From assembly GCA_964016885.1 (NCBI GenBank), contig OZ024741.1, positions 381,176,001-381,240,000 of the forward strand: 64,000 nucleotides of DNA, in the 5' to 3' direction. Positions 1 to 64,000 of the stretch are shown here, in pieces; position 1 is the stretch's first letter, and each line of letters begins with the position of its first letter. The position numbers and the translations under genes were made by a program. The notes under the pieces are model-generated. The model was not told the DNA's origin. It searched no databases and saw only the letters and a list, made by a program, of their open reading frames with translations. This stretch comes from Eledone cirrhosa. Lineage: Eukaryota.

Positions 1-366
1 GCTATGTGATTGACATAATCTACTACTACATAATTAAATCATCGATGTAGTTTAATAGATCTAATACTCAGTTTTGGTTGCGTAATCAGTTTATTTCTGC
101 AAGACAGTATTACGAGGGAGAATGTTGGTGAATATCGTTCACTGTGTTGAGTACTCATTCAGCCCGATTCTGGGAATTCAATGGAGTGAGTTCTTATCTA
201 ACGCTAACTCATTTACGTTTTATCAGGTTTTATTTATGTTTTAGCGAATGGTTACACACACACACGCACACACACGCACGCCCCCCCCCCCCACACACAC
301 ATATCATATTTAATCAGAGGTTAGGTTGTACGGGGTTACGTGTTACCAGTAGCACACGAGAGCGAC

Positions 367-397
<31 letters not shown>

Positions 398-448
398 GTA
401 TTAAGGATACTATTATTGATTATTGTAATCTATATATATATATATAAA

Positions 449-1025
449 TATATGAAAGACGTAAATAAGAAAGTTATGAAAATTGACTTACTTACTAAAA
501 TTTCACTCCAATTAATTAGTTTCTGTAAGGGGATAAATATAGTTACGTAATATAACCATAGAGAAGCCTTACGTCATCAGGGAGTCTATTCTCAGCTAAG
601 CTTCCAGGCAATGCGGGGACACTGGGAACTTATATAAAAATAATTCAGTGGATGGAAAAAAAGCGAGCGGGGCTAGATTCCAAGACATTGAAAATTCACT
701 GCCTACTTGGTCAAGTAACAAATTCAAAAGAATCAATCACGTGACACTGAGGTTAATCAGCTAGGAGTGGGGGTGCTATTAACACAGAGCCTAGCCACTA
801 CTATCAGTCACAGTAGTAATTTCGGCAAATTTTGCTCAACAAATAATTTGGAGATAATTATAAAGAATTAATATATCTACCGACATATCTATACAGATGC
901 ATACCTATGCTACCAAATATATATGTTTTGTCTTAGTAACTTTTTGGTTCTATGCAGGGGGATGCAGAACAATTATATGAAATACGTAAATAAGAAAGTT
1001 ATGAAAATTGACTTACTTACTAAAA
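449..1025 (-). mobile_element. Non-coding Penelope pseudo-LTR or retrozyme-like unit (525-bp period, about 1.1 copies)
   Basis: 52-bp direct repeat at 449-500 and 974-1025 (1 mismatch); internal hammerhead motif; (TA)n tracts on both sides. Confidence 0.6.
505..585 (-). ncRNA. Type I hammerhead ribozyme motif, probably with one stem III mutation
   Basis: Minus strand reads ACUCC-CUGAUGA-C GUAAGG...CCUUAC A-GAAA-C UAAUUA A-UU-GGAGU; stem I ACUCC/GGAGU, long stem II, palindromic loop III. Confidence 0.7.
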
Positions 1026-1033
1026 AACAGACA

Positions 1034-1075
<42 letters not shown>

Positions 1076-1115
1076 AAAATTTACGAAATGGAAATGCGGG
1101 TATATAGAATTTATT

Positions 1116-1236
1116 AGGTAACAATTGTTTCTATAGTGTATGAGTTACCTATACTTCGCTACTTGAATAATACACAAATATTATCAAAAACCGAAAGTAC
1201 ACTGTAAGCCAACAAACACCCCATGTCATCAGACCT
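1116..1236 (-). ncRNA. Type I hammerhead ribozyme motif in Penelope pseudo-LTR (left arm)
   Basis: AGGU-CUGAUGA-(long stem II)-GAAA-CAAUUG-UU-ACCU on the minus strand. Confidence 0.75.
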
Positions 1237-1646
1237 TTGTATTAGAATGATATGAAAATATTTCATACACTAGATAAAAGATAAAGAAGGAGGTAGGAAG
1301 AGAAGGGGAAGAGGGAAGTGAATAAGGTGGAGGGAGTCTTAGGGTTTAAGACTGTCAGACTAGTAGAGATTGTGAAGAGAGAATGTTTTGGCAGCAGTTA
1401 GCTTAATGAGGCGTGCTAAGGTTGGCTGGGAAGTAGATTCTTCTAGTGGTGTTGTTCGGACAAAATTTAGTTAGAGGGGTCAAAGTGGTACAGTGTCACA
1501 GACAAGTTATTAGGGCTATTATAGTAGCAGGTTATTTCTAAAGGGGTCCAGAAAAACAGTGTTTAGTACTATTATTATAGAAAGCAATATCTAGTGTATA
1601 AACATATAAGACAGAAATTTGCAAACGTTGGTGTAAAAAGGTAACA

Positions 1647-2945
1647 TTATATGCATTTAAAAAAAGAAAAAGTCGTTTTCAAACGATGGTTACAGTATAG
1701 AGAACGTTCAATTTTGCTGTTCAAAAGTTTGTTTACCGACGTTAAAATGCAGTATATCTCTAAATTGCATAACTTGCAGAATCGATGATTTTGCTGATAT
1801 GCAGGCGCAGCTGCAATAATTTGCCAATCAAGGGAGAACGCTTGATTGTTCCTCCGAAGCTGCCAGGCTTTATCGGCGAGGGTTGTTACGGAGCGCATTT
1901 TCTCGTGCCTGATCGAAGATCGATGTTGGTATAGGCGAGCCTTGAAAGAAGTTGCGGTACATCCGACGTAATACCATTTGTTGGTCCTGGAATTTATTGT
2001 ACACCGGTAGACAATATTGCGTGCTAGGCACTGGTTATTCAGTGGGCACGTATCTGGTTTGGTGCAGTTACAGCTATTTTTATGTTTTGCAGTAGAATCC
2101 TGGATAGTTTGGTGGGGTTGTGGTTGCGTGTTAGTGCGTTGTATGTTGCTATGCTGGTGCGCTGAGTCATTAGGGATGTACTTATTCAGTATTGCTGAGT
2201 TGAGTTTTCTAATTAGTTGTTCTATGTTAGGTGCAGTGGAGTATGAGAGTCTAATGGTGCGCGAGTTAAAGATTTTATAGTATTTATGTGAAGTTGTAAA
2301 GTGTTTATTGATTAGTGTATAGAATTGTGAGATAATCTTAGTGCTAATAGAAGAATTGTACACGGGGTTATACCATATGTACTCTCTACGTCTGACTCTA
2401 TTTGCTGGTTTGCACCTGTTAGTATGCCTATTGATGTGTGTGTGTGGTGTAATACTAGTTCGACTTAGATGTGTTTTATTCCTAGTACTTATGTGGTTAT
2501 CGTCTAGATATTCAATTTTCTCGCAGTAACCAGCTTTTCTAAGTGCGTCATTATAATATTCAGCACGCTCGTTGAAGGTCTGCAAATTAGACGACAGTCG
2601 GGAGATCCTTATGGATATATTTTTAGGGATAGATTTAATAATGGAGTGAGGATGGTTCGATTTTACATTAACGTACTTAAGATTTTTATTAAGTTTGTGA
2701 AATGGCTCTATATTACCGTTATTAAGGTTGAAGGTGACATCCAAGAAGTTGACCACCTTAAGATTGTGTTCAAAGGTAATATTAAGCCCTAGTTCTAAGA
2801 AAAGTTTCCTAATGTTTTTACGTCGCCTTTCTAGGTTTTGTTTGTTCATATTCTTGATTAATAGAAGTGTATCGTCGCGGTATATTCCGCCGTGGAGGTC
2901 CGTAAATTCGCTCTGGAGTCTATGGGCTATATAGATCCCAACCAA
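1647..2945 (-). pseudogene. Penelope RT C-terminal half plus GIY-YIG endonuclease (open frame, 5'-truncated)
   Basis: 432-aa uninterrupted frame starting inside RT motif B'. Confidence 0.9.
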
Positions 2946-2971
2946 TCAGGTTCTAATGATTCGGCGGAGGT

Positions 2972-4213
2972 CACTAATCAATAAACACTTTACAACTTCA
3001 CATAAATACTATAAAATCTTTAACTCGCGCACCATTAGACTCTCATACTCCACTGCACCTAACATAGAACAACTAATTAGAAAACTCAACTCAGCAATAC
3101 TGAATAAGTACATCCCTAATGACTCAGCGCACCAGCATAGCAACATACAACGCACTAACACGCAACCACAACCCCACCAAACTATCCAGGATTCTACTGC
3201 AAAACATAAAAATAGTTGTAACTGCACCAAACCAGGTACGTGCCCACTGAATAACCAGTGCCTAGCACGCAATATTGTCTACCGGTGTACAATAAATTCC
3301 AGGACCAACAAATGGTATTACGTCGGATGTACCGCAACTTCTTTCAAGGCTCGCCTATACCAACATCGATCTTCGATCAGGCACGAGAAAATGCGCTCCG
3401 TAACAACCCTCGCCGATAAAGCCTGGCAGCTTCGGAGGAACAATCAAGCGTTCTCCCTTGATTGGCAAATTATTGCAGCTGCGCCTGCATATCAGCAAAA
3501 TCATCGATTCTGCAAGTTATGCAATTTAGAGATATACTGCATTTTAACGTCGGTAAACAAACTTTTGAACAGCAAAATTGAACGTTCTCTATACTGTAAC
3601 CATCGTTTGAAAACGACTTTTTCTTTTTTTAAATGCATATAATGTTACCTTTTTACACCAACGTTTGCAAATTTCTGTCTTATATGTTTATACACTAGAT
3701 ATTGCTTTCTATAATAATAGTACTAAACACTGTTTTTCTGGACCCCTTTAGAAATAACCTGCTACTATAATAGCCCTAATAACTTGTCTGTGACACTGTA
3801 CCACTTTGACCCCTCTAACTAAATTTTGTCCGAACAACACCACTAGAAGAATCTACTTCCCAGCCAACCTTAGCACGCCTCATTAAGCTAACTGCTGCCA
3901 AAACATTCTCTCTTCACAATCTCTACTAGTCTGACAGTCTTAAACCCTAAGACTCCCTCCACCTTATTCACTTCCCTCTTCCCCTTCTCTTCCTACCTCC
4001 TTCTTTATCTTTTATCTAGTGTATGAAATATTTTCATATCATTCTAATACAAAGGTCTGATGACATGGTGTGTTGGCTTACAGTGTACTTTCGGTTTTTG
4101 ATAATATTTGTGTATTATTCAAGTAGCGAAGTATAGGTAACTCATACACTATAGAAACAATTGTTACCTAATACATTCTATATACCCGCATTTCCAGTTC
4201 GTAAATCTTTTCT
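2972..4213 (+). mobile_element. Inverted second copy of the Penelope family A 3' region (GIY-YIG + pseudo-LTR)
   Basis: Near-perfect reverse complement of 1072-2317; ORF 2956-3642 matches the C-terminus of the minus ORF except one residue (D/G). Confidence 0.95.
4053..4169 (+). ncRNA. Type I hammerhead ribozyme motif in Penelope pseudo-LTR (right arm)
   Basis: AGGU(4053)-CUGAUGA(4057-63)-C AUGGUGUGU...AUACACUAU A-GAAA(4154-57)-CAAUUG-UU-ACCU; predicted GUU cleavage after 4165. Confidence 0.78.
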
Positions 4214-4351
4214 CCATATTTTCTCCGGATTTTAAAACACACTTTATTATACGTTGAGCAATCTCTGACGTCAGTTGACTCCATCCAATGCAACCACTTA
4301 GTAACATTGGAATACAAATCAACTAATTCTTATATATATATATATATATAT

Positions 4352-5200
4352 ATTCTGTCTGTTTTTTTCGTTCCCGATAATTAATTTCGAATCTAATGAT
4401 GGTCCTCCTAGAAGCTAGTATTATTGTCATTTCATCAGAAGTTAGGTCAGAAGTTTTCCGGGCAAAGTCGAGAATAGTGCTACTCAGTACAACCTGTCTC
4501 ATGTTGGGGTAGTTGGCAAATAAACCGGCAGCCCCACCAGACTTGATTGGTGAGGAGGGTGATATTTGGATACCCTGTGGGAGGAAATACAAGCCCTGGC
4601 AAATAGTAGAGGAAGTCAGCTAAGTCAACGCCCATCCCAATAGTACCTGGGAGTGAAAGGTCCCCAGTTGTTGTCAATACCTTTCTAGGAAGCATCAAGT
4701 GATGTTCATCAGTTCACCTCCTTTTCGGGTGGTGTTTTCGATGCACAGAGAGTAGGATTGGTCGAGTACAAGGCCTTTCCCAGACATAGTTGGAATATAT
4801 ATATAGCGTATAACTTACATAAGGAATTTAGAAACCTCCAAGGAGGAATTTATAGAGATGACACGCTCCTTTTAGCTAAAAACATGAATAATCAAAGCAT
4901 GGAAAGATTACGGAAAAAAATTAGGGTTTTCTTCAATAGAATAGGCCTAGCTATCACTTTCGAATTTAGCTCTAAAAAAGTAAACTTCTTAGATGTAACA
5001 CTCAATCTAAACACTGGACAATAGAGCCTTTCCACAAAAATAACGAGAATCTAGCCTACATTAGTTATAACTCCAACCATCCTCGCTCCATAATTAACTC
5101 GATAGCAGACACTATATCCCTCTGAATATCCCACCTATCTTCAAATCTAGAAATATTCAAAGAACACGCAAACTACTAAAACATAGCTTTACATAAGGCC
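4352..5200. mobile_element. Degenerate Penelope family B RT fragments: 4352-4480 (-) and 4785-5200 (+)
   Basis: DFARKTSDLTSDE..ILASRRTII on minus; GIYIA..GGIYRDD..VNFLDVTLNL on plus; both pieces are collinear in the copy at 50300-50600. Confidence 0.8.
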
Positions 5201-5449
5201 GCCCACAAGGATGGGCTCAAATACATATACAATAGATACACTAACCGCAAACTTCATACCAACTACTCTACCCGCACCTATAGGAATAACGATTATAGAA
5301 CTAAACATAGAAATAGGCAACTGACACATGAAATGGGCGAATCGAACACCAATATAGAAACTCCAGAAAATCCAGAGTAGGAAAAGTTTCAATCCAGTCT
5401 GCCTTCAGAATACTCACAACCTCTAACTGGATAACCTTAACCGATAACT

Positions 5450-5481
<32 letters not shown>

Positions 5482-5484
<3 letters not shown>

Positions 5485-6616
5485 CACAGTCTCAACCTCT
5501 TGCATCAAATCCTCTGCCACCTTCACTGTATTTGTCACCAAAACTATGTCGTCGGCAAATTCACCATCTGATATCTTTTTCGCCTTAACTCTCCTGCTCT
5601 GAGTCGGTGCTACAGTAAAGCCAGAGTCGTGGTGTTTCTCCAGTGCAAGGCACATACAAATAGTCCACTACGATGATAAAAAAGGTAGGGAGCCAATGTA
5701 TCTCCTAAGAGCACTCCAGCCAGTATCTCAAAGAACTCTGTCATCCCATCAGGTGTAATGACTTGGGCTTTGGTGTTGGTGTACAGCAGTGATATCAGAT
5801 CCACTATCTTCTTGGGGTTTCCATAAGCCTGTAAGATCTTCATCAGACAGTGATGGTCCACAGAATCAAAGGCCTTCCTAAAGTCAATGAAAACCATGAC
5901 TGCAGGAAGGCACTTTGCTCTAGCTCCCTCTAATGCCAGTGTGGGGCTGAGAATGAATGACACCAAAACAAAATATCTGCTAGAGAATGTTGAGAAGCCA
6001 GAGCGGATCACTAATGTAGGCGGGAAGCCGCTAGAATTGGTTGAGGACTTCCTGTATTTGGGAGCAAATATGGGGAAATGCGAAGATGGTGTGGTTGAGA
6101 GGAAGAGCAAAGCCTGGGCGGCGTTCCACAGCTTGAGATCGGTGTGGAAGTCGGACCTTCGTAAAGACCTGAAAATCCGCCTCTTCATTGCTGTAGTGGA
6201 GTCTGTGCTGCTGTACGGGGCTGAGACTTGGACACTGACCAAGAAACTCACTCAGATGTTGGATAGGTGCTACACGAGTATGCTGAGGATGGCTCTGAAC
6301 ATTAATGAGTATACACCGAGGATGAAAGCCTCAGAGCTGTATGGTAGCCTCCAAAAAGTCAGCTCAAAAGTGACACAGAGGAGATTGAGGTTAGCTGGAC
6401 ATGCTCACCGACATGCAGAATTGACATTGCACTCAGTGCTCCTGTGGGAGCCCTACATGAACACACTGGAAGACGAAGACCAAGGTTAACGTATGTTGAT
6501 GCCCGAAGGACAGACATTGGTCTGTTGGAGCGCAGAACATGGCAGCGATAATGAGGGACAGAAACCGATGGAGAGATCTCATCCATTGATCTAGAGAATT
6601 TTACCCGCCCTAGAAA

Positions 6617-6618
<2 letters not shown>
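5482..6618. mobile_element. RTE-clade LINE with inverted 5' part (5482-~5915 minus; ~5930-6618 plus)
   Basis: IDFRKAFDSV, GVLxGDTLAP and FADD on minus; VGLRMN..KTK, FLYLG, LLYGAETWTL and RRLRLAGH on plus; (TA)n both sides. Confidence 0.9.
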
Positions 6619-6666
<48 letters not shown>

Positions 6667-7102
6667 AGGCACCCAATATTTTGAACTGGTTTATAGAATT
6701 CTCTTGGCATTTGTTACTCCAAGTAGAGCTTTAAAGAATTAGCTTTTAAAAAATTTCTCTTTTCTTTAAATCCATCAACCATGACCGACCCCCCAACCAT
6801 CTTATAGCCACCTGAAATTTAGACATTGTTAGCTTAAGAGAAACTTAAAAATAAGGAGTGGCACCCCATTATGAACTTGTTCATAGAATTCTTTCTGCCT
6901 TTGACACTCTAAATATAAATTATAGCCTTAAAGAATTAGCTTTTAATGAATTCCATTTTCTTTCAACCAATGACCTCCACGCATCCCACTCCCCACCCTC
7001 TCCTACCAGCTGAAAATATATAAATACCACAACATAGCCAGATTCCTGATGATTTCTAAAGAATGAAACAGTTCTAGTGCAGTAGAATCTCATCTATATT
7101 AA

Positions 7103-7316
<214 letters not shown>

Positions 7317-7840
7317 CACTTTCTCTCCACTGGCCTCTTCCTCGCACTTCCACTCACTCTCTGCTTCTCCGCTTCTCACTTCCTCCCGTTTGGCCTGTAG
7401 TGGGGTCTTTTCCTGCTCACACCTCACTCGCGTCGGACGGTCTTTAGTCTCCCGCCCATTAAATCCAAACAGCTAAAGCTGATCGGACTCCCATGTGCTT
7501 GTTTTTTCCTATCTTTGCGTTGCTATCCTTCTATGTTTGTTTACTTGTCTCGCTCGCTTTACGCGATTTACTTGTCCCAATAACTTTATTTAGCTATTGG
7601 TCGCACCAACTGGAGGTATATGATATTTAAAGCGATGAAATACCAATAAAGGTTGGAAAATCACTGATGAAGGACTATTTTTATCATATGTAACCCATGT
7701 GCAACCACGCAGTATTCTTTCTTGTCATGTTTTATATATATATATATATATATAGTAATAATAATAAATTTGAAGACCAAAATCCAAAGAGGGTTCGATA
7801 AGGATAAATATATATCAAATATATAAGAACCGTAGAGCAA

Positions 7841-7976
7841 ATATTTATTAAAATAACAGATTAAATTTTAATCAAAGAATCGCTGCTTTGACCCTTAACG
7901 GGATCTTCTGACGATCCCGTTAAGGGTGAACGCAGCGATTCTTTGCTTAAACTTTAATCTGTTATTTTAATAAATA
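7841..7976. repeat. Fold-back inverted repeat (about 65-bp arms) containing a degenerate hammerhead-like core
   Basis: 7841-7905 is the imperfect reverse complement of 7913-7976; CTGACGA-TCCCGTTAAGGGT-GAA-CGCAGCG at 7908-7937. Confidence 0.85.
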
Positions 7977-8008
7977 TATATATATATATATACATATAAC
8001 TCCTCCGT

Positions 8009-8099
<91 letters not shown>

Positions 8100-8176
8100 C
8101 GAAGGAAATGTGGTGAGGAACCAGGTGGACCATAACGCACCAAAGTACTCAATACTTAGGGTAGTAGAGTCGGTAA

Positions 8177-8234
8177 TAGGAACAAGTAAGACCCCGACGG
8201 CTGAGCTCAAGCCGTTTCGACGGCTAATTCTGTA

Positions 8235-8238
<4 letters not shown>
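8177..8238 (-). ncRNA. 3' half of a hammerhead motif, truncated by (TA)n; same family as 56855-56963
   Basis: Minus strand GAAUUAGCCGUC-GAAA-CGGCUUGAGCUCAGCCG-UC-GGGGU, nearly identical to 56911-56963. Confidence 0.7.
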
Positions 8239-8314
<76 letters not shown>

Positions 8315-9588
8315 GAATAAGTAAAAGCGAAGTAGTTTCAGATGTTCAAGTCCTTTAATAATAATGCTGTGATATATATTTCAATGACGACACTGGCCAC
8401 ACTGTTCTGTGTGCGAGTGTCGTGACATCATCAGACAGCTTGTTACATAATAAGGTTGTTTCCGAGGCAATCCAAATTGAATCGACATGGGAACGGATGA
8501 AGTTCGTGCTTTTGGGTTTTTCATCCGTTCCCTTGTGAGTACCAATTCACCCCACCGGTCTGCGCAAGCGCATGTCCGAAGGAAGTTGACCATTAGCACC
8601 GCAGATTTCAACGAAATTCGCTGTCAGTGGCCCACCTATGCCTTGCCAAAATTTACTGCTACCCATCGCTACTGTGGCAGTCAGCCGAAAGCCAGATGGG
8701 GATGGGAGGGTGTTAGTTTTTATAGGTCATAATACTACCTTTCACTAAGCGTTGACAATAAGACTGACCATCAACTCATAAGGTAAAATAAACTTAATTC
8801 TAGGTACTATGGTTTTACATAGTAAGTTAAGAGTGAGAGTTGGAAATAAAAATTAAAATTAAAGGTTAAAATCCTAAATCAAATATCAGAGATTATAAAT
8901 TAAACAATAAAGAATTCAAAAATTCTAAATTCAAAAATTTTTTTCAAGTGATAATTCGGATTAAGTAAAGATATACATTGAAGTGAGTAAATAATATGGA
9001 GAGAGATGTTTAAGTAATATGTTCTGGGAGGGATTCTAGTGTTACAGATATTGAACGGCAGTGCCGGACCTTATAACGGAGGGCAAACCACATGGTTCAA
9101 GGCATTAGCCAATCCGTTACACGGTCATACTTTCGATCACATGGAACAGAGTCAAAGAAAAACAGACAAAAAGTACACAAAAGTAAAGAAAAGAACAGTG
9201 CTTGAATTGAATTGCATCAATGTTTACCCTAATATATATATATATATATTTATATATTGATATATATATTGATATATATGTGTGTATATATGTTCTATTT
9301 CTAACTCTATCTTCTGATGTAGGACTAGTGTCGTCCTGCTATTTCAAGCGCTAAACTAATATAATTCTGCCATGTACTGTGGTGTTTTTCTGTGTTATTT
9401 CTGTTCGCCTTTTACATACACAAAAACTCACGAACACTCCCCCCCCCACCCACATATATATATATATAATTTCTGCAATAATATATCAAGTGTACATTGT
9501 TAAATAATTATGGCTTTAATACATATTAACACTGAAATAAACATTTCCTCTATAGATGCATCTTCATGTACTTAAATAGGCATGTGAA

Positions 9589-9770
9589 AATAATTGTTTC
9601 TACTTTAGGCACAATGCCAGCAATTACCCAGTGCATTACTGGTACTTTATTTTATCGACCCCGTAAGGATGAAAGGCAAAGTCAACCTCGGCGGGATTTG
9701 AACTCAGATCGTAAAGGGACGTAACTATGCTGGAAAGCATGGCGTCCGAGCCTCCACCGATACTGCCAAT
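9589..9770 (-). mobile_element. tRNA-derived SINE (octopus-type)
   Basis: A box TGGCAGTATCGG, B box GAGTTCAAATCC, core GCCTTTCATCCTTACGGGGTCGATAAAATAAAGTACC, tail GTAGAAACAATTATT; many copies in the window. Confidence 0.92.
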
Positions 9771-10371
9771 GAAAATAATGTAGTCTCGAACTGATAAACG
9801 TATACATTTTGAGATTTGATTTTACAACTCGCAAATGCTAGAATAACTATCCACATCACACAAATCAATAACGAATTGAAGTTGTATTGTATTGTCAGTA
9901 TTGAGTTGTCCAATATTTGTTGCACCCAGATGTGTGTTCACTATTAATAACAATAACGGCCTGAGAGTTATCGAAACTAAAACAGAACAAAAATAAAAGA
10001 AGAAAAAGAAAATTTTAAATCCTATCAAGCAAAAATACTTTACGTTTCTACAAACAATGCAACTGAGACCTTTCATAATAATGTACGACTTAATAGAAAC
10101 CAATCCTTTTATATAATTGCAATGTATATCTGAACATTGTTTCTCTTCTGTGTAATTGATTGTACCTTCAGCTGCAGGTGATGTGCTAGGCTACAGATTA
10201 ACGGTCTTTAGATATTGTATTATTCTAAGTGTCGTGCATTATAATATATGTCTTCATCTACATTAGTGTTTTCTTAAATGAATTGTTGTTAATATGAATA
10301 GTTTTCAGATACATTCTTTTCAGTATCAATTTTAATATATAATTCATACATACCTATATGTAGAGCATTAT

Positions 10372-10760
10372 CTGTGGATTGGGATTTGGCAGTATCAGTA
10401 GAGGGCTGGACGCCATGCTTTCTAGCATAGTTACGTCCCTTTACGATCTGAGTTCAAATCCCGGCGAGGTTAACTTTGCCTTTCATCCTTACGGGGTCGA
10501 TAAAATAAAGTACCTGTAATGTACTGTACTGGGTATTTGCTAGCCTTGTGTCAAAAGTAGAAACAATTATCTGTGGATTGGCAGTACCGGTAAAGATTCA
10601 GACACCATGCTTTGCAGCATGGAGTTATGGCCCCTTATGTCCTGAGTCCAAATCCCGCCGAAGTTAATTTGCCTTTCATCCTTACGGAGTCGATGAAATA
10701 AAGTACCAGTAATGCACTGGGTATTTCCTGGCCTTATGCCAAAAGTAGATTCAATTATTT
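10372..10760 (+). mobile_element. Two head-to-tail copies of the same SINE
   Basis: Units at ~10372-10570 and ~10571-10760, each with A/B boxes, core and tail. Confidence 0.92.
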
Positions 10761-11324
10761 GTATGATTTTATCAAATATCGCATTTATTTAATTCACATT
10801 AATGTTTCCTTCTATATAGCATATTTTAAATTGTTTCAAGTTATACTAACTCCTATTTGTATTTTTATTGTTCAAAATTCTATATAAGGTTTCATATATT
10901 GACATAGTAAATTGTTAATGAAGCCATGTGTTCAGAAATGTGTCATTAGTTCAGACCGTATAAAATCATTGAAGCTAAAAGTCCCACTCTAATATTTCAA
11001 ATCAATTATATAACCATATATAAATATATATTCAAATGGTATTAAAATCATACGAATATTGTAGAGTGGTGGAAACTACAATTACCGATATAATCCTATT
11101 TTGAATTTATATACTCCTCTAATACGCGAATTTATATGTGAAGATCAGGATCTAAGTTTAACTATCTCTTTTACACCCTAGATCCCATTAGTAAATAGAG
11201 TAGAAGAAAACGAAGACTACTCCATTGTAAATTTCGTGTTATATTTACAGAGAATCATAAGGACCTAGGCCTAGAAACAGACATGCTGCAAAAGAATCAA
11301 TTCTGCAAACCAATAGTGACTTAT

Positions 11325-11480
11325 TTAATAATCATTTCTCATTTAGACACAAGGCCAGTAGTTTAAGGAGAAAATTGATTACATCAATTCGAGTACTTGG
11401 CCGTTACTTCATTTTATCGAAAAGGAAGGCTGAAACGTAACCTTGACTTCAGTGGAATTTGAGCTGAGAACGTCAGGGCC
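11325..11480 (-). mobile_element. Degenerate SINE
   Basis: Decayed similarity to the SINE tail, core and B box. Confidence 0.65.
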
Positions 11481-11677
11481 GTGAACAAAGATGTAATATT
11501 ATTCTACCAGTTCCTTTCTCTAGCAGTAATTGACTAATGCAAAGCGATTGATATTGTTTCGTCATTTATTCTACTGCTTTATTTAACGAGCAAGCTGCAA
11601 AGGTGAATCAAATGGTGAAATGCCGAAACAACTTTGATTTACTCGTGCATTATTTAAGTTTCATTTGCATTTAGTTA

Positions 11678-11890
11678 TCCGTAGAGCATTGGACACCATG
11701 ATTTGCAGCATAGAGTTATGAACCTTAACGTTCTGAGTTCACATCCCGCCGAGGTTAGCTTTTCTTTTCATCCTTACTGGGTCGATAAAATAAAGTACGA
11801 ATCACGCACTGGGGTCGATTTAATCGACTTTCCTCTGCCACAAAATATTGCTGGCCTTGTGACTATAGTAGAAATCATTATTATTATTGT
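11678..11890 (+). mobile_element. SINE, longer subfamily with (ATT)n tail
   Basis: B box, core, extra GGGGTCGATTTAATCGACT segment, tail GTAGAAATCATTATTATT. Confidence 0.88.
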
Positions 11891-14800
11891 TATTTCAGTC
11901 ATTGTACTACACTGAAGTTGGGAATATGGATGTATATTAAATTATGTGGTGAAATATGTGGGATTAATTACCATTAATGCGATTAAAATGTTTCAGACCA
12001 TTAATATCAACATTAGAGACGAAAACATTACAAATATTCACATCTAGGCTATTCTTCAATCGCTTTGATCGCTGGAACTCTATATGGAAGCAGAACGGAT
12101 TCGAATTAAGAGTTTATATTTCTAAGCTAAGGACGAGAAATGTTGCCATCCTCTTAACCAGTGACGCATGTAAAGTGAATATGTAGTCGGTGGTCTTTAA
12201 TCCCAGTTTCTTCGTACACATTTCATTTCGTGATTCATATAACGTTAGTTCATACTTAGTGCACGAATTAAGCCTTTGGAAATAAACCAAATTCTACATC
12301 TCTTTGTTCAACTAGCTGTTTGAGTTATAGAGCAGGTTTTGCTCAAAGTGTTAACGAAGTTAGAGTAGCAATAGTTTAGTGTATATTATAATATCTTATT
12401 TACTTAACCTTACAGTTAACTGTTGGTTCTTCTGATTGACAGGAGAGTTAACCTTCATTTTAAGCACTTTTCAAAACCAATGAAAGTAGTGAATACAGCC
12501 TTTTTCAGTTACTGTATCACAAATGAAGGAAACCAATGCAAAGTGTAACTTCAAGAATCGTCAGAAAAGATTAATACAAAATCTTTCGTCCATATAATAA
12601 ACATTACAATAGAATTAGAAGTCAAATCCCCCCTAAAATAAACATAAATTTCGATAATGCTTATCAGTCTTGTAGAGGTTTTGTCAATCAGATAACGAAA
12701 GTAATTATTTGCGGTAGCAGAGAAATAAGTGAGAGGTTGCGTGGGAGGTAAGCGCTTAGAAATAAATCAAAAATAGGATTATACATTTTTTGAAACGATG
12801 AAATAAGGCTGTTAAATAAACGTAAGGTGTAGAAATAGGGAAAAGAAATGAAAACGAATATTCATAAAACAAGAAACAAAGACTGAGAGATACTTCTAAG
12901 AATGAACACGAATATCTAGAAATGGAATATAGTGGAAGACATGAATAAACAAAGATTATTGTGGTATTGATTACACAGATTTAAATAACGATAATTCGGT
13001 GTGTAAAAAAAATAAACAAATAATTGATAGAGTACATTAGACATAATCTTGTGTTTCCTTCAAGATATTACATTTCATTACAAAATCCACGAAATAAGAG
13101 TTCGTTGTTGGGAGATTATTTAAATGAAGAATGAGTTTTACTTTATTCAGTGTACTTTAGTAATTTACTCATTCCTAACATAATAACATATGGATTGTTT
13201 GTGTTCAGCAGTTGCTTGTTTTACTGACTACGTTTACAGATATTGATACACGTTTTCATTTAAAGTCAAAGAGATCCTTCATGGAAAGCTTTTACATGTG
13301 CTAACAAGTCATCTTCCACAATACCGTTATAATAAAATATCATAGAATATGAAAATATTATGATCTTAAAGTGAATATCATACAGGATGATGTGTTTCAC
13401 GCTTAAGTAAATCATTACAATTCTTGATGAATTGATATGTCTAAACTTGCTGCTCTATGAAGTACGTAATCATTAACGTTGCAATGACAAATACTCTGAT
13501 CAACAATTGCAGCTACAGGGAAGGAAATGTGAAATAAATAACCAGAAAAAATACTTATATCATAGTCACAATGAAATTTTATTTACAAATTGTATCCTTA
13601 AAAGAAGTGTAATTTGTGATTTTCATATACATTTCCAGAGAACATTCCCTTGAGAGGAGCCCGGTATACTCGCTAAAGTACTGGTCAATTCAATCCATAG
13701 AAAGATAAAACATTAAAAATGCAAAACCACCAGAAATATAATATCTTATAATATAGCTTTGTATATAAATAAAATAATTTAGAAAACATCTAAAATCAAT
13801 CATTGAACGACTCGCTTTCACGATTTGATGTTGATATATCGTACATTATTCGTCCCATGCTAATTATTAGGGGTCTAATGTATCAGAAAGCAAACCTAAA
13901 AGCTTTAGATAAACATAAAACCAAAGTACCATGTTGGTGCAAAAATATTACATAACGAAATAAATATTCTATAAAAAATATCATTTATTTGTATACGATT
14001 TCGATAGACAATTGAATTTCTTATTGGAAAATAATTCACATTTAGTTCTCCCAAGCATATTGAATATATTGAAAGTTTCTACTAAATACATCAATATGAA
14101 TATTGACAAAAGGAAGATAATTTACATTAGAAAAGAAAGTAAAATGCTTCTAAATTTGCAAAGCAATTTGGCAGTCTTTTTATTATATATGACGCCAGCG
14201 TTAAATTAGACGCGTCCGATGATATATATTTTCAAATAGAGATTTGCAAGACATTTTCAGGACAATTTTATATATTATATTTTGGCAACGTCACCAACAA
14301 ATGTAATCATTTTGCTTGACAAAGAAAGAATATATACTGCATAATAAAGACATAAGTCAAATATGTTTCCTGTATTACTTTATAAAACAAATTCAACGGC
14401 GTGATGATTAGTTTAACAAATTATTATTTTATTAGCTACACATTTTGTTCATATTCACATCAGATACCTATTATTACTTGTATAGTATTTATGAAACACG
14501 ATCGAAACCTACAAATGGAAAATTTGGTAGCTTGTTCAGATTTATATTTATTAATGTGTCCTTGTCGAACAAAGTGCAAAGTGCTTCGGCCGAGCACAAG
14601 TTACAGAGACCTCCTCCCTTTCCTTTGTAAGGCCCTTGTAATAGTAGTCCAGCGTAGTTGGTAAGGTCTTCCATTTTCACATAGCCACCAACATTAATAC
14701 TTACGGCTCAAACCAACAAACGACCATGGAGGCTAGAGGCGCACAGCTTCTAAGCGTAGGTAACCAAACCACTCAGCATTTTTGCCTACGCGGCGATATG

Positions 14801-14980
14801 AACCTGGACTAAGCCTCACCCTACACACCTGCCCAAGCATACGCACTTCCCCCATGAACCCAAGGCCCACACCCTAATCTCTCACCCACACCTAGTGTAT
14901 TACCAACATTGTACCACCAACTTACAACTACTCACCTGCAAGTTTACAATTTTTACTTCCCATGTGTATCTGTGTAGATA

Positions 14981-15197
14981 GCCTTAAAACTCTGTCTTCC
15001 TGATTCTGAGAGATTTTCCGGGCAAAACCAACCGGAAGGAGACCCAGGGCTAGACCCCGAGTAAGTTGGTTGGATCACATCCATGTGTTTGTCTGGTCTC
15101 ACTTGGGGTTCCAGCCAGATCAGATGGAGATGGTTGCTTCTGACACGACCCACTAGAAGGAGTGTTTGAGGACTCTTCCCCCATGACACTCTCAGGA
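14981..15197 (+). mobile_element. 3' terminal fragment of an RTE (Expander/Rex3-like) LINE ending in (AAT)n
   Basis: Decayed C-terminal peptide RPRVSWLDHI..WSHLG..VASD..LRTLPP, followed directly by GAT/AAT repeats. Confidence 0.6.
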
Positions 15198-15210
15198 GAT
15201 AATGATAATA

Positions 15211-15241
<31 letters not shown>

Positions 15242-15251
15242 TAATAATAAT

Positions 15252-16548
15252 TTGGGCGTTCTGGAGGCTGATGACATCAAGAACAAAAAAATGAAGGAAT
15301 TGATAAGAACTGAATACATTCGGAGAATAAGGAGCGTATTAAAGTCACATCTGAACAGTAGGAATGCCATAAGTGCAGTAAATTCCCGAGCTGTGTCTAT
15401 TATTAGGTACAGTGCGGGAATTCTGAGATGGAATGTTGCTGAACAGAAAGAAATGGATAGGAAGACTAGGAAGCTATTGACTATCTACAACATGTTCCAC
15501 AAGAGGAGTGATGTCGATAGACTCTACTTAAGGAGATCTGAGGGTGGAAGAGGTCTTATCAGCATAGAGGAGTGTGTTCAGATGGAGAAAAACAACCTAC
15601 ACAAATACGTGACTGATAGTAAGGAGCCAATGCTCAGAACTGTACTGAAGGAGGGAACAATAGGCCAGTGGATGTCCAAGGAGGAAATAACATCAAGGAG
15701 AAAGAGCAGCCTTCATGAATAATCCTTTCATAATACCTTCTTTGAGAAAACTGAATTTAGAGATCCACAGACATGGAACTGGTTGAAAAGAGGAGACCTT
15801 AAAAAGGCTACAGAAGGAATGTTAATGGCTGCGCAGGAGCAGGCCCTCAAAACGAAGTGGTTGAAACACCATATTTACAAGGAGGAGGCTAGCCCACTGT
15901 GCAGGATCTGTGGAGAGAGAGAGGAGACTGTGGCTCACATTGTATCCGAGTGTAAACACCTAGCCCAGACTCACTATAAGGGCTGGAGACATGATCTGAT
16001 GGGCAGGGTGATCCACTGGCACCTATACAAAGTAAACAATTTACCACATTCTGAGAAATGGTATGAGCATAAGCAAGAGGCGGTGATAGAAAACGATCAG
16101 GTGAAGGTGCTGTGGGATTTTAGGATACAGACGGACAAGAAACCGGAACACAATAGACCTGACCTGGTGGTTGTGAACGAAGAAAAAAGATCGTCCCTGA
16201 TTGTGGATGTGGCCTGCCCATTCGACACGAGAGTGCAAGAGAAGAAGAGGGAGAAAATTAACCGATACCAGGACTTAAAGTGGGAGGTAAAAAGGATTTG
16301 GAACTGCCATGAAGTCAAAGTGATCCCGATTGTCATAGGCGCACTAGGTACTATCTCAAAAAGTTTCCAGGGATGGTTAAAGAAAATTGGCCCCTTCACG
16401 CTTTTTGGAACGCTTCAAAAGGCATGCTTGCTGGGAACAGCAAGAACCGTCCGATACGTCCTGAATATCTGAGGCTGCAGGTAGTGGCTTGATATTCATT
16501 TCAACAAACTTTCCAGTTAACTAACATCAATGACTGAGACTCAAAGAG
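15252..16548 (+). mobile_element. 5'-truncated R4/Dong-type RLE LINE, family B
   Basis: YLG, RLYL..GGRGL, CCHC (CRICGEREETVAHIVSEC), RHD and PD-(D/E)xK (RPDL..VDVACP..EK..RY); (AAT)n both sides. Confidence 0.92.
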
Positions 16549-16585
16549 TAATAACAATTATAATAATAATAATAATAATAATAAT

Positions 16586-19500
16586 GAAGACGCACGTGGT
16601 GGAGAGAATCTTATGAAATCGCTCCCGTAAGTTTTTGATTTTTAACATATTTAAAACAATTGTGATATAACAATTCTTAGTATACATGAGACATAAAGCA
16701 TCCGACTCAGCTCTCAGAAAATTCGGATCCATAATATCCAGTTATATCGCTCAAATATTCAATGTTGTATTATAAATTTTATATTCAAAAAAGAAAATGG
16801 TTATAAATGGAAGAAAACCCCCTCTGTCTACACTATATAGAACAGCCAAATAACAGTAATTTCACCAATACTACAAACTAGATACACCACCTATACCATC
16901 ACCACTCTGTGTACACTAAATACAACAACCAGATAACGGCAATTTCACCACAACCACCACCACCAATCCCAGCATAATAATAATAATTACTATTATTGTA
17001 TCTCAAGATTTCTCAAAATGTTTAATTCAAATAATAAGGAAATATGTCAACACATATATTAAACATACGCGACAAACCGCATAGATGCACATATCAAACA
17101 AACGTATACTACTACAGTCTATTCAACAAAACTCAGTAACGAAAACGCTATCACTATAGTCAGCGCCACCACCACTCCACCATTACTACCACTATCCCAT
17201 TCTCGCCGCCACCACTCCTTCATTGCTACCACCACTATTTCCCCACTACCTTCTATTAACTTAAGAAAGGGGAAGGTGGTTGTATCACTAGACAAGGGAG
17301 AGGCTAGAAAAATATATAAATAGACTGACTTAGTGACTCGGTCAAACGTAAACGACTATGGAACTGCTGGCTCCCAGCTTCCCCACCAATAATAGAAAAA
17401 GCCCCAGCAACATCACCGACATAGCCAACAACATTAACAGGCAACTTCAGCAAAAAGTATATTATATTATTAATAATAATTTCATTCTTAAGCCACGCAA
17501 TGCTCACAGTAAGGAACCACTTATGATAATAACAATTTAAAAAACAACAAAAAAGAAGACCCCGTGACCAAGAAATACCTGAATGGCGGCCGCGGGGAAT
17601 AGCCGCGTCTCTAGGAGAGGACGATCCATCTAGTCTTGGTTGACACTCGTTCCAGAGGTGGTAACACGAAATGATTACCCCTTGGCGGTTAAGGATGAAA
17701 CGCGACAAAATAAAGGAAATGTCAAATGATAAAATCTCATACCAGATCGGCCGTCACCCGGATCAAAAAGGGCCGCGTCCCTCAGAGAGGAACCAGACTG
17801 GGGTCGAAAAATCAGCTAATGGTTCAAACTTTCCCATCACTTCGGAGTTGGAGACCTTCCATAACTGGAATACTCCTACTGTTGGCCCTCCATGCTCACC
17901 ACCAAGAAATCCAAAGAAAAAGAGAGGGAAATGGTCAAGGGAAGACAATAAAGAAGTCCTTGCGGCTTTCTAAACTGCCATGTACTACCCATCAAATAGA
18001 TCGAATACAGAACAGATATATATCAACTGGAAAAAGAAATATCCCGAATACAGAGGCTATATTGACAGTAACAAACTAGCCAATATACGAAGAAATATTA
18101 TTAAAAAAAAGTTACTAACTGATATAGAAATTGATCAGATTAAGCTATTAGCACAACGTCAACGAAGGGAAAATAAAACATGTGTCAGTCAAAACTTCGA
18201 ATCTCAGGGTTGGGGCGGAATCACTGACAACAGAACAAATTAAAGAAAGGATTGAAAAAGTGGCGGGAGTGCATGCTCAAGATGAAACTCAAATTAAAAC
18301 AATGAGATCGTAAATGATAAAGAAATGAATGAGAATGAACTTGCCAACTTGAAGGATGAAATTATGATCGAATGGATGAAAATGAAAGAATCTGACATGG
18401 GGAACGAGACACCCTCCCTAAGATCCAGAACTCCAAACAGAACCAAAAGATAATACACAAGACTAACATAATTCTCAAAAACATTATCATCACAAACAAA
18501 CTAAACATTACTGATTTAAATCATCTCTATTATGCACCGGCTAAAGTCACCACTCACTTATGTGGAGTGAAAATGAAAAACAAAGGAATTACCACAAGAA
18601 ATCTACTTGGCAAGAGAACATCAATCGCCAAATAAACCTTCTCCGGTCTGACATAGAAATTTTAACAAACTACAAAGTAGGTGAACATGTTAAACAAACT
18701 AAACTTAGAACATTGAAAAGAAAATACAGTATAAAATCAACAAGTGACATAGACATGCTGATAGAAATAATCAAGCAAAAATTGTCGGCCAAAGCTGCTC
18801 GTATAAGGCGCTTTGAAAAACGATCTAGATTCTATGAGGACAATAATATGTTCAAAAACAACCAAAGTAACTTCTACAGAAAAATTGGCAAGTCAACAAT
18901 AACTGCTAAATCAATACCACCCAAGGAGGAAGTGCAAGAATTCTGGGAAAAGATCTGGGCAGAAGAAAAAGTTCATAATATACATGCCCCATCGATAGAC
19001 AGACAAATGAAAGATACAGCTCAGCTCGAGGAACAAATATGGGAAAATATAACAGTTGAACAGTTGCGTTTGCCTCTTAGAATAACCAGCAAATGGAAAT
19101 CCCCAGGAAACGACAAAATACAAAATTTTTGGATAAATGCCTTCACAGAGTCTCATGAGCTGTTAGCCCAACCTTACAATGAAATAGTTAAGGAGCCAGA
19201 AAATATAACATCATGGCTAGTTAACAGCATTACATTCCTGCCTCCGAAGAATGATGAGACAAACAATCCCAAAAATTACAGACCGATAACCTGCTTGACC
19301 ACAATGTATAAAATGTTAACATCAGTCCTAACTGAATATACATATGACCACCTGATAACAAATGATCTATTTCCCAATGAGCAGAAAGGGTGTAAACGAG
19401 GCTCATATGGCTGTAAGGATCAGCTTTTGGTTAACAAAATGATACTGGAAGATTGTCATAATAGACACAAAAATCTATCAATTCCTTGGATAGATTATAA

Positions 19501-21456
19501 AAAAGCATTTGATAGTTTGCCACACAGTTGGATTGAAAAATGTTTAGAGATTTTCAAAATATCTCCCGTTGTCAGGAGGTTCCTGCCATTCAGTATGAAG
19601 ACATTGAAAACGACACTCCTTTTGAATAGTGAAAAAAATCACTGGAAGCTGGAGAAGTTAATATTAATTGTGGAATTTTTCAGGGTGACTCTTTATCACC
19701 GCTTTTATTCTGCGTCGCACTTATACCATTAAGTAAAATGCTCAATGAAACAAAACATGGATATAAAGTCTATGACAATACCATTAATCTACATGGATGA
19801 CCAGAAACTATTTGCAAAATATGATGAACAATTGCAAGGGCTATTATCCACTGTGGAGCAGTTCAGTGATGACATTAACATGGAGTTTGGACAAGATAAA
19901 TGTGCCAAAGCAACGTTCACCAGAGGAAAGATACTGAAATGTTCAGACATTAATCTTGATTGGGGGAAAGCGATAAGGAAACTTACAAATATATAGTTGT
20001 TTGTGAAGGAGACGGATTCAAGCACTCGACAATGAGGGAAAGGATAAGGAAGGAATGTTACCGCAGAGTAGAAGCAATCTTAAGAACGGAATTGAATGCA
20101 AAGAATAGGATCGATGCCATAAACACGCTTGCCATACCAGTAGTAACCTACAGTTACAATGTCATCAACTGGTCAAGCACAGATATCTGTAGGCTCGAGG
20201 CAAAAATTAGAAAATTCTTAACCATGCACAGAATGCATCACCGTAAGGCAGATAGGGATAGAATATATCTCCCTAGGAAAGAAGGAGGACGTGGGTAATA
20301 CAGTTAGATATTGCGTTGAAAATAGCAAGAATTGGATTATCTACATATCTAAGGGAATCACATGATTGGATGATCAAACTCGTTTTGAAACACGAAAGCA
20401 TCAAAGGATCATACTCCATTACAAAAGATGCACAAAGATACAGTAATGGACTACAAATTTCAGAAGTCCCATTTACTGCTGAAATGGAAAACACAGAAAA
20501 AGCAAAGCAGGTAAAAGCAACTGCAAAAAAAGAACTGTTACAGAAACTGGCTAAGAAATGGCAAGAAAAGCCTCTGTATGGAAAATACCCAGAACGAGCT
20601 AACAATCCTGATGTTGACAAAATGTTAACCCATAAGTGGTTGGCATCCTCTGGACTGAAATCGGAGACTGAAGGACTGATTATATCAGCACAAGATCAGT
20701 GTCTGCCAACAAAAAATGTCCAAGCCAACATAATAAAAAATGGATGCAACCCATTATGCCGTGTATGTAAAAAACAACCAGATACCATTGATTATATAAT
20801 TTCAATGTGCAGTCCAATAGCTCCAACCGAATACCTAAACAGGCATGACAGAGCTGAACAATACATGCATTGGATAATGTGTAAGCATTTTGACCTGCCC
20901 CATCAAAAGAATTGGTGGGAGCATCAACCACCTCCCATACATGAAAAAGATCACATCTCAATCTTGTGGAACTTTAGCATCCAAACTGACCGAAAAATAG
21001 ATGCAAATAGACCTGATATAATATTGAAGGACTTTAAAAAGAGGATATGCCTTCTAATTGATATGTCCGTTCCAATAGACAAGAATGTATCTATAAAAAC
21101 ATTTGAAAAATTGAGCATGTATAAGGACCTGGAGATAGAAATTGAAAAATGTGGAAATTGAGAACTAAAACAATACCAGTGGTATGGAATGATACCTAAG
21201 GGGTCTAATGATTACTTATCGCAAATCCCAGGAAACCCGCGTATAGGAGAAATACAAAAGATAGTACTAATGGGAACTGCCCATATACTAAGGAAGATTC
21301 TGTCAATATAAGTACATCACAAGTCTAAACACCTAAAGATGCATGTGTGAGTATGTATGTTCTTTCTTGAACATGGCGGACCTTGTTGTCTCTTGAGGTC
21401 ACTGGTTGTGACTTGGTGATAACTCGTATGAACATAAAGCAAGATAAATGCAGCTG
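16586..21456 (+). mobile_element. Near-full-length decayed R4/Dong-type RLE LINE, family A (putative leader 16586-17670 uncertain)
   Basis: Myb-like WSREDNKEV, RT (KSPGND, NYRPITCL, EQKG, IDYKKAFDS, QGD, YMDD), zinc-finger and RPD..ID endonuclease, broken by stops and frameshifts; ends in (AAT)n. Confidence 0.9.
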
Positions 21457-21502
21457 TAATAATAATAATAATAATAATAATAATAGTAATAATAATAATA
21501 AT

Positions 21503-21757
21503 ACTTTCTTTATTAATCACAGGGGATTACATAGAGGAGACATTAAGGACAGTACAGGACAATACAAGACGGTACAAATGGGCCTTTATGCGTGTAAAAA
21601 ACAAAATCAGAGGATGTAACAAAAAAATAGCAATGTAAACTTCCCCAATAAGGGGGAGACTTCCGAGGGACATTTGTCGAGAAAGCCCATTAAAAGGCCA
21701 CAGTGACCCTCACCACCAGGGAAAGTGCCCTCTCCCAGTTTTTCACCTTTAATTTAC
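21503..21757 (-). mobile_element. 3' terminal fragment of a Tx1-type LINE
   Basis: Closely similar to 35345-35610; AATAAA then (ATT)n on the sense strand. Confidence 0.85.
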
Positions 21758-21869
21758 ATTTATCTTGCTTTATGATCATACGCGTTATCACCAAGTCATA
21801 ACCAGTGACCCCAAGAGACAACAAGGTCTGCCATGTTCAAGAAAGAACATACATACACACACATGCATC

Positions 21870-21870
<1 letters not shown>
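21757..21870 (-). repeat. Inverted copy of the family A Dong 3' UTR fused to the Tx1 fragment
   Basis: Reverse complement of 21338-21450 with about 6 mismatches. Confidence 0.9.
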
Positions 21871-21925
<55 letters not shown>

Positions 21926-21937
21926 TAATAATAATAG

Positions 21938-24900
21938 GGAAGAAAAACGCACATGATGGATATATCGTTATGGAATCGCTCCCGTAAGTTTTTGATTTTT
22001 ACATATTTAAAACAACTGTGATAGAATAATTCTTATTACAAATGAAACATAAAATTACAGTTTTGACTCTCAGCAAGCGACAACGCATCACATTATGACA
22101 TAGGGCCCCAATATTTAATATTTAATTTTGGATCAGAAATGTTATAGTCAAAGAAGAGGAAAATGGCTACGGGGACAGACAGGCAAATCATTTCACCACC
22201 AACACCACCAACGCCACCATCACCACTACCACGCCAAAGAAATCTAGCCAAGTTACTCCAACTTCTATTTCTACTTCAACTTCAACACCATCACTACAGT
22301 ACTACGATCACATCACCACCACTGCCTCATTATCGCTACCGCCGCTATTCTCTCCCACTACCTCCTGCAAAGTACTACTAGCACATCACCACCACTACCT
22401 CATTATCGCTACCGCCGCTATTCTCTCCCACTAACTCCTGCAAATACAGAGGTATCGTAGTTACCCTACTAAATGAGGAAGGCATCAAAATATATAAATA
22501 GACTGATTTGATGACCCGGTCAAAAAATCAAAAAATCAAAAAATCAAAAAATCAAAAAATCAAAAATTCAAAAAATCAAAAATGAAAATCAAAACAGCAC
22601 AGCAGCAACGAAAAACGTAATGAAAAGAAAAAAGAAAAGAAAAACAAACAAACATACAAACAAACAAAAAAACTAAGTCAGACATTCAAACATTACATTA
22701 CAATGAAACTTATGCTTATTTTTTTAGGTTAGGTTTTTACCTAATTGTTTGTTTCTTTGTTTATGTTCGTCTACAGCGTGGTAGTGCCACGCTAAAATCA
22801 CCGGGGGTGATAAAATCACTGCGGGTGATGAAATCACCGGTGGTTATGTAACCATACATTCACCAATCCTCAATATGAATGTTTAAATGTCGAACCTAAA
22901 CAGTTCGAATAACGGTGAAGTGGCGACTGGAATGTCACGTGACAGACTCTTACCCAGCAGGTGCTCCCTGGCCCAGCAGCAGGGACCTGGCTGTCATCCA
23001 AATACTGCTGGTGTTGGAGGAAGAAGAAGAAGGAAAGGGACCAGAACCAACTGGACGAAAGAATTGAATAGAACTGTTATGCAATGTTACCTGAAGAGTA
23101 ACCCCAAGGAAAAAGGCCATAGGAAACGGATGCATAACTTTTGGAACGAGATTGGTCTATTTAAATTAGATGAACAAAAATTGGCCGGGCAGGCTCGGTT
23201 AATAAGAATTAATGGGTGGATAAGTGAGCTGGAACTGGAGCAACTCAGCAGAGAGATTAGATTGGAAATGGAGAGTGGAGTATGCCAGGAAAACGAACCA
23301 GTGGGAGATGAAGGTGAAGAGTGTGAGAGAACGGAGGAACCATCCAAAGCAGACAATGATCTGAATGCTGAAATAAATAATAACTGGAACAAAGATACGG
23401 CCATTAGGGAAATGAATGCAGACGGGCTAGGACAAGATTTGGTTGATATCCTAAACTTAGTGGTAGATGAAATGAACAATGATAGTGGGAAACCTATGAA
23501 CCTAAGATTTGTAGACAGGAACAAGTTAAAAGAAACAACAGCTAAGGTAAACAAAGTCATCCCATACCTTGAGGAGAGGAACTTTCACCAGTGCAACAAT
23601 ATCCTCAAAGCAACAGCAAATGTGGTGAGGAAATTACTTGGCATAAAAGCGAGAGGAAACAACAAACAAGAAAAATCAGAACCTTGGTGGAAGAAACGAC
23701 TGAATGGTCAAATCAGGGAAATGAGAAATGACATTGGAAATCTTGAGTCCCTACTGAATGGGACACTAGAAAACATAGACACTAAATATAGACTGGAAAT
23801 AAAGTACAAAACTAGGAGGAAAAAACTAAATATTATCATAGAGGAACTGAAGCAACGCATTGTAGCAAAGAGCGCAAAGATTAGGCGATACGAGAGCAGA
23901 GTCAGTCAGTATAGACAGAACCGCATGATTGACAACAACCAGAAGATGCTGTTTGGACAGCTTGAAGGGAAAGAAAGAGGCAACGACTTGATCCCTGAGG
24001 CGGAACAAACTAAGACATTCTGGAGAGGAATATGGGAGCAGGATCTTGAACATAATGACCAGGCAGTGTGGATTGAGACAGTACAAAAGGAGATAGTGAA
24101 CAGGCAGACCAACAAACTGATTTGAGTATCACAGTTGAAACTCTTAAAGGGCAGGCCAAAAAACTAAACAACTGGAAATCACCAGGCCCAGATGGTGTGC
24201 AGGGCTATTGGATTAAAAATATAACATCCCTCCACCCGAAACTGACAACCATGTTCAATGACTGCTGGATGCCAGGTGAGGTACCAGAGTGGTTGACAAA
24301 AGGTACCACAGTTCTGGTAATGAAAGACCGAACCAATGATGTTACCAACTATAGACCTATCACATATCTGTCCATAATGCGGAAACTGTTAACAAGCATT
24401 GTGTCTGAGGAAATCTACCATCACCTCCACATAAACAACATGTTACCGGACGAACAGAAAGGATGCCGAAAGAAGTCCCGTGGTACAAAGGACCAGTTAC
24501 TTATTGATAAGATGGTAACGAGGAATTGCAGGAGGAGACACACTGGGCTTGCCATGGGATGGATAGACTCCAAAAAGGCATTCGACATGGTACCTCATTC
24601 TTGAATAACCAAAAGCCTAGAGATCTCCAGGGTGGTAGATAACATCAGACAGTTGATGAGCAAAAGTATGAAGTCCTGGAAAACAGAGTTAACATCGGGC
24701 GGAGAATCCTTGGGAGGCGTGAGGATCAAGAGAGTTATCTTCCAGGGAGATAGTCTGTCCCCTCTGTTGTTTGTCCTTGCCCTGATCCCTCTGACCATTA
24801 TACTGCGAAAAGTGAGAGCAGGATACAAGTTGGGAAAGGGAGAACTTACCACCAATCACCTCCCCTTCATGAACGATCTTAAGCTCTTCGGGAAGAGTGA

Positions 24901-27900
24901 GAGGGAGTTGGGTGTGCTTGTTGACACTGTCCGTATTTTCAGCAAAGATATATGTATGCAATTTGACTCCAATCTCAAATTACTGTCGTAAATTAGACAA
25001 AGATATATCAGATAAAGTAGTCCTTCTTGCCCCTTACCCTAAAAACCAGGATGGTCATGGCTAGAACAGCTTTGACCATGGGTATTCTTGATGACGGCTG
25101 ATCTCATAGCTGTGTAACAATAATGATCTATCATTACAATCATCTGAAAAGGAACCATTGTTTTACATACTTGTGAAGGTATGCTCATATTTGATGTGAG
25201 CAAGAGAGAGAGAGAGAGAGAGAAACAGATTTTGGTCTGGCTTACAGTACAGGAACTTATGTAGTGCCTCTCTGATCTATTGGTTCTAGTTTTCTCACCT
25301 ATCTGTTACATTTTATGCCAACATTTATAGAATAGCAGACTTTTAATATATTTGCAAATTTAAATATTGGGTATTTGATCGACCAATAAATTTTATCTCT
25401 ATATTCCATAAAATTATATTCGATTTTAAAATCTTTACCTATTGGGTGGATAGGGGAAAGTAACATGTGCTTTGTTTGATAAAATTTAATGTCTTTGACC
25501 AAATTTGAATCCATGAAGGAAGATTAGAATAACCCAATAACACAGCCATTTATGTCCTAATTACATGTTTATTACATTTGGAATATTCATTGTTTGTAAT
25601 GGATGAATCTCTATGATGTGAATGGCATGAAAATCAATTGTTATTGATCTAATGAATAAGATCATTCCAGAGGTAAATCTTCATTATCATTTAAAAAAAA
25701 AAAATTAATAAGGTAACGCAAAATTCTATCTCCAAATTATCTTGTATGTTTGAGAATTTAATTTATTTACTAACTGTTTTAGTTATCCAAATCCGAATTG
25801 TTTGAGAAATAACTGCTATAACCATTTTTAAAATTATCTTTGTAATATTGAAATTTCTATAGTTTAAAAGCTTTTGCCACATCACTCCAATTTAAAGTTT
25901 ATTTTAAGTTTTTATTTGTATTATAATTTTCAGAAGAAAATATATTAAAGAGCCAGGTGATAGAAACGGAAACTAAGTAATTGAACATGGAGATAAAGCA
26001 TATAATTGAAACATACATAACAGTATTATTTATGGCTGCTACTCTATTAAAAAATGTATAACTGGCAGTTAAATTCTTAAATGACATTGACTAAACAATG
26101 TTGAGAAAATATAGGAAGTGTTAACTAGTGAAGTTATATGGACATCTGATAAAGTATTTATAGTTTGTTTAGTGATATGGACATCTGGTAAAGTACTTAT
26201 AGTTTGATTACTGTTATCTAAATTTTCTGTAAACCTCTTGCAAAGGTTTAAGGATATGTGAATCCCTAGAATATCACCTGAGAATGATTAGAGGAAATAC
26301 AAAAATAAACAACTCAACAACATATCAGAGATAACAAAACAGTGTGGAGTCCTTGTGATGAAGAGGGGTAAATTGAGCAGAAGCAACGGAATCCAAGTAC
26401 CAACAGGTGAGGTGATAAAGAAAATTGACACTGAAGAAGGATACAAGTATTTGGCTGTTCTGGAGGCTGATGACATCAAGAACAAAAACAAATTAAGGAA
26501 TTGATAAGATCTGAGTACATTCGGAGAGTAAGGAGCGTACTAAAGTCACATCTGAACAGTAGGAATGCCATAAGTGCAGTAAATTCACGAGCTGTGTATA
26601 TCATTAGGTACAGTGCGGGAATTCTGAGATGGAATGTTTCTGAACGAAAAGAAATGGATAGGAAGTCTAGGAAGCTATTGATTATCTACATGTTCCACAA
26701 GAGGAGTGATGTCGATAGACTATACTTAAGGTGATCTGAATGTGGAAGAGGTCTTATCAGCATAGAGGACTGTGTTCAGATGGAGAAAAACAACCTACAG
26801 AAATACGTGACTGATAGAAGGGAGCTAATGCTCAGAATTGTACTGAAGGAGAGGACAATAGACCAGGGGATGTCCAAGGAGGAAATAAAACAAGGAGAAA
26901 GAGCAACCTTCATGAAAAATCCCTTCATAGTACCTTCTTTGAGAAAACTGAATTTAGAGATCCACAGACATGGAACTGGTTGAAAAGAGGAGACCTTAAA
27001 AAGGCTACAGAAGGAATGCTAATGGCTGCGCAAGAGCAGGCCCTCAAAACGAAGTGGCTGAAACACCATATTTACATGGAAGAGGCTAGCCCACTGTGTA
27101 GGATCTGTGGAGAGAGAAAAGACTGTGGCTCACATAGTATCCGAGTGTAAACACCTAGCCCAGACTCACTATAAGGGCTGGAGACATGATGTGATAGGCA
27201 GGGTAATCCACTGGCACCTATGCAAAGTAAACAATTTACCACATTCTGAGAAGTGGTATGAGCATAAGCCAGAGTCGGTGAAGGTGTTGTGGGATTTTAG
27301 GATATAGACCGACAAGAAACTGGAGCACAATAGACCTGATCTGGTGGTTTTGGAAAAGGGAAAAAGATCGTGTCTGATTGTGGATGTGGCTTGTCCATTC
27401 GACAAGAGAGTGCAAGAGAAGGAGAGGGAGAACATTAACCGATACAAGGACTTAAAGTGGGAGGTAAAAAGGATTTGGAACTGCCATGAGGTCAAAGTGG
27501 TCCTATTGTCATAGGCGCACTAGGTACTATCTCAAAGAGTTTCCAAGGATGGTTAAAGAAAATTGGTCCCGCCCCGCTTTTTGGAACAACACTTCAAAAG
27601 GCATGCTTGCTGGCAACATCAAGAACCCTCCGATACGTCCTGAATATCTGAGGCTGCAGGTAGTGGCTTGATATTCATTTCAACAAATTTCCAGTTAAAT
27701 AAATGTTTCTATTTTAGGCACAAGGTCAGCAATTACCCAGTACATTACTGGTACTTTATTTTATCGACCCTGTAAGGATGAAAGGCAAAGATAACCCCGG
27801 TGGGATTTGAACTCAGATCATAAAGGGACTAACTCTATGCTTCAAAGCATGGTGTCCGACTCTGTACCGATACTGCCAATCCACTAACTTTCCAGTTAAG

Positions 27901-27927
27901 TAACATCAATGACTGAGACTCAAAGAA
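21938..27927 (+). mobile_element. Near-full-length decayed R4/Dong-type RLE LINE, family B, interrupted by a ~1.37-kb insert and a SINE
   Basis: ORF from 22887 (Myb-like WTKELN), RT motifs to 24960, resumes ~26341 (CGVLVMKRG..YKYL), CCHC/RLE, 3' UTR shared with 16473-16548. Confidence 0.9.
27699..27885 (-). mobile_element. SINE inserted in the Dong B 3' UTR with a 14-bp target-site duplication
   Basis: AA(A/C)TTTCCAGTTAA at 27685-27698 and 27886-27899; empty site at 16507-16520. Confidence 0.92.
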
Positions 27928-27928
27928 C

Positions 27929-27974
<46 letters not shown>

Positions 27975-27975
<1 letters not shown>

Positions 27976-28105
27976 TTTCTTTATTGGCCACAAGGGATGA
28001 CATCAAGAAAAACATTACATACGACACAGGATGGCACGATGTGGGTTTCGTGTGTGTAAAGATTTTTATTATTTCTATAAGAAAAGAAAAAGAAAAAGAC
28101 ATAGA

Positions 28106-28140
<35 letters not shown>

Positions 28141-31100
28141 AATAAAAATGAAAATTAAAACAATTAAAAATTCCCCAATAGCGGGGAAACCTCCGAGGAT
28201 TACTCGCGGCGAAAATCACCCAAAAGACCACGGCCACCCTGACCACCAGGGCAAGCGCCCTCTCTCAATTTTTCCATACCTCAAACTACAGACGTATATT
28301 CAGAGTGGTCCCGTTCACTCGGACCATTCTCGCTACATTCACCCACCTTTCAACAAACTTGCTAGAAGGGAGCACTTGCCTCTCCACCCTGATTTTTCTC
28401 TCCAAGTGAAACTCGAAAAAGTTAATTAGGGATTCGCCGAAGAGAAAGTGTCTGTCTTTAACCCTTTCAACCTTGTCCACCACACAATATCTTTCGCCAT
28501 GGCCACCAGGCAGATGAAAACTCGAAGGATGACGGCGAGACCATCTGCACAATGGGCTCAGTCAAGAACCGGATCAGTCATACACGCGACAGCAACTGTT
28601 CGATATCATTCCACAAGTCAGCAATGCTCGGGCACTGAACGAGTGCGTGCACGACGGTTTCGTCGCTCTGCACGCATCTAGGACAGGCTCGGCTGACGGC
28701 ACTTCCGTGGCTGTAGAGCTTATCACGAACCGGCAACGCTCCCCGGTAGCACTGCCAGGCCAGGGATTTTTGGAAGTTATCCATATGCCCTGGGCTGAAT
28801 GTTCTCGGGAAGAGAGCAAACAGCTGATCTTCTTCGACGCCCAGGATCTCTCCGAGAACGTCGTCGCTCTTCCCCTGCACTAGTCTTCTATAGAACGCCG
28901 AGGTGGATGTTCCACCGATACTGGTGCCCAGCTGGCAGAGGGCGGTGAGTGCCTGGAGACATTCCAGTTTCCAAGTGCTATCCATCGGTCTTTTCCTGAC
29001 CCAGGACTGCAGCTCCGTTAAGGAGACGAGCTGTGGGAAAACGTGTCTGGCGAACGGCGACCACACCTGTTTACCGTCAAGGAAGCACCAGAGATGTCGG
29101 AGCCACAGCGCAGTTTGCGCATCATCAGCCATGACATGCCCAGTCCTCCACGCAACGGGTGTTGACAGCAGATGGATCGTCTGACCACGGGAGCGCGTCC
29201 CTACCACAAAAAGCAGAAGAGGGGGCGCTTCATTTTGGTGAGAGTTGGGGCGGGGCAAGGGACGACGGTGAGGCGGTAGCAGATGACAGATGCGATGTAC
29301 GCATTCGCAACCTCCGCCCGACCTTTCAGGGTCAGCTTCCTCTCAGCCCATTTCTGGGTGAGGGCGGCCAGCCTGCGTGTCACCTCGCTGCAGTTTTTCT
29401 CCATCTGGAGGTCCGGTCCAAATCAGACATCGATCAATTTATCGGTCCGTCCGTCCAACGCTCCACGACGCTGTCGCACGGCATGGCCTTGCCTCTCCAG
29501 GTGCCGAGCTGCAAGCCCACCGACTTTTCCTGGTATATCATTGCTCCTGTCACCGCTTCGTATTCCTTGAGAGAGGTGCCGAGCATCTGGATGTGTCTGG
29601 TGCTCGACACCACCACGGTGACGTCGTCCGCGTAAGCCGACTAGGATTTCCCGCATCCTAATTCGCGTGGGATGCCCCTCATCGCCCCAAGATTGTGCAG
29701 TAACGGCTCGAGAGCCAATACATACAAGAGAGACGAGAGTGGACAACCCTGGCGGACCGAGCGCATGATGCTGAACGGCTGCGACAGGTGGCCGTTCACC
29801 CTCACAACTGAGCAGATGTCGCAGCGATCCAACCCCTGAAAACGGGCCCGAAACCGGCTGCCTCGAGGACCGCCGCCAGGTGCCGATGCTCGACCCTATC
29901 GAATGCTTTGGATTGATCCAAGTTGATCAGGGCCCCACCCGTGCCAGGTTCCTTAACCACCCCCTCTACGATGTATCGCATGAGGTGGAGGTTGTCGCGT
30001 ATGGATCTGTCCGGAATGGCGCATGTCTGCGCCTCTCTCATCAGAATCCTGACGACAAGCGCCAACCTCGTTGCTAATACCTTGGCCAAAATCTTCAACT
30101 CTGCGTTTGGCAGGGTTATAGGCCTGAAATTATCGATAACATCCCCCTTGTTCGTGTCTTTTCTCACAGCGCCAGCGCTCCCCGGCTCACAAAATTGGGA
30201 ATGCCCCTGTTCTGCTGCCAGTTGCAGTAGACCTCTGCCAAGAGATCACCGAACAAGTCTGGCATAAATGCATAAAGCTCGTAGGGCAGACCATCCAAAC
30301 CTGGCGATGTACCCCTCGTGCAGTTAGCCATCGCTTCACGTATTTCACCGGCTGTTATTGGCTTTTCGCAACACTGTGCTACGGTCGTTGAGAGCCGAGG
30401 CAGTCCGGCGAGGTATGCACTGTAGTCCATACCTCGATCCGGTCGGCCGCTGCTCCCGAACAGTTCAGCAAAGTGCTGCTGAAAAGCCTCACACATTTGC
30501 TCGGGTTCGAGCAACACGCGCCCGTTTTGGTCAGATAAAGACCGAATTGTTGCTTTGTTGCCACGTCGCGCCTCTGCCACCTGGGCCCATTGGACGGCTT
30601 TTGTCCCCTCGTGTTTCAGAGCATGCGCTCTAGCTCTCTTCGCAGTTTTCGTGTTTTGCGTTGAAGAATCGGTCGAGTGCCAATCTCGCCGCAAGAACGT
30701 CGGTTGTGATGCCTGTCCTAAACGCTTCTTCTAGCTTTCGACTAGCTCTCCCTCTATTCTCTTTTACTCTATCAGTAGTCTTTTTCTAAACCTAATCGAC
30801 TCTACTTTAATTGTCCTTTTCAGGGTGAACAACCATCTGTTGTTGACGACCGCTCCCGTCAATGCCCGCTTAACTAATACATTAATCCGGTCTCTGTAGA
30901 TTTTGCGCGCCGGGAAAGACGTGTTCAGCTTCCAGTAACCGGATCCTTATCTATGAAGTTTGTCTATGTCGATCTCACAGATCACAAATTTGTGGTCTGT
31001 GTAGTCGACTATTTTAAATTGTGGACAACATATACTAGCCTTATCTAGTTCTTGCAGAATACCCTATCGAGATACGATCTGGATGACCCGATGCGGTTTG

Positions 31101-31889
31101 TCCATGTTCACATTGGAACATTGATCTAGTCGATACCTGTCAGACAGTTCAAAACGTCTAAGCAGATTGGTGCGGCTCTTGCACACTCCTCCCCTATCCA
31201 CTAGCCCCACTCAATCCCAGCGTGCATCCAAGATACCGTTCCAGTCGCCCACTAACACTAAAGAGCGGGACGTTCCAAGAAAGGTCTCCAGACGTCTGAA
31301 GAAATCTGGCCGCCCTGCCCCAGGTGGGGCGTAGACGGCTACTAGCCTGAAAGCATTGCCTTCGCTGCCGGTCACGTCCAGCACCACTGACTTACTTTCT
31401 GGGTCCAGGAGATGGCCCGTATGGCGAGATCCAAGACTCTCCGAAAAAGGACGCAAGCCCTCCCCCCGATCTTGGACAGCTGGGAGATGCGTATACATCG
31501 TAGCCGCCGAAGACCGGTGCGAAAGCTCGTGCTTCGGAGATTCTGGTCTCGCTGATGGCCACCACATCTATGTTTAGTGACCTGAGGTAGTTGAGCAGGT
31601 GATTATGCTTCCAAGATGACCCCAGGCCTTGTGCATTTATACTGCCTATTCTAAGTACGGCCATGTTGGATGAGAAACGGGGCAAGTGCGAAAGGGTCAC
31701 TCACCTTGATCGTGTGGTGAAGGGACAGTAGAACCGTCCATTTGACTGGTCATGGGTGTTCCAAGAGTATGTCAGTGTATATCCTCTAGGTAACCGACCC
31801 TCTGAAGTCTCCAACTGCGTTGGGGAATTTTTTAAAAGTTTGTACTGTTCTATTTTGATATCAATGAAGCTTATGTTTGTTCGGAGAGT
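27975..31889 (-). mobile_element. 5'-truncated Tx1-type (L1 group) LINE: end of ORF1 plus decayed ORF2 (APE-RT-CCHC)
   Basis: IGSINAQG, ISET, VYAP, GDWN, DH, SPGLDGLP, NFRPITL, LDQSKAFDRV, VRQGCPLS, YADD, CPRC..ETVVHALVQC; (AAT)n both sides. Confidence 0.93.
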
Positions 31890-31913
31890 AATAATGATAA
31901 TAATAATAATAAT

Positions 31914-33659
31914 AAGCCACCTATTTTATATGGATGATTTGAAGCTATATTGCAAAGATAATGACGTCTTGGAAGGTCTTTTGCGGACAGTAAAAACGTT
32001 TAGCGATGACATCAGGATGGAGTTTAGACTTGACAAGTGTGCGAATGCCACTTTCAAGAAGGGGAAGCTTGTCATCTCAAACTCAGTTGAATTGGATCCT
32101 GAAACAATCATAAAGGAACTTGAGCAGGAACAAATCTATAAATACTTCGGGATTAATGAGGGCTCTGGCATACAGCATGCAACTATGAAAGAGAGGATAA
32201 GGAAATAATGTTATAGGAGAGAACGTGCAGTTCTGTGATCAGAACTAAACGCTCGTAACAAGGTGCTAGACATAAATCCCTAGGCAGTCCCAGTTGTCAC
32301 TTATAGCTTCGGTATGTTGAACTGGAATATGAGTGAAATCAAAAGAAACGACACCAAAGTCCGTAAGCTACTGACCTGTAATAGGATGCACCATCCAAAA
32401 GCAGATGTGGATCGTCTTTACCTTCTTAGAATTCACGGAGGCCGGGGCCTGATCCAATTTGAAATTGCTTACAAGACCACCATCATTGGACTGGCCAAAT
32501 ACCTTGAAAGAACTAACGACCGTATGCTGAAACTTGTTGAAAAGCATGAGAGAAGTAAGAAGCTTCATTCTATCTTGAAGGAGAGCAAAAAATATGCTAC
32601 TGATCTCATGCTTGTTACCCAGGCTGGAAAGACGAAAGAAACTGCTGCAACTGATGCTGCTAGGCACATAAAATCACTGGCAAAAGCAAAAGGGCAAGGA
32701 CAATTAGCATGAAATTTGGAGCAGAATCCTCTGCATGGCAAATATGTGACCCGTAGCAAACAAGCTGACGTTGACCAAAAGCGCACCCATCAGTGGCTAC
32801 GTAGTTCAGGGCTAAAGGCAGAGAGTGAAGGCTTCATCTTAGCTGCCCAAGACCAAAGCTTATTGACTCCTAATTACCAGGCCAATGTTATGATAAACGG
32901 AATAAACCCAAAGTGCCGACTCTGCAATGCTGAGGTTGAAACAGTGGATCACTTAGTATCTGGATGTAAAGTTTTGGCACCAGAAGAATCCAAATATAGA
33001 TATGACAGAGTTGGCTAATATCTACACTGGGTAATATGTCGGCATTACAAAATCAAAGCTGAAGACAAGGGGTACAACCATCACCCTGAGGCTGTATCTG
33101 AAGTAGAAAAAGTAACAATTTTCTGGGACTTTCCTGTACATACTGACAGGACCATAAAAGCAAATAGACCTGACATCATTATAAAAGATAAACATAACAA
33201 GGTCTGTTTGTTGATAGATATGAGCGTCCCATGTGATCACAATATCGCGGCAAAAGAATTTGACGGGCTACGAAAATATAATGATCTGCTTATTGAAATT
33301 AAGAAAATGTGGCACCTCAAGGCCGTTACAATACCATTGATTCTGGGAGGACTGAGAATGATCAAGAAAGGTACAGAACAATATTTGCAAATGATTCCCG
33401 GATTACTCTCTCTGCACGAGGTGCAAACAATTGTTTTGACTGGTATTGCACACGTATTGAGAAGAGCACTATCGCTGTAAGATTAATAACCCTCCTTGTA
33501 TTTATATATGCATATGCACATGTGTATATATGTATACTGTTTTTTGTTTGTTTTTGTTTTTATTATAATCAATGTGCTGTATTAACTGGCTTACCAATGC
33601 ACACTGTGAATTTATTTGCCCTAGGTGTCAGGAAGACACTCGGTATATATCTCAGAAAC
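31914..33659 (+). mobile_element. 5'-truncated R4/Dong-type RLE LINE, family C
   Basis: SHLFYMDDLKL, CRLC..ETVDHLVSGC, NRPDII..IDMSVP; starts right after (AAT)n. Confidence 0.92.
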
Positions 33660-33689
33660 AATAATGAAAAAAAAAAAAAAAATAATAAT

Positions 33690-33911
33690 GATTTCATTTA
33701 TTGGCCTCAAGGGACAATACAAAGACAAGGACCGTGGGTTTACAATAAGGTCGAGTAAAAGTGCACAATGGCAAGACCAATTCAACAATGAAAATATAAA
33801 AAATATAAAATAAACTATGCATAAATATAACAAAATAAATTCCCCATTAGGGAGAGGACGACCCAGGAGTGACTCAGGTACCCCACCAATCCTGAACCAC
33901 CCTGCCCTTTG
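33690..33911 (-). mobile_element. 3' terminal fragment of a divergent Tx1-type LINE
   Basis: Terminus CCTTGAGGCCAATAAATGAAATC(ATT)n on minus and the TTCCCC..GGGAGA hairpin shared with the other Tx1 copies. Confidence 0.7.
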
Positions 33912-35124
33912 GAAGGAATTGATAAGAACTGAGTACATATGGAGAGTGAGGAGCGTATTAAATCACATCTAAATAGTAAGAATATCATAAGTGCAGTGAA
34001 TTCCAGAGCTGTGTCTATTATTAGGTACAGTGCGGGAATTCTGAAATGGAATGTTGCTGAACAAAAAGAAATGGATAGGAAGACTAGGAAGCTATTGACT
34101 ATCTACAACATGTTCCACAAGAGGAGTGATGCCGATAGACTCTACTTAAAGAGATCTGAAGGTGAAAGGGTCTTACCAGCATAGAGGACTGTATTCAGAT
34201 GGAGAAAAATAACCTATGCAAATACTTGACTGACAGTAGGAAGCCAATGCTCAGAATTGTACTGAAGGAGAAGACAATAGACCAGGGGATGTCCAAGGAG
34301 GAAATAACAACAAGGAGGAAGAGCAATCTTCATGAAAAATCCTTTCATAGTACCTTCTTTAAGAAAACTGAATGTAGAGATCCACAGACATGGATCTGGT
34401 TAAAAAGAGGACACCTTTTAAAAAGCTACAGAAAGAATGCTAATGGCTGCGCATGAGCAAGCCCTCAAAACGAAGTGAGTTAAACACCATATTGACAAGG
34501 ATCTGTAGGATCTGTGGAGAGAGAGAGGAGACTGTGGTTCACATTGTATCCGAGTGTAAACCCCTAGCCCAGACACACTATAAAGGCTGGAGACATGATG
34601 TGATAGGCAGGGTGCTCCATTGGCATCTATGCAAAGTAAACAATTTACCACATTCTGAGAAGTGGTATGAGCATAAGCCAGAGTCGGTGATAGAAAACGA
34701 TCAAGTGAAGGTGCTATGGGATTTTAGGATACAGACGGACAACAACTTAGAACACAATAGGCCTGACCTGGTGGTTTTCGACAAGGAAAAAAGATCGTGC
34801 CTGATTGTAGATGTAGCATGCCCATTTGACACGAGAGTGCAAGAGAAGGTGAGGGAGAAAATTAACCGATACCAGGACTTAATGTGGGAGGTAAAAAGGT
34901 TTTGAAACTGCCTTGAAGTCAGAGTCGTCCCGATTGTCATAGGCGCACTAGGTACTACCTCAAAGATTTTCCAAGGATGGTTAAAGAAAATTAGCCCAGC
35001 CCCGCTTTTTGGAACACTTCAAAAGGCATGCTTGCTGGGAACAGCAAGAAGCCTCGGATACGTCCTGAGTATCTGAGGCTGCAGGTAGCGGCTTGATATT
35101 CATTTCAACAAACTTTCCAGTTAA
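33912..35124 (+). mobile_element. 5'-truncated R4/Dong-type RLE LINE, family B
   Basis: High similarity to 15292-16520 and 26495-27698. Confidence 0.92.
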
Positions 35125-35315
35125 ATAACTGTTTCTACTTTAGGCACAAGGCCAGCAATTACCCAGTGCATTATTGGTACTTTATTTTATCGATCCCGTA
35201 AGGATGAAAGGCAAAGTGAACCTCGGCGGGATTTGAACTCAGATCGTAAAGGGACGTAACTATGCTGGATAGCATGGCGTCCGACCCTCTACCGATACTG
35301 CCAATCCACCGCCCT
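35125..35315 (-). mobile_element. Full-length SINE at the same Dong B 3' UTR site as 27699
   Basis: Follows AACTTTCCAGTTAA; complete 5' end AGGGCGGTGGATTGGCAGTATCGG. Confidence 0.92.
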
Positions 35316-37398
35316 TAATAATTGTAATAATAATATATAATAATGCTTTCTTTATTAACCACAAGGGTTTAGACAAAGTAAGACATTAAGGACAGTACAA
35401 GACAATAAAGAACAATAGAGGACCGTACAAATGGTCATTGTGCGTGTAAAAAAACAAAAACAGAGGATGTAACAAAAAAAGAAACAATGAAAAATTCCCC
35501 AATAGGGGGAGACTTCCAAGGGCCATCGTGAAGAAAGCCCATTAAAAAAGCCACGATGACACTGACCACCAGGGCAAGTGCCCTCTCCCAGTTTTCCACC
35601 TTTAATTTACAGGCACATACACAGAGTAATACACAGAGTAGGCCCATTCACACGGGCCATTCTTGTCTCTCTCTCCCACCTTTCAACAAAATGCTGGGAA
35701 GAGAGCACTTCCTTCTCTACCCTGATTTTCCTTTTTAAATGAAATTTGAAAAAGTTAATCAGGGCATCACCAAGAAGTAAGTGCTCGTCTTCAGCCATTT
35801 CAAACGCGTCCACCATACTATCTCTTTCGCCATGGCCACCGGAAAGATACAAACTGCCTGCCTTTCCCGGCTAAAGGAAGAGGGAGTGGGGCAATCCTCA
35901 CGATGGCCTGAGCTGATAGCCGGATCCGTCCTACACGCAACAGCAGGTGTTCGTCATAAACCCACAAGTCAGCATGCTCGGACACTGGACGAGTGCGTGC
36001 AGAACCGTTTTGTCGCCCTGCGCGCATCTCGGATTTGCTCGGCTGACGGCACCTCCATGCCTGTAGATTCTATTCCGAACTGGTAAAGCTCCTCGGTAGC
36101 ACGGCCAGGCCTGGGATTTCTGGAAGTTATCCATAGACCCCAGCCCGAAATTCTTTCGAAGAGATTAGCTAGTTGATTTTCGTCGACGCCTAGATTTTCC
36201 CAAAGTATGTCGTCGCTCTTACCCTCCACTAAACATCTATAGGACGCCGAGGTGGAGTTTCCATCGATCACATTGACCGATTGGTCGAGGGCTGTGAGCG
36301 CCTGAAGACATCCCAGTCTCCAAGCGCTCCCTCTCGGTCTTCGCTTGACGCAGGACTGCAGTTCCGTCAAGGAGAGGAGCTGGGGAAAGACCTGATCACC
36401 GTCGAGGAAGAGGTGGAGATGTCGTAGCCTGAGCGCGTGTCTGCGCAACATCAGCCACGGCATGTCCAGCCCTCAACGTAGCGGGTGTTGACAGCAGATG
36501 GACAGCCTGACCATCGGAGCGCGTCCCTTCCACAAAAAGCGTAAGAGCAAACGCTCCAGCGAGAGTCAGGCGAAGCTTAGGCAAGGCACGACGGTCAGGC
36601 GGTAGTAGATGACGGACGCGATGTACGTGTTAGCCACCTCCGCTCGACCTTTCAGGGATAGCTTACTCTCCGCCCATTTCTGGGTGAGAGAATCCACCCT
36701 GCTCGTCACCTCGTCCCAGATATTGTCCGTCTGGAGGTCCGGTCCGAACCAGACTCCTAGCAATTTAACCGGTCCGACGGTCCAGCGCCCGACGACGCTG
36801 TTGGACGGCATGGACCTTCCTCTCCACGTGCCGAGCTGCTGGCCCACCGAATTTTCCTGGTTGATCATTGATCCTGTCACCGCTTCGTATTCTCTTAGTG
36901 TAGTGCCGATCGCCTCAATGTGTTTGGCGTTCGACACCACTACGGTGACATCGACCGCCTATGCTAACACGGATCTTCCGCATCCTAGTTCGCGCGGGAC
37001 CCCCCCTCAACGTCTCCAGTTTATGCAGTAATGGCTCGAGAGTCAATACGTACAAGAGGGACGAGAGGGGACATCCTTGGCGGACCGAGCGCATGATGTT
37101 GAACGGTTCCGAAAGGTGACCGTTCACTCTCACCACAGAACGGATGTCATGGTTCATGGCAGCAATCCAGCCTCTGAAGACGGGCCCAAAGCCAGCCTCC
37201 TTCAGGACTGCCGCCCGATAACGATGGGGTCTATCGAAAGCTTTCGACTGATCTAAATTGATCAAGGACGCGCTCGTGCCAGGTTCCCTAGTTACCTTCT
37301 CCACGATGTATCGCATGAGGTGGAGGTTGTCGTGGATGGATCTGTTTGGAATGGAGCAATTTGACCCTCTCCCACCAGACCTCCAACGACAAGCGCCA

Positions 37399-38240
37399 AT
37401 GAATTTATTGTGTAAAGTGCTCAGGTGCACTACAACTCTTCAAAGGTGTATGTATAGTACATAGAATAATACACAAATGTCAGGGAAGTAAATAGTGTAT
37501 GAGTCATGGTATACATGTGTGTATGTGTGTGGCGGGGGAACATTAGCTGTAGTGTTGGCGGATCTCGGGAAGCATGGAGGCCTTAAAGGGTGCAGTGTCT
37601 CGACAGCTAACAACTGATGCAGGTAGTTTGTTCCATGATCCAGCAACTCTGAGCGTGAAAAAATGTTTCCGAAAGTCATGGGAACTGTGCTGTTTTCTGA
37701 CTTTGTGGGCATTTCCACGTATGTTAGACACATGGAAATCAAAAAGGTACTCAGGGTTGTTGTTGGCAAGATGGGTAACAATTTTGTGGGTGTTTACCAA
37801 GTCAGTTGCCAGGCGTCGGAGCTTCAATGTATCCATGCCCAGGGAAGCAAGGCGCTCAGAGTATAGTAGATGCCTGATGGAGGGTATTCGCTTGGTTGCA
37901 CGTCTCTGAACACTTTCCAGGCGGTCAATGTTCTGAGCAAGATAGGTGTTCCAGACTGGTGATGCATATTCTAAGTGTGGCCGCACCATAGCCATGTACA
38001 GCCTAACATAGATATCTGGAGAGTGGCTGACAAAGATCTTGCTGAGTGATGCTAAGACGCCCTCGGCCCTCTTGACAATTTTAGAGACGTGCTTCGTCCA
38101 AGGCAAATTGCTGCTGACCGTTATGCCCAGGTCACGTTCACAAGAAGACGTATGTAGACGTTGGGTTTTTACTCCCAAAATGCATGGTGGTGCACTTGTC
38201 CACAGCTAGCTTGAGTTGCCAGTCTGAGATCCATTGTTTC
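37399..38240 (-). mobile_element. 5'-truncated CR1/L2-group LINE nested in the Tx1 RT
   Basis: WQLKLAVDKC, ERDLGI, VRPHLEYASPVW, LESVQRRATK, FFTLRV..WNKLP; 3' UTR ending AATAAATTCATT; splits Tx1 between KVLA and LALVV. Confidence 0.9.
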
Positions 38241-39849
38241 ATTGCTAGCACCTTGGCCAAAATCTTAAACTCTGTATCAAGCAGAGTTATGGGCCTGAAA
38301 TTATCTATGTTATCCCCCTTGTTCGGATCTTTTCTCAGCAGCTCCACCGCTCCTCGGCTCACAGAGCTGCGAATTCTCCCGTTCTGTTGCCAGTTGCAGT
38401 AGACGTCCGCCAAGAGGCCTCCGAACTAGTCTGGCATCTGTACGCAAAGTTCATAGAGCAGACCATCCAAATCAGTCATTGCTGTTGTTATCCGCTTTTC
38501 GCAACACCCCGCCTCAGTGGCCGAGAGCCGCGGCAGTCCGTCGAGGTAGACACTAAAGTCCATCCCTCGATCCGGCCCGCCGCTGCCCCGAACAGCTGAG
38601 CGAATTGTCGCTGAAAAGTTTCACACATTTGCCCGGGATCGAGTAGTATGCGCCCGTCGTGGTACACCAAAGACCGGATCGTGGCTTTGTTGCCACGACG
38701 CGCCTCCGCCAATCGGGCCCATTGAACGGCTTTCGTCCCCTCGTGTCTGAGAGCACGCACCCTAGCTCTGACAACACAGCCTTCGTGCTTTGCATTGAAG
38801 AATTGGTCAAGGGCCAATTTTGCCGCAAGTACGTCGGTCGCGATGTCTTTGCTAAGCGCCTCGTCTAATTTTCTAACTAATTCTCCCTCTGCTCTATTTT
38901 TCTCTATTGCTAAAGCCTTACTAAACCTAATGGACTCTATTCTAATTGCTCTTTTCAGAGCAAACCACCACTTGTTGTTGACGATGGCCCTCGTCAACGC
39001 CCGCTTAACTAGTTCGCTAATCCGGTCTCTGTAGGCCTTGCGCGCTGGTAAGGACGCGTTTAGCTTCCAGTAGCCGGGTCCTCGTCTATGAAGCCTATCT
39101 AAGTGAAGCACACAGATCACGAATTTGTGGTCCGTGTAGCTAACTATCTTGAATTGTGGACAGCCTATGCTAGACCTATCTATTTCTCTACAAACTACAC
39201 TATCTAGATATGATCTGGATGACCCTATGCGATTTGTCCAAGTCCACATTGGCACATCGGGAAATCCAATCGGTACCTGTCAGACAGTTCAAAACGCCTG
39301 AGCAGGTTGGTGAGGCTCTTGCACCCTCCTCCCATATCCGCTAATCCCACACAGTCCCAGCGTGCATCTAAGATCCCGTTCCAGTCGCCCACTAACACTA
39401 AAGTGCGGGACGTTCCAAGAAAGGTCTCCAGACGCCGGAAGAAATCAGGCCGCCCTGCTCCTGCCGGGGCTAGGACGGCCACTAGCCTGAAAGCTTGCCC
39501 GTCTCCGCTGGTCACGTCTAGCACCACCAACTTACCTTCTGGGTCCAGGAAGATGGCCCGTATGGCGAGATCCAAACCTCTCCGAAAAAGCACAGCAACT
39601 CCTCCCCCCGATACGGGACGGCTGGGAGATGCGTACACATCGTAGCCACCGAAGATCGGTGCGTAGGCCCGTGCTTCGGAGATTCTGGTCTCGCTGATGG
39701 CCACTACATCTATGTTTAGTGACCTGAGGTCGTTGAGCAGGTGGCCCTGCTTCCATGACGACCCCAAGCCACGCGCATTTACGCTGCCTATTCTGAGAGA
39801 GGTCATGTTGAAATGGAGTGGAAAAGATGGGAAATACCACTTCTCGTAG

Positions 39850-41805
39850 AGGAAGGATAGTTTGTCCATCTTTTTCACTGCTTGTGGCCTCCTCCGGAAG
39901 GATGTCCTTATAAATCCTCCTGGAGAGTGTTTGTCGGAGTCTCCGATGTATTTGGGGAATTTTTGTTTTAGTGTCGTGTACGTTTTCTGTGTGATGCGAG
40001 TGATTTGTATGTGTGGAGGTGGTGTGAACTTTTGGGTTGTTGTATAGTCTTTTTCTGTGATGCTGGTGTTGTGTTGGATGTAGTGTAATAATTGGTTGTT
40101 GTTCAAATGTAATGCTGTGTAGTGTGTATCGTTTTGGTTGTTTTGTTTTGTCTGCGTTTGTTGTGGGTTTGTTTCTGTTACGCTTTTTGGTGACTTTTGT
40201 GGTGTTGGTGATGGTGGTGTTGGGGTTAATGATGGTGATGGTGTTGGTGTATGTGGTGATAGAGTTGGTGATTCTGGTGTGTATGGTGGCATATCTGTCC
40301 TAACTTTTTTGTTTGTTAATTTATTTGTTTCTCTCTGTATTTTGTTTTTGGAGGGGGAAGGAAGAGAATTTTCTTTTTTGGTTTCTTTTTTTTTTTCCTG
40401 ATACCGTTTCCCACTCCTCGTCGTCACAATCTGTCTCCAGTTGCGATAAGCCAGGGAGTTGAAAATCCTCCACAGGCGTTGCTTTTGGTTGTGGCGTGGT
40501 GGATGGTGTAGGCACTGGTGCTAGTTCTGGCGCGTTGGGTGGTGGTGGTGTTGGTTTTGCTACTGTTTGTGGGGTTGTTGCTGTTACAGTTGCTTCTCTT
40601 GTTGCTGCTATAGTTGTTGCCGCCATTTCTGCTGCTGGTGGTGTTGATGGTTGAGTCACTGGTGTGGGTAAGAGAGGTGGCCTCAACCTCTTAGCCTGAG
40701 GGCAGAAATCCCTCAGGTGGGTTCCTTCACCACAAACGACACACCTAGGTCTTCTGCCCTCGATGATTACGGTGAGGTGGCTGCCGTCGGTGAGGTCTAT
40801 TACCTCTGGGATCTCCTCAATGCTTTTATGGTCCGCTTGGATCAGGAGCTCCATCCCAGATCCGGACCAGTTCTCCTGCTTTTCTTTTGCTATTTCTATT
40901 ATTTTGGTGTTGGCCTCGATGCCGGCGAGGACGGCCGCCATTAGCCAGGGAATTTCGATGGCCGGTGGAACGTGGGTCACCCTGATCTTCACAAGTCTCT
41001 GGCCACAATAGCTTGGGACGAGTGTGAAGTCGTCACTTCTTAATGGGGCCATGGAGTGTTCTCTGGCCTCCTGTGGTGTTTCAAAGAACACGTACACGGT
41101 TTCATACTTCTACCCACGTCTGATGTGGGTCTTTTTTGCCGACACATGTCCCAAAGCTTTTTGGATTTGGGACTCGGATGCCCGTTCCACTCGGCGCGAT
41201 TTTATGTTTATTGTCCGATAAGACACGGTGCATAGCAGACGTTGCTCCATTTTATTAGGTGGGGGTGAGGCTGACCCTGTACCCATCTTTCTTTACCATT
41301 TCTTTGGCTTCTTCTAATTCTTCCTGAGTTACCTGGATCGCTTCGCACTATTTTGCTACTCTGGCAAAACTCAGGGTAGTTTTCTTAATTTCATTGTTGC
41401 TGTTGTTGTTATCGTTATTTTTGCTATTGTTAATTTTAGTTTCAGTTGTGGTGGTGGTGGCGTCAGTGGTGTTCGGTGTGGAAGAGTTCATTTTGGTTGA
41501 ATTCATTTCGATATCAGGAGTTAATTTATTTTTTCTTTTGTTTCTGTTGTCGCTGTGGTGGTGGTGGGGGTGGTGGTTGTCGCGGTGGTGGGGGTGGGGG
41601 TGGTTGTTGTCGCGGTGGTGGTGGTGGTGGCGGCTTTAACACCAGCAATCATTGGTAATGGCGGGAAATGAACGTGTGCCTGAGACAAATTTAAAATATT
41701 CGTACTGCTTACATTTCCAGTGTTGGCAAACGTATCAATATTTACAATGGTGGTGTCGGTGTGAGGTGTTAGAGTGTGAGGAAGGAGTGACTCTGAGACA
41801 TCCAT
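39850..41805 (-). pseudogene. Tx1 ORF1 (gag-like nucleic-acid-binding protein), frameshifted
   Basis: Pieces 41521-41805, 40321-41097 and 39850-40427; CX2CX4HX4C knuckle, RRM-like segment, low-complexity linkers. Confidence 0.8.
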
Positions 41806-42020
41806 GATTTTTCAAAGAAACATTTTTGTTTGATAATTATAAAAAGTTTAAATTTTGGGCTGAAGGCCCCAATATTTTTGAGTGTTCTTTTCAGATAACA
41901 ATGTATGTGCACTTATATACAGTTAACAATAAAAATTTTCCATAAATGGCAATTCTAAATAACTGAAAATAACAAACCTTTGCGGAGTTCACGATGATAC
42001 GATTTACTACGTAGGTCGCC

Positions 42021-42079
<59 letters not shown>

Positions 42080-42092
42080 GAAGAAGAAGAAG
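42021..42092. repeat. (AAT)n(AAG)n microsatellite at the right edge of the LINE nest
   Basis: Direct reading; other (AAT)n tracts at 15198, 16549, 21457, 21870, 27928, 31890, 33660-33689 and 35316. Confidence 0.97.
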
Positions 42093-44191
42093 ACACCAAC
42101 TCGGTGGTTGGCTGCGACAGAATGTGAACAGAACTGGTGCTTTTCTCGTGATCTAGACGTAAACTCCATACGGTATACACTAGTCACTCCAAGTTTTTAC
42201 ACGCAGTTATTATTTCCTGAACGTATGTTACCAAGAAAAACAAAATGCTTATAAATTGATATATAAGATGTTTTGGTAAATGCTCTTATAATATCATTTG
42301 TGTAGTATTTCAAGTCATTCCTTGTCGTTCTGCTATTCTGTTTGTCAGAATTATGTGAATATGATGGAGTGATAGTCAATAAAGACACAGACGTACATTG
42401 TTGCATCGTGCCAAGAAACTAATTGCTTCATATGCACTTATAACCTTTTATTACAACTGCCACTTCCTGTTAACGTAGTTTGTATAAATTTGTCGGAAGT
42501 TATGCTGGTTGTCGGCTAAGGCATTGACTTATTATTACGTTGTGTTTTGTCCAAAATTCGTGATGTTTTCAATTCCTAATTACTGCCAATATAAATAACC
42601 AATAGCGCAAATCGTGTTCGATATACGGAGAAAATTACATTCATTACAATATATATTTGTTGATAAACACAAACTATCAGCTTAGTAGCATACTGAAACG
42701 TTAGTTATAAGATGTAAGACAAGCAAATCGTGTTTTAATGTGTTTTATAATACAAATTATATCATAAAATACTTAAATCCAGAGAAAAATGAAATCATAA
42801 CAATCCTCACTTTACTGCTACTACACAACTTCGAAGTATCATTCACTAAATTATATAAGTACATTTAACCTGAGATGATCTGCTTCTCACAAATTGCTTC
42901 CTCGCTTCCAAAACTGATTCATTGTATTATATTTTTCTATCAATTTCTTCAGACAAAATAAACATTATTCGCTGAATATACTGCACATAGACTTCGTTTT
43001 ATCAAATTACCATATATTCAATAACACTTTACACTGATCCCACCAACGATGTAGAAATAAAATGAAATAGAATATATTTCTATATAAGTGAGAAGCAGAC
43101 TCAGAATCTAACATTTATTTAATTTATCTGCATTTATCACACCTCAGCTATTCACCTTTTAAATTGAAGGATGGTTCAAGATAAAATTAAAAGTACGATT
43201 TAGAACATCAGCGTTGATAGGAATGGTGGTGGTGTCGGTGGTGATGGTGGTAATCATATTGATATATTTGTCATAGGTTTTACACTTTAACATTTCAAAA
43301 TGTATTTGTTCTTGTGAGAGAATTGCAACGTATCGATAGAAAAAGAAGAGATAAAAGTTGGTGCATTGTCACGATTGGTGGAATGTTGGAGGAAATGTTT
43401 GCAGTATTTGGTTACATCTTACAATCTAATGAGAAAGTTCACTATGTTGAAGTCTGGTTTCTATCTCTCTGCGGTAGCTAACGTAAGTCGCTTGTCAGGT
43501 ACTGATTCGCGGTATAATTTACAGTTTCCACCCATACATCAGAGATATCTATATAAATACTATTAATGTAGAGTAAACGTATATATTCATTTTGTTAATT
43601 TTTCCTGCACTAAAATATCCTTCATACGGCAATTGCTTAAAAACAAAACTTTCAACCAGCTATGAATATTTTTTGTGAGAGGTGTAACAGATCTGTATAT
43701 GTCTAGTTCAAGCTTATGATTTTTGACAGACAAATTCCCAACGTCAGACATTTAAGTATTCATAAAATGTTTCTGTTATCGGAATTCCAATCTCTTAACA
43801 CGTAGTAAACTTTCAACTATATTAAAACTTTTCATGTGAACATTATTAGAAACAATTTGATTAACTTGATTTTTTTTTTATATTATTCAGTTTCTGACTC
43901 TTTTCCGGAGAATGCTATCTAATAATAATCATTGTCCATTAGGCTCGTGGTAAGGTTCCTTTTTATATGTGTGCGTTTTCGTTTCCAAATTGCACTCGAT
44001 TTCTCTATGCTTCTACTTCCTCGAATATTCCACGCGATTGCATTCTATAATGATTATTCATAGAAATACTAACTGAAGCACACTGATAGCATGTGCAAGG
44101 ATAAATCGTGAATAAGTGCACATCAGTATGTTCGATAAACATATATTCAGTATCACTGTGAAACTATACCGTTTTTGTTAAACCACAATTC

Positions 44192-44192
<1 letters not shown>

Positions 44193-44277
<85 letters not shown>
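44193..44277. repeat. (TATC)n microsatellite
   Basis: About 21 tetramer units. Confidence 0.97.
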
Positions 44278-45113
44278 AATCTGCCACAGTTCTCTTGTTC
44301 CCTCTCTTCGACTCACACTCGGGCTAGTTTTCCTTCTCTGTAGGATGAATCCAAGGGCGGCTCGACTATTTTCGGCGGCCTAATGCCGTCACATAAGAAT
44401 GTTGATCGGTTGTTCTGCTACCGTAAGAGGAAGCGCCTTAGAGTTAGTGATAAAACAACTTGAATATCAGACTCACATAACATTCAGTTGCAGAATAATA
44501 CACTTCGCTGGTGGCACATGCAAATAATATTAAAACAAAAATAATTGGTAGTAAGACAGCATATGTATGGATAAATTATGAATCATTTCACACGCATATG
44601 TTTGATATACCTATATAGGATAATCATATATTCATAAATGGTTCTGAACTCATTTCTCCCTCATTTGGTTTAACCAGATTCTAATATTCTCGGGTTAATG
44701 AAAGGGAGAGATCCATGGGGGGATCATTGCGATTTAACTGCAGAGTATATTTACACAGAGGGCTAAATGTAGGTTTATATATGAATATATTTACAGTTTA
44801 TCAAGTGATAAATTGCTATATGATCGTCGAAGATACATCGAAAGGAATGAACCCTTTTGCCCACTCAATTTCTGTCACATAGGCACAATAAAGCTAATAT
44901 AAATGAATATATTCTTATTTATTGAATAAACGCTTACATCACTATATATATACACAGACACATGCCTACACAGATATCACCGTTGACATGGGAACGTTTT
45001 ACTTTTGAGTGCATACGGATGTCTACCACTTTAAGTAATGCTTTTCAAGCATAGTAAGCAACTGATATTTCCATACATCGGGACATATAATTTTGATCCT
45101 GTGACTTTCATGG

Positions 45114-45157
<44 letters not shown>

Positions 45158-45339
45158 TAGTAACACAACAGTTAGTTCACCTTGTCAATTTCTAATCCTC
45201 CCAGAGCATATAAAATGAAAATCAATAATAATCACTACGATTCAATACATTAACACATTATTCAATTGATTTACATATGTTCCATTTAAATTAAAAACCT
45301 ACCTTAACAAAGCTACATTAATATTATCTATGTTACATT

Positions 45340-48030
45340 TAATTAAAAGCTATATTAATAAAGACACCTTAACTAAAATCAATAGGTTGGGTGAAAACAT
45401 TGTGAAACAACTAAGTTTGGAAAATATGCAGAACCTTATATAAGTAAAAACCCTAAATTTAACCTTAAAATTATATAAAAGATTTGCACTTAACCCATCA
45501 ACTAGAATGATTTGCCCTTCAATTTCAGATATAGTAAGAATAAGTAAGAATATATTACATATAATTATACCCGATATGAAACAAAATAATCACAATTTCC
45601 TTATGCGGTAATTCTAAAGAGGTTATTGAGTGTTTCATTAATTTAGATAACAAGAGTAAAGTAACATTTTACACTTTGATATTGATAATTACTGTTTCTA
45701 CATCATCTACACTCCTTAACGAAGCAATCTCTATGGCTTTAGAATAAACTTATATTAGCAAACTAGAATTAAATATAATTATAGCAGCAAGATGAATAAT
45801 TACAGCATTTAATTAAGGTTTTTGCTGCAAAACATCGTCCAAATATCTTCGGCATTACGGCGGGTTCGAGTGACTCAGCACTAGTAACGGATTTCGTTTC
45901 TCATGAACAAATTAAAAACAAAGTTCCCTTCAATGAGAGGTGGTATATATAGAGACGATGCGCTCTTCACTTTTGAAATTTCAGCAATTCCGTATTAAAG
46001 AAAGTGAAACAAATTATGCTTAACATCATCAAAATATATAACCTAGCGATAAGAATAGAAAATAATATACATTTTGTCAATTTCTTAGATGTTACACTGG
46101 ATTTAAATACCAGTCACTTTAAACCCTAAAATAAACCCAGTGAATTCCTATATCATGATCGTTAGCCCAATCGTAATGCCATTTTATCATAGAAGGCTCA
46201 TTTTCTATAGAATTAGTTGAAATGTGGCAAATGGTAAAAGCACATAACATCTTTAGACTAAAATATCTCTTTTTGTCTGATTTGTATGACTGACTGGGTT
46301 GATTTCAAGAAGCAAAAAGCAGTGATTGAATTCCATGTAACTGAAGGAGAAACCCCTGTTAACATTCACAAGAGACTCAAACATGTTTATAAGGCTTAGA
46401 CTCTAGCAATTTGCGTAGATGGGCCGGTCGTCTGAGTGAAGATGAAGAAGTGGTAACTGCAAGATAGGAGCCAAGCATCCAGTTGGCAGCCCGTTAACTT
46501 CTGTCAACCCTGTCAACAAAGCAAAATCAGACGCTTTAATCAGAGCTGATAGGTGCATAACCCTTGATGAGTTGGCATTAGAGCTTGGAGTAAGTCATAG
46601 CGGCGCTGATAGCATTGTTACCTTACTTAGATTTTCAGAACACTGTGCCCGTTAGGTATCAAGACAACTTGCAATTAAGCACAATACTGAAATTGTTAAT
46701 TGCTGCAACGTGCTTCTTGAATTCAGTCAAAGATAGAACACGGTCTTTAAGAGGCTTATACAGGTGATGAAACTTAGATTCACTATTATGTACCTGAGTC
46801 AAAAAAGCAATCAATGGAATGGCTTCACCCGACGTCTCCGAAAGCCCAAAGGTTGAAAGCGTAAACGTCAGCCGCAAAATCATGGCATCTGTCTTTTGGG
46901 ATATTCAGGGAGTGATTCGTATTCAATTCTTATCAAGAGGAGAAACAATTAACTCTGAAGCGTATATAAGACACTAGAAATTTGACAAGTAAGACCCTTC
47001 TTGGAAATGAATAATGTTCTTCTTCAGCACAGACCTCACAGGAGCATCAGAAGAAAAAAGAAAATGGCTCATTTGGGCGGACAACTCTGCTGTACCATCC
47101 ATACTCGCCTGATTTGGCACCATCAGACTGTCCCATCAAAGAAGCATTAAAAAGCTACCATTATGGAAATGATGAGGAAGGGAAAACTGGTGTCAAGTAT
47201 TGGCTTCATGAGCAGCCAGTAAAGTTTTATGAAGCTGCTATATATATATATATATATATCATTCGAAGGTGGAATGTTGCTGCAGAAAGAGGTGGAGACT
47301 GTACAGCTTCATTTTGATGTATTCTGACTTGTTCTTTATTTTTCTTGCAATAAAACAAAAGCATTACAATTTGACTGGCCCTCGTACGTAAAAATTCAAA
47401 TCATACTAAATCTTTTAAATCTTCGTTAATTATGTATCGGGTAGAATCTCGAGACTTTCGGCCAATAACTATGTGTTTACCCAAAATGCGATATATTATG
47501 ATGAAGCTCTTACTAGATTTGGCTAACGATAAAATATAGTTCAACCTTACATATAAATGAGCTAATAATAGGAGTTTTACACGTAAACGTATATCTAAAC
47601 CTAATTATAATAATGTGAATAAAAATAACGAACTTAACACCAATAGGAATACGAAAATTATAGCAATAATATGAATATTAATATAGAAAATAATAATTTT
47701 GGTAAGAATATCATTAGAAAAACAATTAAAGTTTCGATAAATTAAATAATTGAAAAAGAAATAAGATAAATGTATATGGTTTAATCCTCCGTACGGAGTT
47801 CAGATAGCGTCCCATGTACCGTTAGTATTTTAGAACATGATTTTCCACAATGGCATAAATACTATAATATAATAACCAAACATATTCTTAAATTATCTTT
47901 CTCCAGCACATCTAATTAAACTGAATATTTAGCTACACATAAAATACGAAAAATTAAAATTGTATGAACTAGAATAAAAATATCCCAAGCAAAACCAGCC
48001 CGAAGTTGTCGTTAATGAGAACCATAATAC
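45340..48030 (+). mobile_element. Old, highly decayed Penelope-like element split by a mariner
   Basis: Remnants STRMICP..RISKNIL, GITAGSSDSALVTD, GGIYRDD, VNFLDVTLDLNT, WFNPPY. Confidence 0.8.
46154..47386 (+). mobile_element. Decayed mariner (Tc1/mariner) DNA transposon
   Basis: Transposase remnants TGDET, KIMASVFWD, PYSPDLAPSD; right TIR 47361-47386 and degenerate left TIR 46154-46179 (17/26 match); about 1.23 kb. Confidence 0.9.
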
Positions 48031-48049
48031 TGGTAATATTAGTGTAGAT

Positions 48050-48200
48050 AATAATTGTTTCTACTTATGGCACAAGGCCAGCAATTATCCCAGTGCATTA
48101 CTGGTTCTTTATTTTATCGACTCCGTAAGGATGAAGGGCAAAGTTAACCTCGGCGGGATTTGAACTCAGAACGTAAAGAGACATAACTATGCTGAAAAGC
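48050..48200 (-). mobile_element. 5'-truncated SINE
   Basis: B box, core and tail of the same family. Confidence 0.9.
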
Positions 48201-48315
48201 TAATTGTAAATGTACTATCAATGCTGCATGCCCCCATAAAGAGGATATTGCATTAAAAGTAATATAGTTTTAACTAGTAGAAAACCATCAAATTATATAT
48301 TAGCCACTATACATA

Positions 48316-48427
<112 letters not shown>

Positions 48428-49244
48428 TATATATATATATATATAATTATATATATATAAATAAATATACACGGGTGTGTATGATTGTGTATAGAATATT
48501 ATATTAATAAAAGGAATTCCAACTTTGTCTGATTTACTCGTTTTATTTACAATCCTTTAAAATTTATAATGGTATTAGAATGAAATAGTATGGTAGAATA
48601 TTAAATGTTAAGTGTTAATTGAACAAGTACTTTCATGCTTTCGCAATCGTCATGTTCATATCCTGTGGTGACAGTCAAGTTTTCAATTTTAAACTGGAAT
48701 GAGATGGGTAAATTGTGTGTCTTATATACAGTGAAAAGCGGCTACAGAATGCTAGATTCTGCCAACTGTATTTCGAATAATCGGTGTGTAGTTTCACTAG
48801 AATACTAAAGCCGATTGGTTTAGGCGTCACGGTTGGTTGATCATGTCAAACGACTACTATTTGACCCTATCCAAAGCATCAATTGTTTTGCTATTTTTAG
48901 AATTGATGAAAATAGCATTTTCTAGTAATCATCACCATCAACATCACTTTTATTATTATTATTGTTGTTGTTGTTGTTAGTGGTAGTAGTCGACATGGTC
49001 GTAGTCATAGTAATAGTAGGAGTAATCCCCCATTATTATTGTTCATTTAGCTTGGGTTGGAATTTATCAATAACATTCTTTTCTTTGATTTTTCTCTTGA
49101 TTTCACTTGGGTCGTGTAATTTGTAGAATGGAAATATTATAAATATCTCTGACCACATGTTGCTAGATGGTTACTCAGGGGTATATGACGGACATTTGCG
49201 TCTCTGATTTGCTGTGGGTGCACTGACTTTAGAAAGTGTAATGA

Positions 49245-49890
49245 AACATCTTGGAAGAGATAAATTGACGACTGTTTCATCATCTGGACAGAATTTCTAG
49301 ATACTCTGGATGAGTTCAATATCCTCCTGAATAACCTACACCCATCTCTCCAATTCACAAAAGAGATGAGTAGTACCAAATTACCATTCCTAGATATAAT
49401 GGTAATCAAAAACGACACCACCATTACCACGGATATATATTATAAACACACAGACACCCATCAATATCTGAATTTTAAGTCGTGCCATCCACCTCATACT
49501 AAACGCAACATCCCATACTACCTAGTCAGAATAATTTGTACCATTGTAGAAGATACGAATACCAGGAACAAACGCCTAACAGAACTGAGAGAAATTTTTC
49601 TCAAACAAAAATACCCATCTCTACTTATGGAAAATGGCATACAGAGGGCTATAAAAATACCTATACAACAACTTAGGACAACCGAAGGAAGGAGAAACCA
49701 AGAACTGGTCATACCATTTATAATGACACACAACCCATGTCACCAGAACATCTTCAACACTGCAAAAGCAAACCTACCGATCATTGCTCAAAGTAATGAA
49801 TTAAAAGGCTTAATCACAGACCGATCTTTGACTCTTAGCAAAAGACAGCCGAAAAATTTGAAGCAATTACTAACAAAGAAAAGTTTGACC
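49245..49890 (+). mobile_element. Penelope/Poseidon-type RT fragment
   Basis: WKR.IDDCFIIW, LPFLD, DIYYKHTDTHQYLNFKSCHP..KRNIP, KRQPKNLKQLL. Confidence 0.88.
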
Positions 49891-49899
49891 TTAACATCA

Positions 49900-50605
49900 A
49901 AGACCAAATTTATACGCCGTGAACTACACACGAAATACAGGAAAGCTACTGAACTAACATTAACAATGAAGAACTTAACATTATGAACTAAACCTGTTTG
50001 ATGGAACCGAGCCTCTAACCCTTGTAGCCCTACATTTAACCTAAAATATCACAAAATTAATTTCGAAACAGAGCCCACAATTAGACTAATATGCCCATCG
50101 AAATCAGATATAGGTAGAATTAGCAAGTATATACTATATAGCGTAATAGCGCAGATCAAATACAAACTAGAAATTAAACTATCGGGTAACACTAGCGAAG
50201 CAATCGATTGGTTTAACGGAATAGACAATAAGAAAACTTCCAGCTTCATACAGTGCGACATTAACGACTATTACTCATCCATCTGTCCATTCACCCTAAA
50301 TAAGGCACTCGACTTCGCCCGGAAAAATTCTGACTTAACCTCTGATGAAATTAGAATAATACTAGCTGCTAGGAGGATCATCATTAGATTTGAAATTAAT
50401 TACTAGGAACGAAGGTACAGACAGAATAGCTACGGCATTACAATGGGCTCTAGCAACGCAGCGCAAGTAGCAAACATAGCAGGAATATATATAGCACATG
50501 ACATGCATGAATAATTTAGTAACCTCCAAGGGGAGGGGGGAGGGGTGGGTTATAGAGACAACACGCTTCTTCTGGCTAAAAACACGAACAATCAAACCAT
50601 GGAAA
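49900..50605 (+). mobile_element. Decayed Penelope family B RT fragment
   Basis: IRLICPSKSDIGRISK, FIQCDINDYYSSI, GITMGSSNAAQVA, YRD. Confidence 0.85.
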
Positions 50606-50817
50606 TGGTACAGTCTACTGAATACGAAATAGCGCTATAAGGTCTATAATGATTCCATCTTGAGTACTTATACCTCTCTGAAATATGTATTTAGTATATA
50701 TAAAATATATTAACTGCGGTATAAGTCTCTTTCTCTCTCTATATATACATATATATTTTTCGTTTGATATATATATACATATATTTATATATATATATAT
50801 CTATATCTATATATATA

Positions 50818-50921
<104 letters not shown>

Positions 50922-50932
50922 TATTTATATAT

Positions 50933-51160
50933 ATATATTAATTAGTTAAGCAAAACAAGACCACACATTTCACAAGGAAGACATTATTAAAAGATTGTCA
51001 ACATATTTTAGTTTGATGTAAGGAATGTAAATAATAATAATAATAATAATAATAATATTCTCTACATTCCTTACGTCAAACTAAAATATGTTGACAATCT
51101 TTTAATAATGTCTTCCTTGTGATATTCGTGGTCTTGTTTTGCTTAACTAATTAATATATA
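50933..51160. repeat. Fold-back inverted repeat with ~97-bp arms around an (AAT)n spacer
   Basis: 50933-51029 is the near-perfect reverse complement of 51063-51160; embedded in (TA)n. Confidence 0.92.
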
Positions 51161-51518
51161 TACACATATATATATATATATTAAAAATATCCTTCTTTAG
51201 ATGGGTTAAGAATGAAGAGTGAAATAGTACACTGGATCTCCCTGCTACAAGCCTTAACACACAGGCGGGCAGGCGCAGCAAAATAACACCCAGAAAACAA
51301 TCCTTGCACACCAGACCCAGCCTCAGACAAATCGATACGGCGGGATAAAAAAAAAAAAACAATTATCCGGGAAAGACTGCCCTAACACCGGCCAGAGTTA
51401 CCTCCCTTGACCTGCTGCAAAATCAAAACAAGATATTTTTGCGAGCAATGAATCTTGATGTAGATTTAACCCCCAAAACTCTTTCCGAACTATATAAGGA
51501 GCACTTGTGATTATTTAT

Positions 51519-51557
51519 GCCCTTGAGAATCCCAACTGGGCGAAACGTACGTAGGTG
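51519..51557 (+). ncRNA. Minimal hammerhead motif with U3-A8 core variant
   Basis: CC-UUGAGAA-U CCCA AC UGGG C-GAAA-CGUACG-UA-GG; palindromic loop III, GUA triplet; stem I is weak. Confidence 0.55.
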
Positions 51558-51612
51558 ATATTTTAAATAAACATGTTTTAACGGTCTATTCTCCAATTAT
51601 TTACTTTCCAAC

Positions 51613-51673
<61 letters not shown>

Positions 51674-52179
51674 TATATATATTGTTTCGCTACTCCATAT
51701 AATATTTCTGGATCAAATGATTATATATCATTATTGTTCTGGTTCAGTAGAACATAATTAACAGAGGTAAAGATAGAGCAGCTCATCGCAACTTCAAAAG
51801 GAATATAAATTAAAACAAGGAAAGAATGTTACATAAATGTAATGTTCCATATATTGGTATTTCACTATGGTGTCCTGGGTATATCAATTGTCTGCCATAG
51901 TCGAGCAGTATTATTCTGTCGAGGCTGCATTTTGTGAGATCTGCCTATGGGTAACAAGATGGCCGCCGATGGACATATTTACCTTACTAATTAGAGGGTG
52001 GTTTCAGGGGAAGTATCTCCTCGAGAGATTAGAAATTGTGGGTAGTTTATAGTTAAGTGCTAATTTTTTAATTTTTTAATTTTTTAATTGAGAGACAATC
52101 TAAGGGAGGTAACTTATAATTATCTAAGTTTGTTATAGCTATTTAACTTATTAGCTACAAGTAAAAATGGGGCTAAATG

Positions 52180-54450
52180 ACTATGTTAGGTCAAATATTC
52201 TGTTGGCGAAGGAATTAGCCCTTCGATGTTGACAGCTAATAGTTACCTCCGTTCTATCGTTAATCGGTAGAGGTCATGATAGAGTTATGTAATATGCTTC
52301 GGTAAGACAGAGGTCACAAGATTTTCTTCGTCCATTGAACGGTTGGGCTCTAGCCAAGATATCCCATGTTAGTGAGTGTTCTATGCTTGTTAATTTAAAG
52401 TTTTTAATGAGTCTAGCTAGAGATGTCGAACATCTGTTGTTAGGGTCTCGGAAGGAAAAAGAGTGCGCGTTATAGCGTACCTTAAAAGGGTTAGAGGTAG
52501 ACCCGATGAAGGAGCTGGTATGCGAAGCAGTTTTAACCGTGCACCTATGGACTATGTTGGGTGTCAGGCAATGACCATTTAGTGGGAATGCATTAGGGTA
52601 ACGGCAGTTGCAGTTACTTCTGCGGTTAGTGAGAGTAGGGTTGTTTAACCTAAGCGGTTGGTCAGTGCTAGAAGGATTAGATGGGGGAGGTGTACTCCTA
52701 GAGTAAATATTGGTGGAGTGGCGTGGTGTATTTGATGGGGGTGGTGGTACCGTGGTGTGGGAGTTATACTGTCTTAGTTTATGATGGTTACTGAATGCGA
52801 TGTGGCTAGCAAGGTTAGGTGTTGTGGAGAATGAGATTTTAATGTTATTTTTATTAAAGAGTTTGTAATATCTATGGTTGGGGGCGGGGGGATGTTTCGA
52901 TAGGATAGAGAAGAAGCGTTTAGCGATATTAGTGGCTAGATTAGATGAGAATGAGGGGGGGGGGGGGTTAAGTCAGCTGATATTTCTAGGCCTATTCCTT
53001 CTAGGGGTTCTAGTGGAGTTGGTAGGGGCCTTCATAGGGTTATTATTACCTGGGCATTTGTTATTTGTCATCCCCTTGCTCATTCTTAATCTAAGGTTGA
53101 TTTTTAGTTTGCTACTTGGAGTGGGAAGCAGGCCACTGCCACCATTAAGGTTCCCTGTATAAGTGCTGTTACTGCTAAATTCCGGCGAATCTGGCTATAC
53201 GCTAAGGTATTTCTAGTTCTAGTGTTAAGTTTATTATGGTTGTGTGAATTGCTGTGTTATGGCATTTAGGTATGTAGTAAATGGACTGTTCATAACCAGA
53301 TTCAGAAAGAGCCTTATTATAATATGCTGCATGGTTTATAAATATCTCCTCATTTGCTGATAACATGGAGATCCTATACGAGATAGATTTGATTACTGCT
53401 CTGATGACTGCCGGTGGGTGGTTAGAGTGTGGGCTAATATATGTAAGTGTTTCACCTGGTTTATGGTAAGGGTAATATAGCTTATTGTTAAGATCCAGGG
53501 TAACGACTAGGAAGTTTACTACTTTATGGTTCGGCTCGATGGTGATAGAGAAACCGTTATTTTTAAAGAATCTATGTAATTGTTTTTTGAGCAAGTCAAT
53601 GCCTCGATTAGTGCAATTGTGGACTGCAAATAGGGCGTACATTCCTGTATATTCCGCCTTGCAAGGGTTGGACTTCGGCTCTGATGTTATGTAATAGGTA
53701 AATTTAAACTAAATCGGTGATTTTCGCAGAGTCACTTGAGCCAATCGTGCTGTCAAAGTTGTGTCATTTCTAGTCCAGAGTGCTCCGTTGAATTCAATGA
53801 TGGTCTGCCTAGCCATAAGTATGATGTCAATCTCATTATTGGTTATGTCAGAGTTGGTGCTGGCTAGGGTTAATGCTTTGTTGAGCAGTTCCGGGGTTAT
53901 TGAAGGGTAATAGCTGTCAATGTCAAATTGGATGAACCTCATAGATTCCTTGGACCTTAGATCTGAGAACCATCTAATGACTTGGCCGGTGTTGGACCAG
54001 AACTTGTAGGTGATATCATCTCGTAGCCCAGGGATGATCCTATCAAGGATGTTCTTACTGATACGACCCAAGTCGGATGTGGTTAGGCTTATAAGTCTAA
54101 TAGATGGGTTCTCTATAAAGTTTGGCTTATTATCCTTGAGAGAAAAGATTGGGGTTGTTGGAACACAAGGGTGGATAAACCTATCCAGATGCAAGTCCTT
54201 AACCAAAGCCTTGGCTTTTCGTTTAAGTAAGTTTATACTGGAGGGTATATTTTTTTCATAGTTTTTATTAAGTTTCTTAAGAAGGAAAGAGTTGTAAGTT
54301 TCAGGAGTCATGGTGTACAGATTTTTAGTTTTGTCAGACATAACATGTAAGAGGTGGCTATCTTTAAATTTTTTTATAGTTGTTGCTAATTTTGTGAGGA
54401 AATTATTCTTGTGTCTATAATGCTTTTTGAATTTAATGCTCCTTTGGCTT
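52180..54450 (-). mobile_element. Decayed Penelope-like element (RT + GIY-YIG)
   Basis: IRLI..SDLGRISK, FIQFDIDSYYPSI, VNFL.VTLDL, SNHPP, CNCR..PLNGHC, FIGST..FKVRYNAH, CDLCLTE. Confidence 0.9.
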
Positions 54451-54504
54451 CTAACTAATTCACCAATCTCTCCTCTCCTATCTCCTCTCATATCTCCATC
54501 TCCA

Positions 54505-55690
54505 CCAAGGAGCGGTAAGGTAATTGAAGCATAGTAACTCTCTATGTCAAACTGGATGAATTTTGTGTCTCGTTTGTCCTCCATATTGCTGAACCATGAG
54601 ATTACTTCCTGGGTGTTGACCCGGGTCCGTAAACAATTAATCAGCTTCTTCCGCGGCTGCGGATTTAAAATAACACTACAAACGTCGCTAACCCAAGTAA
54701 ACTTCCTGGACGTTACACTTAACCTCGATAACGATCTGTACTACCCATACAGGAAACAAAACGACAACCTGCACTACATCCACCACCGGTCGAACCATCC
54801 TAGAAACATCACCAATAACCTGGTTAAAAACATCTCCCTCCGCATATCTAGTTTGTCCGCTAATGAGCAGATATTCGAGGAACATACGCCTTATTACAAC
54901 CAGGCCCTCAAGCGGAGTGGCTTCCGGGAGGAAATATCCTATTGTCCAGCTTCCATTAGCGGAACCAGCAGGCGACACCGCCGCTGGTGCAACGTGACGT
55001 GGTTCAATCCTCTCCACAATGCCGAAGTGACAACACTTATCGGGAAAATCTTCTTTAGGCTCCTCGAAAAACACTCCCCACTACAACACCGCTACCACAA
55101 CATAATCAACAAAAATACCATCAAACTCTCCTACAGCACCACACCTAACTTTGCACAAAACATCGTCTCCTCTAACAACAAAATCTCAACCCCTATGGAA
55201 GAAATAATCTAGATAGCAGTGGAGAGCCGACCAGGAGTTGTAACTGTCTTGATGGATCCCTTTGCCCCCTCGACAACAGATGCAGAGATCGTAATGTAAC
55301 CTACCAGTGCAACGTGAGGACGGACACCTCCAACAAAGCTTATATAGTATTAACCGCTTGTGACTTCAAGACCAGGCTATACCAACACAGACATAGTTTC
55401 CGAAACCTGGCCCGGCGTCACGCCACTACACTTTCGGGCCACATCTGGGACCTCAAAGATAACAATATAACCTATAATCTCACTTGGAGCTTACTATCCA
55501 GAGCCAACTCTTACACGGGAGAACGCCGTCCGTGTAACTTATGCTCGGAGGAAACATTACAAATGTTGTTTTCGACGGACCAACTCCTAAACAAGGAAGA
55601 CGAAGATGTAACTGCATGCAAACACAGATTGCGTAGGACTTACCTCGCACTCAAACCCCATAATGACCCGGGAGGGGGGGGGGGGTAGAC
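54505..55690 (+). mobile_element. Penelope-like element 3' half (54626-55690 plus) with an inverted RT piece (54505-54625 minus)
   Basis: VNFLDVTLNL, SNHP, WFNP, CNC..CP, FKTRLYQH, CNLCSEE on plus; FIQFDIESYYASI on minus. Confidence 0.88.
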
Positions 55691-56854
55691 AAGGGCTGAA
55701 ACACCCCACTTGCCGACTTTGTAATGGGTAACCCTGCTTACAAAGGTAGACGTAACTTCTTTATATCTTCTTTTTATATATTTTTTATCGTTTCCTCTAT
55801 ATTTCCTTCTTCCCCCATCCCTTCCTAGTCCTTCCACCTCAGATCTCCTTCTTTGTCGTCGTTTTTTCACCTTCTCGCCCACCCCGATGCAGCCCTTTGG
55901 TCCTCTCTAGCCTGAGTACACCCACCCCCTTATTTTATGATAGAATTAGCCGATTCCGCTTTTTAGAGCAGATGTGCTAGACCCCAGATACTTGCTTTCT
56001 TCTCTGGTGGCTGCCCCCATTTCTGTGATTTCTAGATTTATTAGTGGTATTTCTGCTTTAGTTTCTCGTATATCAGTAATTATTTATTGGGATTCTGAAT
56101 TAATTTTTCGTATTAGTTTTTCATATATATTGTACGAGTATTTGTGTAGATTGTATTAGAATTTATGTATTGTAGCACTATTTATATATATATTGCATTA
56201 GTTTTTTTTATATATATTGTATGAGTATTTATGTAGATTGTATTATAATGTATGTATTGTAGCAGTACTTATATATATTGTATTAGTATTCATGTTTCGG
56301 GATTATGAATTAATATTTCGTATTAGTTTTTTTAGAATGTTGGTCCTCAACTTGTTGACCTGTCATTGTAAGATAGCTTTGGCCGATTACTACTAACTAT
56401 CGTAGTGGTGGTAGCCCCCTGTAATGATGACCTCATAAAATTCTTTCATTACAATCTCGTATTTAGTATTCCTTCCCACCTATTAAACTTTTCTATAGCT
56501 TAGCAGTACCAGTGAGAGATTTGATGATTGTGGAAGGGGACTAGTAACCAGAAATGTTTTAAAAATATTTTTTATATTTTTTATATATTTTCTCCATTTA
56601 GATTTACTTATTGTTTCAACCCTCCTCCCCTTCTCTAGTATACATTTTTCGACCTTCTACATACTATCCTTAGAATCTGCTGTAGTTTTCACTTTCAACG
56701 CTTGACTGGGTTTCCTCCACTCCCTCTTCCTCTTTCTTCTACTGGCAAGTTCAGCTACCACTACCTTCCACAAAATCCCATGATAGAATCATGTGTGTTA
56801 ACAACAAACTTTTGACCAATCCTTGTGACAATCACTTTTACCATATATGGAATT

Positions 56855-56950
56855 ACCCCCTGAGAAGGTCGGTTATTCATTTACCAGGCTAAACATTTTC
56901 ATTTAGTCCAGAATTAGCCGTAGAAACGGCTTGAGCTCAGCCGTCGGGTC
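56855..56950 (+). ncRNA. Type I hammerhead-like motif with long stem II and stable stem III
   Basis: ACCCC-CUGAGAA-..CGGUUAUUC...GAAUUAGCCG..-GAAA-CGGC UUGAGCUCA GCCG-UC-GGGU; core position 8 is A, so variant or decayed. Confidence 0.6.
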
Positions 56951-56969
56951 CTACTTGTTCCTATATATA

Positions 56970-57025
<56 letters not shown>

Positions 57026-60000
57026 TATATTATATACATATACATATATATATATATATGTAGATAAATCTAATAATTTATATATATATATATGTACATA
57101 TATATAAATACATAATATATATATATATATATGCATATATGTATATATATACATGTATGCGTGTGTAAAAGTGTGTAGTCGCGTGTAGAATTCGTGTGTA
57201 CAACAATGCACACATGTACAACTACTCAAGTACACATCCTTATTAAATATTATTATTGCCATATCATCTGTTCGTCAATAAGAGTTGGGCGTGTTCAAAA
57301 AGTATTGAAACATAAGTCTAATGTATTGACTTGATGGGCCCATATGATAGCACGGAACCTATAACACCTTATAGAGAGTACTTGAAAATCATATATAAAC
57401 TAGCAGAAAATGCAGGATTGTACCACGTAAAGATTCCAAATTTCAATTAGATAAAATCTTCAACTACCTGCTCTTTGTGAAGTGACTACTTGAAAGCTGG
57501 TGAACGCAATCCGCAGGTACTTTCTAGTCACCGGGGGCCTGCATCTCGGCAATTGACCATTTCTCGCATTTTACTTTCTTCTTTCCATATTTTTTTGACA
57601 TTCGCATATTGATTTTCTCACCTTCTTATAACCTTCCACTCATAATCCTCTAACGTTCAATCCCCCTCTTTCCCTATTCCGTTCTCTTTATCTTCTGTCT
57701 CCCCTATAATTATGCTTTGTTGCACACACCCAAGTATTTGTGAGCATCATCTGTAATGACACCAATTTTAGAAATAACACATATACCCTTTTCTATTATT
57801 AGAACTGAATTAAGAATTGTTGGAACCAAATATATGATTGTTGTGTTTTTAGCACATAGACAGATATGTAGATATCAATGCTCGAAAATAATAGTTCTCC
57901 TAACCATGTATTAAAGTTACATAACATGACTCATCTATTAATCCCATAAGTGAAAGAAGCTGAATTATGATTAATATTGCCATCGCCCTATCGCCATACA
58001 CTTTCAAATTTACCGTTCCTTTCATTGTATAATTACAGAGTTTACCTAGATTACATTATCTTTATTTTGATAAGAAATCGTCTAGCAAACATTTATAGAT
58101 ATTTGTTTATGCACTTCTTACTCCATTCCACTTTTCTGCCCTTACTATGTAGATTAGTATTCCATTCAATTTTAAATCTATATTCCAACATTAATTGGCC
58201 ATCCATAATGTCATATTAGCAAGACGAACACGCCATTAGCAATGACGTTTATCGTTAGGAACCTCTAATTGAATATGATCGCAAACTTTAGCTTGCAGAC
58301 ATATGTTCTGGAAATTATTTGATTTGGACTTACACAAGAAACTTTAAAATTAATGTTAGGGTTTCCTTTACCTGGATTATCGTTTTCAATGCATAACCAT
58401 TGTTATTGTTCATCTGAATTTAAGTTCCACTACCATGTGGGGTAAGTGTGTCGCTTTCATGTATAAAGAAGCGCGAACTCTCAGAAACAGGCAAACATTC
58501 TAAAGACAGTATACAAAAGATTTGCAACTATGAAGTATAGTTTGTTTTTGCTTGGAGTGAAATTCAAATGTTTAAAAAAATTGGAAATAAAAACTTTCGG
58601 CACATTGAGTATAATATGCTTTTGCCCTTGGAAGGCATAATTAAAATCGTACAGAATTTCCCCAATAAAATCAGATCATAACAATAGTGAAATTGTCTTC
58701 TAAACTGCAAATTAAGATTGTGTTAAGATAACGTCTATTCACATTGACCAAAAAAATAATATCCTCTGTAAAGCTTCAGTTATACAGCGTAGTAATAGGG
58801 AAACTCCTGACTTCGGCTTTCCAAACGTATAAATCGTTCCAGATTTATTTAACTATTACCGTTACAATTTATCATTTTAAGGAATTGTTTCGAAAACGGA
58901 AAAGACAGTGATCAAGAAACGTAGTATTTCAAAACAGGCACAAATTCTTGCTATAATAATCGTTCATCACGAACTTTTCCAAGAACTTTTCCTGTAAGAG
59001 AAAGGCCAATAATAGATTTGTATGAACGCCTTTTAAAATTAGATTAATCAATCTCTGCCTATTTAAATGAACTATATACCTTTTATAGGCAAGTGGCAAA
59101 AAATGTATTCCTTCAAAGATTTAACACACTAAAAATATTAATTATTCTTCGAAAGATACAAGTTCAATGAATATAGATATGTGATCATATCAAACGTTTA
59201 CAAGAAGCATTTCCTCATATACATGCTTCATCAGTATTGTAGTAACACGAGTAATAAAGCAGTAGAATTGTAGTACACGAGTAATAAAGCGGTAGAATCC
59301 GATCAATATTTTGCTATGAAAATCTTCACTTTCATTTTTATACTAAAACTTCAGTTTTTCTTTGCTTCGTTCAAACGTATTGGAAATTAAAATGAAATTC
59401 TTTAAAACATTTAATGTACATATTTTAGTTAAAGTAACACATGTATTTCACACACATAAACATTTCTCATTAATCAAACAAAAATCAGATAAAAGCTGGA
59501 TGAATATAAAATTTCAATAAGAAATAGAAATTATTGAAAAGAGAACGTGTCTTTGCGCAATTGTTCAGTAAAATATGAATTGTATAACATGTACTAAATC
59601 TCACAGTCGATCATAGAATTGGCTTCAGAAGATTTAATTTCTTGAAGCACAATTCAAAATTCCAGTTAACAATAAAATCTTTCATCTTAATGCCCATAAC
59701 AAAAGGTATTAACATCTAAGATTGGCGGCACTTAAATTGAAATGAAAACTAATCAAAGTGCAAAGTTCAGTTTTTATTTTCAGCATATCCCGAAATAGTC
59801 AAAGTAAAAAATTTCGTAATCATCGGATGACGGCACTTTGTATTACATGTGTTGCATGGCATTATTTAAAAAAATTTAAATGTGAAATTAAAGATCACGT
59901 TATAATGTGAAATATTGCTCCAGGTATTTGTTAGTTTCTCTGAACAATATTAAAACTGGATATTACCTAAATCAATGATCAAACATTTATTAATATATTC

Positions 60001-60594
60001 CCCATTTTTTTTTCAAAGAATATTCGAGGAGAAGCATTGTACGCGGTAGACAATCTATAAATTAGAAAATATTATCAATGCGGATAGAAACCGTTTTTAC
60101 TGTAATGATATATAATCCACGTTAAATACAAATGATTTATTTTTTTCTTTCGGAAATGCCTCAATGCACAAGGTGGGCATATAAAGTTAAGGTTTTGTTA
60201 CTGAGAATAATGTTGTTTGACAACAGGACAAGACCACACATTTTGAAAATGGATAGAGTCGTTTAAATCAATATCTAATATTTAACTGCTGCATCGGAAT
60301 ATAAACATATATTTAATGTACAAGAACATAGCTGACAATTTAAAAGTATATTCCTCAATGCTCTATAGATTATATCCCTTTTTAATCATTGCAGACTATA
60401 TATATTCAAGAAAACAGCTTCAAATGTGAAGGAATTATTATCAATTAAAGAGTAGTTTCATTAAGATTTTATTACTAGAAACATGCATTGAAAAGTCATA
60501 TCTTCAGGCTGTCTTTCACATTGTTACTAAATACCCTGGGGAATATGCCACATTTTTGCAATGTATGATAACATGAGGACATTACATTGGGGAA

Positions 60595-60787
60595 AGGGGG
60601 GTTGATACGCAGTATCAGTAGAGACTCGGACGCCATGCTTTGCAGCATAGAGTTACACCCCTTTACGGTCTGAGTTCAAATCCCGCCGAGGTTAACTTTG
60701 CCTTTCATCCTTACGGGGTCAAAAAATAAAGCACCAATAATGCATTGGGGTAATTGCTGTCCTTTTGCCAATAAGCAGAAACAATTA
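60595..60787 (+). mobile_element. SINE
   Basis: Same family; B box, core and tail. Confidence 0.92.
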
Positions 60788-61947
60788 TGTTTGGGAAAGT
60801 TACAGATTTTGACATTGATGTAAAACCACACGTTTATAGGAAACCGAAGTTGTTTACTGAATACGCCTCAGCACATCACAGCTATATAAAAGAGTCTGCT
60901 GAAAGGTTCATAGAAAGAAAAGGACACAGGCTGAGAAATATATTCCCATGGAATTACCAAATGAGGTTTATTTCTCAATATAGACCCAAAAGGGAAATAT
61001 TGCATTTATTAATAAGAACTTTTGAAATTAATGCATGCAAGATTTCACAGTTCTAGCACCACTCTGTCAGAGTCCACCTATGAACCTTTCAACTGAACCT
61101 CATACTTTATTAGCCATGAAATGTCTTGTCAGTTCCAATTATTTTGAACGCAGTACTTAAACGGATTAACTGATATCAAATGGAAATTCAATCGAACGCT
61201 CGATTGTTTCTATTATTGAATTGCTTTTTTTTTCTTGTTATAATTTAGTCGAAAGAGCAGGAATACGGACCATAGGCTTTGGAAACCTTATCCAATCAAT
61301 GAGACTCATGCAATTGATAGTTCAGCTTCTGAAGCCTGATGTATATAACACGAAACAGGACAAAGAAAGCGTATTGTCAGTTGATGTTATAGGTTATCAA
61401 TAATTCAGTGAAATGTTTTGTATGACATTAGGAAGGCCAGAAGAAAATACATATACAATGGAAGAAAAGATTATATAGAATAGCATTTGGTAGGGATAGT
61501 AGACAGTTTAGTAGTTCAGAAGAATAAGGGCAGTCGCATTATATTAGAAGACTAAAAGAGAATATAGAGCAGGCTTATAAGTTTTTGTTTGTAATGCGAT
61601 GATGACAGATTCTGTCAGTAATATTGACTTTTATGGATACACTTTTATATGTTTGTGTATTATCAAATGCACGTTAGTGCCGTAATATAGGCAGCAATTC
61701 TTCCTTCGTTCTATGGAAATAAGATAATTCCACATGGAGTCATTCTAGGCGAATGCTACAAGTATGGCAGTCTGCATCTTATCTTAAGGCTCACTGAGCA
61801 TTTTCGTTTCATGTGCCGAAAGTAGAAAATTCTTTACGAGTACTGGCACGCCTGAAATGCCCATATCTACAAAAAGAGAAAGAACGACAGTGAAAGGGAG
61901 AGAGATACAGTGAGTAAGAGAGAAGGAAGAGAGAGAGAGAGAGGGAG

Positions 61948-62034
<87 letters not shown>

Positions 62035-63577
62035 TGAGAGAAAGAGTGAGGCATAGCAGTGATGGCTTAATCTTCGGAACACCAACTGCAGGATGTGTTT
62101 TGATCTCTACAGAAGATTTTGTCTATGTTATCTTACATGACGCTATCACTCATAGAGGTAAATGAGAGGTTTATGACCAGATACTGTTATTCAAGGAGGG
62201 GGAAATCTTTACCCGGATAACTGATAAGGGAGAGCCTACACAGATATTAAAAATGGAAAATGTTACAAAATGTTGTGTGCTACCAAACTACCTTTCATCA
62301 TAATGGTTTTAGACTTACAGACTGAAACAATTCAGAAGATACAGAGAAAGAAAATAACAGCATCTTATGCTGTTGTAAGCTTCTCCATCTAAGAAGATTC
62401 CGAAGCGTATCTCATGGGAATTTCTGTTACCAGAGAGCTACAGCCTCAATGGAAGTTCTGAGTCTGAGAGTCAGCAATGCATGTAAAGTTCCTCTCTGTC
62501 TCAGATGAATTTTGATCCCCCATCAGTCAAAAGGTAACTGAAATCATGTACAAGCAAGCCAATAAATAAGAGATGCCTTCAAGCAAGCTTAAGTATCAGA
62601 CCCTACTAACAATTACATAGAAAGATTTCCTATTTCTTTGGGAACACCTTTTCAAGTATAAGATTTGTGAAGACCAGTATCGTCTTAAATACACTTCATA
62701 TTATTGTTGAGGCTGACGTAAAATGCCCCTGGAATCTTATGCAGTGGAAATTACTGTGTACGAATGAGAAAGGTATCTGCCTTTACGAGATAATGCACAT
62801 ATTTTAGTAAAGAGGGAGGTTCCCAATCGCTCACGGTTCACTCTAATGCAGATCCCAACCGCACTGGTCTGATTAAATTGCAAGAAATGATGATGGACTT
62901 CTTCCAAATGTTGTTTACAGAGTGATCACTTTGGTTGTGGAGACGATGTTGGTGGTGGTCGTTTTTTTGGGGGGTTAGCAAAATAAGCGTTCTATGGACA
63001 ACGAAAATCTTGCAAGGGTGTTATGACTATTTTTGTAAACCATTCACTATTATCGCAGTTTTGTAGGCACGTTTTGCTGCTACCTGTTCAAAGAAAGAGC
63101 GGCCCCAAGGCGTCTGTGCAGGCGAGAACTGGAGAAGTTGAGTAGAAGAGCAGCCAGCATAACGTTGCCACAAATTGTTTTTTCAGCCACTTTGGAATGC
63201 CATTGGCATCATATATTTAAATGAAAGAAGTATCTGGTTTGTATGCAATGTCATCAAATATGGTACCAGCTGAAATGTGTAATGTTTGAGCGAATCCAGC
63301 GTGTTAACCATAAACGTAGTTCTATCCTATGATAAACTGCATTCCAACCAAAACTTAGTTATGTAGGTGTCATCACATTCTGCCAGGAAATTTAAGAGAT
63401 ATTTGGTTTCTACTTACAACAGATAGAGCTTTTAAAAAAAAAAGCTTTATTGGAGAAATATATATTAAAAGTCAATTTTATGTTGTTCATTTATATGAAA
63501 CGTATCTACAACTGGATGAGTTTCAATATGTAGATATATAGGTGTTTCGAATAACATGTTATCATTTATAATCTATG

Positions 63578-63730
63578 GAGGCAAACTGGCAGAGTCACTA
63601 GAATGTCATATAGAATGCTTTGCGTTATTTGTTTCGAGTCTCTGCTCTCTGTGTTCAAATCGCGCAGAGGTTAACTTTGCCTTTCTTTTATTCGAGGTCG
63701 ATAAAAAAGCTTTAGTCTAGTACTGTGGTC
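63578..63730 (+). mobile_element. Degenerate SINE
   Basis: TGGCAGAGTC..GTTCAAATC..GAGGTTAACTTTGCCTTTC..GGTCGATAAAA. Confidence 0.75.
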
Positions 63731-64000
63731 AATTTTACTTCTATATCTCTTTCTTACTTCTATTCTCTCAATATCTCGTTCCTTCTCTGGAAGAAATCTG
63801 TCTTCATTCAGATTAAGAAAAGATTAGGTTCTGCTAGTATTGAAAATGCTCTAGAAGTATTTCATATCGATACTGCGCATCTATGATTTATGGGACTATG
63901 CATGCATTTATACCCTATTTGCAAACATCATTCATGGTTGTCTTTGAAGAAAATAGTGCATGTACAAAATGTTTAAGCAGAAAATCGATGACAGAAGCAT

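What the first reader, a model, noticed from the sequence alone, without database searches (positions are those of the whole stretch)
15198..42092. 27-kb (AAT)n nest shared by two unrelated site-specific LINE clades with a strict orientation rule
Seen: five RLE (R4/Dong) copies from three families are all on + with (AAT)n flanks. Four APE (Tx1) copies are all on - with (ATT)n flanks on their sense strand. Every Tx1 3' end faces a Dong 3' end across a short (AAT)n (21456/21503, 27927/27975, 33659/33690, and 35315/35345 with a SINE intervening). Known: Dong targets (TAA)n, and some Tx1 families (Kibi, Koshi) target other microsatellites. Inference: an (ATT)n-specific Tx1 lineage converged on the same target but nicks the opposite strand. 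Each insertion regenerates targets, so arrays feed themselves, and convergent transcription could silence both. Penelope and RTE copies here instead sit mostly in (TA)n, suggesting niche partitioning by microsatellite.
Basis: partly seen in the sequence, partly recalled or inferred. Interest (0 to 1): 0.75.

Follow-up and report, generated by a model that had tools for sequence, protein, structure and literature searches.

The report
ATT-seeking Tx1 LINEs share Dong's target
In this likely octopus genome, two unrelated kinds of jumping gene sit in the same AAT/ATT repeats facing opposite ways and pile into stacks such as this 27-kb one, likely because each cuts its own strand and leaves a fresh landing site, while a younger sister group of one of them sits in TCTA repeats instead.

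Summary
The 27-kb block holds five Dong-type RLE copies on + and four L1/Tx1-type APE copies on -, mostly spaced by (AAT)n. Elsewhere in the genome, 29/29 full-length Tx1A 5' ends have (ATT)n upstream. So do 18/44 truncated junctions (0/44 AAT; background 0.5%). Six copies show 14-21-bp target duplications starting ATTAT. A CR1-like family with the same ATT tail shows none (0/9), so this is a target, not only a tail. Dong carries (AAT)n at 27/27 5' junctions. The polarity rule holds for 94/97 neighbours. Tail-to-tail pairing is not a rule: Tx1 3' ends meet Dong in 10/58 cases, Tx1 in 11 and a SINE in 12. An abundant SINE shares the ATTAT duplication signature. Sister families Tx1E/F (young, intact ORF2) sit in (TCTA)n (24/29 5' junctions), a target switch within one lineage. 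I found no ATT- or TCTA-targeting Tx1 in the papers searched; Repbase was not searchable. The scan found the same thing before: seven other pieces of this genome and one other genome. Silencing by convergent transcription is untested.

The parts
15199..15251 (+). (AAT)n array, left border
15252..16547 (+). Dong/R4-type RLE LINE family A, 5'-truncated 3' part (CCHC finger, RHD and PD..D..K-like motifs read from the translation; motif names recalled)
16549..16585 (+). (AAT)n spacer
16587..21456 (+). Dong-type family B, near full length, decayed (RT Pfam RVT_1)
21457..21503 (+). (TAA)n spacer shared by the DongB tail and the Tx1 tail
21504..21758 (-). Tx1-like 3' fragment (83% identical to Tx1A)
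21757..21869 (-). Inverted 113-bp piece of the DongB 3' UTR joined to the Tx1 5' junction; exception to the polarity rule, possibly a template switch
21870..21936 (+). (AAT)n spacer
21937..27926 (+). Dong-type family A, full length, interrupted by an unassigned 1.3-kb insertion (24966-26270) and a SINE
27698..27884 (-). SINE inside the DongA 3' UTR, with a target duplication of about 14-18 bp
27929..27973 (+). (AAT)15 spacer
27976..31888 (-). Tx1-like family B, 5'-truncated just upstream of ORF2, (ATT)n at both junctions
31889..31915 (+). (AAT)n spacer
31916..33659 (+). Dong-type family C, 5'-truncated
33660..33690 (+). Degenerate spacer (AAT units around an A16 run)
33691..33909 (-). Tx1-like family C 3' fragment; no ATT at its 5' junction
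33912..35129 (+). DongA fragment lacking (AAT)n at the 5' junction and lacking its last ~45 bp
35124..35314 (-). SINE (about 190 bp) with ATT-type tail, same polarity as Tx1
35316..35344 (+). Degenerate (TAA)n spacer
35346..42020 (-). Tx1-like family A, full length (about 5.85 kb without insertion): ORF1 remnant with a zinc-knuckle-like motif, ORF2 APE-RT-zf remnants
37401..38229 (-). CR1-like LINE 3' part inserted in Tx1A at a non-repeat site (clade label from recalled motifs; no Pfam hit); used as tail-only control
42021..42092 (+). (AAT)19 followed by (AAG)5, right border

Best explanation
The block is a stack of independent retrotransposon insertions into one (AAT)n repeat: Tx1-like APE LINEs (and a SINE they likely mobilise) sit with ATT on their sense strand and Dong-type RLE LINEs with AAT, likely because each enzyme primes reverse transcription from the opposite strand of the same repeat. 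Shown: the strand-specific flanks, the 14-21-bp duplications starting ATTAT, and the polarity of neighbours. Inferred: the Tx1 endonuclease nicks the AAT strand 3' of ...ATAAT, the RNA's AUU end anneals there, and the second nick falls about 17-21 nt away. Each insertion therefore leaves ATT units on both sides (duplication plus tail), which slippage would lengthen. Dong does the same from the ATT strand. Every junction becomes a new target for both, so arrays would grow with a fixed polarity. Tail-to-tail and head-to-head contacts follow from that polarity and need no partnership. A sister branch of the same Tx1 lineage (Tx1E/F) uses (TCTA)n, so target preference changed within this lineage; the direction of the change is unknown.
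For: Tx1A full-length 5' flanks: ATT 29/29, AAT 0/29. Tx1 3' flanks start ATTAT in 28/29 (A) and 25/29 (B). Truncated Tx1 5' junctions: ATT 18/44, 21/44 counting duplications, AAT 0/44, background 49/9,960. Non-repeat duplications of 14-21 bp start at the first base after the element in L007, L013, L019, L024, L027, L029. Control: the CR1-like family has the same tail (starts ATTAT 29/29) but 0/9 ATT 5' junctions and 0/29 Dong or Tx1 neighbours (Fisher p=0.02, or 0.008 with duplications). Dong: AAT at 56/58 3' ends and 27/27 5' junctions, ATT 0. Polarity: 94 of 97 direct neighbours, from 145 anchored ends. SINE: 30/55 copies have duplications of at least 12 bp, 22 of the 27 non-repeat ones begin (A)ATTAT, median 17 bp. 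C precedes ATTAT in 10/22 against 16% background (p=0.001), although the SINE's own last base is A. Tx1E/F: TCTA at 39/50 3' ends and 24/29 5' junctions, ATT 0, background 19/9,960. The tree has an A+B clade (SH-aLRT 99) and an E+F+Argonauta clade (98) inside one clade (100).
Against: 26 of 44 truncated Tx1 junctions lack (ATT)4 and 23 lack both it and a duplication. Some are alignment breaks or later rearrangements (e.g. L123, L124), but I did not resolve them, so the preference may be loose. One full-length Tx1A (L055/L121) sits in a DongB 3' UTR in the same orientation as Dong, with (ATT)n upstream where the UTR has none, so some 5' ATT may be made during insertion. CR1 elements may leave little or no duplication (recalled), which weakens that control at short sites. 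Pyrimidine at -1 (18/22) is not above background (p=0.13). Loci are the best-scoring 29-30 of each search, and some neighbour pairs may be counted from both sides. No nick was measured.
Confidence: 0.8

Rival explanations
1. RNA-guided site choice. A lax endonuclease nicks many AT-rich sites, and only nicks that expose a primer complementary to the RNA's (AUU)n or (AUCU)n end are extended. The target switch would then be a change of RNA tail, not of protein.
For: Duplications begin with the same letters as the tail. The predicted hairpin loop differs by only 1-2 residues between ATT and TCTA families (NRIGSSR against NRSGTSR/NRSGSSR). PMC6007223 (abstract) proposes that 3' microsatellite-like repeats of the RNA help set cleavage or priming sites for RTE elements.
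Against: The CR1-like family has the same tail yet avoids the arrays. C is enriched just outside the SINE duplication, where the RNA has A. Tx1L endonuclease is sequence-specific on its own (PMC1950540, passages). The two mechanisms can act together.
Confidence: 0.3
2. Tx1 specifically seeks Dong 3' tails (hitch-hiking, as Tx1L does in Tx1D), giving obligatory convergent pairs and mutual silencing.
For: 4/4 in this window (order p about 0.04). DongA 3' ends are followed by an opposite Tx1 in 11/29. Several full-length Tx1A copies end on DongA 3' ends.
Against: Only 10/58 Tx1 3' ends touch Dong; 11 touch Tx1, 12 a SINE and 25 nothing recognised. Dong is as common head-to-head at 5' ends (8/29; p=0.28). 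The neighbouring nest has Tx1-Tx1 tandems.
Confidence: 0.07
3. No targeting: the ATT is only a tail, and the clusters arise from retention in low-recombination DNA or from local duplication.
For: The CR1-like family shows that ATT tails arise without targeting. The two window DongA copies with a SINE at the same UTR position share 8 rare variants.
Against: ATT lies at 5' junctions, including truncated ones, with exact duplications and never as AAT. The copies belong to six or more families of differing divergence, and those two DongA copies share as many or more variants with copies elsewhere (8 and 18).
Confidence: 0.03

Closest known systems
Kibi (TC)n and Koshi (TTC)n of teleosts; crocodilian Tx1 families in (TTCC)n/(TTTC)n (PMC4494074: passages and section 15; PMC3812793: passages)
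   Same: Tx1-type APE LINEs that target microsatellites, with related families on different repeat units
   Different: Known units are pyrimidine-run TC-type; here they are ATT and TCTA, in a mollusc-type genome. ORF2 is only about 26-28% identical to the named fish proteins and not resolved as their sister group.
Dong (Bombyx mori), DongAg, DongBg, Darwinula Dong1/2; R4 clade (PMC3812793, PMC7998251, PMC3774820: passages)
   Same: RT plus C-terminal restriction-like endonuclease, (TAA)n target, already reported for molluscs; Dong-R4 and L1-Tx1 are listed as recently active in Octopus vulgaris (PMC13282606)
   Different: Three families here share their target with an APE lineage entering from the other strand; no such sharing was seen in the passages read.
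Keno (APE, Tx1) and Utopia (RLE) in U2 snRNA genes; R1/R2 in 28S rDNA; TRAS/SART in telomeric repeats
   Same: Unrelated or distinct LINEs converging on one repeated target. Keno is from PMC4494074 passages and Utopia from the PMC4640811 listing. R1/R2 sharing and the opposite orientation of TRAS and SART are recalled, not from a call.
   Different: Here the target is a dispersed microsatellite that each insertion re-creates, so mixed arrays can grow anywhere in the genome.
SINEU / Tx1-Mar of crocodilians (PMC4494074, passages)
   Same: A SINE assigned to a Tx1 partner by shared target preference
   Different: The target here is an ATTAT motif, not a Mariner element. The SINE looks tRNA/CORE-like (recalled; not tested).

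Membership tests
L1/Tx1-type APE non-LTR retrotransposon | ORF2 with N-terminal APE endonuclease, RT and C-terminal zinc finger | tested here: met
   Pfam Exo_endo_phos, RVT_1 and zf-RVT in window remnants and in the intact 1,145-aa ORF2 of Tx1E/F
L1/Tx1-type APE non-LTR retrotransposon | Separate ORF1 with a zinc knuckle, upstream of ORF2 | tested here: inconclusive
   638-aa ORF1 in Tx1E with a CX2CX4HX4C-like motif; Pfam zf-CCHC only E=0.24, below cut-off
L1/Tx1-type APE non-LTR retrotransposon | RT closer to L1 than to R2-type elements | tested here: met
   Human L1 ORF2p E=9e-34 against R2 E=5e-19
Tx1 clade proper | Monophyly with Xenopus Tx1L, Keno, Kibi and Koshi in an RT tree | tested here: inconclusive
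   Named hits include Danio 'transposon TX1 149 kDa protein' (28%) and a Takifugu RT, but the quick tree leaves their group, plant L1 and this lineage in an open fork. Reference Tx1L/Kibi/Koshi/Keno sequences were not on hand.
Target-specific Tx1 family | One sequence type in more than 20% of flanks (criterion in PMC4494074 methods passage) | tested here: met
   29/29 full-length and 18/44 truncated 5' flanks ATT; 24/29 TCTA for E/F
Target-specific Tx1 family | Endonuclease nicks the target in vitro | not testable with these tools
   needs biochemistry
Dong / R4 clade | Single ORF: RT followed by CCHC finger and restriction-like endonuclease, no APE | tested here: met
   Translations show the C..C...H...C, RHD and RPD..D..K-type motifs (motif names recalled). 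RVT_1 and no APE domain in the pieces scanned. RT closer to R2 (E=2e-26) than to L1 (E=7e-13).
Dong / R4 clade | (TAA)n target on the sense strand | tested here: met
   AAT at 56/58 3' ends and 27/27 5' junctions
Dong / R4 clade | Phylogenetic placement with B. mori Dong and Ascaris R4 | tested here: inconclusive
   1,729 homologues; the 120 listed carried no informative name; no tree built
Dong / R4 clade | 5' HDV-like ribozyme and N-terminal Myb/SANT-like domain | tested here: inconclusive
   An Rfam scan of 14000-43000 found no ribozyme; no dedicated model was built and the Myb domain was not tested
SINE mobilised by this Tx1 lineage | Shared 3' end and shared insertion signature | tested here: inconclusive
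   Same duplication start, length and polarity. 3'-end similarity is weak: shuffle p 0.003-0.03 for the five Tx1 ends, 0.04 for DongB, 0.6 for CR1, uncorrected.

The most novel reading that the evidence does not exclude
An octopod-restricted L1/Tx1 lineage has radiated across microsatellite niches. Older families took the complementary strand of Dong's (TAA)n target and, with Dong and a partner SINE, build self-extending polarised arrays. A currently active sister branch with intact ORFs switched to (TCTA)n, which is free of Dong, through a few endonuclease changes. This gives a natural matched pair for working out how APE endonucleases acquire sequence specificity.
Probability: 0.4. Interest if true: 0.68.

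Novelty: new variant of a known kind. Interest (0 to 1): 0.48.

Why it matters
It adds two targets, (ATT)n and (TCTA)n, to the list for Tx1-like LINEs as far as the searched papers go. It also offers a mechanism for dense LINE stacks in octopus-type genomes, where TE hotspots are mapped but unexplained (PMC13282606). Two sister groups about 64-66% identical in ORF2, with different targets and with intact open frames available, make the open question of endonuclease versus RNA-tail control of site choice directly testable. It probably also identifies the LINE partner of a very abundant SINE. The convergence of APE and RLE elements on one repeat is of a known type.

Tried and rejected
RNA evidence: no RNA holder listed, so expression, piRNA and convergent silencing were not assessed. 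Metagenome scan for flanks of the outgroup protein P0012: nothing, so the ancestral target is unknown. Rfam: no ribozyme or other real family, only one chance match on the AAT repeat. Origin of the inverted DongB piece: the local copy equals the family majority there, so fold-back and template switch to another RNA cannot be told apart. Local duplication of the two SINE-bearing DongA copies: inconclusive; among 41 DongA 3' UTR matches in fetched loci, the SINE at that position appeared only in loci overlapping this window. A pyrimidine rule at -1 looked significant (18/18) but that was a selection effect; after adding 4 rows called with a leading A it is 18/22, p=0.13. The careful tree did not finish, so only the quick tree is reported. 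First reading of Tx1F as (ATATT)n-specific, from one locus, was rejected: it is TCTA. Obligate Tx1-Dong pairing was rejected. Literature searches showed no ATT- or TCTA-targeting Tx1. Kojima and Fujiwara 2004, Repbase and Dfam were not available. Fig. 3 and the supplements of PMC4494074 and the supplement of PMC13282606 were not seen and could list such targets.
Full report
Setting. The window is G000:C2:381176001-381240000 of a 3.0-Gb genome. I infer an octopus-type host from the repeat content and from an Argonauta hians homologue, 56% identical to the Tx1A protein. The family labels A-F are mine.

Observation. The 15.2-42.1 kb block is almost entirely retroelement. In order: (AAT)n, DongA fragment (+), (AAT)n, DongB (+), (TAA)n, Tx1 fragment (-), 113-bp inverted DongB UTR (-), (AAT)n, DongA (+, with a 1.3-kb unassigned insertion and a SINE), (AAT)15, Tx1B (-), (AAT)n, DongC (+), degenerate spacer, Tx1C fragment (-), DongA fragment (+), SINE (-), degenerate (TAA)n, full-length Tx1A (-, with a CR1-like insertion), (AAT)19(AAG)5. 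Pfam gives APE, RT and zf-RVT for the minus-strand copies and RT for the plus-strand ones. The plus-strand translations carry RLE-type motifs.

Target or tail? Queries excluded the repeats. Each search returned the best 40 matches, of which I took 30 (25 for some) and dropped the window's own copy. All 29 full-length Tx1A 5' ends have (ATT)4 or more within 40 nt upstream, and none has AAT. Because 5' ATT might travel with the RNA, I examined truncated copies. Of 55 Tx1 rows, 7 were full length and 4 tandem rows were dropped. Of the remaining 44, 18 have ATT, 21 have ATT or a duplication of at least 15 bp, and 0 have AAT, against a background of 49/9,960 windows from 200 kb of arbitrary genome stretches. 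The 23 negatives include alignment breaks and were not resolved. Six copies in degenerate targets show duplications of 14-21 bp that begin ATTAT at the first base after the element.

Control and Dong. A CR1-like family ends in the same CATTATT tail (29/29) but has 0/9 ATT 5' junctions; 17 of 26 rows were dropped because the element ran past my reference. It also has 0/29 Dong or Tx1 neighbours. DongA and DongB have AAT at 56/58 3' ends and 27/27 5' junctions, never ATT.

Polarity and pairing. Of 145 anchored Tx1 and Dong ends, 97 have a recognised neighbour within 130 nt, and 94 obey the rule Tx1 and SINE one way, Dong the other; some pairs may be counted twice. Pairing is not special. Tx1 3' ends meet Dong in 10/58, Tx1 in 11, SINE in 12 and nothing recognised in 25. 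Tx1A 5' ends meet Dong head-to-head in 8/29 (p=0.28). A second nest 11.7-24 kb past the window's end has the same polarity and tandem Tx1 copies. The four-of-four pattern here (p about 0.04) is best read as chance in a Dong-rich array.

SINE. Among 29 copies from a direct search, 17 have a duplication of at least 12 bp and 24 are followed by (A)ATTAT. Among 55 near-full copies in all loci, 30 have duplications; 27 are non-repeat (12-27 bp, median 17) and 22 of these begin (A)ATTAT. Some rows are not independent (three from L278; L121 and L124 share a site). Only 8/29 have an ATT array upstream, so the core target is a short motif. C precedes it more often than chance (10/22 against 16%, p=0.001), while pyrimidines overall do not (p=0.13). 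The SINE 3' end resembles the Tx1 3' ends weakly. Mobilisation by this Tx1 lineage is likely but inferred.

Sister families. The arbitrary stretches held two further families about 70% identical to Tx1B at DNA level. The best matches of Tx1E are 99-100% identical to the query, as are most Tx1F copies (86-100%). Both have an intact 1,145-aa ORF2, and Tx1E an intact ORF1. They carry TCTA at 39/50 3' ends and 24/29 5' junctions, never TAGA or ATT; background is 19/9,960 (three overlapping loci dropped). The quick tree (SH-aLRT only) groups A+B (99) and E+F+Argonauta (98) within one clade (100), sister to unnamed proteins about 41% identical. A/B and E/F are 62-66% identical. The loop that PMC1950540 (passages) ties to target selectivity reads NRIGSSR in most A/B copies and NRSGTSR or NRSGSSR in E/F; its role here is a guess. 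The ATT families are more decayed (best matches 83-96% identical), but the direction of the switch is unknown.

Other niches. (TA)5 follows 17/23 Penelope ends and 12/24 RTE 3' ends, against 236/3,980 background windows, with no AAT. Tail and target were not separated for these.

Mechanism. Shown: flank strand, duplication start and length, polarity. Inferred from standard target-primed reverse transcription: the first nick lies on the strand complementary to the element's sense. That is the AAT strand for Tx1, 3' of ...ATAAT, and the ATT strand for Dong. Duplication plus tail leave repeat on both sides, so both clades keep inserting at old junctions. The main rival is selection of nicks by RNA-tail annealing (PMC6007223, abstract); both may operate.

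Comparison with what is known. Dong on (TAA)n is known, including in molluscs (PMC7998251, PMC3812793, PMC3774820: passages). Microsatellite-specific Tx1 families are known for (TC)n, (TTC)n, (TTCC)n and (TTTC)n (PMC4494074: passages and section 15). O. vulgaris annotation lists active Dong-R4 and L1-Tx1 families without target analysis (PMC13282606: part 1 of 3 and passages; the word 'target' does not occur in its main text). Passages of PMC8967140, PMC9115989, PMC3747384 and PMC4758252 added nothing on targets. Ten searches found no ATT- or TCTA-specific Tx1, but Repbase, Dfam, the 2004 source paper, figures and supplements were not seen. Strict Tx1-clade membership is inconclusive; it works like Kibi and Koshi. 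The scan's own notes report the same system on seven other pieces of this genome and in one other genome. They are unreviewed and are not counted as support.

Verdict. A real feature and a new variant of a known kind. The shared target and the polarity stand; obligatory pairing does not; silencing is untested. Interest 0.48.

Noticed in passing
L215 (G000:C3:320003797-320009419, minus) and L206:2586-6286: Young sister Tx1 families E and F with intact ORF2 (E also ORF1) that sit in (TCTA)n and form tandem arrays of their own
   Followed up: yes
L310-L311 (about G000:C2:381251700-381264100): Second (AAT)n nest about 33 kb downstream of this one, same polarity, with tandem Tx1 copies
   Followed up: partly
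window 21757-21869: Inverted DongB 3' UTR fused to a Tx1 5' junction with 2-nt microhomology; possible template switch between the two clades' nucleic acids
   Followed up: partly
window 27698 and 35124: Two DongA copies carry a SINE at the same 3' UTR position, not seen in DongA UTRs fetched from elsewhere
   Followed up: partly
L121:3416-3604, L124:2376-2560 (oriented coordinates), L304: A SINE with the same duplication at the same position inside Tx1A in separate loci; perhaps a SINE-bearing Tx1A subfamily
   Followed up: no
L055/L121 (G000:C3:262596689): Full-length Tx1A inside a DongB 3' UTR in the same orientation, with (ATT)n upstream where the UTR has none
   Followed up: partly
window 24966-26270: 1.3-kb insertion in DongA with no match in my library; contains (AG)10
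   Followed up: no
window 1067-4213: Penelope-like element pair in inverted arrangement (99% identical arms) between (TA)n tracts; further Penelope-like remnants at 49.1-55.7 kb (label from recalled motifs, no Pfam hit)
   Followed up: partly
window 5481-6620: RTE-like element with an inverted 5' part between two (TA)n tracts
   Followed up: partly
window 42078-42092; L031, L044, L057, L058: (ATT)n arrays upstream of Tx1A often grade into (CTT)n
   Followed up: no
L232/L233, L239/L240, L248/L249: Tandem Tx1E fragments with identical truncation points, suggesting local duplication or repeated copying of one RNA
   Followed up: no
window 42020 and 16587/21937 (5' ends): Very precise, conserved 5' starts in Tx1A and a shared ~150-bp 5' segment in DongA and DongB (84%); a self-cleaving ribozyme is possible but Rfam found none
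   Followed up: partly
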